Shown: positions 1 through 64,000, counted from the stretch's first letter. The stretch is DNA of 64,000 nt from Haliotis rubra (GCF_003918875.1 NW_025764899.1:62001-126000), one strand, 5' to 3'. Notes: generated by a model from the letters alone, not told the origin. Translations and numbers: made by a program.

Positions 1-37
1 GGCGGACGCTCTAACCACTACACCTGGGAGACGGTCT
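1..37 (-). mobile_element. tRNA-derived SINE head fragment (family C)
   Basis: ggcggacgctctaaccactacacc is identical to the head of the SINE copy at about 30272-30296. Confidence 0.6.
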
Positions 38-133
38 CGTGTTTGTGGTCCACGTGGCGTGAACCGTTAGGGAGCGATATGAGGCTCTAGCGAACTGCCT
101 TAATCTATACATGCCGCTTGTACAGATACCCAC

Positions 134-3100
134 CCAACTTTGACAGATGTTCTGCATCCGTGTGCATGATGTCCACGAACTGGGCGTCCGTCTTGTCCAG
201 TCTAATGTCGCAGTTATCCTTGTCAAACGAGGGGCCTGCCGGATCCATGCCTGGGAACATAGACTCTTTCTGTGACCAATCTCGCACGCTAAACTTATAC
301 TTTCTGGAATCAAGGATACCAATAGTGCGCAGTCAAACAAACTAACAGGGAACGCTGCCGTTGAGTGTAGTCCAGAACCTATGGTACCTTCGTATGCGTT
401 TCCAGGTCAGTGGGCAAGAATTTAGCCTAAGCTTTTGGAACCCCCCCTTGTTCAGCCTTGATTTGGAACTAGCTGAGGGTGTTGTCGGTGTGACCTTTCC
501 GTACTTACATTCAGTGTTAAATTGGCCCCTTCCACAAATAAGTTCAGTCTGCAAGAACAGTTCTTGCGTTTCCAAATTAAATGATGCCCCGAAAGTATAT
601 TAACAATTCATTTGGCTGTCATTATATCAAAGGCAATTGGTTTCGCACGAATGAAATGTCGGCACTATGAAGCGATGCTACTTCCTGTACACATTGAATC
701 ACGGTCACGTTTGAGGTGTACCTGTGATTCACACTTGAGGTGTACCTGTAATTCACATTTGAGGAGTACCTGTAATTCACATTTGAGGTGTAACTGTAAT
801 TCACACTTGAGGTGTACCTGTAATTCAAATTTGAGGAGTACCTGTAATTCACATTTGAGGTTCACCTGTAATTCACATTTGAGGTGTACCTTTAATTCAC
901 ATTTGAGGTGTACCTGTAACTCACGTTTGAGGTGTACCTGTAATTCACATTTGAGGTGTACCTGTAATTCACATTTGAGGTGTACCTGTAATTCACATTT
1001 GAGGTGTACCTGTTATTCACATTTGAGGTGTACCTGTAATTCACGCCTGAGGAGTACCTGTAATTCACATTTGAGGTGTACCTGTAATCTACATTTGAGG
1101 TGTACCTGTAATTCACATTGAGGAGTACCTGTAATTCACATTTGACGTGTACCTGTAATTCGCCCAAGCTGTCCACCCAGCAGCTGACCCACTTGTCCGC
1201 TGATGTGAGCGCCGAGGCTGTGGCCGATGATGTGGATGTCACCGTATGATGTGCCGATTTCGTTCAACGCCTTTATGAACAGTGACAGCATGGATGCCAC
1301 GAGTCTTGTGTTGGAGGCAGCTTGGTCGTATATCTTGGGGGATGCGCCTTCTTGCCAGTTTACACGGAACACATTGAAATCACCCTGTACAGATAAAAAC
1401 ATTAATAGCTAAGATAATTATGTTGAAGCCGACGACATACATACATATTGTAATGTTCAAGCTCGTCATGTGTTTATCTTGTGCCAATGTATAAATTGAC
1501 GACGTGGGTCAATATTTTAATGGTCAAGATGTTGACATTCAGCACTATACCACAGAATGCCCGAACTGATGAGCCGAATGTGATTACAAGTAAATAGTGC
1601 AAGAATATCATTCAGGTGACAAAGCAATAAAGCAATAATATACTTTAGGTGACAAGGAGAGAAATGCAAGAATATTATTTAGGTGACAAGGAGAGAAATG
1701 CAAGAATATTATTTAGGTGACAAGGAGAGAAATGCAAGAATATTACTTAGGTGATAAGGAGAGAAATGCAAGAATATTATTTAGGTGACAAGGAGAGAAA
1801 TGCAAGAATATAATTTAGGTGACAAGGAGAGAAATGCAAGAATATTATTTAGGTGACAAGGAGAGAAATGCAAGAATATTATTTAGGTGACAAGGAGAGA
1901 AATGCAAGAATATTACGTAGGTGATAAGGAGAGAAATGCAAGAATATTATTTAGGTGACAAGGAGAGAAATGCAAGAATATTATTTAGGTGACAAGGAGA
2001 GAAATGCAAGAATATTATTTAGGTGACAAGGAGAGAAATGCAAGAATATTATTTAGATGACAATGAAATAGTGCAAGAATATCACATACGTGACATGGCC
2101 ATAATGCAAGAAACTCATTTAGATGATAAGGAGATAATGGAAGAGTATCACTTCGTTAACAAAACAGTATGTAATAATATCAGGTAAATGACAAAGAGAT
2201 AACACATGAATACCATTTTGGTGACAAGGGGATAATGCAAGAATATTATTTTCGTGACAAGGGGATAATGCAAGAATACCATTTAGATAACAAGGAAATA
2301 AAGCAAGAATATTATGCTGGTGACAAGGGGAAAATGCAAGAATATTATGTTGGTGACGAGGAGATAATGCAAGAATACCATTTTGGTGACAAGGAGATAA
2401 TGCAAGAATATTATGCTGGTGACGAGGGGAAAATGCAAGAATACCATTTTGGTGACAAGGAGATAATACAAGAATACCATTTAGGTGACAGGGAAAAAAT
2501 GCAAGAATATTACGCTGGTGACGAGGAGATAATGCAAGAATACCACTTAGGTGACAAGAAGATAACGGGAAAATGCCATGTATGTACAAGGAGATAATGC
2601 GAAAACAACATTTAGGTGACAAGAAGATAAGGGTAGAATACCAGTCAGGTAAGGAGATAATCAGATTATGATGAAGGAGCAACCATACACTCCGAAACGT
2701 CGTGTTATTCACAATACAGAAGTTGACGTCCATAATCTTGCTTTTCTTATGCATTCCACTTCTAAATGGCCTTCAAGGATTTGAAGGGATGTTACATTCA
2801 GTACAGGAACATAATGGAAGAATGCCATCTACGTGATATGGAAACAATGCTATAATATTAAGGACAGGTGGACTCTCACTATTTCAAGCAATGTGCGCTC
2901 TATGTTAGCCACCCATTCCGAGAGACAGTCGTCAGTGTAGCCGTGAATGATGAAGTAGGTGCGTTTCCCGGCGGTGTAGTGACTGTTGGAGATGCTGAAT
3001 ATGTTGCCTGCGTTGTCGGTGTTGGTGTCGATGTTGATCCACTGAGGGTAGTACCTGTTGTTCCGGGTGTAGAGGGCAAGCTGTAGTCCCTGCTCATCGG

Positions 3101-6100
3101 GTGACTGGGGAATACAACCCTTCGTGTTGTCATACGGATATTCGTTGCCGAAACAGCCGAACTCCCCGAAACATTCCCACTTCTTCTTCGACCCGAAAAA
3201 CCAACCTGAAACATCGCGTTCATTTATTGTATGAATGCTGTTTAATGCCTCAATATTCCAGTAGCCTAGTGGTTAAAGTTCGCTCGTCAAGCCGAAGAGA
3301 GGGGTTCTATTCCCCACAATGTGTGAAGCCCATTTCTGGTGTACCCCGCCATGATATTGCTGGAATATTGCTAAAAGCGGCGTAAAAACTAAACTTACTC
3401 ACTCACACAGTCCAACTATAGGGCGGTTGTCATCAAATTACTCAACTGGGCAAACCAATGACTGAACAGTAAGCAAAGATGCATATTACCTGGGCACAAT
3501 GACGTGCATTCAACAATGCAGACTAACGCTTAGTCTCTGATTATATATGACTATCTGCTAAAAACGGATGGGGTCCCCATATGTCTCTCCTGCGATGAGG
3601 CTTTCACCGTCAAACATATTCTGCTTTAAAGTGTGTGTGTGGACTTTACATCTGCAAGGGACTCGCATTATCACGCAACCAATCTGAAAGATCTGTTCTC
3701 CAGCGTGAACGCTCATCTGATACTGAACTGACTGACTGACTGAGTTTGGTTTTACGCCGCTTTTAGCAATATTCCAGCAACATCACGGCGGGGGACACCA
3801 GAAATGGGCTTCACACATTGTACCCAGATACTGAACTACCTGAGGAAAGTTGATCTATATCATAAATTGTAACTGTGTAATGTCACGAACGAATTTACCT
3901 GCTTTTCAATTTAGTGCTATGACATTCTGTTCCAAAATGACAATGTAATGAATGTGTGTCTTTGAAACGAAACCACTTTGTACTGACAATGTATATTAAT
4001 GCAGACTTGTTCTCGTCACTATATGGCTGGAATAATGCCGATGTGACGTAAAGCCCAACTCAACTCAACTCAACTCAACTCAACTCTGATTATATATCAT
4101 ATTATAATAAACCCATTTATATTGAAAAGGAGCCCTAGGCAGACCAGATATTCATGAACCTCGAGAAATCTAGATTTGCTTCATTTAGGGCTTTGGCACT
4201 GCAGGGAGGGCTTGGCTGCAGGGAAAATATAATGTGGTTCAGGGACTGTGAGACAGACAATTAATCACACCACAGAACCTGAACCTTATCTTAATCGTCT
4301 CCTACAGGCAAGAACCGGGATTCTAGTCTGACCCAAAATACTCAGAGGGACATTTCATAGTACCAATGATTTATGAGTGAGTGAGTGAGTTTAGTTTTAC
4401 GCCGCACTCAGCAATATTCCAGCTACATGGCGGCGGTCTGTAAATAATCGAGTCTGAACCAGACAATCCAGTGATCAACAGCATGAGCATCGATCTGCGC
4501 AATTGGGAACCGATGACATGTGTCAACCAAGTCAGCGAGCCTGACCACCCGATCCCGTTAGTCGCCTCTTACGACAAGCATAGTCGCCTTTTATGGCAAG
4601 CACATGGGTTGCTGAAGATCTATTCTACCCCGGCATCTTCACGGGTCAATGATTTATGAAAACTAAAACTCTGCTATCGATCAAAGAAGACACTGAACTC
4701 GTTAATTGATCTTCGTTTCCCTTATATCGTTTTGCATTTAACGTCGGCCTGGGTTTAACACATCCTCGATAATCTCCAGGGTATACGTTACGATCACTCT
4801 GCACTATACCCTGGAGATTATCGAGGATGGGTTTAACACCGTTATGTATTTCTGAAAAATAGGCAACTTTCACAATGCAATATTTCAAAGACACAGTGTT
4901 TCCCATAAGTGAAATACAATCATGTTAAGTTCAACTGTTTAGCTTGGTTAATAATGATTGTTCCGATAAAGCGGTATTATTGCGGTATTGTTCCGATAAA
5001 GCGGTATTATTGCGGGCTAGCCGTAAAACAACACCCTCCCATTGATTTCGTGAAGTAGCTCTAATAAGAACCCATCTACTTTATTCATACAGAGACGCGC
5101 AAGCGCACGCACACACACTCTCTCCATTTCTGGTGTGATGTAATTCAAAACTTACGTCACAATAAGATTTGATTGACGTTAACAATGACGCCTACGTCCT
5201 GATGACGTACACAATATATACTGGTGTGTGTAAAAGTGATATCTGTTGCACATACGATGTTATGACGTCGGATATTAAATTACTAGCCCTAACGGTAAAC
5301 AACAAGTTTCCCTTGTGGTCGACATAGAATTCACTGTCGAAGTGCAAACAGGGTCAACAAGCAAGTGACGTAATATCAATCTATATACTGAGTCAAAAAA
5401 ACTTCACATTCTTTCTTCGGGGCACTATAAAAGAACAAGAGATGGTAAGATGGTTAAATTGTTATTATTTCATTGCTGAGATCTGTGTGATGTACTCGAT
5501 ACACTGACAGTGCCATAATCAGTTTCATTAGGCTACACCGCCGTTCCAAAACATGGGTATACGACATGGGTATACAACATGGGGAATGTCAAGTCACAAG
5601 AATAAAAATGCGAAAGTTCTCAGTTCAATATCGTGTATGGCCGCCCCGCGCATCGACCACTGCCAAACACCGTCTCCTCCTCGACTGCCTGATGCTTGTG
5701 AACACGTGGTTGGGGATTCTGCGTCAGTGCTCTTGCAAGGCAGCGCCAAGTTCCTGCAAATTCTGAGGCTGGTTCCTAAGACCGCAGCCTTCTCCCAAGT
5801 GCATCCCAAACGTGCTCTATTGGATTAAGGTCAGGGGACCTCGAAGGCCAGTCCATGACGTTGATTCCAGCGTTTTGAAGGAAATTTCGTGTCAACATCG
5901 CGGTATGCTGGAACTGTAGACCTGGGCCATGAGCCGTCATGAAAGATACGAGTTCAGGGGTGAGCACCTGGTCGCGGTAAGCAGCAGCTGTGGGGTTTCC
6001 ACGGATGACCAGAAGTCGGGAACGGTTGTTCCCACAGAAAGCCCCCCCACACCATGCAACTTCCGCCCCCGAATCTGTCGACTTCCTGTACACTACATTG

Positions 6101-9100
6101 GGCATACCGTTCACGACGTCGTCTCCAGACTCTATGCCTGCCGTCAGCGAATCTGAGGGTAAACCTGGATTCATCGCTAAAGACGACTCGATTCCAGTCT
6201 CTCGGGGTCCATCGGAGGTGACGTTGGACCCACAGCAGACGTTGACGTTGATGAAACGGCGTCAATATTGGCCCACGATATGGACGTCGATAATGGAGAT
6301 TGGCAGCCCGCAACCGATTTTGAATGGTCTGTGAGGACAGTCGACCTCTAAACATCTCAGCCCTACGTAGGTGACGTAGGACGATTTGACGGTCTTCTGC
6401 TCGTGACGTCACACGTGGACGACCGGACCTTGGGAGATCAGAAGTGGTGCCAGTTTGTTGTAGACGACCTCGCAAGTCATACACAGTACGACGGCTACAC
6501 CCCATTGCTCTTGCGACGTCAATAACTGATCTTCCCGCTTGCAACATGCCAACGGCACGTTCACGTTGCAAATTTGATAATCGTGGAATTTCAAGTACCG
6601 TTAGAACTGTGGTTTAAAAGTGTTTTTTTTCAATTCTTGAGGCCAATGCAAACACGTGCATATGAAGAAAACTTCGATGCGAAGATCACGTGATCGACTG
6701 CACGTGCAAAACCTGATTTGGCACTAACATCATTTGCACGACGAATGGATGGGTTTGAGTGGGTTTTGCTAACGTTTTTCTAGAGTCGAAAGATAGGGAT
6801 CCCATTTCGGATACATAGATGTATTATCAGAGAAAGATTATTCATTATTTTTCAAATTACATTTTGTGAAGTTTCTTTTTTGACTCAGTATATATTGTGT
6901 ATTCAAAACAGATCAGGGAGATCTTCAATCAAAGAAGAGCTACGGGCTTTCGGTTCTTTTATAATATCATGTTGCCTTTAATTTCGGGTCTGCTTAACCG
7001 GTATGCATGTATGAAATACAGTTTAAGTCACGATGTAATATTTCAAGAGTATCGCAACAATGTCTCTTAAAATTGAAGGACTTTTTAGGGTTACTGTTGT
7101 AATAGTGGAAGCTGGAATAAAGCTGCCATATTGATGACCTTTCCTATCCACCGCGGTGACAATTAAGAACTATGATGGCTAATGACTATAGTAATGTAGC
7201 TGCACAATGATGATGTAGTTTATACAGGGATCACCAAGCTTTGATAGTCTAATAAAAACGAGACATGCGATTGACATGTAGGCCGCCATTAGTGTGTGTT
7301 GAGATACTGTTTTCCGACAAATAAGTACATTGGGTCTCGGATACAACCAGACTTATCATCACTAAAACGACCGTTTAAATTACAAATGAATATGCGCCGA
7401 CTCACTCGAGTCGTCAAAATAACTAAGAGTAACCAACTCACGGCATTCTACTGTTGTACGATCCGTCGTTCGACAAGTCTGTCAAATCAACATTGACACA
7501 AGTACCTGAACTTCTAATATAATTTCGAATGGATCTCAAAAGAATATATTGACCATATTAATATTGCAACTGTCATTTCAAAATGTATTCCTGGAAACTA
7601 ATCAATCATCTTTGTTGTTGACAAAACGACGATACACATTCTCCTCCCAGTGACACAATACGAGGCGGGACGGTACCGAGCACTGTTGGTGTAATTACAG
7701 TATGATAGGGACGACCTTGTGGAACTTTCAGGAATACAATTGTGAAAGTGCTTTCGAAACATTTATTAATATCATAACTGGGGCACTACAGACATATTGC
7801 AAAGAACGATGTAAATGTGATTCGCACGGCACATTTACCTAATATGTATTACCGTTTAGGTGATTGACACCTCAAAGAGGCGCTAAGCAAATGTCAGAGG
7901 TGCAAAGTGGGGCATCTCACACGACTCGATGAATTTCCATAAACCGTATAACCAATATGTATAGGGTTAACACTGTGCCCTACTGTATGAAACTGACATG
8001 AACGCATTACGCTCAGTTCACTGGCACCTACTTCAGACGCGCAATTGTCAAGAACTGTATTATACAATACAATGTGACACATAAACCTGTCTCCTCGGCA
8101 GTCTGATCAAGTTTACACACATTTTCCGGTATGAACTTTATGACGATTATTTCACACAACCTTTCCAGTACTAACTTTCCTAATATTTGGTTAATAATTG
8201 CAGATTAATTTCAAAATGTGAGGTTAAATTGCCAATCTTTTATAATTTGCGGACAAAGAAACAAATAGAGAACTTCAACTACTGTGTCTTAACATTGACT
8301 GAATCAGCAATTTCGTTCAACCAATGGTGCGGTATCTCAGTGTATAGTACTTTCTTAAGCTGAATATGAAACATCCAGTTCCGTACAGATCTCTCTGACA
8401 CATTCTGACGTGTTAGTAGTATACCTTCTAACGTATAGTCTGTGCAGAACGTTTTAACATATTGTGGCATGTTAGTTGTAAATTCTCTAACAAACACTAC
8501 ACGCCAAAAGAAACGTTACCCTCCTACCTTTATGAAATACTTATCATCATATCAGAGATATGTTAGTCGGTATTAGTTTACAAGAAAGCTTAACAACACA
8601 GCTTTATGCAAATCACGAACACAAATTCTCAAATGCGTTCATATTTAGATGAAATGCATCGTTTTCAGAAGAGTTAAATTGTCCTATTTCCGACCATGCC
8701 AAAATAAACCAATAACAATGATTTAGATGTCCAAAAGAAAAGTTGAAATACAATTCTGCTTTGAGACAAAGAGTCGCCACCCCTTTTCAACCTCTAAAAC
8801 AAGAAACAACTGTTGTAAAGAGTATAAAATTGTAAAAGAATCATTCCTATGATTTCAGTGTTTTAAAACATTTCCTGCTGATTTGCACTAGTGAAAACAA
8901 GTAAAACGTGTCTTTGATACTGTGAAAAAGTGTTTAGGAACCTATAAAATTATCCATACCGAAATAAACCAATAAGTTGCAATAACTGTGATTTAGATGT
9001 CCAAAAGAAAGGTTAAAATAAAATTCTGCTTTAAGACAAAGTTAAAACATTACAGTCACCATTTTCAACTATTAAAACAAGAAATAACTGTTGTAGAGTG

Positions 9101-10507
9101 TGTAAAATTGTAAAAGAATCATTCCTATGATTTCAGTCTTTTAAAACATTTTCTGCTGATTTGCATTAGTGATAGAATATTGTGAAAAAAGTGTTTAGGA
9201 ACACCTAAAATTATTTTTGCTTGTAAAGTAATATTTTTTCCATTTTCTGTTTACACATAGTAATATCAATCGCCAAAACGGAGCAATATGCATGCAGTAT
9301 TTGCATCAATTTCACGTGTAGAATTTTTCTATAGGGTATAGAGAGAGCCAATAATGCATGATATGATACACAAGTACGACACATATGCCACACTTAACAG
9401 CTGAAGAGAGAGAAAGAGCCATTGGGATGTTGCAGATGGGGTCGACTTACAATGCTGTTGGCAACGCCCTCGGATGCAACTATATCACGGTTATAGGACT
9501 TATTGAGCGCTAAAGACAGACTGGGGTCAGTGTAGACAGAACAAGAAGTGGATGTCCACGCATCACAACGCCATCTGAAGCTATGTTCCTCCGTCATTAG
9601 GAAGGAGGGTAACGTTTCTTTTGGCGTTTATAGTGTATATGCCTTCTACACAATGTGTAACGCTTTAGTTGAGTATTTTCACTACTCTCTTACTAGCTAG
9701 AAATAGAGACATGTGTTTAAAAAAACGTTCGTCCCTTCATGCACCTACCCTCTAAGCCTACTCTCACCGATGACCCAAGAGCCCAATCTCTGCACTTCCC
9801 TAGAGCCCAATATCTGTACTCTCACCGATGACCCAAGAGCCCGATCTCTGCACTGCCCTAAAGCTAAAACTCATCAGTACCCAAGAGCCCGATCTCTGCA
9901 CGACCCCTAAGCTCGATCCGTGCACTACTCTGGAGTCCGATCTTCACACTATCCTCGAGTCCGATCACTGCACTACCTTCAAATCCGATCTGTTGACTAC
10001 CGATCTATGGTGTATCCTCAAGCCCGATCTCTGCACTGCCCTCAAGCCCGATCTCTGCCACTAACCTAGAGCCCGATCTCTTGCTTATCCCAGTGCCCGA
10101 TCTGCCGAATACCCTTTCGCCAAAACTGTCCACGACCCTATTTCCCGACCTTCTCACAACCCTAGTGCTCACTACCTTATCTGTCAAAGATTCTCATGCG
10201 TTGTGCGCCCGTAAGCCTAATTCCCAATCCATGGACCTATATCTTAAATCTCAATAAAACAATTAAAGCGTCACGGATAGCACCTACACACATATCGCGC
10301 TGATACGAAACTCATCTTTGCGTATGGAAGCCAGATTCTCAATATTGTTTCTCGGTTTGTTTACCCATGTTCTGGGGTCTTTACCAATGTTCGTCCTTCC
10401 CACATCATGATGGCATGCTGTGATTTAATCTGAGCAAATGCAGCAAGGGTGTAGGTCTTACCGTCAGTCACGGCGCAGAGAACACACAGCAGGAGTACGA
10501 CTCTCAT
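134..10507 (-). CDS. Pancreatic triacylglycerol lipase-like (PNLIPRP-family) secreted lipase, 5' part; continues beyond the left edge
   Basis: Exons with GT-AG ends and compatible phases: 10507-10462 (signal peptide MRVVLLLCVLCAVTD-G), 3205-2880 (WECFGEFGCF..LYTRNN..TYFIIHGY), 1384-1153 (NVFRVNW..YDQAASNTRLV..IHIIGHSLGAH..LGRIT, with the GxSxG nucleophile) and 250-134 (GMDPAGPSF..RLDKTDAQFVDIMHTD, with the catalytic Asp). Confidence 0.93.
703..1160. repeat. 24-bp minisatellite (about 19 copies) containing the lipase exon 3 donor junction
   Basis: Minus-strand unit TGAATTACAG|GTACACCTCAAATG; the first unit overlaps the real exon end at 1153. Confidence 0.95.
1595..2650. repeat. 32/30-bp minisatellite in lipase intron 2
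   Basis: Unit ttaggtgacaaggagagaaatgcaagaatatta grading into 30-bp variants. Confidence 0.93.
3262..3405 (+). mobile_element. tRNA-derived SINE (family A), degenerate
   Basis: A-box tagcctagtggttaa, body gaagcccatttctggtgt, tail gatattgctggaatattgctaaaagcggcgtaaaac. Confidence 0.85.
3549..4083 (+). mobile_element. 5'-truncated LINE (I/Nimb-like ORF2 C-terminus) with (CAACT)n tail and a nested SINE fragment
   Basis: Remnant YLLKTDGVPICLSCDEAFTVKHILL (C-terminal zinc-knuckle region). 14-bp TSD ctctgattatatat at 3535 and 4084. Family A SINE piece at about 3730-3826 flanked by gatactgaact duplications. Confidence 0.8.
4375..4648. mobile_element. Dispersed SINE-like repeat (family B)
   Basis: The same sequence (..gtctggaccagacaatccagtgatcaacagcatgagcatcgatc..gtcaaccaagtcagcgagcctgaccacc..) recurs at about 38175-38375, 42058-42190 (inverted), 43955-44125, 44330-44562 and 47570-47810. 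Confidence 0.85.
5386..6890 (-). mobile_element. Tc1/mariner DNA transposon with defective DD34E-type transposase
   Basis: TIRs tactgagtcaaaaaa..acttcaca / tgtgaagt..ttttttgactcagta flanked by TA. Minus-strand HTH (QRERAVGMLQAG..GRPRVT), VVFSDESRF and WPSRSPDLNPIEHVWD are split by frameshifts, and the QDNA motif (second Asp) is deleted. Confidence 0.95.
8495..9635 (+). mobile_element. Internally deleted Tc1-like element, copy 1
   Basis: TIR cactacacgccaaaagaaacgttaccctcct / ggagggtaacgtttcttttggcgttt..agtg. N-terminal HTH remnant (AEEREK..IGMLQMG..SGRPRITT) at about 9385-9580. Internal duplication of about 270 bp. Confidence 0.88.
9770..10170. repeat. Degenerate ~24-bp tandem repeat
   Basis: Unit resembling gagcccgatctctgcactgccctc. 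Confidence 0.75.
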
Positions 10508-10964
10508 CGTGAAAACCAGCTCTTGGTGGCAAAAGGGACGTCTTCGTCAGCGATCTCTCCACCAGTAGGTGGTACGACTTGATCGACTTGCATTTTAAAC
10601 CCTTTTGCATGGCCAGATCCACCAATCAGAAGTAGTCTTGCCCAGGTAACTACCCACCAATAGGCAACCAGGGAACGGGTATGATCGCTAAAAGTCACTG
10701 ATTGTTTGGTGCTGAATAAACTTAGACTGGTGCTGTAGTAACAGATACGATCTCGAACAGGCACATGAGTGCGTGTAGAGAACTAGTGGAAGAGTTCACA
10801 CATATTCCGTTGTAAATTATTTGCACAATACATTTATTTCAATGCTAATCGCATTAATTATATGCTAGCATGAAAACAGCCGCTCAACCACAACGTGAAG
10901 GTTTACACCGCCCATAACCTGCCTACATTCCACATAACGTTCCTACACCATCCACAAAACTGTG

Positions 10965-12226
10965 CAGCACACCACTCATAACACAATCTTCTGTCTATCA
11001 GCACACCACTCATAACACAATCTTCTGTCTGTCAGCACATCACTCATAACACAATCTTCTGTCTATCAGCATACCACTCATAACACAATCTTCTGTCTGT
11101 CAGCACACACACTCATAACACAATCGTCTGTCTGTCAGCACACCACTCATAACACAATCTTCTATCAGTACACCACTCATAACACAATCTTCTGTCTGTC
11201 AGCACACCACTCATAACACAATCTTCTATCAGCACATCACTCATAACACAATCTTCTGTCTATCAGAACATCACTCATAACACAATCGTCTGTCTGTCAG
11301 CACACCACTCATAACACAATCGTCTGTCTGTCAGCACACCACTCATAACACAACCTTCTGTCTATCAGCACACCACTCATAACACCATCTTCTGTCTGTC
11401 AGTATACCAGTCATAACACAATCTTCTGTCTGTCAGCACACCACTCATAACACAATCTTCTGTCTATCAGCATACCACTCATAACACAATCGTCTGTCTA
11501 TCAGCACATCACTCATAACACAATCTTCTATCAGCACACCACTCATAACACAATCTTCTGTCAGCACACCACTCATATCACAATCTTCTATCAGCACACC
11601 ACTCATAACACAATCTTCTATCTATCAGCATACCACTCATAACACAATCGTCTGTCAGCAGCACACCACTCATAACACAATCTTCTGTCTGTCAGCACAC
11701 CACTCATAACACAATCTTCTGTCTATCAGCACACCACTCATAACACAATCTTCTGTCTGTCAGCACACCACTCATAACACAATCTTCTGTCTGTCTATCA
11801 GCATAACACAATCTTCTGTAACACATAACACAATCTTCTGTCTATCAGCACACCACTCATAACACAATCTTCTGTCTGTCAGCACACCACTCATAACACA
11901 ATCTTCTGTCTATCAGCACACCACTCATAACACAATCGTCTGTCTATCAGCACACCACTCATAACACAATCGTCTGTCTATCAGCACACCACTCATAACA
12001 CAATCTTCTGTCTGTCAGCACACCACTCATAACACAATCGTCTGTCTATCAGCACACCACTCATAACACAATCTTCTGTCTATCAGCACACCACTCATAA
12101 CACAATCTTCTGTCTATCAGCACACCACTCATAACACAATCTTCTGTCTATCAGCACACCACTCATAACACAATCTTCTGTTTGTCAGTACACCACTCAT
12201 AACACAATCTTCTGTTTGTCAGCACA
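10965..12226. repeat. 34-bp minisatellite upstream of the lipase start
   Basis: Unit cagcacaccactcataacacaatcttctgtctat, more than 30 copies. Confidence 0.96.
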
Positions 12227-12752
12227 TGACAACGTGGCTACATATGACACATTGCCTAGGGATCACCAAAAACGTCTACATACACAACATTCGACAGCAT
12301 GGATACACTATCCATAACTTGTGTTCACATCATGTGCTAATATACACCTTCCATAATTTACCTCAGCGGGGATCAGAACCGTAGCGTTCTGTGAGTGAGT
12401 GTGATATTTTAGCAATATTCCACAATATCACGGCTGGGGACACCAGAAATGCGCTTCACACAATCGAACCCGTGTCTTCGGCGTGACGTGCGTAGCGTTC
12501 TGTGAACCACTCTGAAGCACATGCTTGCAATAGCTATCACTGACATTTATGCAGGTATCCACGAAAACCGTTATGAAAGCAGATATACATAAAATAATAC
12601 ACCTGTTTGAAACGACCTTTATTGAGAGTTGTTATTTGGAAGGTGTTCATTACACACGCAAGTAGTTGCATCATAGGAAATGGTAAACCAAGAATAATGG
12701 ACGACTCATTCCGTCATTCATTCTTGTAGGGTCAAGCAGTACTGTCGTGAAG

Positions 12753-14573
12753 TCATGTTTCCACGAACTGCGGCAGTGGGCAGTCGAGTCCGAGTATGTA
12801 ATCCACGGTGTGGTCCACACTAGTGAGGGGAACATTCAAGTCCCCACGGGTACCCATGTAACATTTCCTTCCAAAAGCAACCGGGTCATGCTGTTGCCCC
12901 TTTACCCACCTCAGTGATCCAGCTACGTTACGAGGCCATGGCCTGCTTGTGGAACATGTATCAGAGCGATTATCTGAATCCACATCCACATCACTGTCGA
13001 TGCTCGATTCAGATGGCGACTCAGTATCGTCATGGACCACCACAACGTCATTCTCATTAACGTCGTGTTCATCTACAGAGAATGCTTCCATTAGTCGAGA
13101 CTCTTCCACAATTGAATCCAGTTCACATATCACTGATCTGTACTCATCCGGGAACATGTCGTCTGCAATGAAGGATCCGTTACCCATGGTAACTACAATT
13201 AGAGCCATTGATGTGGCCTCGGCGAGGTCAAGGTCACGCGACAACTGCTCAATAGGACAAGGGACGGGTCGAGAGCAATCAGAAGAGCTTGCCAAAGTGT
13301 CCTTTCTCACCTCGGTAATTACATCGATAAGTTGATCCTGAACGCACATGTGCTCAGTTGTTGTCCGGTGAGTTGCATCTGACACAGAAAAACCTCCCCA
13401 CTCAGCAGATGAACAGGTCAGAGCCACAGGCTTGTATTCATCAGGAAGGTAGACAGATGGAACTAGTTGCTTCCAATCATTAGCAGAGCAGCCTGGTGGA
13501 GCCGCACATTCCCACTTTGTAAAAGGGTAGATGCATGGAGCCACACTCTCCCCCTCGGTGGGTGGGCAGGCGGGAGTAGGGTATATGGGTGGAGCCATAC
13601 GCTCCCGTTCAGAAGGGTAAATGGATGGAGCCATGCGCTCCCACCCAGAAGACGGGTAAACGGGTGGAGCCTTCCATTGCTGACTAATAGTGGTGCCTTC
13701 AGTAGGCTGTTGGGGTGTCAGGGGAAGAACAAGAGCATCTTCTCCAGGAGAAATTCCATGATAGTATGGCTGTACTTTGACAGGGAGAAAATTCCTCTCA
13801 AAACCACATGTGTCGGAGCCGTAGCCTGACTTTACTGAAAACACGTTTCTATTTTCGAACTCAACTGCCTTTTCCTGGTGTGTTTGAATAGGGTGATATG
13901 TTGAGGCCTTGTTTCGTCCCTCGAAAAACTGAATGGCTGCCCCTTGCTGGTTTACTGGTACAAAGGTCGGCACGGTGGGTCTGGTATGTGGAATCTGGTT
14001 AAAGATCCGATTTGGACTAACCACCAGCTGTCCCTGGTGAGAGATTATTTGTTGATTCGATGAAAGTTTGTGAATGGTGAAGGGATCTGACTTCTGGTAG
14101 GGTTTTAGCCTCCGGAAACCCCTCCTAGGTGGCAATGCAGTCTGTACCGGATTATTGATGCTTGTGGCTACGGTTGGTGGAACGGAAGCTGGGGGATCAG
14201 CTAAATGCAGATGTTTCAGCATACCCATCGGTGATGCGACATGTATCCCTGGACTGATCGTCTGGCTGATCCTCGTAGATTTTCGGCTGATTCGAGTGTT
14301 CCTGGGCCTCGTGGGCTGAGAGGGTTCAAACAACCGGAAAGGATTCACTTCATTCTTCTTCTTTCTGTCCTTGCACGCCTGCTGGGGCTTCTTCGACCAA
14401 GGAAGCTGGTAGACGGGATTGTCAGATACATAGCGAGGACTGACTGTTGGCTGCTGTCGGCTTGGCAGGGAGATAGATTCTAGAGGTATTCTCATGGGAA
14501 CAATAACAGAGTTTGTTCTGACGTCAACAGGACACAGCTGGTCGTTGAACATAACTTGTGGCAAAGGGTTCAT
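12753..14573 (-). CDS. Uncharacterised 606-aa proline-rich, probably largely disordered protein
   Basis: 1.8-kb uninterrupted, non-satellite ORF. Splice acceptor (TTATGTTGCAG|AC ATG) 2 nt before the ATG. AATAAA about 130 nt after the stop (12623-12618). No domain recognised. Confidence 0.75.
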   Translation of the reverse strand: MNPLPQVMFNDQLCPVDVRTNSVIVPMRIPLESISLPSRQQPTVSPRYVSDNPVYQLPWSKKPQQACKDRKKKNEVNPFRLFEPSQPTRPRNTRISRKSTRISQTISPGIHVASPMGMLKHLHLADPPASVPPTVATSINNPVQTALPPRRGFRRLKPYQKSDPFTIHKLSSNQQIISHQGQLVVSPNRIFNQIPHTRPTVPTFVPVNQQGAAIQFFEGRNKASTYHPIQTHQEKAVEFENRNVFSVKSGYGSDTCGFERNFLPVKVQPYYHGISPGEDALVLPLTPQQPTEGTTISQQWKAPPVYPSSGWERMAPSIYPSERERMAPPIYPTPACPPTEGESVAPCIYPFTKWECAAPPGCSANDWKQLVPSVYLPDEYKPVALTCSSAEWGGFSVSDATHRTTTEHMCVQDQLIDVITEVRKDTLASSSDCSRPVPCPIEQLSRDLDLAEATSMALIVVTMGNGSFIADDMFPDEYRSVICELDSIVEESRLMEAFSVDEHDVNENDVVVVHDDTESPSESSIDSDVDVDSDNRSDTCSTSRPWPRNVAGSLRWVKGQQHDPVAFGRKCYMGTRGDLNVPLTSVDHTVDYILGLDCPLPQFVET

Positions 14574-14980
14574 GTCTGCAACATAACAAAAATATTATAC
14601 ATGTACGTCAATTCTTACAGACAGCAACTTGACACATAAACATACAAATGACACGGTGTGTTAGATTACTTTATTTGGTTTTCCTTGGGAATGGGAACAA
14701 AGTAATCACGGACTGCTTGTTTGTCTGTTTGCCCTCTGTGTAATAGAAACTACTATGTACTACTACTTGTCATGTCTGTGTTATATGTCTTATATTCAGT
14801 CTACCGGCCCCGTCACCAAAATGTATAAAATCATTGTGATCTTCATATGCCTTTGTCTTACGGCTTGAAAAGCCATAAAGTTTGTTCTGCCCATGCCTGT
14901 ACGCGCTTAATCATACTTGACTGAGTTGGTTCGATGACGCTTTGAGTCGTCCGGTTGTACACGAGCGATGTAAGGAAATA

Positions 14981-15844
14981 CACTAAACGCCAAAAGATAA
15001 GTTACCCTCCTAAATTTATGAATTTCTTAAAAGGTTTACGAGAAAGCGTAACAACATAGCTTAATGCAAATCACGAAAAAGAATTCTCAAATGCATTCAT
15101 ATTTAGGTGAAAAGCATCTTTTTCAGAAGAGTGAAAATGTCCTATTTTCGACCATGCTGAAATAAACCAATAAGTTGCAACAACTGTGATTTAGATGTCC
15201 AAAAGAAAGGTTGAAATAAAATTCTGCTTTAAGACAAAGATAAACCATTTAAAGTCACCATTTTTCAACTATTAAAACAAGAAACAACTGTTGTAGAGTG
15301 TGTAAAATTGTAAAAGAATCATTCCTATGACTTCAGTCTGTTAAAACATTTTCTGCTGATTTGCATTGGTGAAAGCATGTTGTGAAAAAGTGTTTAGGAA
15401 CACCTTAACTTAACTTTGTTAACATTTTTACTTGCAAAGTAACATTTTTTTCCAGTTTCTGTTTACACATGGCAATATCAATCGTAGCAATATTCCTGCA
15501 GTATTTGCATCAATTTCACGTGTAGAATTATTCTATCGGGAATGAAGATAGCCTGGAATGCATGATAAGTACATGAAATATACCACGATTAACAGCTGAA
15601 GAGAGAGAAAGAGAAGGGATGGCGCAGATGGGGTCGACTACAATACTGTTGCCAACGTCACCGGGTGCCACCGTATCACGGTTATAGGACTTGTTCAGAG
15701 CTACAGACAGACGGGACTCACCGTAGACAGACCAAGTAGTGGACGTCCACGCATCACAATGCAGCAGAAAGTTTCACCATCACTTAAGTAGATTTTAAGA
15801 AATTCATTAAGAAAGGAGGGTAGCGTTTCTTTTGGCCTTTAGCG
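14981..15844 (+). mobile_element. Internally deleted Tc1-like element, copy 2 of the 8495 family
   Basis: Same TIRs, TA on both flanks, and the same HTH remnant (PRLTAEERE..RQTGLTVDRPSSGRPRIT). Confidence 0.88.
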
Positions 15845-16174
15845 TAGTTGACAGCAGGGACACTGACTACGATAACCTACTACAAGTCATGTCAGAGTTC
15901 GATCCGCTCGAGTCGACTCCTGCGACAAGCATGAATAACTAATGACCCAAGAATCCCGTCTGAGTTCGAACCCTCAGACCCTAGTAATGTACCATTGCGT
16001 ACGTATGGACGCAAAATGGGGTGGCCAGATAGCAAAGTATACCCAAACATAGCTTGTCCTTACATAGATTCGCGAACACTTTATCTTTACACTTGAATGA
16101 ACGTCTCTGCGAACAACACAATGTAGCTGATATGTCATGGATATGCACCCTATCATACCACACTGACAACCTAA

Positions 16175-16333
16175 ACTGACTGAGTTTAGTTTTACGCCGC
16201 TTTTAGCAATATTCCAGCAATATCACGGCGGGGGACACCAGAAATGGGCTTAACACATTGTGCCCATGTGGGGAATCGAACCCGGGCCTTTGGCATGACG
16301 AGCCAACGCTTTAACCACTAGGCTACCCCACCA
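16175..16333 (-). mobile_element. tRNA-derived SINE (family A), near full length
   Basis: A/B boxes, family tail, and flanking duplication accacactgacaa.ctaaa. Confidence 0.9.
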
Positions 16334-16702
16334 CACTGACAAGCTAAAACAGGAACATTTCTTTATGGATTGACAACTTTTTCATTGCAATGGATGCGAC
16401 GTGTTTGTGTTGACCCTAACACAGTAAGTGCTTGATAAGGGTGTAAGCATTTACAGGGTTGAAACATACCACTGCAGGACGCCGGGTGGGTACAATAGTG
16501 CCAAACTACTGAAATGTGTTGATATATGTATTTTGATGGTGAAATAATAATGCAATATTGCCACAATTGATAAAGATTATTTGCAAAAGAAACCAAATTG
16601 TTAATTGTGGTCAAGTGAAATTAATATTTGGTCAAGTGGATTTGAAAGTTTACAGGACCTGTGTCCAGTGGAGTTTGGACAAAAACATCAACCCCTGATC
16701 TA

Positions 16703-17332
16703 AACTGACGATCAAAAGAAACTATACCGATGATTTTTGCGAAAATAGTCATCTTAATTGCCTTGCTATAATGCAAGATACATATACAACTGTTAAACTA
16801 AACAAAATGTTTGACAAAAATAGCATAAAATGCAAATCTTAGCTTAATGGCGACGTGAAAATGACTTAAATGGAAAAACACTAATTTGTTTGAGAAAATT
16901 GTGATGCACGTGCAATTCATGGTATAAGCATAGCACATGCGAAGTTCAGCATGCAGTCAACAGGAAAACACTAGTACAGGCATTGAGAGAGGAATGGAGA
17001 GCAATTCCCAATAGTGTCATCAGACGTCTGACGTCAGTACGTCGTCGAGTGCATGCCTGCATAAACGCACATGGTGGACATACTCGATATTGAATTTGCT
17101 TACCCAGTGTATGACATTTACCACAGTTATTGTGTGTTGATTGATGTGAACTGTTACTTGACTTGTGATGAGCGTAGTGGCCAAATCTTACCAGTAAGCT
17201 TATTTTTCGTAACTGATAATATTGACTAAATGTTTGCGCTCCAAGAATAAACTGATTCTATTAAGCTCGTGTTTGTACTTTTTCGAAAATTTGAAAATAA
17301 TTATGGGTATAGTTTCTTTTGATCGCCAGTTT
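16703..17332 (+). mobile_element. Non-autonomous Tc1-like element
   Basis: TIR actgacgatcaaaagaaactatacc / ggtatagtttcttttgatcgccagt. Transposase C-terminal remnant ALREEWRAIP..VHACINAHGGHTRY*. Confidence 0.85.
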
Positions 17333-17480
17333 ATATACATGTTTTTGTTAAATAGGAATCTACCGGAAATTACGTATTTGTATTGGGAAATGACACAATT
17401 GCGGATAAATGACGTGTTTGTTGTATCGATAATTCATAGAGGCTACGGTATACCATAGGCGAATCCAGAAATTCAAAGGG

Positions 17481-17615
17481 NNNNNNNNNNNNNNNNNNNN
17501 NNNNNNNNNNNNNNNNNNNNNNNNNNNNNNNNNNNNNNNNNNNNNNNNNNNNNNNNNNNNNNNNNNNNNNNNNNNNNNNNNNNNNNNNNNNNNNNNNNNN
17601 NNNNNNNNNNNNNNN
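17481..17615. other. Assembly gap (N run)
   Basis: Run of n characters. Confidence 1.
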
Positions 17616-18847
17616 TTCAGTTGTGAAATAAATCAAAGTTGCATTCGTGTTGGTTTGGTAACATGAGAGTTTGGGTTGCGTGATACAGACCTTGAACGTA
17701 AAGGGAGGTCACTCTAAACGGCCATCAACCCAAATATGGGCACATGCTAGAGATGACGTCATTTTATTCTACCTTGATGCATTTCATTATGAATTCAGTA
17801 ATCATCATATCTTTTAAGCCTTCAGTCTCAATTTACATGTTGTTAAAGGATGATAAAAACTATAAGGGATAGCTAGATATAAACTTGGTCAGTCTGCTGG
17901 CAACAGACGTTAAGACTGAAACTTCAAGCTTGACAGATCCAAGATTAAGCCAAATCATTTCGTAAATTTGGAATCGATTATGTTGTTAGGAAAATAGTTC
18001 TACCTGTGTGTGTTCTGTCCATCAATACTCCTATACTGGCCGTGGGAGGGGTACGTTCTGCACAGTTGATTGTAGACACTATTGGCGCGAAGACTGCACA
18101 GTCCCGTGAACGTAAGTAATGGCGGGTCGAAGTACCCGGATTATAATTTTTGAGGGTGATGACTTTCAAAACATTCCGGTACTTTGGTCCAAGTTCGATT
18201 CCCAGTTCACTGACATTATTTTCACCGAGTAAACATCTCCAACACATTCCTTTTCCTTGTCCTATTATTCAATACACATCTGTTCACTGATATAATCAAA
18301 ACAGTTGAAGAAAAATCTTTTTAATAGATGGCGGTGAGTCCCACTTGGTCGTCAACAAAAGGAGTCGTGGTCGTGGTCGATGTTGTGGTGTGATGCATGT
18401 GTGTAGAGTGTACGGTAAGTGATATGAAAACAAAAGTGCATGTAATGTGTGTCATGTGGTCATCAGCATACAGAGCTACAGAAGGAACGTTTGTCTATTT
18501 TTCTGCCTTATTCATTTTATTTTATTGCATAAAAAAAATATTTTAAATAATTATTTTATTTTATTTCTCGGACATACTTTCTATAAAGTTGCAAATGTAC
18601 ATGAAAAATACACCAATTATATGAGTGACCTCACATTGGTGACGTTCGTGTGTACTCGAGTGACACGAGGCTGCTATCTGAACATATGTGCGTATTGTCC
18701 TCATACGGGCATGTAAACGTTATCATCGTGTTATCTCAAGCCACACTTCGCTGTCTCATCTTCTAAATAAGGACGAACGTCGGCAAAGTTTCATCAGTTG
18801 ATGAGAGCTCCTGTGGGGTTTCAGGATATTTGCTGATCACTTCCACA

Positions 18848-21800
18848 ATGCTTCTACTATTGTGTATATGCTTGAGTGTTGTAACATCAGTATATGGTGA
18901 CAACAGCCGTCCGCTCGGCTACACAGAGGTTCTGGTAAGAGCTCACTCTCCCTCCAGAGAGAAGATCGTCAACAGTGATCTCTACCGTACGACAGTAGAG
19001 GAACTAGTTCGTTCGATAAAGCCTGATCGACTTCTACACCTTGGCCAATACCTTCAAGATGAGGACGTGTCTGTGATGAATCTGCTTCAGTTGGATGCTG
19101 ACCCAGAGAACGAGACAGAGAAGGTGCCCTCTGACTTGTGTTCTAACAATACTGGGCTCATCCTGACCCAGGCGGCCGCGGGAGATCGATGGGCACTAGC
19201 CAGTATGTGAAGCTTCATGTTCGACTATTTTGAGAGAGTGGGGAATTAGTTTTACGCCAGATCACAAACTATTTCTGCTCTACTCTGGTTTGGTAGGGGC
19301 TCCAGTCGGCGTTTACCCACGGGCACTCTAATAAACCAAGGTCCGTATGTCGGGATTCGAACCGTTGTGAATGGATCGTGTTTTTGTTTGGTAAACGTCA
19401 TCTCTCAGGGAGATGCAGTGAGTCTCCACAGAATAACTTAATATGTTAGACTATGTGGGCGGTATGTTTGGGAGAACCAGTTAAGTTAATTTGTTTACAG
19501 AAACCTGCAGTGTTTGATATTCTATTAGAGTAGAGATTACAAGACTGACTGACAGACTGAGTTTAGTTTTACGCCGCTTTTAGCAATATTCCAGCAATAT
19601 CACGGCGGGGGACACCAGAAATGGGCAGAGATTACAAGAGCACGTATAGTACGGGATGAGGTATTTGTGTCTATTCGAAATGGGTTAGTTGTGTCTAGTC
19701 GGAATGGGTTACATGTGTCTAGAAGGAATAGGTGAGATGTGTCTTGACAGAATGGGTAAGTTGTGTCTAAACGAAATAGGTTATATGTGTCTCGACGGAA
19801 TAGGTTATTTGTGTCTAGACGGGATAGGTTAGTTGTAATATGGGTTATATGTGTCTAGACGGAATTAGTAAGTTGTTTCTAGACGAAATATGTTATGTGT
19901 GTCTAGATGGAATGGGTTATATGTGTCTAGACGGAATGGGTTGGTTGTGTCTGGACGGAATTGGTTATTGTGTCTAGACGGATGGGTTAGTTGTGTCTAG
20001 AAGGAATGGGTTAGTTATGTCTATATGGAATGGATTAGTTGTGTCTAGACGGAATGTGTTGTATGTGTCTAGACGGAATAGGGTATATGTATCTAGATGG
20101 AATGGGTTAGTGTCTAGATGGAGTGGGTTAGATGTGTCTAAACGGAATGGGTTAGTTGTGTCTTGACTGAATGGAGACGAATCACGTCGGGCCTCGCAGT
20201 AACATCCAATTGTGTTACCCGTATTGACTGTGTAAAATCTATGGATAAAATTATCATCGAACCTCCATACAATTCAGAAATTCTGAATGTGCGAACGTTG
20301 TGAAGGCGTTTTATTCTTTCGTACTCTGCTTGTCGCATGCATGGCATCCCTTAGATACACCAGGATCCGCTGTTTATAATTTCGAATCTCAGTGTTTAAA
20401 CATGTTAGAACATACTTTAGAAACGTTTAAAGCCTATGTACTGAAATGATTCACTCTGTCATACATTGATTTAAATTCCTGACACAGTGATATGTCTCCC
20501 ACGGGAACCTGCTACAGCTCAGCTGAATGCGTCTGGCTGGTCCTTTCTTTGCCAGACTGTCTGTCCGTTCTCGTAAGGCCGAATTTGTCTATTTGTCTGT
20601 CTCCTAACTGAATGCTCTTACACCAGTGCTAGACGCTGCGGGTAAGCCCGACAGCAACATACTTGGAGGTCAGGTGATGTGGGTAGGATCCTACTGGGAA
20701 TGCATTGAGACACGAGCTACGGTCTACCCCGGGCCCGAAAATGAGACTGAACCGGAGGTGCTGTATGAAGGTCAATACTGCACCTCAGCGCTGCCCCTAA
20801 CACCCGGCACACCACAGGTGAGAGTATGCCGTTACACATCTGACCTTCCCTTACCCCCTGCCCAGTACTGTTGAGACTACGCAACAACAATCTGACCTTC
20901 CCTTACCCCCTTCCCCACAACCTTCTGTATACTGAGTCTCCAGTAAGGCTGTATACTGAGTCTCCAGCGAGGCTGTATACTGAGTCTCCAGTAAGGCTGT
21001 ATACTGAGTCTCCAGTGAGGCTGTATACTGAGTCTCCAGTGAGGCTGTATACTGAGTCTCCGGCGAGGCTGTTTACTGAGTCTCAAGGGAGGCTGTATAC
21101 TGAGTCTCCAGTGAGGCTGTATACTGAGTCTCCAGCGAGGCTGTTTACTGAGTCTCCAGTAAGGCTGTATACTGAGTCTCCAGTGAGGCTGTATACTGAG
21201 TCTCCAGCGAGGCTGTATACTGAGTCTCCAGCGAGGCTGTATACTGAGTCTCCAGCGAGGCTGTATACTGAGTCTCCAGTGAGGCTGTATACTGAGTCTC
21301 CAGTGAGGCTGTATACTGAGTCTCCAGTGAGGCTGTATACTGAGTCTCCAGTGAGGCTGTATACTGAGTCTCCAGCGAGGCTGTATACTGAGTCTCCAGT
21401 AAGGCTGTATACTGAGTCTCCAGTGAGGCTGTATACTGAGTCTCCAGTGAGGCTGTATACTGAGTCTCCGGCGAGGCTGTTTACTGAGTCTCAAGGGAGG
21501 CTGTATACTGAGTCTCCAGTGAGGCTGTATACTGAGTCTCCAGCGAGGCTGTTTACTGAGTCTCGAGTAAGGCTGTATACTGAGTCTCCAGTGAGGCTGT
21601 ATACTGAGTCTCCAGCGAGGCTGTATACTGAGTCTCCAGCGAGGCTGTATTCTGAGTCTCCAGTGAGGCTGTATACTGAGTCTCCAGTGAGGCTGTATAC
21701 TGAGTCTCCAGTGAGGCTGTATACTGAGTCTCCAGTGAGGCTGTATACTGAGTCTCCAGTGAGGCTGTATACTGAGTCTCCAGCGAGGCTGTATACTGAG

Positions 21801-24800
21801 TCTCCAGTAAGGCTGTATACTGAGTCTCCGGCGAGGCTGTTTACTGAGTCTCAAGGGAGGCTGTATACTGAGTCTCCAGTGAGGCTGTATACTGAGTCTC
21901 CAGTAAGGCTGTATACTGAGTCTCCGGCGAGGCTGTTTACTGAGTCTCAAGGGAGGCTGTATACTGAGTCTCCAGCGAGGCTGTATACTGAGTCTCCAGT
22001 AAAGCTGTATACTGAGTCTCCAGTAAGGCTGTTTACTGAGTCTCCAGTGAGGCTGTATACTGAGTCTCCAGCGAGGCTGTATACTGAGTCTCCAGTAAAG
22101 CTGTATACTGAGTCTCCAGTGAGGCTGTATACTGAGTCTCCAGTAAAGCTGTATACTGAGTCTCCAGTGAGGCTGTTTACTGAGTCTCCAGTAAAGCTGT
22201 ATACTGAGTCTCCAGTAAGGCTGTTTACTGAGTCTCCAGGAGGCTGTTTACTGAGTCTCCAGTAAAGCTGTATACTGAGTCTCCAGTGAGGCTGTTTACT
22301 GAGTCTCCAGTAAAGCTGTATACTGAGTCTCCAGTAAGGCTGTTTACTGAGTCTCCAGTGAGGCTGTTTACTGAGTCTCCAGTAAAGCTGTATACTGAGT
22401 CTCCAGCGAGGCTGTTTACTGAGTCTCCAGTAAGGCTGTATACTGAGTCTCCAGCGAGGCTGTTTACTGAGTCTCCAGTAAGGCTGTATACTGAGTCTCC
22501 AGCGAGGCTGTATACTGAGTCTCCAGCGAGGCTGTTTACTGAGTCTCCAGTAAGGCTGTATACTGAGTCTCCAGTGAGGCTGTATACTGAGTCTCCAGTA
22601 CAGCTGTATACTGAGTCTCCAGTGAGGCTGTATACTGAGTCTCCAGTAAAGCTGTATACTGAGTCTCCAGTAAGGCTGTATACTGAGTCTCCAGTAAAGC
22701 TGTATACTGAGTCTCCAGTAAAGCTGTTTACTGAGTCTCCAGTAAAGCTGTATACTGAGTCTCCAGTAAGGCTGTATACTGAGTCTCCAGTAAAGCTGTA
22801 TACTGAGTCTCCAGTAAGGCTGTTTACTGAGTCTCCAGTAAAGCTGTATACTGAGTCTCCAGTAAAGCGGCATAGTAATTTGCCTTAGGCCGTTTAGTTA
22901 TCCCGCTTGGGCTGTATAACTAATTTGCTGTCAAGATGTAGTTATTTGCCCAAGGGCTGTGTAATGAATCACTTTTATGACTACCCAGATATTCACTGTA
23001 TACAAAAACCTTTAACATCTTCTCCAGACCGCGGGGTTTGGAGGAACAAGTCCTGGAATCAAGATCGGCGTCTGTTTTCCTAGCACTTGCTCAGAAGCTG
23101 ATGTCACTGCCCTTCTCAATGCAGGTAGGAATGTCAACTTCGTTCTCTCTCAGATCACGTAAACCTGTCTTGTTGAGATGCTTGTAAGGCTGTATAGTGA
23201 GCTACCTGCAAGTTTTTTTTCATGTTTAGTGAGTCGTCTTTAGGACTGTGTAGTGATTGGCCTTTAAGGGCGATATGGTGAGTCGCCTGTACAATACCAT
23301 GGCGTTCTGTCCCCAGTGCTGGATAGAGTCAATACCAGCCTCAAGCTGAGAGCCTTCAGTGTTGTATAGTAATTCACTGTAAAACTGTACATATTGTGAG
23401 TCGCTTGTAATTCTGTATGGCGAGTTGTCTGTACAATATCATGGTGATCTGTCCCCAGTGCTGGAGACAGCCAATACCAGCCTCAGGGTGGGATCCACCG
23501 TCTGCCAGAAGAAGACACAAGACTACAACGCCAACGCCATCATTGTACTGTGAGTACGCTGAATCCTGACTTAATGTTATGTTACGGTGCATATTCCAAC
23601 CATATATATATATGTAATCTAGCTTCGTACACCAATGGTTGACAGCACAGGGTGAAATCCCAGACATCTGGACGTGACACCATCAGTGGGCTGCAGAATC
23701 TCCTGTAGCGTAAACAGGAAATACGTCATATCGGGAATCTCCCAGTTTGGTTTCTGTTTTGTATACCGGAAGTAACACATACCCTCGTAAAGCTCGTCAC
23801 AATCATTTCCCTACAGGTTGGTCCTGTCACTGTTTGTGACGGTGATGGTAACGGCCACGATGTACGACATCGTGTGGGTGCAGATGCCGAAATGGGAGAT
23901 GGAGAAACAACAAGCAGCAGGAGATGTGGGGACCACGGTCAACATCAAGGACACATCGCAGTCCATAGAGACGACACCTCTGTTGAAGGACAAACAGCGT
24001 CGCAGCAACTGTCTCGGACAACAGGTAGGCCCAGAGAAGATGAAATCTTTGCTTCGTGTGTGTGCGTTCACTGTTCACCTATTACAGCTGTCGATAATGT
24101 TTGCGAATGTTATGTTTTATTCAGTTGTATTGCATTAAGGTAAAGGATGAAGATTGTACTCAGTCATAGTATATCTTAGGAATGTAACGCTTACAGAATT
24201 ACATGTTAATGCTACGGTGATAATGAACGCCATAATGTTACGGTAATATTATTACATCATACTGTTATGGTCATCATAATGCAAAAGAATGTTACGGTTA
24301 AAGAATCAAGTTATAATGTCACGGTGATAATATTACTTATAAATGTCTGTTGCGGTGGGGTAGCCTAGTGGGGAAAGCATTCGCTCGACCCGCCAAAGCT
24401 GGTTTCTCAATATCCGTCGAAAATGTGAAACTCATTTTTGGTGTGCCCACCGTCATACTATTTAAATTGATATTACTGATATTGCTAAAAGCTGCTAAAA
24501 ACGGTGATTGTGTTGTAGGTGTTGCCGCTCAGATGTTGCTGTCCTTCTCTGTGTACACCAACACCGTCAAACTGTTGTCCCTGTCCCAGCCCCCGGGATC
24601 CATCTCCAGCATCCACGGGATCAGGTTCTTCAGCATGACCTGGGTCATCCTCGGACACTCCTTGGCTTTCGCTACTGGAGCCTCACGTGCGTCCAACTCT
24701 TTTACTTTATAGTTGTTATGTTGATATCATTTGTTGTGCCCTCCTTTAACTTCTGTATCTGCTGGTCGGAGGTTCGAATCCCAGATCGAGCAAAACATGA

Positions 24801-24908
24801 TCCTTGGTTTGTCGGCTCAAGCTGGTGTCAAGGAAACATCGCTGAACATTGGCATCTCTGTATATGTGTGGCGTGACGTGTGTGTGTGTGTGTGTGTGTG
24901 TGCGTGTG

Positions 24909-24939
<31 letters not shown>

Positions 24940-27900
24940 ACATTGCGCCTTATATATCATATGTAACTTTTGTCTTCCTGTTTTAGAAAATGCGGCTTCC
25001 TACCTTCCAAGGGCTTTAAAGCACTGGTCGTTCCAAGCCATTGCCAACGCCACCGTGGCTGTAGACACTTTCTTCACTCTCAGGTAAGCCCTGCTTAGAT
25101 CAGATCTTAGATCAGAACGGGCTCACTCGGGGTTGTTAAGTTGGACAGCTATCTGCATATCCCACTTAAGTCACATCATTTCCCACTTAAGTCACATCAT
25201 ACCTCAGGAAGGTCACATGATATCCCACTTAAGTCACGTCATATGTCAGGTAAGTTACATCATATCTCAAGTAAGTCACATCATATCCCAGGTAAGTCAC
25301 ATCATATCCCAGGTAAGTCACATCATAACGCAGGTAAGTCACATCATATCCCAGGTAAGTCACATCATATGTCAACAAGTAAGACACTTCGAGCTCCAAA
25401 GCACCTTCCTCATTTCAGTTCCCACTGCACTTAACAACCGATAAAAACATAATTACATACTGTCAGTATATCTTCATATAGCTAATAAATACTGATAGAA
25501 ACAGAGAATAGACAAACATCGCTATGTAGCTCGAAATGTCCTCGGCGCGGTTCATAAACTTCCATAACCTGGAAAAACGCAGGCCTTGCCTTTCTAAGCA
25601 CGTGATTGTTACTGTATCTCATGGTGCGTGGCAATAAACGCTGCCACCTACTTGAGTATTACGATAGTTTGGAAGACTTTAAGAGGTAGAAGCTCCTTCA
25701 TCTATTTATCGTATAATAGGATATCCCACCCTTTCATATGAAGCCTGGTTAACGTAACGAGCGTGCGGTAAACCTATGGTATCATGACGCGTTGCTCTTT
25801 GACTGATGGCATGATACAACAGACGGTCCACCATTTCACAGGGTGAGTGAGACTGTATTGTTGAACACATCAAAAGGTATATTATGTTAGCTTTGCATCA
25901 AAAGGTCTTATCATGTCAGTCTTTAATAGTATAACAGTAATTGTTCCATGCTGTATTCTGGCAGCGGTCTTCTGGTAGCTTACCTGGTGCTGAAGGAGCT
26001 GTCCCGCAACAAGGGCAAAATCAACTGGTTCATGTTCTACTTCCACAGATTCTGGAGGTAAGCACTGTACTATACAACACGTGAACCAATACGATTTTAC
26101 ACAGCTTTAGAAATATTTCGGCAATAGCGCGGCAGTGGACTCCAGAAATGGGTTTATACATTGTACCAAGGTATGGAACCGAAGGCTTTTAATCCAAGTT
26201 ATTCCACCCCATAGACTGTTAGATTAGTGTTCAGGCAACATGTTGACCTATGTCCTTGGTGGCAGGCTGACCCCTGCGTATATGCTGGTCATCATGGTGT
26301 ACGTCCCACTGTTCAATCACTGGGGAGAAGGACCACTGTGGCCTCAGGCCGGCATTGAACCTACCAACTGCAAACAATGGTGGGGCAACCTCCTCTACAT
26401 CAACAATATCCTCGACATAGAGAATCTGGTAAGGATATCTCAGTGGGTGTTTACTGCTCATCTTAATAGAAATACTTGAACATCGATTTGAAAAATTAGT
26501 ATTTTCCATTTTGTAGTGGAATTGTACTTACATGCTTATTGCGTTGTTTGAACTGGCTTGAGCCGGCGTCTGGTGATGTTTCAGTGCATGAACTAGTACT
26601 GACGTGCGTCTGGTGATGTTTCAGTGCATGAACTAGTACTGACGTGCGTCTGGTGATGTTTCAGTACATGAACTAGTACTGACGTGCGTCTGGTGATGTT
26701 TCAGTGCATGAACTAGTACTGACGTGCGTCTGGTGATGTTTCAGTACATGAACTAGTACTGACGTGCGTCTGGTGATGTTTCAGTGCATGAACTAGTAAT
26801 GACGTGCGTCTGGTGATATTTCAGTGCATGAACTAGTACTGACGTGCGTCTGGTGATGTTTCAGTGCATGAACTAGTACTGACGTGCGTCTGGTAATATT
26901 TCAGCGCATGATCTAGTACTGACGTGCGTCTGGTGCTATTTCAGTGCACGAACTAGTACTGGCGTGCGTCTGCTGATATTTCAATGCATGAACTAGTACT
27001 GCCGTGCGTCTGGTGCTATTTCAGTGCATGAACTAGTACTGACGTGCGTCTGCTGATATTTCAGTGCATGAACTAGTACTGACGTGCGTCTGATGATATT
27101 TCAATGCATGAACTAGTACTGATGTGCGTCTGGTGATATTTCAGTGCATGAACTAGTACTGACGTGCGTCTGCTGATATTTCAATGCATGAACTAGTACT
27201 GACGTGCGTCTGGTGATAATTCAGTGCATGAACTAGTCCTGACCTGCGTCTGGTGATATTTCAGTGCATGAACTAGTACTGACGTGCGTCTGCTGATATT
27301 TCAGTGCATGAACTAGTACTGACGTGCGTCTGCTGATATTTCAATGCATGAACTAGTACTGACGTGCGTCTGCTGATATTTCAATGCATGAACTAGTACT
27401 GCCGTGCGTCTGGTGATATTTCAGTGCATGAACTAGTACTGACGTGCGTCTGCTGATATTTCAGTGCATGAACTAGTCCTGACCTGCGTCTGGTGATATT
27501 TCAGTGCATGAACTAGTACTGCCGTGCGTCTGGTGATATTTCAGTGCATGAACTAGTACTGACGTGCGTCTGCTCATATATCAGTGCATGAACTAGTACT
27601 GACGTGCGTCTGGTGCTATTTCAGTGCATGAACTAGTACTGACTGGCGTCTGCTGATGCAGATGTTTCAGTGCATTAACTGGTTACGACATACCGGGACT
27701 GCTCGTATTTATTTAGCCCGTGGGCTTATCAACAAAACACATAACGTTTTTAAGCCCATGGGCGTAAATACGATTATGAAAATGGAGTGATCTCCCTTAC
27801 CGGATGATTACTGAAACGTGTTTACATGGAAAGTTTCAATCAATATTGCACACTTAGTGCTACTAGGGGATTTCATATTTACAAAACACGTTAGACATCT

Positions 27901-30900
27901 AAAATAGGTGAATTTTTGGACAGCCAAATTTTAATCTCAGTGCGATCATCTTAACCATTATGGCAAACACACTGTGTCTACTTCAAACCTTCTTGAAGGT
28001 TTTTTTTTCGTTTTTAAGCCCTGGGCTTAAGTTCAAGTCAAATGTTACCTTGTTAAAACAGGCAAAAATTGGTAATTAAGCCCTGGGTTTAAAGGCGTGC
28101 AGTCCCGGTACGTGTTTCGTGTTTCAGTGCATGAATTTGTACTGACGTGCGTCTGGCGATGTTTCAGTGTATGAGCTGAAACTGACTTGTGTCACGTGAT
28201 GCTTCGGTTATGTTTTAGCTACGTTTTCTTTCAGCGTATGACCTCGTCGTATTCTGGGTACCCGTGTGTAGCGTTATTTCTGTTATGCCTGCTGTGTTGT
28301 TCCAGTGCATGGGTTGGTCCTGGTACCTGTCGAACGACATGCAGTTCTACATCCTCAGCCCCCTCGTCTTCATGCCGTTCTTCCAGTAAGTCACATATAA
28401 CCCTGTGTCAAGTGTCTAGTGGAACTTAACTATGTATAACCCTTCCAGACACATGGGACTTACAAACAACTGGGTTTACGCGTTATACCAATGTAGGCAT
28501 TAAGACGAGCCAACATTTTGAAACCATTATATCGCCCGAATATGATTTAAGTTTTCATCAACTAACATCATCCCAAACATCAGTATAGTAAACACCAAAC
28601 TGCGTGTTCTAGTTCCTGGACGGCAGGGACTGCGTCGGCAATGACGTTCCTGCTGACGACGTTCATCACCTCCGGCATCACCTCCAAACATTACGGCCTC
28701 CCTGCCAGCATGTTAACCAACCCTGGGTGGGTAGCATTCCGAAGTCATTCCTATAATAGCTGAATGCGATTTGTACCGGTTTGTAATTACTGCTGGTTTA
28801 CAGGACGATGGGCCGAAACTAGATAACACTGATATAAAATACAAAATGCACCCCTACTATGTACCTTAATAAATATATTTAATAGAAGTGAAAACAATGA
28901 TTTAATGTTGATTACTTTGTAGATGTTTTTGTTAAAGGTGTGAACAAAACAATGATATGTGTCGTCCGTCAAAGTGATACAGCCATCTACTGGCTAATGC
29001 TTTTTGTCATTGCTCAAACTGATAGATGTATTCGGACCAAATATATTTGTCGTTGGTAAAAATAATAAAGATATATTCAGAACAACGATATATGACGTTG
29101 GTCAAAAAGATAAGACATATACAGAATAGTGTTAATTGTCTCTGGTCTGTGTGATAATGATATATATTGACCAAGCGTACGTCATTCAACTCATTGGTCA
29201 AACTGATACAGACATATACTACATATAATGTTATTTCCACGCAGTAAGACTCTGGTGTATATGGACAAATACTACTTCAAACCCTACACCCGTATCGGGC
29301 CCTACATCGTGGGTCTGTGGGTTGGCTACCTGCTCTACAAGACCGACTGCAAGTATAAAATGTCCAAGGTGAGTCAAAGTAGTCTGTAAGGCCCACGGAA
29401 CTGTACGATACTGCATGAAACTGGTGAAGAAAACAACAACACATTTTTCCGGCTCAAGATATTAAAATAATGAGAGATGTGTTTAGGCGGGTAAAAAATA
29501 CACTAAAACAAGGCAGAAAATGTTCACGGGCGAAGCCCATTTCTGGTGACGTGATATTGCTGGAATATTGCTAAAATCGGCGTAAAACTTAACTCACTCG
29601 TATGACAATCTCTCCTTCATGTCTGTATACACGTTGACGGCCATCAGGTGAAAAGATTACATATCTACACTCATCAGAGGATACAATCCTTGACTAGTCT
29701 CACACTTATCAACCCTGTACTTTGTCCCTTCCCATCCTCACATATTCACGCTTTCGCCGGCTTTAAGTAATGAAATACATTTGGTTATATTTGTGCGACA
29801 TATTTAAGCAAGATTCCATCACCGTTCTCGAAACAAGAGATCGAACACTTATTAAGTGAAGTACATGTGCTATTTTTCATAGGTAATGGTTGTCCGTGTT
29901 GGTCTGCGCCTGTGCGTTATTTGTTGCACACGTGTTGTTCGTTATATGGTGAGGTGAGGTCAAATTGGATTTAACGCTGTGCTTGAGAATATTTCGCTCA
30001 TATGACGACGTACATGCGTGTGTGTGTGTGTATGTGCGGCTGCTTGTACTAGCCCAGACTGAAGCTGGTTTTATAGTGCTAGCCCCCCTGAGATACCATG
30101 CCGCAGTGAAGCATGGATACCCTACTCAGACACATTATACTGACTCCGAGCCGATCAGTCCTTGTTGTACCGATTAATGCCGAGCGCCAGGCAGGGACCA
30201 ACAAGTACCATATTTTAACGTCTTTTGGTATGACGCGGTCGGGGATCGAACCCGCAACCTTCTGCTCTCCGGGCGGACGCTCTAACCACTACACCACGGA
30301 GGCGGTCTCGTTATACGGTTTTTGTCGTAGATGTTGCTGTGGGCTGTAGTTGTGTATGTTGTCTTAAACCTGTATGTAATGACCATGTTGTAAGCCATGC
30401 TTTGTCGGCTTGTACACATGTTGTTTGATGTATTCGCCGTTCATCAAGGGAACACCTAGCCTTAAAACTTATTGCACTTTGACAGATACATGTGTGCGTG
30501 CGTATGCTTGCTCTGCTATCTCTTCTACGTCCCACGTTTGGACGTGGGTGGAACCATCAGTCTTCTATTCTTCACGCAGACGTTCCTTGTATTAGATCAA
30601 TGAAGTCGTCTTGAGGACGTTTTGGTTTTGTATTGTGGGATTGTGTTTTAGATTTACAATATTTTGTACCGACCAAAATGGAGTTCACAGTGGTATTCAG
30701 TAACGTCATTACCGTTGTTACAGGCTGTAAATTTGTTAGGATGGGCCACAGCGACGGCCGTCTCCCTTGCGGTGTTGTATGGCCTTTACAACGATACCAA
30801 TGGACACCCTCTCACCGTCGACGAAGCCGCATTCTACAACGCCATGCACAGGACTGCTTGGGGAGGATGTGTAGCGTGGGTGGTGTTTGCATGTGCAACT

Positions 30901-32529
30901 GGGAATGGAGGTAGGGATCTCTCACTGGTGTTGTTCAAGGACAGCCTTGTCAAATGTTAAACAGCGACAGGACAACCATGGCTGTAAACGCTACGGTTAG
31001 AATGTCCCCAGCAACCTTTGGTAGAAGGCAGACATTGGGACTTGGATGATAGCGTGTCAATGCACCCTGGTGCTGTCGATTGTTTTTCATTGGATTGTCT
31101 GGTCTAATTGTTTCTCTCTGGATGGTCTGGTCCAAACTTATTTACTCAGTCCCCCACCATAAACCAGTAGTCGTGTGTGTGCCGTTAAACAACAAATACT
31201 CTGCCTGTGTTTAACTGAGCTTGGGATCGTTCTCAATGAATGTATCAAAACCTCTAAACGTGAACTTTGCCTGCCCCTTCTTGTTGGTAACATCATTCAT
31301 GTCCAAGTATCTATGTGTGGAGAGAAGCAAGTAATCTCAAACCCCGTCATGTTATGGCAATGTGGCAAAAGGAAGATTCGGGACACAAATTCATAGGATA
31401 TAGGCCATTCTGCTGATCAGCAAATCGTTACGTTAAATAGACAACAGTCTGGCTTATTTGTACACTTGTCTTTCAGGCTTCGTGAACACCCTGCTGTCCT
31501 GGCGTGCCCTCATCCCCTTGAGTCGTCTCACCTACACCTGCTACCTTGTCCACCCCGTCATGATGTACATCTACTACTACGGTCGACAGCAGCTCTATTC
31601 CTTCTCTACATTAGATGTGGTAAGTGGCATATGTGTGAAGCTTCTTGTGACAGTTGTGGGAAACACTTCAGTTGTTCTAAATCTTCTTGTGCTGTAGATA
31701 CCCGGATATTATCTGTTTTTCATATACCATCCACAAAAAGTAGGGGATACTAGATTTACAAGATTGATAAAATGCAAGTGATGAAGCCAAGGAGGAAACA
31801 GATGATGAAGAGAAATTAAGGGAAAATGTGACAATTTATTCCATTCCATTTGGAAATGTTTCATCTGTATGGATATTTGTTACTGTTCTCACATGCATTG
31901 GCATTGGCTAGTGGTATGCTCGCAAAATGGAGCATCTCCTACTTTTTTTTAATGGTATATAGCCGTGCTAGGCTCTCTTTCAGACACCTTGCCATGAAGG
32001 TTAGCTGCCTGTCCAACCCAGAATGAAGTAGTGTTCACTTAAGAACATTGTGAAGGGGGCATTTATTTCAGCGAACAATACCTTTAGCTGAAACAATTCA
32101 GTATCCTGATCATTGGACCGAAAACATGTAAACGACACCCCTTAAAAAGACCTTCGAAATGGATCACTGTAGGCAGCAATGTGTAACTAAGGAAAGAATC
32201 ACAAGTTTCATTCAGAAATTGCTTAAACAAACATGATTTCATTTCACATACTTCGACAAATAAACCTATTTTGGGGGGACAAAATATGGTAAAAAAGTAA
32301 TCAATACAATGTCTTAGCATGGAAATAAAACAACAATGACTCGGGTTCCAACATAAAAAAATCTTTGACTGAAGTGACGTAAAATTAATATTAAATTACT
32401 TTGTTTCAGATATGGACGTTCTTTGGCAACCTGACAGCTACCTACATCATAGCATATGTGACATCTCTTGCATTTGAGGCTCCGATGATGGGGCTGGAAA
32501 AGACCCTCCTCAAGAGAAAGAAATCATAG
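18848..32529 (+). CDS. nrf-6: Nose resistant to fluoxetine 6-like / O-acyltransferase-like protein (signal peptide + NRF domain + acyltransferase-3 multi-TM domain)
   Basis: 15 exons: 18848-19202, 20627-20817, 23028-23124, 23459-23549, 23817-24024, 24519-24686, 24987-25083, 25965-26057, 26266-26428, 28306-28385, 28613-28726, 29245-29368, 30724-30910, 31477-31619, 32410-32529. Family motifs MLDAAGKP..WVGSYWEC, IGVCFPSTCS, LLSFSVYTN, IHGIRFFSMTWVILGH, VDTFFTLSG, YFHRFWRLTPAY, CMGWSWYLSNDMQFY, YFKPYTRIGPY, PLSRLTYTCYLVHP, FEAPMMGLEK. One phase mismatch at exon 5/6. Confidence 0.93.
19665..20180. repeat. Degenerate ~24-bp tandem repeat in nrf-6 intron 1
   Basis: Unit gtgtctagacggaatgggttagtt. 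Confidence 0.88.
20925..22867. repeat. 24-bp minisatellite (about 80 copies) in nrf-6 intron 2
   Basis: Unit ctgtatactgagtctccagt(g/a)agg; source of the spurious LYTESPVR ORFs. Confidence 0.98.
24879..24939. repeat. (GT)n/(GCGT)n microsatellite
   Basis: Seen directly. Confidence 0.95.
25155..25390. repeat. 21-bp tandem repeat carrying CAG|GTAAGT
   Basis: Unit atcccaggtaagtcacatcat. Confidence 0.88.
26566..28190. repeat. 40-bp minisatellite (about 28 copies plus degenerate tail) mimicking the nrf-6 exon 10 acceptor
   Basis: Unit gcgtctggtgatgtttcag|tgcatgaactagtactgacgt, interrupted by a MITE at 27691-28110. Confidence 0.95.
27691..28110. mobile_element. MITE (TA target, Tc1/mariner-like)
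   Basis: Terminal inverted repeats taccgggactgc / gcagtcccggta. Confidence 0.8.
29950..30306 (-). mobile_element. tRNA-derived SINE (family C), full length
   Basis: tRNA-like head at the right end and (CCTCA)n tail at the left. Paralogous copies at 41460-41752 (-) and 46720-47068 (+). Confidence 0.9.
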
Positions 32530-32710
32530 CACCAGCACACCAAACTCCATCATATTAAATGAAATTACAGAGACATTTTGACCACAAGTGCAATGTTTTC
32601 CTCCTCACAAACACAAAGTATGTCTCCACATTTTCAGCAGATTAACATTTATCAATATTCATATCTAAGTGCTGTTTCTGCAAGACTGTGTACACCATGC
32701 TCCATATAAC

Positions 32711-32942
32711 CAGGGGTGGAAATAACTTTAAAATTGCTAGTGAGCTCCGGTACATTGGCACATGTAAAATCACTTGCACTGATAATTTTTCCACTATACT
32801 GATTGTTGATTTTTTAAATAAACAACATAATTAATATTGGAAAGTCAACTGGACACCGGTACAGTGTGATATACAAATTTGCTTGCCCAACCAAAAAAAA
32901 CACTGGACTCGGGCGTCGGGCAATGGGTTATTTCCACCCCTG
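32711..32942. mobile_element. hAT-like MITE
   Basis: TIR caggggtggaaataac / gttatttccacccctg. Confidence 0.7.
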
Positions 32943-33887
32943 ATAACGCTTCTTTACCTTGTTTGTAATGATCAAGTGCAATTCTCCCGTTATGCATTCT
33001 AAGTTGAATTGTAGTAAAGTAATTTCCTGTATTTTCCAATTACTGCATGCAAACTTGTATAAAGCATATTTATTCAACTTTAAGGAAGTTTCCTACACAT
33101 ACTCCTTGTTTTGGAAAATATTTGACAGTACAAGAAATGTCTTGTATTCAAATCAATCCAAGTAAATGCATCAACAAAAGACAAATACTGATTCCAAATA
33201 TATTCTTTTTTTCTCTCAACCACAGAGCTGTAATCACTAAACTCAGTTAGTTCATAATTTCATAATTTATGGCTTTGGGGTGGGTGTGTGTGTTTGGTGG
33301 CGATGATGATTTTAAGGGGGCACCAGTTTGTTCTGGGGAGGAAGGAGGGGGTCAGCAATTTTGTACACATGTACTAGGGGGATCAGCAATTTTGTACATA
33401 AAAATACTACAACATTATGCTTTAAAAATATGGGAAGGGGAGGGGTCATTGATTTTGTACATGATATGCAAGGAGGGTCACTTGCTTTGTACCTTAATTT
33501 TTATGGGGGGGGGTCACATTGTATATGCACATTGATAAAATCATCATCACCCCCCTTGCCATAAATTATGAACAGTCCTTTAGATTACTGTTGCACATTC
33601 ACACATACAGGATCCAAACACAAATACTCTCTAGCTTTGACTGAGATTGCACTAGCACTATTATTACTTGCTCCCAGGGTGATCAATCATCACAATTCAC
33701 TCAATAACACATCAGTTAATTGCAGATTACATTGGAAGTGTATTTAGGTTCGTTCTCCACGAGCGATCTGGTTCAACTACAGCATTGTGACAGCATGCTG
33801 TTGGTCCTGGGTTACTTCCACAGCAAGCTGTTAAGCTGTTATGGCCTACTTCCAGGGCCAAGCGTTGTGACCAGGCCCAGAAGCTAC

Positions 33888-33915
33888 TGCTGTTGCTGCT
33901 GCTGCTGCTGCTGCC
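33888..33915. repeat. (CTG/CAG)n microsatellite just 3' of the cyclophilin paralogue stop
   Basis: Seen directly. Confidence 0.9.
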
Positions 33916-33954
33916 AGATCTAACAAACTCATTCCCACCTAGAGTCACTTCCTG

Positions 33955-36900
33955 CTACTCCTCCTTCACCTCCCCACAGTCTTCTATAGAAACTCTCTTA
34001 GCTGGAGTGCCATTTCGGGAACCACAAGCCTGAAGAAGTAATTGTGAAAAAATATCTACCGGGTAGTTTACTAAATCAGTCTAAAGGAGCATGTCTTGAA
34101 TCAGCAAGTGTTGGGGTCATTGCAGAGTTCAGAAATATTCCAGCTACATTAAATGTCAACAGGAAGCATCAAAATATTTTTCCATATGTTCTCTACCTGC
34201 TCAAACCCAGATTATTAGAATGGCAACAAAACATCCATCAGACAATGATATATCTCCTTGGATACCTTTTGCCAATGAGATATATTGAACAGTCTGGAGA
34301 TATATTCCTGGATACTGAGTCAACTGTGAAGTCAGTTGATCATACCAGTTTGACTTGAAAAAACAGAACACATTTACTCAGGAATCTCCAAGTGAAATGG
34401 TAGAACAAATTCAGTGTGTATTGATATCTAAACATTTTGTTATTACAAGCTTAGAACTGGTGAGACCGATCAAAATAGAATGTCTTACCTCCATCTTCTT
34501 GACAGTGTCCATGCCATCAGTGACCTGACCAAACACAACATGCTTCCCATCTAGCCTGCAACACAGTAACATGACCAGGGATTTATCTAAGTTGCAAAAA
34601 CAAGACCCCTTGCAAAACTTCATTTATTTTATTCAAAATTGCAAAAACATCCATTCAGAAATCTTTTAACATCTGCATTACAGTCCATAATATAAGTCTA
34701 AGCATTTGTGTTATAATTCCAATTTGGTAATTGTTACTGATATTTGCTGCAGAATTGTGGCTGAAGAACAAGCTCTAAGCAGACCTAGATAAATCCCTTA
34801 TAACACAATAAATGCATGATGCTAAATGTCTCAGTCTGTACTTAGGTCACATGACCTGCTGTGAGGGTGCGAAGTTTCGTTCAGCAGTAACCCAGGGTTA
34901 CCTAGCATGAGATTGATGAACAGGTATACAGTACATGGGATACTTTGTAAATGTTAATGAACATCTGCTCTGTTAATGAATACAAAATGCATATGACATA
35001 AAATTGGTGGTATCATACCATTCTGTTTTTTCTGTGCAAATAAAGAACTGAGAGCCATTTGTGTTCGGTCCAGCATTAGCCATGGAGAGAATCCCTGCAA
35101 CGAATCATGACCAGCTATTACACATGATTACAAATCATTTCAAGTGGACTTTCTGTTCTCCACTATTCATTACTATATGCCTCTGTAAACATTGCATGCA
35201 CATAATTCAGTATATTCTGAAATTGTTTGAAGAGGAGAGGGGAGTTTGTATTTAATTCTGCAACTGTATATTTGTCAGGAATGACTAACATACTTTAGCA
35301 GGGGGTTACCTTTGTGTGTAGACTATACATACACGACTTCAAGTGACTCTTGCTTATCAACATAGCTACTTATACATGAAGAATACCTTATGTTTACTTT
35401 GTGTAGATTTGGATGTTCCTGACCAAATCGTAAGGTCAGGAAAATTTTACCTCTGATCCAAAAATAAATAATGGATGAATCTTATGTAATGTAATCCAGC
35501 AGTTCTCTCTATTGCATCAGGTGGGATGCTACAAGGTTAATATTTGCATCCATTTTCAGGTCTTATGTCTGTAAGATGCAATATTTTGCATCCAGTGAAA
35601 CCCTGCTTACAAGACAACTAGTACTGGGTTCCCGTCTCACCTGGTCCAGTGTGCTTCAGGTCAAAGTTCTCGTCAGCAAACTTTTCCCCGTAGATAGACT
35701 TCCCACCAGTACCATTATGTCTGGTAAAGTCTCCTCCCTGGCACATCTGACACGCAGATAAGGATCAGACACAGAGGCACATCAGACACACAAATACGGG
35801 TCAGTGAGTGAGTGAGTGAGTTGGGCTTCACACATTATGCCCATGTGGAGAATCGAACCCGGGTCTTCGGCGTGACGAGCGAACAAATACGGGTCAGACA
35901 CAGACACACTCCAGGCAGACACAAGGATCAGTCATGTGCACATTACAAAGACAGGTGCACACACACAAATAAGGATCAGACACAGAGGCACATCAGACAC
36001 ACAAATAAGGATACAAGGGGCACAGGTGTACATCTAACACACAGATAAGGATCACAAAGACAGGTGTACAGCTAACACACAGATAAGGATCACAAAGACA
36101 GGTGTACAGCTAACACACAGATAGATAAAAGACAGATCAACAACAGGCAGACAGGTGTCTAACACACAGGTAAGGATCACAAAGGCAGGTGTACATCCTA
36201 CAAAAGGCTAAGGATCAAAGCAATACAGGGGAACATTCAAGACACAGAGGCACAACTAATAAACAAATAAGGATCTGGGGATCTGAAAACCTTGACAGTT
36301 GGCATGCTTTATGCAATTAAAATGAAAAAAAATCAGTTGACTACAAGTGCATGCAAATCTAAAAACATAAACAAAATCATGACATATCCATTGTATTAAA
36401 ACTCTGGCATGTATTCATCAGATGATAGCTTGGTGATGTGTGGGTTCCTCTACCATTTCCTTTTTTTGGGAACACAAACACAAATTCACACATCGTTACT
36501 TCCAGGTCCCCATCATAGTCCCTTGGGGTGTTGGAGTAGCCAAGATTGTGCTTGTCACAGCCAAGGCCGAGGTTAGACTCCCCATATGGTACGTTTGCTG
36601 AGTACTTCTGGTGTCCCCTGCCAATACATCCCTGCTAATATTGATGACAGCTGTGCAACATAGCTTTAGTCATCTCTTTTGTAAGGCCTTAGTGCAGGGA
36701 GTGAGTTTGGTTTTACGTCGCTTTTAGCAATATTCCAGCAATATCACACATTGTATCCATGTGTGGATTGGGCGAACCACTAGGTCTTCTGCCTCCTTAG
36801 TGACAAATGGATGCTTCAACCACTAGACTACCCATCCGCCTCCTTAGTGCAGTGAAGCCAAAACGGATCAGACCAGACAATCCAAAGAAAATAACTCAGT

Positions 36901-39552
36901 TTTCAGTTACAATGAATAATGAGCCTGAGACATGCATCTACTCTTTAACAGTCTATTCACAACAGTCATTTTCAGAGAATTCCGACATATTATCTAAACT
37001 TTTTACCAGACCATCGGGCTGGCTAGCTGTAAATTTAGACTGTCCGTCAGAAATCTAGCCCCGTTTCAGGCGGTCGGACGGGCCTTATTTTATACACTGG
37101 TATAAGGCATGGGTGGTCAGGTTAGGCAACTGCATGACTTTCTTTCCAGCAACTTGAGGCACTGCTCATAACACCAGTCTCGGTTTGTCTTGTCCTGACT
37201 TGACATTTCAAGGTAGCAGTCATGTATCCAACACTGGGTGGGGTGTGAACATGAACAAACAACATGATCAAAATTAAATAAGGATACAAAAGTGGGGATT
37301 ATTCTATGAAAGGAGCTTCCCTTGTAGCCAAACCCTTTCTCGTGTGTACACAGAGCTCGGAAATTTTCTGGAAAAAAAGAAAACATCATTTAAAAAAGCA
37401 AACAAAATTCATTTCAAACCTGTTTTTAGAAAGTTTGAGGAATATCGATCTGAAGCTTACATAGTGTTTTTATTGCTCTACTTGAACAAACAAAGGTTCT
37501 TTATCCTGATGAATATATGAGATAATATATGTCCTGAAGAAAATGCCTACACCTTACACCCAGGGCTCCAGATAAGGGCCGTATCGGCATATGCACGGAT
37601 AAAAAAATTGCACGATACGGTAGGTAATAATTTACAAAACGTAGCAGATACACACCACGGCAATGGTGTACGGTCTTAGAATCATTTACAGACGTATTTA
37701 TCTGAAAAAGTATTGTTTTATTGTATATTGACCTGTTTACACAAGACTAGCAATGTTGTGGTGCATATATGAAACGAAACACAAGATTACTGATACATCA
37801 TTAAATTCCATTCAGTACTCTAAATGTAGGCTTAAAGTTTTCGAGTACTCCTATATTGACAAAATAAGGAGTACGTACTCCTGGTGTTAAAAAATTATCT
37901 GGAGCCCTGTTTAGAGATTGTCACCATCAACAACTAGTCCTGGCAAGTATGCTCCAGCATATCTACCATCAATCAAAACTTGTAACTACCGGTAATATTC
38001 TGTATCATGCTGTGACCTTATTCATCGAACAAACTGTCTAAACTGGCTTTAAAGAAATTATCAATTGATAATTGTATATATAAAGAATTAATTATGACTG
38101 AACATCACAATAAAAAAGCATATCAGATAACATTCCACAATAAACATGGAAATGTTGATATACAATCACTCATAGGTCAGTGAGTTTAGTTTTACGCCAC
38201 ACTCAGCAATATACCAGCTATATGACGGCGATCTGTAAAGTCTGGACCAGACAATCCAGTGATCAACAACATGAGCATCGATCTGCGCAATTGGGAACCG
38301 GTGAGATGTGTCAACCAAGTCAGCGAGTCTGACCACCAGACTCTGTTTGTTGCCTCTCACGACAAGCATAGTCATAGGTCAGTACTACATACCTGCTGTT
38401 CTGGGGGCTACATCAGCCCGGAGTTCCATCACTATACGCCCAGCATCCTTGTTGTCAATACTTACATCAAAGAACACTTGAGGATTCTTTGTGCTTTGAG
38501 CCCGACATTGGCTGAACTGAAACATGAACGGTAAACATGAATGACTTGAACCAAGCACAAACTATTTCATCCAATCAGAGTATCAAACCTTAAAACAACT
38601 GACAGTGTTCGCACACAAAAAGTTAAAGTATACTACCCATTTCAAAAAACATGTTAACGTGAGATGGAGATCTAAATATGTCTATTATTGATTTTTTTTA
38701 TCCAAATAAGTCAAAGACGTTTTGGGATATTAACTTCTTTATTTATTATTTTATTTTTTACATTATTCACAAATAAGGAGCTGATAAAAGTGATATCAAA
38801 AACAAGTTTAATCAATGCTGACATCACTTCAAAGAACCATTATTCAAATGTTCCAACTATATTTGTGTCTGGAGGTTAAAGTCTCAAACATTAGTTCGCA
38901 AATATCGTTTTCAGGAGCTCTCCAAAACGTAGTATCATTTGAAATGTATCACAGACATTTACATAAACCCCCGGCAAAATTACGCGCACGTGTTAGTAAC
39001 CTGGCGGACACCGTGTCACTTTTCGCATCGTTTAGTCCGTGTAATATCTTATTCTGTAATTTTGGAGTGATTACCCAGACCCAATGCAATTTAGAAATGC
39101 CTATGTCCTTCTTTTTACCCTCAAAAACTGGGTTCCAAAGCCAAGCAATCGTCTTGAGAAAACCATGTCACTGGATGTTATCGGAGGGAAGATATTTAGA
39201 GTTACCTCCCTTGATCTACAGATTCTCCACAACTCTTAAACCCGTTTCGTTTCAGTTCCAAAATGGTACTATAATCATCACGTAAACAGGCTTCAAGATA
39301 TATTTAGTAACCATACTGGAGTGTATTCCGATTTTGAACTTTTTGTAGTTCGAGATGATGTAACCTAGGCATGATTAGATAGGAGCGTATCATATGTCTG
39401 AGTGCAGTGACGTTGATATACGGAAAACTGGACATAGGACCTACTTATGTTCTCTAATGTAATACTGCGTGTGGAATGTGCTAATCATGTACACAGATTT
39501 TGACCAATATTGATATATACATGTTTATGAGTTCAATTACCGCACATCCCAT
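33955..39552 (-). CDS. Single-domain cyclophilin (PPIase), PPIE-derived paralogue with predicted MGCAFSQC N-terminus
   Basis: Exons 39552-39541 (MGCA, predicted), 38516-38393 ([22 protein letters not shown]), 37367-37288 ([16 protein letters not shown]), 35746-35641 ([13 protein letters not shown]), 35094-35019 ([20 protein letters not shown]), 34555-34489 ([10 protein letters not shown]) and 34029-33955 ([16 protein letters not shown]). Frame intact; active-site motifs FHRII, QGGDF, SQFF, WLDGKH present. The first exon is less certain than the rest. Confidence 0.92.
35747..36280. repeat. Degenerate ~39-bp tandem repeat of the U12 branch point plus acceptor
   Basis: Minus unit GTGATCCTTATCTGTGTGTTAG|ATGTACACCTGTCTTT. 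SINE fragment at about 35805-35882 with acaaatacgggtcag TSD. Confidence 0.8.
35747..37287 (-). other. U12-type (minor spliceosome) GT-AG intron in the cyclophilin paralogue
   Basis: 5'SS |GTATCCTT; branch-like GATCCTTATC about 10 nt before the AG; no polypyrimidine tract. Confidence 0.85.
37561..37908. mobile_element. hAT-like MITE
   Basis: TIR cagggctccagataa / ttatctggagccctg. Confidence 0.72.
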
Positions 39553-41459
39553 CACGAATATCGCCGTCTCGCTTCTGGTGAAGCGCCGAGACGTTGTGAT
39601 ATAGACTATTAGTGAACACTGTTTTGTTTTAATACAATATGCTCGCTTTTTGGTTCGAGGAAATCGTATATTTTACTTTCATTTAAAAGTAAAACGAAGT
39701 AAATAACAGCATTCAAAATTAGGTTTTATTACAATTTTTAAAATCAGTTATTTTATAAAGTTGTCTTTATAAGTTTTGTAATCCTTGGAAGAACTCTTCA
39801 GGAAAGTATTTGGAAACGCTGCTCCGCACACGGCTCCACACCAACGCCTGCTGCCGTCACCCTAGATGTAAATCGGAAATGGAGTTTTGGCTACGTATAC
39901 TCCACTACTGGTTCAATTATTACAAGCTTAGAACTGCAGTGAAGAAAAAAAAAGTGCAGTTCAGTTATTGTTATTATTGTTCAAGTTATCAAAAGGCAAC
40001 AAATCATCTCTATAGCAATGTGTGGAGCCCATTTCTGGAGTCCCCCGCCGTGATGTTGCTGGAATATTGCTAAAAGCGGCGTAAAACCAAACTCAGGCAG
40101 GCATCTCTATAGACTGGTTTGTATAAGCAAGAAGTATTTCAAGGCTCTGGAGTTATGCTCCAAAAACTAGCACAGATCTCATTTTCATGAATATCTAACG
40201 TGTCATGAAATGGAAAAGAAATATAACGAAATATAATTCGAACTCGATACATTGTTGTTGATGAGTGAAGTCATGGCAAATGGCAAATAACAAATCATTG
40301 TTTGTTTTCAGTTTTGAATATAACTGGTCGTAATGTCAACTAGGGGCAACTAGTTATAACTTGAAAGATAACAGAATGTAGCTATCTGAATCTTTAAATA
40401 TCCCAACCTTTGGAATAATAGATTGGGACGCGCAAACAACATATGGCTCCAATTTTCAAGCGTGTTCATATTGGCTTTAAGTATAGATCTGGACAACTTT
40501 CAAGATTCTATTCCACACACGGAATCAACACAAAATCTTAACATATCTATCTTAAGGCTCAAGTTAAGCCTCCAAACCAAACACATTACTGTGTTCAAAA
40601 GATAAAGAGCTTCTGCAAATTTACCAAACAAATATGAGCCAACCTAGTTTCCGATATGAAACATGAAACTAGTAGCTGCATCAAACAATCAGGAAGGCCA
40701 GCATCATTTTATAGAGAGTTACCGTTCTAAACTGCTTAACTGAACTGGCAGTGCCCATCATATAAATTATGTGTACACTTGTTCGCTTGTGAACAGATAT
40801 ACTAAGCCTTCAGCGCTATAAAAATAGATTAAAATTTGTCAGATTAGCTTAAAGGCTCAAGTACTGCGAAAAGCATTGTTGGGGAAAATTCTATCAGTGG
40901 TAAAGATACGATTTGCTGTTAGTCCTCTTTTTGCATCTTAATCAAGAGCCTTCTGTTTCAGAGAGAGGTGTTTGCAGTGGTCCTGCAGTTGGTCTGAAAC
41001 TTTGCTTGAAAATCGCTAATAAATAGCTGACATATACTCCCATACTTAGATTATGGCAAAGTAGCACCAATAAATCTTAAGCTTTCCAGAGTACACCTTT
41101 CTTATTCTAAAGTGAAATCAACCCTGCTAGTGTAAAAGTTATCAAACTGCCAGACGTACCAAAGACATGTTGAGTCTAAGTGCAGTTGAGGGAGGGGGTG
41201 CCATGCACAAATGTATGGGGGTGCAATATGTAGGATCTGTCATATAGAGACCACAGGGAAAAAAACGTCACCCATATCCATGCATCACTGGAGATAAGCT
41301 ATATTTCAGTTCCATCTGCAAAAACATATTTTGTTAATGAACACTATGGGCCTGAGTATATATTTCCAAAGCATTAGCTTCCAACAATGTTTTGGGATTT
41401 TTAAAAAAATGTTAGTGTGTGTGTCTGACAATTTCTTCTTTCTTTTCAACAGTTAGAGG

Positions 41460-41752
41460 CGAGGTGAGGTGAAATGGGGTTTAACGTCGCACTTAAGATT
41501 AATTCGCTCATATGACGACGTGCATGCATGTGTATGTATGTGCGGCTGCTTGTACTAGCCCAGACTAAGCTGGTTTTATAGTGCTAGCCAACTGAGATAC
41601 CATGCCGCAGTAAAGCATGAATACCCCACTCAGAAACATTATACTGACTCCGAGTCGACCAGTCCTTGTTGTACCAATTAATGCCGAGCGCCAGGCAGGG
41701 ACCAACAAGTACCATATTTTAACGTCTTTTGCTATGACGCGGCCGGGGATCG
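41460..41752 (-). mobile_element. SINE family C, 5'-truncated
   Basis: Colinear with 29950-30250. Confidence 0.85.
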
Positions 41753-44700
41753 TTCAATAGTTGTGAGAAGTACAGTTATGTTTGTCGACTGAATTCCGGT
41801 TCAGTCTAAGACACCTGCCCGCAGCCACACAGAAACACACGCTGGAAGGTCTGCCCGGCCTCCACTAGCCAAATACACTGGCAAATTGGCCTAAAACTGT
41901 GAAAGGTTTCACACCAAAAACACCATTGAACATGCCTTGGAAAAGCACCCGATGATAAAAAAGGTTCCATGTGAATTTTGATAGGAGGATATTCATAAAA
42001 AGACGACAGAACAGCATGTTTAATGTCCATAACATTGACGAGTCTCAATGCGCGCAAACCTGTGAAGATCCTGGATAGAATTGGTCTTCGGTAACCCATG
42101 CTTGTCGTAAGGGGCGACTAACGGGATCCGGTGGTCAGGCTCGCTGACTTGGTTGACACCTGACATCGTATCCCAGTTGGGTAGATCGAAATGCGCGGTC
42201 CCCAAGCAAAAAACTCAATGAGGGGTATGCCCTCGGTAAGCAGTGAGTACCGCATCACAGACCTATAGAGTCTTTCAAATGGATATGAAGGAATGACTTG
42301 CCTTAATCTCTGCATCTCTGCTGCCAAATCACGAATGGCACCTGGGGGGATTTGGTACACAACGCCGACACAATGCCCTAGAAGGGAAGATACCCCTTGT
42401 AAGCCAAGGCAGTGAGTTCTTGAACATATTGTGCCGTTGAAGAAAAGCCATATAGCATCCTTAGCCGTGTGAGTACGGGCATTATTATGTTTGAATGCCA
42501 GTCCTCGTTCACTGCCACTGGTCCGGGAATCTGATCTCTGCGGCCCACGCCCTGAACAGAAACTAAAAGAACTAAATGTGTTCTCAGACGTCCAGTTATC
42601 TCATCACAGGAACCACCCATACGCTATTCCTCTGCATGACACAGGTTTGGGCATAACGCTCTGTAGACACAACGGGAAATGTTACATCTGGACTCGTCTG
42701 TACACACAACCATCCTCCACCATAACGGAGGACGACAGACATGATTTTGGCACCACCTTTGACAGTTTTCATGAAAAGTTTGCTTCAGGATACGTACCCC
42801 CATATTAATATAAGCGGTTCCTGACCAGCGTTCGAAATTAACGTTGGTCCTTAGGCCCGAAGCCGACTGAAAACCACAAGGACCCACCGCTTTTGTTCTC
42901 TGCAGGTCCTTATGGCCGACTGCTTTTTCATCCCCAATAACTAAGAGTATTATTTTTCAGAAAATATCATTCAGTAATTTCTAGTTTTTATGTCGATAAG
43001 CAGCTGTTGTGCTTAAGTGAAAAGACTATCATTTTCGATGAAGCAATTTTGATTACAGACTTTTCAGAAGACTTGGATCTTGACATGGATGCTGATTTTG
43101 TTGTAAATGAAGACTAGTCAGTCACTAGAATTAAATTAAACTCTTTAACTAAGTTTGCTCGTTGTCACATTGTTTTGTTTGCTGGGAATTACTTATATTG
43201 TAGCTGAAATATAGGGCCTACACATTCTGATCGGGACCCACAACTTTTTGTGGTTCTGGGTCCTTAGGGGCTGCAGCTTTTCAGGGTTAAGGGCAAACAC
43301 CATTCGTGCATCTGTTGGGCTGGATACGCCGAAATCCTGGAATGGTCTTAGCAGTGGTCACTACCGTCAGGAACCAGTGCACGGGATGGGTCAACGTATC
43401 AATCGTTCCTGTCCTGAAACGTGGATGTCCTGCACGTGGGCAATAAGCAACTTCAATAATGTTCAGATAATTTCTCTGCTGGATGGTGACAATGGAAATG
43501 CCCAGACAACTGGCAATCCTCCACTGACCATTCCATAGCCCAATGACGTTGGCATTATGTGCGGTTCATTAGCCGTTTTATTTTTTGAACAATCAAACAT
43601 CAACAAAGCTTCCCAAATCGACAGCATTTTTAATATATATATGCACTCCACGAAATTGATGCAGATGCACAAACGTGGAAACACGTGACCATGCCGTAAC
43701 CACTGACGACACAAAATGTAGCACATACATGTGTACACGTGTAGTTCCCATGTATATTTTGATTTCATATGAGCAGAGTTTCTTTTTGTGCCTAGTATAT
43801 ATTGTAAAAATATTCAGAAAAATTACGGAATAACCCCCTAGGATAGGATAGACTTTTGAAGTGTACAAAAGAAGAGTCAGTGGTGAATTAAAGTAGAATA
43901 ACTCGGTCACATATCCCGGTTAATATCTAACCAACGACTAATTTCATTTAATGTGATCGTTGTTAAACACCACACTCAGCAATATTCAAGCTATACCGCG
44001 TCGGTCTGAAAATAAACAAGCCTGCACCAGACAATCTAGTGATCAACTGCATAAGCATCAATCCTCGCGATACAATGATGTGTCAACAGAGTTAGCGAGC
44101 CTCCTGCTAGTCGCCTCTGACCAATGTCTAGATTCAGTAAGCAACAGTGAGTGAGAGAATGGTTTTATGCCGCTTTTAGCAATATTCCGGCAACATCATG
44201 GCTGGGGAAACCAGAAATGGGCTTCACACATTCAATAATTCACAATAATGAAGAACACTCAATTCTTTACTGTTATCCTTAGGTAATCTGTAATGCCATG
44301 AGAGATTAAACTATAGTAATATGTTTGTTTTGTTTGTTGTCTAATGCAGCTCGCAGCAAAGTTCCAGCTACATGACGGCAGTCTGTAAATAATCAGATCT
44401 AGAAAAGTCCAGTAATTGACATCATAAGCATCAACCTAAGCAACGGAGATACGATGACAAGCATCAACCAAGTTAGTGAGCCGGACCACCCAAGCCCGGT
44501 AGTGGCCTCTTATAACAAGCATGGGTAGCTTAAGACTAAATCGAAACAGGATCTTCATGGGTTGTAACATGAGAGATTGGGCGTTCCTTAGCTATATTTG
44601 AGTAGTATATGTCTGATATGGTTGGCTGTCTTCCAAATGACATCAATAACCCATCTACATGAGGTTACTACCTGGTTATAGGGTTATAGTTATATATTCA

Positions 44701-45952
44701 AGTACATGTTGTTGTTAATGTTAATCTGCTGTTGTCAAAACATACTGTGTATATATACTCCTCTACATCTGGTTGTATTCACTGTTAGCTTGATAACAAT
44801 GTAAGAATCTACATCGAAACGTTGCTCTATCCAATAAATAAGAAGTTGTCATACATAAAGTTTCATTTTTGAGTCACCAACTTCTAGAATGCCCATCAAA
44901 TAATCTCCACAGTCATCGGCCAGACTGGCTAGTGAATTTTCATGGTCATTTTTAAAAATATATCACTCTCTCCGACTTGTTAAGTTATAATACACTTTTA
45001 AATCATGCAAGATTATGGCCTGGTAAATAATGGTATTTTACCTTTTAGTAATTTGTTGCTTAGTTTCTACATTCAAATTTTGGGCTAGTGAATGATTTTG
45101 TGGGCTAGTAACTTTCAGGCATACCTAGCCCAACTGGTGAGCAAGATTTGGAAACTATTTCGCACACAGCAGGTGACCGGTTGCATTCTCCACAGGGAGT
45201 GTTCTGTACTGGTTGACCAGGGGTAATATGTCAGCGCTTGAGCATGCAATGTGCATGGAATAAATGCACAACATAAATTGACTATTATTATAGGGAATGC
45301 GAAGATTGGGTGATCTATTCATGGTCTGTTGTAAGGTCCAAGTATGCACATCATATGGATTACAACCAACGTCCATCTTGCTCCTTGCTTGATAGAACAA
45401 AAATATGAAACAAGTTTCTCATAAAAGTTCATATTTGTACATGTCTACAGAGAACATTTCACAACATGGTCGTTCTTCAAGAATTCCAATCACAAGTAGG
45501 ATAAAGGTTTCAGTGCTTTCCAAGTCTTCAACTTCAAAAGTGGATAAGGTTTCCATGGTGATACTGACAAAGACTTTCCTAGTATTAGCAACGTTACTTG
45601 ATGCATCACGCAAAGGAATGTTCTTCAGTATATTCCTAAATGTGTCTGTTGACCTCTCTTGCACTACAATTGACCTCTGTTGCACGAATCTAGCTGCCAT
45701 GTTGATGTGCATGGGTGCATGGATGCATTGATCCACTACCTCTTGAATCGTTCTGATGTGTTCAAGGTTGACATCAGTAGGATTGATGTATTGCCACATT
45801 TTCTTACACATCAAACTGTAAAATTCATCTGTGTTCGCAAATATACATTGATCTGACGCTTCCTGAAAGACATGCAACAAGCAAATGCACTTCCAGAAGA
45901 ACCATGTGGCAGACAGATGTGATCGGATCCATCCTCTAGTATTGTCTCCTTC

Positions 45953-48900
45953 TCACACAAACTCCCCACAGTTGGCAATCACCACCTTCTCAGATGGCTT
46001 ACCTCCCTTGCTTCCACAGGCCTGGAAAACACAACATTCTTTGTCTAATTACAAAGGTTTATTACAAAATATTCCACTAGAACTTACAATCATCATAAAT
46101 CTGTATATCCATACTTTCAGTTTGATTTCAGAGTTTTACATTTAGAACATTATGCTGACTCAATTCCATGACTGAATTAAACAGTCCACTGACCACAATA
46201 CAATTTGATGCTGCTATTTCAAAGTATTTTTAATAATGTGCCATAAATTAAATTGTTTTACTCTGTTGTTTGATTTGGTCAGAGTGATGGTGGATATAAC
46301 CCTCCATCTCGCTGCTTGTACCAGTGTGGGGCACCAAGCCTCAGCACAGTGGGATAGTCACACAGTTTAACCACAAAACCTTATTTAGGAATGTTGTCAA
46401 CTGAGAATTGAGAAACACAACTTCTACACAGGATGGTTATCGTAAAGAATCTGTTTCTCAGAATTGACATATTTTACCTCCATTTTCCTGACTACATCCA
46501 TTCCCTCGATGACTTTCCCAAACACAACATGCTTGTTATCTAACCTGGAATTAAAACATTATCAACATGAACATAGGGCAGTATGTAGAACCCTTGGGTT
46601 ATAGGCAGTAGGTCACAATATTGAATAGCTACTTTATGAAAGAAAAATTCAGAATACAGAGTACTTGAGTAAAGAGAATGTCTCTTGTACATATCTCACA
46701 TAGTTTCATTAATACACCGAACCGCCTCCGTGGTGTAGTGGTTAGAGCGTCCGCCCGGACAGTGGAAGGTCGCAGGTTCGATCCCCGACCGCGTCATACC
46801 AAAAGACGTTAAAATATGGTACTTGTTGGTCCTTGCCTGGCTCTCTGCATTAATGGGTACAACAAGGGCTGGTCGGCTCGGAGTCAGTATAATGTGTGTG
46901 AGTGGGGTATTCCTCCTCACTCCGGCGTGGTATCTCAGTGGGCTTGCACTATAAAACCAGCTTAAGCCTAGTACAAGCAGCCGCACATACACACACGCAT
47001 GCACGTTGTCATATGAGTGAAATATTCTCAAGCACAATGTTAAACCCAATTTCACCTCACCTCACCTCATTAATACACCTCAAGATCAACAATTTACACA
47101 AATAGAAAGCACACAATATATTCACTAAGTGTATGAATGACAAACAGAGCTATGGACATCAGCAACTGAATGAATCAGTTTTCTGCTATTCATATACTAT
47201 AAGAATCATTTGACCAGTATCCTGTTATTCACTAAGTGTATGAATTGGTGAACGAGTATTGTGCTATTCTGTTTGAAAGATGAAATACCAAACAGAAACA
47301 GCTCCCTACCAATCTGTTTTCTCTGTTGTGATGAAAAACTGGGATCCGTTGCTGTTTGGGCCGGAGTTTGCCATTGATAAAGTACCTGCAGATCAAAGAG
47401 AACAAGTTGTACAGTGTGATGAAGAACTCGGGTATAAAGGTGTATCTTATATGTTCTGCTATACAGTTCACACCCTGGAATAAGACTATGGGTTATAGAA
47501 TACTTTCCCAGAAAGTATAGAAAGGGCAGTAACTCCTCTGTGTACATCTCAACATATCAATAGTAATGGTTGGTTGGTTGTTTTTTAACACCACACGAAG
47601 CAGTATTTCAGCTATATGGTGGCGGTCTGTAAATAATCAAGTCTGGACCAGACAATCCGGTGATCAACAGCATGAACAACGATCTACGCAATTGGGATAC
47701 TATGACATGTGTCAACCAAATCAGCAAGCCTGACCTCCCGATCCTGTTAGTCACCTCTTACGGCAAGCATGGGTTGCTGAAAACCAATTCTAACCTGGAT
47801 GTTCACAGGTTTCACTAGTACTAGACCTAAGATCTAAATGTTTTAATTATTGTTTCCTCTTTGTGGAGGGTGAAAGTAATTATATTGCTCTGTGTCAGAA
47901 ACACATGACCCACTTACCATCAAACAATAACATACCTGATCCAAGATGTTTCAATGTAAAGTTCTCATCCTCAAACTTACGCCCATATATAGACTTGCCG
48001 CCAGTGCCATTGTGATTGGTGAAGTCTCCTCCCTGACACATCTACAGCAGGTTAAGGAATCACACAAAGACATACACGCGACAGCACTGAATCGAGCAGT
48101 GGTTGTCTTACGGTATTTGTTTACCAAGGGGAGACAACTGATGTTGAGCCTGCCCCTTTGTAATGAGTGGGTGAGTTTGTCAATGAATATTGCTTCGCGT
48201 CACATCAGCAACATTGCAACTATTCCTGGCAAACATAAAATCATTTGAATATTTTATGAAAGCTCTTTTGAAAGAATCCTATACTTTGACGGCACAATAC
48301 AGACTTAAAGTAACATAATATTATGTAAAAAATTGAGAACTACCAAATAGGATAGTGGTATTTGAAGAATAATATTTATCCATAAAATAATTGATGACTG
48401 ACTAGGATACAAAAGATGGAATGATTCTGTGGAAGGAGCTACCCTTGAAGCCAAATCCTTTCTCCTGGGTACAAAGACAGCGGAAGTTTTCTGAAATGGA
48501 AACAAATATCAGACTGACTGTTGAGACTTCTCCCAAACAACAAACATTGTAGAAAAATCAGACTAACCCTTCAAATTCATCATCTTGAAAACTGAGGTGT
48601 TACACATTTCCTCAAACAGTTGCACACAAATACATGATATACATTTCTGTCAAATAGCCAGTAGCATTGTAACATATGAACATAACATGCTTTCTATAGA
48701 TGTCAATTTCCTTGGAGGCATCAGGAGGAAAGTGTCCAGTGTATACACATGGCCCAGATTGACGAGCAGTCCCTTGATGTCTGCTTTCGGAGAGTTTTAA
48801 CAATCAAGGTTTCAGTAGGACTAAGAAATGCTCAATATTTTTAATTCAAACCCTGAGTCCTGTTTGAGCATTACACTCATATCATTACCTGCTGTCTTGG

Positions 48901-51900
48901 GTACGACATCTGCCCTCAACTCTATAGCAATACGCCCAACACTTCGATTGCCAATCTTGATGTCAAAGTAGACTTGGGGATTTGTACGGGATTTCTTGGG
49001 GGCTGACACTGCAGTCTAAGGAAGAATAGCTTCAATTAAAGTACTGTCGGAAATACAAAAAAAACTGTTTATAGGCTGTCACTCTGTATCCCTAAAATTG
49101 ACACAACTGCAAATAGCAAATGTCGAAATAACCCACTTCAGCCTAACTTGGCATTCAGTGGGATGCGTAATAGAATATCCAGAAAAAAAGCTTCAATTAA
49201 ATTACTGTCGGAAATAGAAAAAAACTGTTTTTAGGCTGTTACTCTGTATCCCTAAAATTGACACAACTGCAAAAAGAAAATGTCGAAATACTCCACTTCG
49301 GCCTAACTTGGCATTCAGTGGGATGCGTAATAGAATATCCAGAAAAGCATGTTTACTCGTAAAATCGGGCAAAACTTACGAATAGCTGCTGAAAACAATA
49401 GATCAGACCATAGATGGCAATTAGGTCACTCAGCCAGGTATGACGACGGACCGTCGACTCACCTGGCATGAAATGCATGTGCTGCCTACAGGCACAAGGG
49501 GTCATCTCAAAGATATTTTGTGCTTTTTCAGGTATGTTGACTATGCCTCATCTATTGATTAACATCTTACGTGTCTTTCTTGCATGAATTTTGTTGAGAT
49601 ATGTAAAAGAGTATGATACCTGATAACTATAGAGACGCATCGTATTGAAGGTATTAGGTGGCATGACCACCCGATCGGGAAGAACGAGAGGCCTAGGACT
49701 GGATATTATTTGTAAATTGTTATGACATGCCCTGTACTTCCCCAGTATAATTGCCCTAAAGGATTATCTTATCTTAGCTGATATCTCTATCCCCAAGCCC
49801 GATCCCAACGATCATCTGCAACACCCATCCAGGTTTTGCTTTTGAGACAAACCCTCCTATCTGTTTCTTTTTATAGTGACAGTGAGATTCCACGGTAGCT
49901 ACATCCTTAATAGTTTCAGCATGAAAGTTATTATTTTTCATGCCAGCTATCGTTTATAATGAAGCTACGTCTTATTTCAAACTGAGAATTTAAAAAGTGT
50001 CCTTTGTAATACAATATTGTCGCACACTAATTTGCATAAAGCCATGGTCTGTTCCAAATAATTCGCTTTGGACTTAGAAAAAACCCGCATTGCTCATTTC
50101 TGCACTAATCTCTCCTCAGTAAAGTCCTTTTTCTACGTTTCTTAGGTCCCTACCACTAGGGCTTCCACGGGTACTCGAGTACTTGAGGACGAGTCGGGTT
50201 TAGCTGGACTCGAGTCCATTTTCAAGGACTCGAGGACTCGAAAAGGGGAGATAACTCGGATTATTTGACGTTGACAGACTGTCTGCCATGTGCTGAGCAT
50301 GAGCGGCCATTAACATCTAATATTATGACAAAGATATAACTTTATTATCCCGGGGGGGAAATTCTCATACATCCAAACTGTCTCAAAATATATATATACA
50401 CAGTTCACAAAAATATACACAATAATTACATGCTCAAAACGAATGCTATTTATAAATAAAACTGACATGATATAATTCAATTAACCACATAGGTAAAGAG
50501 GATGAATAATTCTAGTTCTAATCACATGATGGTGATTCAAAATATTTGTTGCATTCACGAATACTTGATGGTATGAAAGACTGTCGAGCTCTGTTTTGAG
50601 GGAAGGTAATCGACAGCAGCGTCCAGAATGAAGTAGTTCAAAATGATGAGACCAAATATGTCAACTGTCAAATCTAATTTTAGCTGTCCTTTTTACTATA
50701 CTCAAAATACACTCCAGAAATTTTGCAAGCAGTATTAACAATTTTGAAAAGTCTGTTTTTGTTAAGATGAGACAGATCCCTATACCAACATAGAAAATTG
50801 TAGGTCAACACACTTTGAATAAAGGTTTGATAAAAAACTGTCATTACGGTTTTGTCAATACCTTGACGATAATAATGTTAGAATCAGAAATTAGGCAAGT
50901 AACAGTGGCATCATCTGAAAATTTCACAGTAAACAGTCATATATTGACAAGTAACAGGCATTGGTATACAAAACGAAGAGTACGGATGAAGGAACACAGC
51001 CTTGTGGATCTCCAGTAGAAGTTGAGAGAAAAGAAGATTGATAGCCGTTGACACTGACATACTGAGTTCTGTGTACCCTGAATTCTTTAACCCATCTGAT
51101 AATGTTTTTATTAACACCTAGATTAAATAGTTTCCTCCTCACACGGTGTGGCTGTATAGTATTAGTTGCTACAAGTCTGCAGATGAGAGTACATGTAAAA
51201 ATAATACATCGATTGAGATTTCACTTCTTAAAATGATTAGGTAACTATCTTGACAATTGATCGTTTTCTTGAAAGGTATGAATTTCGAGTACTCGGGTCC
51301 GAGTCGAGTCTCACCCCTCGAGTACTCGAGTCCAAAAAAATGGACTCGTTGAAGCCCTACCTACCACTGAGACTTGTAGTTAGGCCGAACTTAGTTTAAC
51401 AGATACTCCACACTTGCACATAAATCTACATAAATTGTAGAGAAAATACAGTTTTTTTCTATTTCCGACAGTACTTTAAAAACATGGTAGTATTTGAGGC
51501 TACGGCCTTTCAACTTCATCATGTAATGTGGGTGAAAGTCTGTCACACAGCAAATATTGTTGAGTGCAGCATCAAACAATTGACAGAAGTTTGACAGTGT
51601 TATCATATTATCAGAACTACGTTACTATGGTTACTTGAGCAGTTCATAGCACATACCTCTTCTGTGTCTTCTGCAGGTCTCTTTGTTCCATGCTCTCCTT
51701 CCCTTCCCCCATCCTCTTCCTCCCCTTCTCCTTCCTCCCCTTCTCCTTCCTTCTTCTCTAGCGTCTCCCCAGAGTGTTCCTGTAGCCATGTATCCTCCGC
51801 CCACACTGAAGGTCAAGCAAGGTCAGTGTTAGTAGAACATTACACACTGAAGGTCAAGCAAGGTCAGTGTTAGTAGCAAGTTTCACACTGGAGGTCAAGC

Positions 51901-54900
51901 AAGGTCAGAGTTAGAAGCACATTTCACACTGAAGGTCAAGCAAGGTCAGTGTTAGTAGCACATTTCACACTGAAGGTCAAGCAAGGTCAGTGTTAGTAGC
52001 ACATTACACACTGAAGGTCAAGCAAGGTCAGTGTTTAGTAGCACATTACAAACTGAAGGTCAAGCAAGGTCAGTGTTAGTAGCACATTTCACACTGAAGG
52101 TCAAACAAAGTCAGTGTTAGTAGCACATTACAAACTGAAGGTAAAGCAAGGTCAGTGTTAGTAGCACATTTCACACTGAAGGTCAAGCAAGGTCAGTGTT
52201 AGTAGCACATTTCACACTGAAAGTCAAACAAAGTCAGTGTTAGTAGCACATTACAAACTGAAGGTCAAGCAAAGTCAGTGTTAGTAGCACATTTCACACT
52301 GAAGGTCAAGCAAGGTCAGTGTTAGTAGCACATCTCACACTGAAGGTCAAACAAAGTCAGTGTTAGTAGCGCATTACACACTGAAGGTCAAGCAAGGTCA
52401 GTGTTAGTAGCACATTTCACACTGAAGGTCAAGCAAGGTCAGTGTTAGTAGCACATTACAAACTGAAGGTCAAGCAAGGTCAGTGTTAGTAGCATATTTC
52501 ACACTGAAGGTCAAACAAAGTCAGTTAGTAGCACATTACAAACTGAAGGTCAAGCAAGGTCAGTGTTAGTAGCAAATTTCACACTGAAGGTCAAGCAAGG
52601 TCAGTGTTATTAGCATATTTCACACTGAAGGTCAAACAAAGTCTGTGTTAGTAGCGCATTACAAACTGAAGGTCAAGCAAGGTCAGTGTTAGTAGCACAT
52701 TTCACACTGAAGGTCAAACAAAGTCAGTGTTAATAGCACATTACAAACTGAAGGTCAAGCAAGGTCAGTGTTAGTAGCACATTTCACACTGAAGGTCAAA
52801 CAAAGTCAGTGTTAGTAGCGCATTACAAACTGAAGGTCAAGCAAGGTCAGTGTTAGTAGCACATTTCACACTGAAGGTCAAACAAGGTCAGTGTTAGTAG
52901 CACATTTCACACTGGAGGTCAAACAAAGTCAGTGTTAGTTGCGCATTACAAACTGAAGGTCAAGCAAGGTCAGTGTTAGTAGCACATTTCACACTGAAGG
53001 TCAAGCAAGGTCAGTGTTAGTAGCACATTACAAACTGAAGGTCAAGCAAGGTCAGTGTTAGTAGCACATCTCACACTGAAGGTCAAACAAAGTCAGTGTT
53101 AGTAGCGCATTACAAACTGAAGGTGGAACAGCGTAGTAACTGTGACAGTGAAGGTGAGATTCAGCACAAGAAACATACAACACAAGGAGTGTCAGACTCA
53201 CTGGTACACAAGGAGTGTCAGACTCACTGGTACACAAGGAGTGTCAGACTCACTGGTACACAAGGAGTGTCAGACTCACTGGTACACAATGATTGTCAGA
53301 ATCAGCAGTAGCCACATAAGAGGAATTGAAGGCCAAAAGATAATATCCTAACAATATTGTGCAAGTATACTATCTGACTGACTGAGTTTAGTTTTACGCC
53401 GCTTTTAGCAATATTCCAGCAATATCACAGCGGGGGACACCAGAAATGGGCTTGACACATTGTGCCCATGTGGAGAATCGAACCCGGGTCTTCGGCGGGA
53501 CGAGCCAACGCTTTAACCACTAGGCTACCCCACCGCCCCGCAATTATACTATCACTATAATGACAAACTAAATAAAATCACCATTGACATAAGCAGGAAC
53601 TTCAACGGAATAGTTCAACTCAACCGGGAATCAGTAGTGCATGTTCATTGTTTCTAATCATGTGACGTATCCTGCTACAGATTCACCAGTCTCCACTGGT
53701 TACTATCTAAAACCAGGTATTCCGTTAACACAATCAGTTAGAATCTGGGTGTGAACCAGTGACTCCAGGTTTCAAGCATCCCTAAGGCAATGTAAATTGA
53801 AAGGGTAAGTTTGCTGGGAACATTTGTCATCTGTCACTTGTGAACAGCTAATGCTGGTATATGCAGCCTGTAAACAATCAAGTCCGGGCCAAAGAATAAC
53901 AAAAGGAAGCAACTGTGCAAATTGCGTGGTGAGACAGCCAAGCATGACCTGAAATATTTTGATAAAGTTGAGAAACAATCCATGAACATCTGGCACGATG
54001 CCAATTTGCCCCTCCCTACCATTATGCTGACAGAGTTCGACTACTTCCTGGTCCTGTTACATCCTCCTGATGACCTACCTGGTCTACCTGACCCTCCTTG
54101 ATCTTCATTGGCTTGGCCAGGTTCACTCGGATTGTCCGCCCAAACAACTCTGAGTCATTCTGAACACAAGACAATTATCACTGGCCAGTAATAAAAACAA
54201 CAACACAAATTTCATAACAAAACAAGTGAAACAAACAAATATTGTCATTTGTTTACATAAACAATGTAATAGTTGGGGGGCAGTGGGGTAGCCCTGTGGT
54301 TAAAGCATTCGCTTGTCATGATGAAGACCCAGGTTTGATTCCCCACATGGGTACAATGTGGGAAGTCCATTTCTAGTGTCCCGGCCGTGATATTGCTGGA
54401 ATAATGCTAAAAGCAGCATAAAGCCACACTCACTCACTGTATTAGTTGGGAAAAATCTGTTTTCTCTATACACTTATTACTTGTTGCTTAATAAGAATCT
54501 TAATTGTATCAGATTGTGGCTGTTACAGAGTACATATGACACTTGTTCTTGATGTCAAGGACACAACCGTACCACCTAACATGGTGTTATGGACACAACC
54601 GTACCACTATATCATGGTGTTATGGACACAACCGTACCACCTAACATGGTGTTACGGACACAACCGTACCACCTATCATGGTGTTATGGACACAACCGTA
54701 CCACCATATCATAGTGTTATGGACACAACCGTACCACCATATCATAGTGTTATGGACACAACCGGACCACCTAACATGGTGTTATGGACACAACCGTACC
54801 ACCATATCATGGTGTTATGGACACAACCGTACCACCTAACATGGTGTTATGGATACAACCGTACCACCATATCATAGTATTATGGACACAACCGTACCAC

Positions 54901-57034
54901 CATATCATGGCGTTATGGACACAACCGTATCACCATATCACGGTGTTATATGGTCACAACCGTACCACCATATCATGGTTTTATGGACACAACCGTACCA
55001 CCATATCATGGTGTTATATGGACACAACCGTACCACCATATCATGGTGTTATGGATACAACCGTACCACCATGTCATAGTATTATGGACACAACCGTACC
55101 ACCATATCATGGTGTTATATGGACACAACCGTACCACCATATCATGGTCTTATGGACACAACCGTACCACCTAACATGGTGTTACGGACACAACCGTACC
55201 ACCTATCATGGTGTTATGGATACAACCGTACCACCTAACATGGTGTTATATGGACACAACTGTACCATCTAACGCGCAGTCATTTGTACTACCATACAAT
55301 AAGGTATGCTACCTACCATGTTGTCTATGGCTGCAGCAGAATCCTAAAAAGAGAGACAAATTACTATATACAATAAAGACTTATCAATGGTAAGCACAGT
55401 CATAATATACCTGTGTAATGTGACAAGTATCTGAACAGCAACTTAGGATAGACAAGTAAGTGATACTTATCTGCTTATTATCAAAAGGACTTCCATTTCA
55501 TCATCAAACTTTCAAAGGGTATTGAATATGACAAACACTAAAAATTACATCATGAAATAGTGAGTCAGAAGAGATGAGTCTTAAAACCTCTTGCACCTAA
55601 TAAGTGACAATATATCTTTTCAAATGCAGGGATTGGAAAAGGCAGGGGCCATTGGCCATTTTGCACATTAGAATAAAAAATGGCCCATTAAAATTTTGAA
55701 GTTTACTATTGATAAAAGGGCAGTGGCCGATTCTAAATTCTGAAAATGGCCCATTGTCAAGGTTCTCTATGCCAATCCCTGCAAATGTAACCAACTCTTG
55801 TTTATCATGTTTACTGGTATATATACTTGTACTACCTTGGGTTTGTGTGTGATGTCACAACCATAACTACTCATACTGTGGTGCAAAGTAACATAATTCA
55901 TAATCTAGTTGCACAAATTACATGCAGAATAATGGTTGCTTGTCCGTCCAAAATCTTTATCTTTTTAAGAGTTAAGTTACAAATTTGAGGCAATGTAAAA
56001 CAGTCAAACATAACTTGATGAGATAATGCTTCAAAATCATACTTATTTTAATGTACTGAACTGATATTTCAACTTGTCTAATGATTCACCATGGAAATAA
56101 CGGAGATAAAACATACCTCAGCAAGTTCAAACTCCACAAAAGCAAAGCCTCTGTGTTTTTCTGGAAAGAATACAGTGAAGTTATTAATTCAAATTGTGTG
56201 AGTGAATATTACTGGATGATACTTCAACACCATGGTTATTTCCTTGATTATGACTTGGACTCGTCATGCTCAAATATACCTCTTATCTACGAATCCAGGA
56301 ACTTTTTTGACTATTTTGGCTATTCATTTTTTACTCTCTCAAAATGCTATGTTATATGCTGTTTTTGTGTAGTTCAATAAAATAATAAACATTTATTTTA
56401 TATAATGTTGTATTATTTATGTTGGGCAAAATATCGTAACGCCAAACATATTACTATTATGGGCAAAGGTCCTCCCCTGTAAAAATTGATTCAACATGTT
56501 CTATGACCAAACTGTAGATTTGTCCAGCTTGAAGGTGATGGTGAGTCACAATCCTGTAAGGCGTGGTCTAGTTCATACCTGTTTCATAGTCCAGGGGTAT
56601 CTGGATATCAACTATGTCGCCAAATGGCAGGAAGGCTGCATGGAGGACTTTCTCATCAACCTCCTCCGCAAGACCACCTAATACAAAAACATGATCAATA
56701 AATAACCACCAAAACACATTACAAAGCACACTATCAACAAAACAAGTAGTTGCCTTTAGCTACAGGTTAATTTGTTAATCATTGAGACTGATAAAACAAT
56801 ACACGTTTTCAAAAATAGAGAAACTTCATCATAGTTCATGTTCAAACCTTATTTTAAAGAAACATTCGTTCTGAACGAAATTTGACCTGTATTCAGTGTT
56901 ATCCATGTGACACGTCACCGTCAAACATGTTAATATTTCAATTAATGTAATAAACCGTTTAATTAGAGATGTGTATGCGAGAAATAACGATTCTTATTAC
57001 CGACGTAGACGATACGCTTGTTACTGGTAGCCAT
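45953..57034 (-). CDS. PPIE: Peptidyl-prolyl cis-trans isomerase E (cyclophilin E / Cyp33): RRM + cyclophilin
   Basis: Exons 57034-57001 ([11 protein letters not shown]), 56677-56579 ([22 protein letters not shown]), 56160-56117 ([15 protein letters not shown]), 55343-55317, 54159-54079 ([17 protein letters not shown]), 51805-51657, 49015-48889 ([11 protein letters not shown]), 48490-48411, 48041-47936, 47385-47310, 46544-46478 and 46021-45953 (..VIANCGEFV*). One apparent 1-nt deletion near 54092. Confidence 0.96.
46720..47068 (+). mobile_element. SINE family C, full length, in a PPIE intron
   Basis: Head ccgtggtgtagtggttagagcg..ggttcgatcccc; tail (CCTCA)n. Confidence 0.9.
48042..48410 (-). 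other. U12-type GT-AG intron in PPIE
   Basis: 5'SS |GTATCCTA; consensus U12 branch TTCCTTAAC 9 nt from the end (..TTCCTTAACCTGCTGTAG|). Confidence 0.9.
49040..51475. mobile_element. Kolobok-like non-autonomous DNA transposon (TTAA target) hosting nested elements
   Basis: ttaa|AGTACTGTCGGAAATA..AAAAAACTG and CAGTTTTTTTCTATTTCCGACAGTACT|ttaa. The left ~160 bp is tandemly duplicated. Confidence 0.72.
50157..51359. mobile_element. hAT-type non-autonomous element with a nested LINE RT fragment
   Basis: TIR tagggcttc / gaagcccta with exact 8-bp TSD cctaccac. Inside (minus, about 50340-51170) is an RT remnant [32 protein letters not shown] (Rex1/CR1-group-like). Confidence 0.85.
51802..53125. repeat. 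41-bp minisatellite (about 32 copies) made of the PPIE exon 6 branch point plus acceptor
   Basis: Minus unit GTGCTACTAACACTGACCTTGCTTGACCTTCAG|TGTGAAAT; the last copy is the true acceptor at 51806/51805. Confidence 0.96.
53180..53300. repeat. 26-bp tandem repeat (about 4.5 copies)
   Basis: Unit cacaaggagtgtcagactcactggta. Confidence 0.9.
53374..53540 (-). mobile_element. tRNA-derived SINE (family A), full length
   Basis: Complete head-to-tail copy with flanking gcaa(g/t)tatactatc duplication. Confidence 0.92.
54276..54438 (+). mobile_element. tRNA-derived SINE (family A), diverged
   Basis: A/B boxes and family tail. Confidence 0.85.
54559..55272. repeat. ~30-35-bp minisatellite in PPIE intron 4
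   Basis: Unit ggacacaaccgtaccac(cat)atcatggtgttat. Confidence 0.95.
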
Positions 57035-57184
57035 GCTTCTTTTAACCGGAAGTTGACATTCACGTACCCTGATACTTCCGGATATGGCGTGTCCATTTTA
57101 TATTTCCCGCCATGACACTTCCCTGAGTGTTCGCTCTGTTCTCTATGTTTCAAATGATTGATTATTAGTGTGTAAAGTTATTAG
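57035..57184. promoter_or_regulatory. Compact bidirectional promoter region PPIE/SMC6
   Basis: Divergent genes; locally CpG-rich. ETS-type CCGGAAGT (57046-57053) and ACTTCCGG (57074-57081), ATGGCG (YY1-like), E2F-type TTTCCCGC (57103-57110). Confidence 0.65.
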
Positions 57185-58097
57185 ATGGAAGATGAAGAGA
57201 AAGTGGAAGCTCTATCGAAAGACACATATGGACCTTCTTCAGTAGTAAGGTGCGTTTCAGAGTCAACTGTTGCTTTGATTATTCTTCAGCTGTTTTTGGC
57301 TATGTTTGATTGCCAGGATATGATTATATAGTTACTATTTGAGTTGTCACTGCATACTTGTAATAATATTAATAATTGTATATGCCATTTTAAAATATTT
57401 GTCGCAACTGTCATGTAATCTGCATTATTAAATTCAATGACATGTACATGATATATATGCCTAAATTTATGACATACGACAGCTGCTATAGAGTTGACAA
57501 AACACCAGCTTGTGAGATAGATCTAGCCAGCAATTCTTTTGATTTTTTCCATTGCATTCGTCTACTCATGTGTATGTGTGACCTGGAAATTGAAAGTATT
57601 GAGAAATGACGAATACCTGCCATAATTATATGTATGCAGGAGAAATAAAATATTTCCTGTTCGTGTTTTTGATTGTATTTCCACCATCAGCAGAACATAG
57701 GACATTTGCTTTAATGATTTTTGGGGTATGTGTTGTGTCTGTGCTTGTCCTTGAGGACGCAAATCATGTATTTTTCGCATTGTTCATATGACAATTTTTT
57801 ATCAACCGTGAAAGAAAAGAATATGTTATTCCCTGTAACATGTACAATACATAAATGTAGTGAAGGTATTATTTCAAATGACAAAAAGAGTAAAGCAGCA
57901 ATCAACAAATGATCAAACAACTGAGTCTATAGACTTTGAACTAAGGCAATGCTGTAAATTCAAGTTTCAGACAAGACCATGTGACCACAGGTAACAGTTA
58001 TGTATTATATGCATAAGTTTTATTTAAGCACATTGACCGTTGTTGAAAAATTGTTGATTTGTTTGTTTTTAATTTCCAGAATTTCTTCCTAAGCACA

Positions 58098-59574
58098 ATG
58101 TCAAAGCGTCGCTTGACTGAGAGTGACAACCAAGCCAAGAAAAAGCGTAGGCATGATGCTGGAGAACCTGACCCATCCATGGAGGATGAAGATGATGGTC
58201 CCATCAACCAGTCACAGAACCCTGACTTCAATACAAGCCCGGTAGGTTCCTGAAACGTTGGGGTGGAAGCATTACTAACAGATGTGCTGCATCATGGGGA
58301 TTTTACAGGACGTTTTAGTCACCCCGCTCTATGTTCGCAATCCATGGTGATTGAATCAATTAGGGTCAAGCACTTCAGATGGTACCGCGGAGTGCACCTG
58401 TCTCGTGTACAAGAGACGATAGGCCATCTCGCGTACACGTTACGTCTCTGACTGATGTAGATATTACAAAAGGGCTAATGTAGTCACAAATAACAGTTGC
58501 TTAATTTTTTTAATAGAATTGTTTCAGCTGAGTTGTCGTCATTATGAATACATAAATATACTTTTCTTAGACATTGTTTATTTTTATTTGTTGTATGTTT
58601 TTATGTCAATTCAGTGACCTTCCCATCACTGTATGTTTTAAATCGACCTAAGCAAGACTACAGTTAGTTTTCTTCAATTGTTTACCAAGACACTCAAACA
58701 TTCTCTTCTCTCTTATGTGATCTCGTTATTTTCAGGAAGCTGAAGTTGGCATAATTGAGAAAATTAGTGTGAAGAATTTCATGTGTCACACTCGTTTGGA
58801 TGTCAACTTTGGTCCTCATGTCAACTTCATTGTTGGAAGGAATGGAAGTAAGTTGGTATCTTAGACTTACAAGAATTGTATTGGCATTGCAAATTTTATG
58901 GTATTCAAGACTTGATGGCAAGTTTTAGCAAAGGATACCTGGTTGAGATCTGTGAGTTCCCTGTAGTTGTACCAAAGCAAGATGGATGTGGTATAAGATA
59001 TATATCCTCATAATCATTGATTATGCATATAGTGTCGTCAATGAAGCAATACTTAGATCATGTAGATAAAAGCAACTACTTGGTAATGCTAATTTTCAAT
59101 AAATTGTAGCAAAATTGCTTCTCATTCATAGGAGTCCTGGAGTGTATTTTTTTAGCGAAAGGTCTGCTTGTACAAAAAGATATATATATATATGTTTATG
59201 TTTAGACATGTAGAGGAAATGGCAGTGAAAGGCTGGCTTCTGTTTTGACAATTGCCTACAGACAACATTTGACACCTCTAGTTTCACTCTGCCATCCGCG
59301 GTACAAAGTTTCATTATATGAGTAATGTAAAATACTGTACGTAGTTTTATTGCACTGTTTCCATTAGAAATCATCTTAAATCTTTTGTCAGTCCCACAAT
59401 GTAGGATGCATATTAAAGATGACAATCTCTGACTCACCCCTTGACTTCCCCCTGTGTTCCTGCAATAGGTGGGAAGAGTGCCGTGGTGGCAGCGCTGGTT
59501 GTTGGCCTGGGGGGCAAGGCCTCAGTGACAAGCAGGGGCAGCACCATCAAGGGATTCATCAAGAGTGGGAAAAG
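58098..59574 (+). CDS. SMC6: Structural maintenance of chromosomes protein 6, 5' part; continues beyond the window
   Basis: Exons 58080/58098-58241 (MSKRR..AKKKRR, NLS-like), 58736-58847 ([31 protein letters not shown]) and 59469-59574 ([32 protein letters not shown]). Walker A GRNGSGKS. Possible upstream exon at about 57185-57249. Confidence 0.93.
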
Positions 59575-60263
59575 GTCAGAGATCTTACAGTTTACACAGA
59601 GCTATGTCCTCATTTGCAAACATTTCTCTGTTCTTAGGTGTGTGAAGTATGTGCATTAGCATTTCTTCACTTATCTCAAGTCTGTAATATACAGTATTGT
59701 TGTTTATAGTTTACTCCACAGACTTAGATGATAGGTTTTGGATATTATTTTGTACATTTTCATCACATATATTTTCATTCCAGTTCTTTATTTACCCTTG
59801 GAACAGTTGTAATTCTCACATCTTACAGTTATATATATGCATGTTAATGGAAATGGTATGTCCGAGTTCAGGATGATATGTAAGAGGAAATTCTTTTTCA
59901 TATATTCCTCCTTGGGGTACATATAAGCATTTAAATGTCCATTTAAAATCCCTACGACAGTTGTAACAATATTTGAATAAAATATTTACAAAACAAAGAA
60001 CTACGAAACTACGTTTTGTCTTGTGAGACCACCCCTACAGGGCCCCGCAGACCCCTTACAGCCAAGAGCAGGTAACTCTAGACTATAACTTCGTACCTCA
60101 CTTATCATGCTGTCGTTCTATCGACCGGACATGCGTCCCTTCTCAAGAGTTGAGTTGAATTCCTTTCATGATGAGTGGTTCGGAAACAGCTACTGTATGT
60201 ATGGTTCTCTTTTCTTCCCTGCATGGGCGATTTAGAGATTGTTTCTGAATATTTTCATTCATC

Positions 60264-60979
60264 TGTTGTTGTCCCCCTCCGCAGCGCGGAACGGGGGACT
60301 ATGTATTCAGCAGCGTCCGTACGTATGTACGTCCCGATTCTTGTTAATGCGATATCTCATGAGCTGTTGTACTCAATGTCTTCAAATTTGGTGTCAGCCT
60401 ACATTGGGGGATTACACAAACACCAGTCGATTTGGGTAATCTTGACCTTATTTTCAAGGTCACCACGACACTTTGACCACTTTACAAACTCTTGTTAACG
60501 CGATATCTCATGGACTGTTGTACCCAGTGTCTTGAAATTTGGTGACAGCCTACATTGGGGGATTACGCAGACACCAGTCGATTTGGGTAATCTTGACCTT
60601 ATTTTCAAGGTCACCACGACACTTTTCACACTTTTAACTCTTGTTCCCGCGATATCTCATGAAATGTTGTACCCGATGTCTTCAAATTTGGTGACAGCAT
60701 ACATTGGAGTATTACACTGACACCAGTTTATTTGGGTGACCTTGACCTTATCTTCAAGGTCACCACGATACTTTGACCACTTTTTAAAGCGGATATCTCA
60801 TAAAACATTGCACCCAATGTTTCAAATTCAAGTATGTTGACAGCCTACATTGGGTGATTATGCAGACACCAGTCATTTCAGGCATCTTGTATGTGACCCA
60901 AAAATAAAAAGTAGTAAATATAGATATTCCATTCTTTAGCAGCAGAGGACATTGCCATATCAGTGGCAAACACTTGTTG
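60264..60979 (+). mobile_element. Helentron-associated (DINE-1/HINE-like) non-autonomous element with internal ~150-bp tandem repeats
   Basis: 5' inverted repeat gtccccc..gggggac, gtccgtacgtatgtacgtcc microsatellite, about 3.5 central repeats, 3' hairpin ttgcca-tatcag-tggcaa, T-rich flanks. Confidence 0.72.
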
Positions 60980-61409
60980 TAACTTCGCTCCAGTCTGCAT
61001 CGGCTGGCCATGTGCTTGTCAAGAAGGCGGACGGGAGCCTTCGCTATGCTCACTGTTTTTATTATTTGCCGGTAAGGTTCTCAATGTTTAGTGTAGATAT
61101 AGTGTATTGATATGTACGTTTGCATGATATTACGCATCCATTTAGCGGGTTACAGTGTGTTTTCCGCTGCTAGCGTTTTACGCTGATAGTCATAATTTTT
61201 AAACTTCTCTCTCGCTTCGACTTTTAGTGGAACAACTGTAAACTTTTTTCCATAGGCCTCCTTGTCCATTTGCCCATGCACTCCATCCTAGTTCCTAATG
61301 AAGCTTGCAGCATGCTCCACTAATTGCCCACGTGACTACCTTGAATGATCATTCCCTTTCTTGTCGCACGACTGTGTGGACGTGCTGTATATTAGGGACA
61401 GTATTTCAC

Positions 61410-64000
61410 CCTAACATCATGGGGAAAACAGATAATCAGTCAAGGAAAAGGAAAGTTTGTGCTCAATGCAAGACGAATTATTCATCCCTCGACCCTCACG
61501 CGTCTTGCAGTGACTGTATTGTACAATGTAACTGGAACAAATGATGTGGCAAGTGTAATTCACTAAAAGATGAGGATTTTAAGCCCTACCTCGTGTTTGC
61601 TCCCGGAGAATCGCCGATAGGGAGAGGAAATCAACAGAATCTGATCCCACTCCCGCCAAGCCTATCAAGTAACAGCGACAGAAAATCGTACCTTCACGCA
61701 AGAGAGCGACTGCTGTGGTTCAAGACCCGTCATCAGATTCTTACTTATCTGAGGACATTCGGCACCTATTATAGTCCTAGGCCAAATGTTAGAAAAGTCC
61801 CTATCTTTTAGGATCTCTCAGCAGCAGTAAAAGCGTTATCCAGTAATTGGTATGGCAACTCCCACCCTCCAGAGATTCTTGTCAATGTGGAACTAGACAC
61901 AGAATGTATCAGGTTACTGAAAACAGACAAGGTTTACCCTGCTGTTGAAACAGTGTCCACATGTTCATAGACCAACTGCATGAGTATTAACCGCATGGTT
62001 TAATGGACGATGACAAGCACTGATGTTCAACATAATCAGGATATGCAGTATGGGTGATAAGGCCTGGTGTATCATATTACCTGATAATGATGTTATCTCC
62101 ACATTTGGCCTAGGAGTATATTACGTACGCATCAGTCACCTCCTTCGTCAGATCACTCGCGGGTGGTTGTGATCGATAATTCATCGTTGCCTGTCCCATC
62201 TACACTACCAGGGGACCTTAGATCGACACCATCATCATCCAGATCATCAGTACATATTCCCTCGACTGTCTCAGTTTGTTTGGAGCTTGGCCAACTTCGT
62301 TCAACCAGCCAACTGTCCCCCCACATTCATTGAACCGGACAGAGCTGGCTACAACGGTCTAGAACTACAGCGACCCCGATCCAGATCACCTTATAGATCC
62401 AGATCACGTTCACAGTTTCCAGTTAGTGCATCAAATCGATCCAGATCACTTTACAAATCCAGATCATCTTACTAACCCAGGTCACCTATACGATCTAGAT
62501 CACCTTACAGAGCCATTGACCAATCGGGATCACAGTACAGATCCACATCTCATGGCCGATTCTATTCAGATGATCGAACCAGAGCTCCAATCAGAACCAG
62601 ATCACCAACTAGAACTACAGCGACCCGGACTAGTTCTTCATATCATCACAGGGCGGTGGGGTAGCCCAATGGTTAAAGGGTTGGCTCGTCACGCCGAAGA
62701 CCCGGGTTTGAATCCCCACATGGGTACAATGTGTGAAGCCCATTTCTGGTGTCCCCGGCCGTGATGTTGCTGGAATATTGCTAAAAGCGGCGTAAAACCT
62801 AACTCAGTCAGTCAGTCAGTCAGTCATATCATCACCTAGCCATACAAGGGAATCCAGATCACCGGCTTACCAACCTACTTCGGTACTTACCACGTCGAGA
62901 TCTCGATACAGTTTCTCTGACCGACGTTCTGGTGATCATTGCTCTGATACCACTAATGATCAGGGCCATATCCTCAGCCTGGAACCAAATACATCCGTCT
63001 ACTCCAGCCCATCCAGCACCTGGCTCTGCATCTGGTCCACCTCCTGAGATTGATCCAGTCCAAATAACCATGCCTGCATCAGGTCTCAACCTGTCTTTTT
63101 CAAGCCTCCAGTGGTGGACGAGTGCATTTACGCCTCCATCACACTTGGTGGTTGTCCACTTCCTCTCAGGCTTCGGCCAGGCAGGGCAGGCGGCTTCCGC
63201 CCTTTCAAGCCAATGCCCCCACGCTTAAGTCTGCATACCATTCTTCGAGGAGGTTTACCGGTGTGCAGCACAACAGCTCCGTGTGGCGGTTCACTCTTCC
63301 CATGGCTATTCGCTGGCCACGCAGCTAACATTGCTTTCTTTCCCGTTCGCAATGGGGTCTTCCCTGTTCCCTGGGGCTTTGCAAGTAGTGCGGGAGGCCG
63401 CGGAGGCGGTGTCTACCTTCAAGGATTCTAAACCCTTGTTGGAACACCCCTCCACTTCTCACCAATGGCCTTCACCTCTTGCCTCCTCTTATCCTTCCTC
63501 CCCGGCGAAGGAGCCTGCCAAATGGACTGTTCCATTACAGAGCAAGAGGGCACGAGGCAAGGGCAGGCCTGCTCGGTCGCAGCGGCCTTTTCTGGGCTAG
63601 CCATCCCTTGGCTTCCCGTTGAGTCTCTCCCCCGTGCCCTTATTGCCCCACACACAAGCAAGCGGAGACTTGCCGACAGTGGGGGTGCATTGCCTTATGC
63701 CAATGTAGGCGACTGGCTGTCACTATTCCTTTGGGAGTGGGAAGCAGCCATGTCAAATCCCAGGGTCCACACTCAGGGATGGCCATTTGCCACAGTGGAG
63801 GTGAGATCCTTCTGCGGGGTTTGGCACACGCCAGTGCCAGGTTCCCGGAAGGTCAGCAAGGAGAGAGGTTTTATTCCACTTACTTCCAAAGGACGGAGGG
63901 TTCAGGGTGTTTGTAGTTCCTGGGCGACCACTGAGTCTTAGGCCGTGGTTGGAGCAGGAAGTCAGCCTGCACGTCAATGAGCTAGAATTGAGAGCAGTCC
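61410..64000 (+). mobile_element. Decayed DIRS1-like tyrosine-recombinase retrotransposon (gag plus start of RT) in an SMC6 intron
   Basis: gag-type Cys/His finger CAQC..DPHASCSDC..C..CGKC (with a stop), RS-rich linker, pol start VGDWLSLFLWEW..SNPRV and RFYSTYF motif; many stops and frameshifts. Confidence 0.72.
62651..62826 (+). mobile_element. tRNA-derived SINE (family A), full length, inserted in the DIRS remnant
   Basis: Complete copy, (CAGT)n tail, TSD catatcatcac. Confidence 0.93.

What the first reader, a model, noticed from the sequence alone, without database searches (positions are those of the whole stretch)
703..55343. Recurrent 'splice-site echo' arrays: intronic minisatellites built from the adjacent exon/intron junction in four different genes
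Seen: at least six unrelated tandem repeats have a unit that contains the neighbouring splice junction. These are the lipase exon 3 donor (24 bp), nrf-6 exon 4 acceptor (duplicate), nrf-6 exon 10 acceptor (40 bp), cyclophilin paralogue U12 branch+acceptor (~39 bp), PPIE exon 6 branch+acceptor (41 bp) and PPIE exon 4 donor (~33 bp). Each array extends only into the intron. In the units I translated (lipase, nrf-6, PPIE) the decoys either lead quickly to a stop codon or have the GT mutated. Inference: either a mutational process seeds or expands repeats preferentially at splice junctions, or duplications spanning a junction are tolerated only in this polarity. Copy number could act as a tunable poison-splicing/NMD dial, or as raw material for intron sliding and gain. 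I cannot tell from sequence alone whether this is already described for this lineage.
Basis: partly seen in the sequence, partly recalled or inferred. Interest (0 to 1): 0.82.

Follow-up and report, generated by a model that had tools for sequence, protein, structure and literature searches.

The report
Splice-junction ("mirage") minisatellites in abalone introns
Four introns in this abalone window really are filled with tandem copies of their own exon/intron junction. This kind of repeat ("mirage" minisatellite) is already known, the RNA on hand shows only the real junction being spliced, and it has not been shown that junctions are hit more often than chance.

Summary
The observation mostly holds.

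- **Arrays confirmed.** A blind scan of 68 annotated junctions with 24-nt probes found echo arrays at four of them: lipase exon 3 donor (24 bp, 18 decoys), nrf-6 exon 10 acceptor (40 bp), the U12-type acceptor of the cyclophilin paralogue's exon 4 (38 bp) and PPIE exon 6 acceptor (41 bp, 32 decoys).
- **Other claims.** The nrf-6 exon 4 acceptor carries one 82-nt duplicate. The PPIE exon 4 donor claim is weak (p about 0.03). Six other arrays in annotated introns show no likeness to a junction.
- **Origin.** The four units occur only at this locus and on its haplotig. Copy numbers differ up to four-fold between the two haplotypes, and non-junction arrays vary just as much.
- **Splicing.** All decoys run into stop codons. 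RNA contigs from two runs join PPIE exons 2 to 6 canonically with no array sequence.
- **Prior knowledge.** These are "mirage" minisatellites, described in amphioxus and in human F7. This scan has already reported at least eight such cases on other DNA of this genome.
- **Chance.** Four of 11 intronic arrays span a junction where 0.7-0.9 are expected (p 0.004-0.01), but the window was picked for this trait. In an independently chosen 200 kb, at least 3 of 28 arrays do so where 0.9-1.6 are expected, which is not significant.

A mutational bias towards junctions is unproven. A poison-splicing dial has no support.

The parts
705..1161 (-). 24-bp minisatellite (19 copies here, 11 on the haplotig). 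Its first unit is the end of lipase exon 3 (9 nt) plus the donor GT at 1152-1151.
   Evidence: 18 echo hits, none elsewhere; z 24
1153..1384 (-). Lipase exon 3 (GHSLGAH...GRITG). It covers Pfam Lipase profile positions 100-177, and the next exon continues at 177.
23274..23354 (+). Single decoy copy of the nrf-6 exon 4 acceptor region. It covers about 42 nt of intron and 40 nt of exon at about 83% identity, and its AG is intact.
23459..23549 (+). nrf-6 exon 4 (the authentic acceptor AG is at 23457-23458).
26566..27657 (+). 40-bp minisatellite in nrf-6 intron 9 (27 copies here, 68 on the haplotig). The unit holds TTTCAG|TGCATG, an echo of the exon 10 acceptor.
   Evidence: (15 echo hits)
28118..28305 (+). 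Degenerate units of the same 40-bp repeat, running up to the authentic acceptor of nrf-6 exon 10.
   Evidence: window 28120-28208 matches the array, E 1e-17
28306..28385 (+). nrf-6 exon 10 (CMGWSWYLSNDMQF...).
35747..36280 (-). 38-bp repeat region (TRF core 35961-36135; 4.7 copies here, 19 on the haplotig). It is built from the U12-type branch site plus acceptor of the cyclophilin paralogue's exon 4, and a SINE fragment interrupts it at about 35800-35890.
   Evidence: 6 echo hits; z 7.4
35641..35746 (-). Cyclophilin paralogue exon 4 (MCQGGDF...). The intron upstream has the donor GTATCCTTAT and a TCCTTAT branch site.
51802..53124 (-). 41-bp minisatellite (32 copies). Each unit carries TACTAAC, a pyrimidine tract and CAG, and the last unit is the authentic acceptor of PPIE exon 6.
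   Evidence: 31 echo hits; z 18.9
51657..51805 (-). PPIE exon 6. RNA contigs join it to exon 5 at the last acceptor copy.
54559..55267 (-). 33-bp minisatellite in PPIE intron 4. Its descent from the exon 4 donor is doubtful, and no unit keeps GT.
   Evidence: (z 2.8)
55317..55343 (-). PPIE exon 4, a 27-nt micro-exon. RNA contigs show exactly 71 nt (exon 3 plus exon 4) between exons 2 and 5.

Best explanation
These are "mirage" minisatellites. A short tandem duplication of 24-41 bp, arising in place, happened to span an exon/intron junction. It was then amplified by the usual minisatellite processes (replication slippage, unequal exchange); this step is inferred.

The mRNA is unchanged because the spliceosome uses the exon-proximal copy: the first donor or the last acceptor. 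This is shown for the two PPIE junctions and inferred for the others. Splice-site choice by position is the likely reason, as in the 5'-to-3' scanning shown for the human F7 donor repeat. For acceptors, pairing with the downstream exon is a further inference.

Any use of a decoy meets a stop codon, so such transcripts would probably be removed by NMD (inferred). The arrays therefore behave as neutral, fast-changing VNTRs. Older ones drift away from the junction through insertions and point mutations (nrf-6, the cyclophilin paralogue, perhaps PPIE exon 4).
For: - **Blind scan.** Of 68 junctions, only these gave multiple echo hits in their own intron and none or one elsewhere. Array-to-junction alignment gave z 24, 18.9 and 7.4 for three arrays. 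It gave 4.0 for nrf-6, where one unrelated junction scores as high.
- **Local origin.** The four units occur nowhere in the 1.38-Gb assembly except this locus and its haplotig.
- **Instability.** Copy numbers differ between haplotypes (19 v 11, 27 v 68, 4.7 v 19) while the junction copy is identical. Arrays unrelated to junctions vary just as much.
- **Splicing.** RNA contigs of two runs (X11, X12) join PPIE exons 2-3-4-5-6 with the exact exon lengths. RNA depth is zero across both arrays in all three RNA runs laid.
- **Lipase continuity.** The Pfam Lipase profile runs 100-177 in exon 3 and resumes at 177 in the next exon.
- **Decoys intact but harmless.** Lipase keeps GT in 17 of 18 and PPIE exon 6 keeps AG in 32 of 33, with scores equal to the authentic site. 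All intact decoys tested meet stops, at codon 6, 2-30 and mostly 4 for the lipase, PPIE exon 6 and nrf-6 arrays.
- **Literature.** The same anatomy and normal splicing are reported for amphioxus Adh3, globin, TnC and PGBD5 (PMC3087553, PMC3902484) and for human F7 IVS7 (PMC1557585).
- **Junction older than array.** In the cyclophilin paralogue, PPIE has an intron at the same position (F|MCQGGDF) without an array.
Against: - RNA evidence covers only PPIE. It consists of assembled contigs, which drop rare isoforms and cannot see transcripts degraded by NMD.
- Four junction-spanning arrays among 11 is more than uniform seeding predicts (0.7-0.9), so pure chance plus tolerance may not be the whole story.
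- For PPIE exon 6 only 4 exon bases lie in the unit, so the direction of descent (junction to array) rests on the unit being locus-specific rather than on exon sequence.
- The nrf-6 unit also resembles the donor end of the same intron (z 4.4). I cannot explain that.
Confidence: 0.75

Rival explanations
1. A mutational process seeds or expands tandem duplications preferentially at exon/intron junctions. Candidates are polymerase pausing or R-loops at splice sites, or repair that aborts where conserved exon meets diverged intron in a highly heterozygous genome. On this reading the arrays are still neutral, but their position is not random.
For: - In this window 4 of 11 intronic arrays span a junction where 0.73-0.94 are expected (p 0.004-0.01).
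- In the independent 200 kb, at least 3 of 28 arrays do so where 0.9-1.6 are expected.
- An earlier follow-up on a RyR gene of this genome reported about four-fold (I did not check it).
- The amphioxus authors call the mechanism of generation unclear (PMC3087553).
Against: - The window, and the RyR window, were flagged because of the trait, so their p-values are inflated.
- The only sample chosen without regard to arrays is not significant. An automated junction classifier found 2 positive arrays where about 3 were expected from random seeds.
- The null is probably too low, because later SINE/TE insertions make today's introns longer than they were when the seed arose.
- Junction arrays occur in the sampled Ig/fn3, Fz and lipase genes, which I presume are not germline-expressed. 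That argues against a germline transcription-coupled cause.
Confidence: 0.2
2. The arrays are a regulatory device. Decoy sites capture a copy-number-dependent share of transcripts into stop-containing isoforms, so array length tunes expression (a poison-splicing or NMD dial).
For: - All intact decoys tested lead to premature stops, and in the lipase and PPIE exon 6 arrays they score as well as the authentic sites.
- Copy number is polymorphic.
- RNA contigs cannot see isoforms that NMD degrades.
Against: - There is no array sequence in RNA contigs of three runs, and contigs of two of them join PPIE exons 2-6 only canonically.
- Arrays with no junction content vary in copy number just as much, as expected for neutral VNTRs.
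- A stop within a 24-41-nt unit is roughly what random sequence gives.
- Amphioxus mirages leave splicing regular (PMC3087553).
Confidence: 0.05
3. The arrays came first, from a mobile element or as unrelated intronic satellites, and the splice site later moved onto the array's edge unit (intron sliding or exaptation).
For: - The PPIE exon 6 unit shares only 4 exon bases with the exon.
- Several other arrays here carry splice-like motifs without any link to a junction, for example 21-bp units holding a perfect CAG|GTAAGT.
Against: - The units are locus-specific and not dispersed.
- The lipase unit holds 9 exon bases, the nrf-6 unit at least the first 6, and the nrf-6 exon 4 duplicate about 40.
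- The cyclophilin intron position is shared with PPIE, so it is older than the array.
Confidence: 0.04
4. Assembly artefact or chance resemblance.
For: - Long-read assemblies can mis-size repeats.
- The window's PPIE exon 5 has a 1-nt error or variant.
- The PPIE exon 4 donor claim is within chance.
Against: - The arrays are present on two separately assembled haplotype contigs.
- Array-like sequence is present in DNA contigs of another organism label, and those contigs end at the array borders.
- Echo hits are far beyond chance for four arrays.
Confidence: 0.02

Closest known systems
"Mirage" minisatellites of amphioxus (Adh3: Canestro et al. 2002, cited through PMC3087553 and PMC3902484; globin BflGb6/BflGb9, TnC, PGBD5)
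   Same: Both are tandem repeats whose unit spans an exon/intron boundary, at donors and at acceptors. The units are tens of bp long, many copies keep AG/GT, length differs between haplotypes, and mRNA splicing is regular.
   Different: The host here is a gastropod mollusc, not a cephalochordate. The arrays are much longer (up to 32-68 copies, against 3-6 in the globins). One array copies a U12-type branch site and acceptor. Somatic instability was not tested here.
Human F7 intron 7 37-bp VNTR (PMC1557585)
   Same: The first repeat element spans the exon/intron boundary. The authentic donor is followed by identical pseudo-donors that stay silent. This matches the lipase array.
   Different: In F7 the choice of the most upstream site was shown by 50 mutant constructs; here it is inferred. 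Three of the four arrays here are acceptor repeats, for which no comparable experiment was found.
Ordinary intronic minisatellites of abalone (e.g. the 27-bp VNTR in TSSK1-like intron 3, PMC6905558)
   Same: Same genus, same size range, and polymorphic copy number. Six further arrays in annotated introns of this window are of this plain kind.
   Different: In the text passages read, the published example is not described as containing a splice junction (its figure was not seen).
Recursive-splicing ratchet sites
   Same: Some units (the 21-bp array 25156-25370) carry a juxtaposed pyrimidine-CAG|GTAAGT, the ratchet consensus.
   Different: To my knowledge (not checked here), ratchet sites serve very long introns and are single conserved sites. 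The intron here is 881 nt, the motif is in a polymorphic array (10 v 3 copies), and there is no RNA evidence of use.

Membership tests
Mirage minisatellite | Tandem repeat of minisatellite size (unit roughly 10-160 bp) | tested here: met
   TRF gives periods of 24, 40, 38 and 41 bp with 4.7-32 copies.
Mirage minisatellite | The repeat unit spans an exon/intron boundary (exon bases plus the splice signal) | tested here: met
   Lipase has 9 exon nt plus GT. PPIE exon 6 has branch site, tract, AG and 4 exon nt. nrf-6 exon 10 has AG plus TGCATG. The cyclophilin unit has branch site plus AG. For PPIE exon 4 the result is inconclusive.
Mirage minisatellite | The terminal, exon-proximal unit is the authentic junction | tested here: met
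   This is direct for lipase and PPIE exon 6. For nrf-6 and the cyclophilin paralogue, degenerate units reach the junction but later insertions separate the array core from it.
Mirage minisatellite | Regular splicing is not disturbed | tested here: met
   This is met for PPIE only: RNA contigs X11 and X12 join exons 2-6 with exact lengths. For lipase it is indirect, through Pfam profile continuity. For nrf-6 and the cyclophilin paralogue there is no RNA test.
Mirage minisatellite | Length instability or polymorphism | tested here: met
   Window against haplotig: 19 v 11, 27 v 68 and 4.7 v 19 copies. The PPIE arrays are 32 v 32 and 21.5 v 22.5, on near-identical haplotypes. Somatic instability was not tested.
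F7-type silent pseudo-donor VNTR | Pseudo-sites are identical in sequence to the authentic donor and sit downstream of it | tested here: met
   In lipase, 17 of 18 decoys keep GT. Their median score equals the authentic site's, at 0.8.
F7-type silent pseudo-donor VNTR | Only the most upstream site is selected, shown by mutating it | not testable with these tools
   This needs minigene constructs.
Recursive-splice ratchet array | Sites lie in a very long intron and are used stepwise, with RNA intermediates | tested here: not met
   The introns are 0.9-2.3 kb, and no RNA contig touches the PPIE arrays. The arrays of the other genes have no RNA test.
Mobile-element-borne satellite | The same unit is present at many loci | tested here: not met
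   Each of the four units matches only C9 and its haplotig C2629. The tool scores only the best candidates.

The most novel reading that the evidence does not exclude
Exon/intron junctions in this highly heterozygous genome are real hot spots for the birth of minisatellites, a several-fold bias not explained by intron age or selection. That would point to a repair or replication error tied to the exon/intron transition. The long acceptor arrays (32 identical branch-site plus AG units of which only the last is seen spliced) would then be a widespread natural test bed for 3' splice-site choice.
Probability: 0.15. Interest if true: 0.6.

Novelty: new member of a known kind. Interest (0 to 1): 0.3.

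Why it matters
- **Splice-site choice.** The arrays are natural experiments. Up to 32 sequence-identical acceptors, or 17 intact donors with scores like the authentic site's, sit beside the authentic site, and in PPIE only the exon-proximal copy is seen in RNA. The donor case has an experimental model (F7). I found no comparable experiment for acceptor repeats or for the U12-type one.
- **Practical use.** Such arrays mislead gene predictors and repeat-aware assemblers, and they are ready-made VNTR markers in a farmed species.
- **Open question.** If the modest excess at junctions proves real genome-wide, it would bear on how introns grow, slide or arise. On present evidence this is an ordinary, tolerated by-product that the scan has met many times in this genome.

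Tried and rejected
- **More genome sequence.** I tried to fetch 600 kb of kinase-gene stretches for a classifier-based test of arrays against random seeds.
- **Automated junction classifier.** It combined a coding-potential model with splice scores. It missed the lipase donor and one true mirage in the control sample, so it serves only as a rough check.
- **Cyclophilin exon 5 donor echo.** The hit at 34720 has 7 mismatches and no GT. I rejected it as chance.
- **21-bp array (25156-25370) against the nrf-6 exon 7 donor.** Its likeness is no better than to unrelated donors, so descent cannot be shown.
- **24-bp array (20925-22863) against the nrf-6 exon 2 donor.** The same result and the same conclusion.
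- **Satellite carried by a mobile element.** Rejected.
- **ORFs of 70 aa or more as an exon proxy in the control regions.** Too noisy.
- **Original mirage paper.** Canestro et al. 2002 is not held in the library, so it is cited only through two papers that describe it.
- **** was an empty script.


Full report
**What the window is.**
The window is G000:C9:62001-126000 of a 1.38-Gb assembly. Earlier notes of this scan call it blacklip abalone; I did not check that name.

It holds these genes:
- a pancreatic-type lipase on the minus strand (exons 3205-2880, 1384-1153, 250-about 133);
- an unassigned 613-aa ORF;
- an nrf-6-like gene on the plus strand (15 exons, 18848-32528, 738 aa with no stop);
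- a short cyclophilin paralogue on the minus strand (7 exons, 39552-33955);
- PPIE on the minus strand (12 exons, 57034-45953);
- the start of an SMC6-like gene.

I built the models by hand from open frames, GT-AG sites and frame continuity. Pfam supports Lipase, NRF and RRM_1 on the exon ORFs tested; cyclophilin exons were not scanned.

The assembly gap (17481-17615) is intergenic. It lies 1.2 kb from the nearest exon used here, and its two sides are colinear on one haplotig contig. Nothing below depends on it, and I did not read its letters elsewhere.

TRF lists about a dozen distinct arrays. I took a 24-nt probe across every one of 68 annotated junctions. I counted same-strand matches with at most 7 mismatches inside the junction's own intron and everywhere else.

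Only four junctions have multiple echoes:

| Junction | Echoes in own intron | Echoes elsewhere |
|---|---|---|
| lipase exon 3 donor | 18 | 0 |
| nrf-6 exon 10 acceptor | 15 | 1 |
| cyclophilin exon 4 acceptor | 6 | 0 |
| PPIE exon 6 acceptor | 31 | 0 |

The nrf-6 exon 4 acceptor has one echo, an 82-nt copy at about 83% identity covering 42 nt of intron and 40 nt of exon. A single hit for the cyclophilin exon 5 donor is chance.

I then aligned each array consensus to its own junctions and used 66 unrelated junctions as the null. That gave z 24 for lipase, 18.9 for PPIE exon 6, 7.4 for cyclophilin and 4.0 for nrf-6. For nrf-6, the degenerate units beside the exon are more telling than the consensus.

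The PPIE exon 4 donor against the 33-bp array reaches only z 2.8, and one unrelated junction scores as high. The array begins 35-45 nt into the intron and no unit has GT. That claim stays doubtful.

The 34-bp, two 24-bp, 21-bp, 26-bp and 160-bp arrays in annotated introns show no specific likeness to a junction.

**Anatomy.**
- **Lipase.** The exon ends ...CGAATTACAG|GTACAC, and the unit is GAATTACAG|GTACACCTCAAATGT. Nine exon bases are therefore repeated.
- **PPIE exon 6.** Each 41-bp unit holds TACTAAC, a pyrimidine-rich stretch and CAG|TGTG. The last unit is the working acceptor.
- **nrf-6.** The unit holds TTTCAG|TGCATGAAC, against the authentic TTCCAG|TGCATGGGT. The homogeneous core lies 650 nt upstream. 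Degenerate units at 28118-28208 match the core at E 1e-17, and an unrelated stretch of about 430 bp lies between.
- **Cyclophilin paralogue.** Its intron 3 is U12-like, with donor GTATCCTTAT and TCCTTAT sitting 13 nt before the AG. PPIE has a U12-like intron at the same protein position, with GTATCCTAG and TTCCTTAAC. That junction is therefore older than the array.

**Origin.**
Four-unit probes from each of the four arrays match only C9 and contig C2629 in the whole assembly. C2629 (about 27.8-93.9 kb, minus strand) is an uncollapsed second haplotype of the entire window at 88-99% identity. The repeats are thus home-grown and were not brought in by a mobile element.

**Instability.**
Copy numbers in the window against the haplotig:

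| Array | Window | Haplotig |
|---|---|---|
| lipase 24 bp | 19 | 11 |
| nrf-6 40 bp | 27 | 68 |
| cyclophilin 38 bp | 4.7 | 19 |
| PPIE 41 bp | 32 | 32 |
| PPIE 33 bp | 21.5 | 22.5 |

The two haplotypes are 99.5% identical across the PPIE arrays, which explains the near-equal counts there. Arrays unrelated to junctions vary as much (37 v 15, 22 v 38, 10 v 3). The 25-mers on the exon side of every junction, and the first 40 intron bases, are identical or nearly so on both haplotypes.

**Are the decoys used?**
- In lipase, 17 of 18 decoys keep GT, with the same score as the authentic site. Reading on from the exon meets TGA at codon 6.
- In PPIE exon 6, 32 of 33 keep AG with equal scores. Stops come at codon 2 (18 units) or by codon 30.
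- In nrf-6, 22 decoys have weaker scores. Twenty of them meet a stop at codon 4; the other two at codons 6 and 40.

RNA was available for PPIE only. I laid three runs that behave as RNA and one DNA run of another organism label on 51400-57100.

- Contig X12-8 (390 nt) places 71 nt between exon 2 and exon 5. That is exactly exon 3 (44) plus exon 4 (27), so no 33-bp unit is included.
- The same contig places 15 nt between AAGGAGG of exon 5 and TGTGGG of exon 6.
- Contig X11-1 gives the same arithmetic (150 nt).
- The 15 nt are the rest of exon 5 (GATCAGGTAGACCAG), as it reads on the haplotig.
- No 41-bp unit is included, and RNA depth is zero across both arrays.

Contigs cannot exclude rare or NMD-degraded isoforms. 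For lipase, Pfam profile coordinates run 100-177 in exon 3 and resume at 177 in the next exon. That fits use of the first donor.

The DNA run of organism B covers both arrays at 92% identity or better, and its contigs end at the array borders. Together with the second haplotype, this argues against an assembly artefact.

**Is it more than chance?**
*Model A.* Each of the 11 arrays in annotated introns arose from a seed placed uniformly in the non-array, non-insertion part of its own intron or across one of its junctions. The expected number spanning a junction is 0.94. Four are observed, giving P(4 or more) = 0.0098.

*Model B.* With all introns pooled, 0.73 are expected and P = 0.0044.

*Caveats.*
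1. This window was flagged because of the trait, one among hundreds read in this genome, so these p-values are too small.
2. Introns have since gained SINE and other insertions, so they were shorter when the seeds arose and the true null is higher.

*Independent sample.* I took 200 kb around fn3-domain hits. The stretches are C2756:1.10-1.17 Mb (a titin-like gene), C2606:200-300 kb and C1112:1.70-1.73 Mb. Of 28 arrays, at least three are true junction arrays:
- C2756:1164413-1164529, holding 25 nt of an I-set exon plus GTAAGT;
- C2606:286914-287180, holding 26 nt of an Fz-domain exon plus GTAGGT;
- C2606:293456-294085 and degenerate units before it, holding about 32 nt of an fn3 exon plus GTAAGC.

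These rest. Two more are doubtful. My rough expectation is 0.9-1.6, which is not significant.

An automated classifier found 2 positive arrays where about 3 were expected from random seeds, but it is insensitive.

The data fit an excess of one- to five-fold. A junction-directed process is possible but not needed.

**On "polarity".**
A tandem copy of a donor junction reads exon-tail, intron-head, exon-tail, intron-head and so on. If the first donor is used, everything after it is intron by definition. The same holds in mirror image for acceptors. "Extends only into the intron" therefore restates which copy is spliced. It is not a second observation in need of its own cause.

**What is known.**
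- Repeats spanning exon/intron boundaries were named "mirages" in amphioxus Adh3. They are also reported in amphioxus globin, TnC and PGBD5 genes. Splicing there is regular, length differs between haplotypes, the generating mechanism is called "unclear", and a model for intron gain has been proposed (PMC3087553, PMC3902484).
- The human F7 intron 7 VNTR is the donor-type counterpart. Fifty constructs showed that identical pseudo-donors are functional but never compete with the most upstream site (PMC1557585).
- Polymorphic intronic minisatellites are reported in abalone (PMC6905558). I found no report of junction-spanning ones in molluscs.
- This scan has already followed up at least eight such cases elsewhere in this genome and reached the same reading. 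Those notes gave me the name; the tests above are my own.

**Verdict.**
This is a real, well-marked example of a known and apparently tolerated kind of repeat. It is new for the lineage in print, and it includes a U12-type acceptor version. A regulatory role has no support, and a positional bias is unproven.

Noticed in passing
window 54091-54092 (PPIE exon 5, minus strand): The window reads AAGGAGGGTCAGG. The haplotig, the RNA contigs and the DNA of organism B read AAGGAGGGATCAGG. The window copy therefore lacks one base and shifts the PPIE frame. With the extra base, exon 5 ends ...EGSGRP at the good donor CCAG|GTAGGT (54079). This is either an assembly indel error or a broken allele.
   Followed up: yes
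window 1-64000 against G000:C2629:27773-93887 (minus strand): The whole window is present twice in the assembly, as an uncollapsed second haplotype at 88-99% identity. Several large indels and all VNTRs differ.
   Followed up: partly
window 48411/48041 (PPIE intron 8) and 37288/35746 (paralogue intron 3): Both cyclophilin genes keep a U12-type GT-AG intron at the same codon (F|MCQGGDF). The donors are GTATCCTAG and GTATCCTTAT, and the branch sites are TTCCTTAAC and TCCTTAT.
   Followed up: partly
window 25156-25370: A 21-bp array has units carrying a perfect pyrimidine-CAG|GTAAGT. It lies 72 nt downstream of the weaker authentic donor of nrf-6 exon 7, with 10 copies here and 3 on the haplotig. 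Descent from that donor cannot be told apart from likeness to the general consensus.
   Followed up: partly
window 26429-26455 against the 40-bp unit (26566-27657): The nrf-6 40-bp unit also resembles the donor end of the same intron (TCTGGTAAGGATATCTCAGTG against TCTGGTGATATTTCAGTG, z 4.4). One unit thus carries likenesses to both ends of intron 9. This is unexplained and may be chance (one unrelated junction scores as high).
   Followed up: no
L017:4413-4529 (C2756:1164413-1164529): A junction-spanning donor array outside the window, in the titin-like gene. The unit holds 25 nt of an I-set exon plus GTAAGT.
   Followed up: partly
L026:6914-7180 (C2606:286914-287180): A junction-spanning donor array outside the window. 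The unit holds 26 nt of an Fz-domain exon plus GTAGGT.
   Followed up: partly
L027:3456-4085 (C2606:293456-294085): A junction-spanning donor array outside the window. The unit holds about 32 nt of an fn3 exon plus GTAAGC, and degenerate units precede the TRF core.
   Followed up: partly
window 53374-53540, 54273-54440, 35800-35890, 16190-16320 and others: Copies of a tRNA-derived SINE. Summed contig depth there is 10^4-10^5 in the RNA runs and up to 4x10^7 in the DNA run, so the element is extremely abundant in the genome and also present in transcripts.
   Followed up: no
window 12756-14594 (minus strand): A 613-aa open frame with no Pfam match. It is proline/serine-rich and carries an in-frame 36-bp repeat at 13578-13671.
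   Followed up: no
window 5957-6613 and 42121-42600 (minus strand): By eye these look like remnants of Tc1/mariner-type transposases, lying in intergenic or intronic DNA. I ran no family scan on them.
   Followed up: no
window 54079-54097 (minus strand): The PPIE exon 5 end carries two donor-like motifs 9 nt apart (CAG|GTAGAC, CAG|GTAGGT). RNA uses the second.
   Followed up: yes
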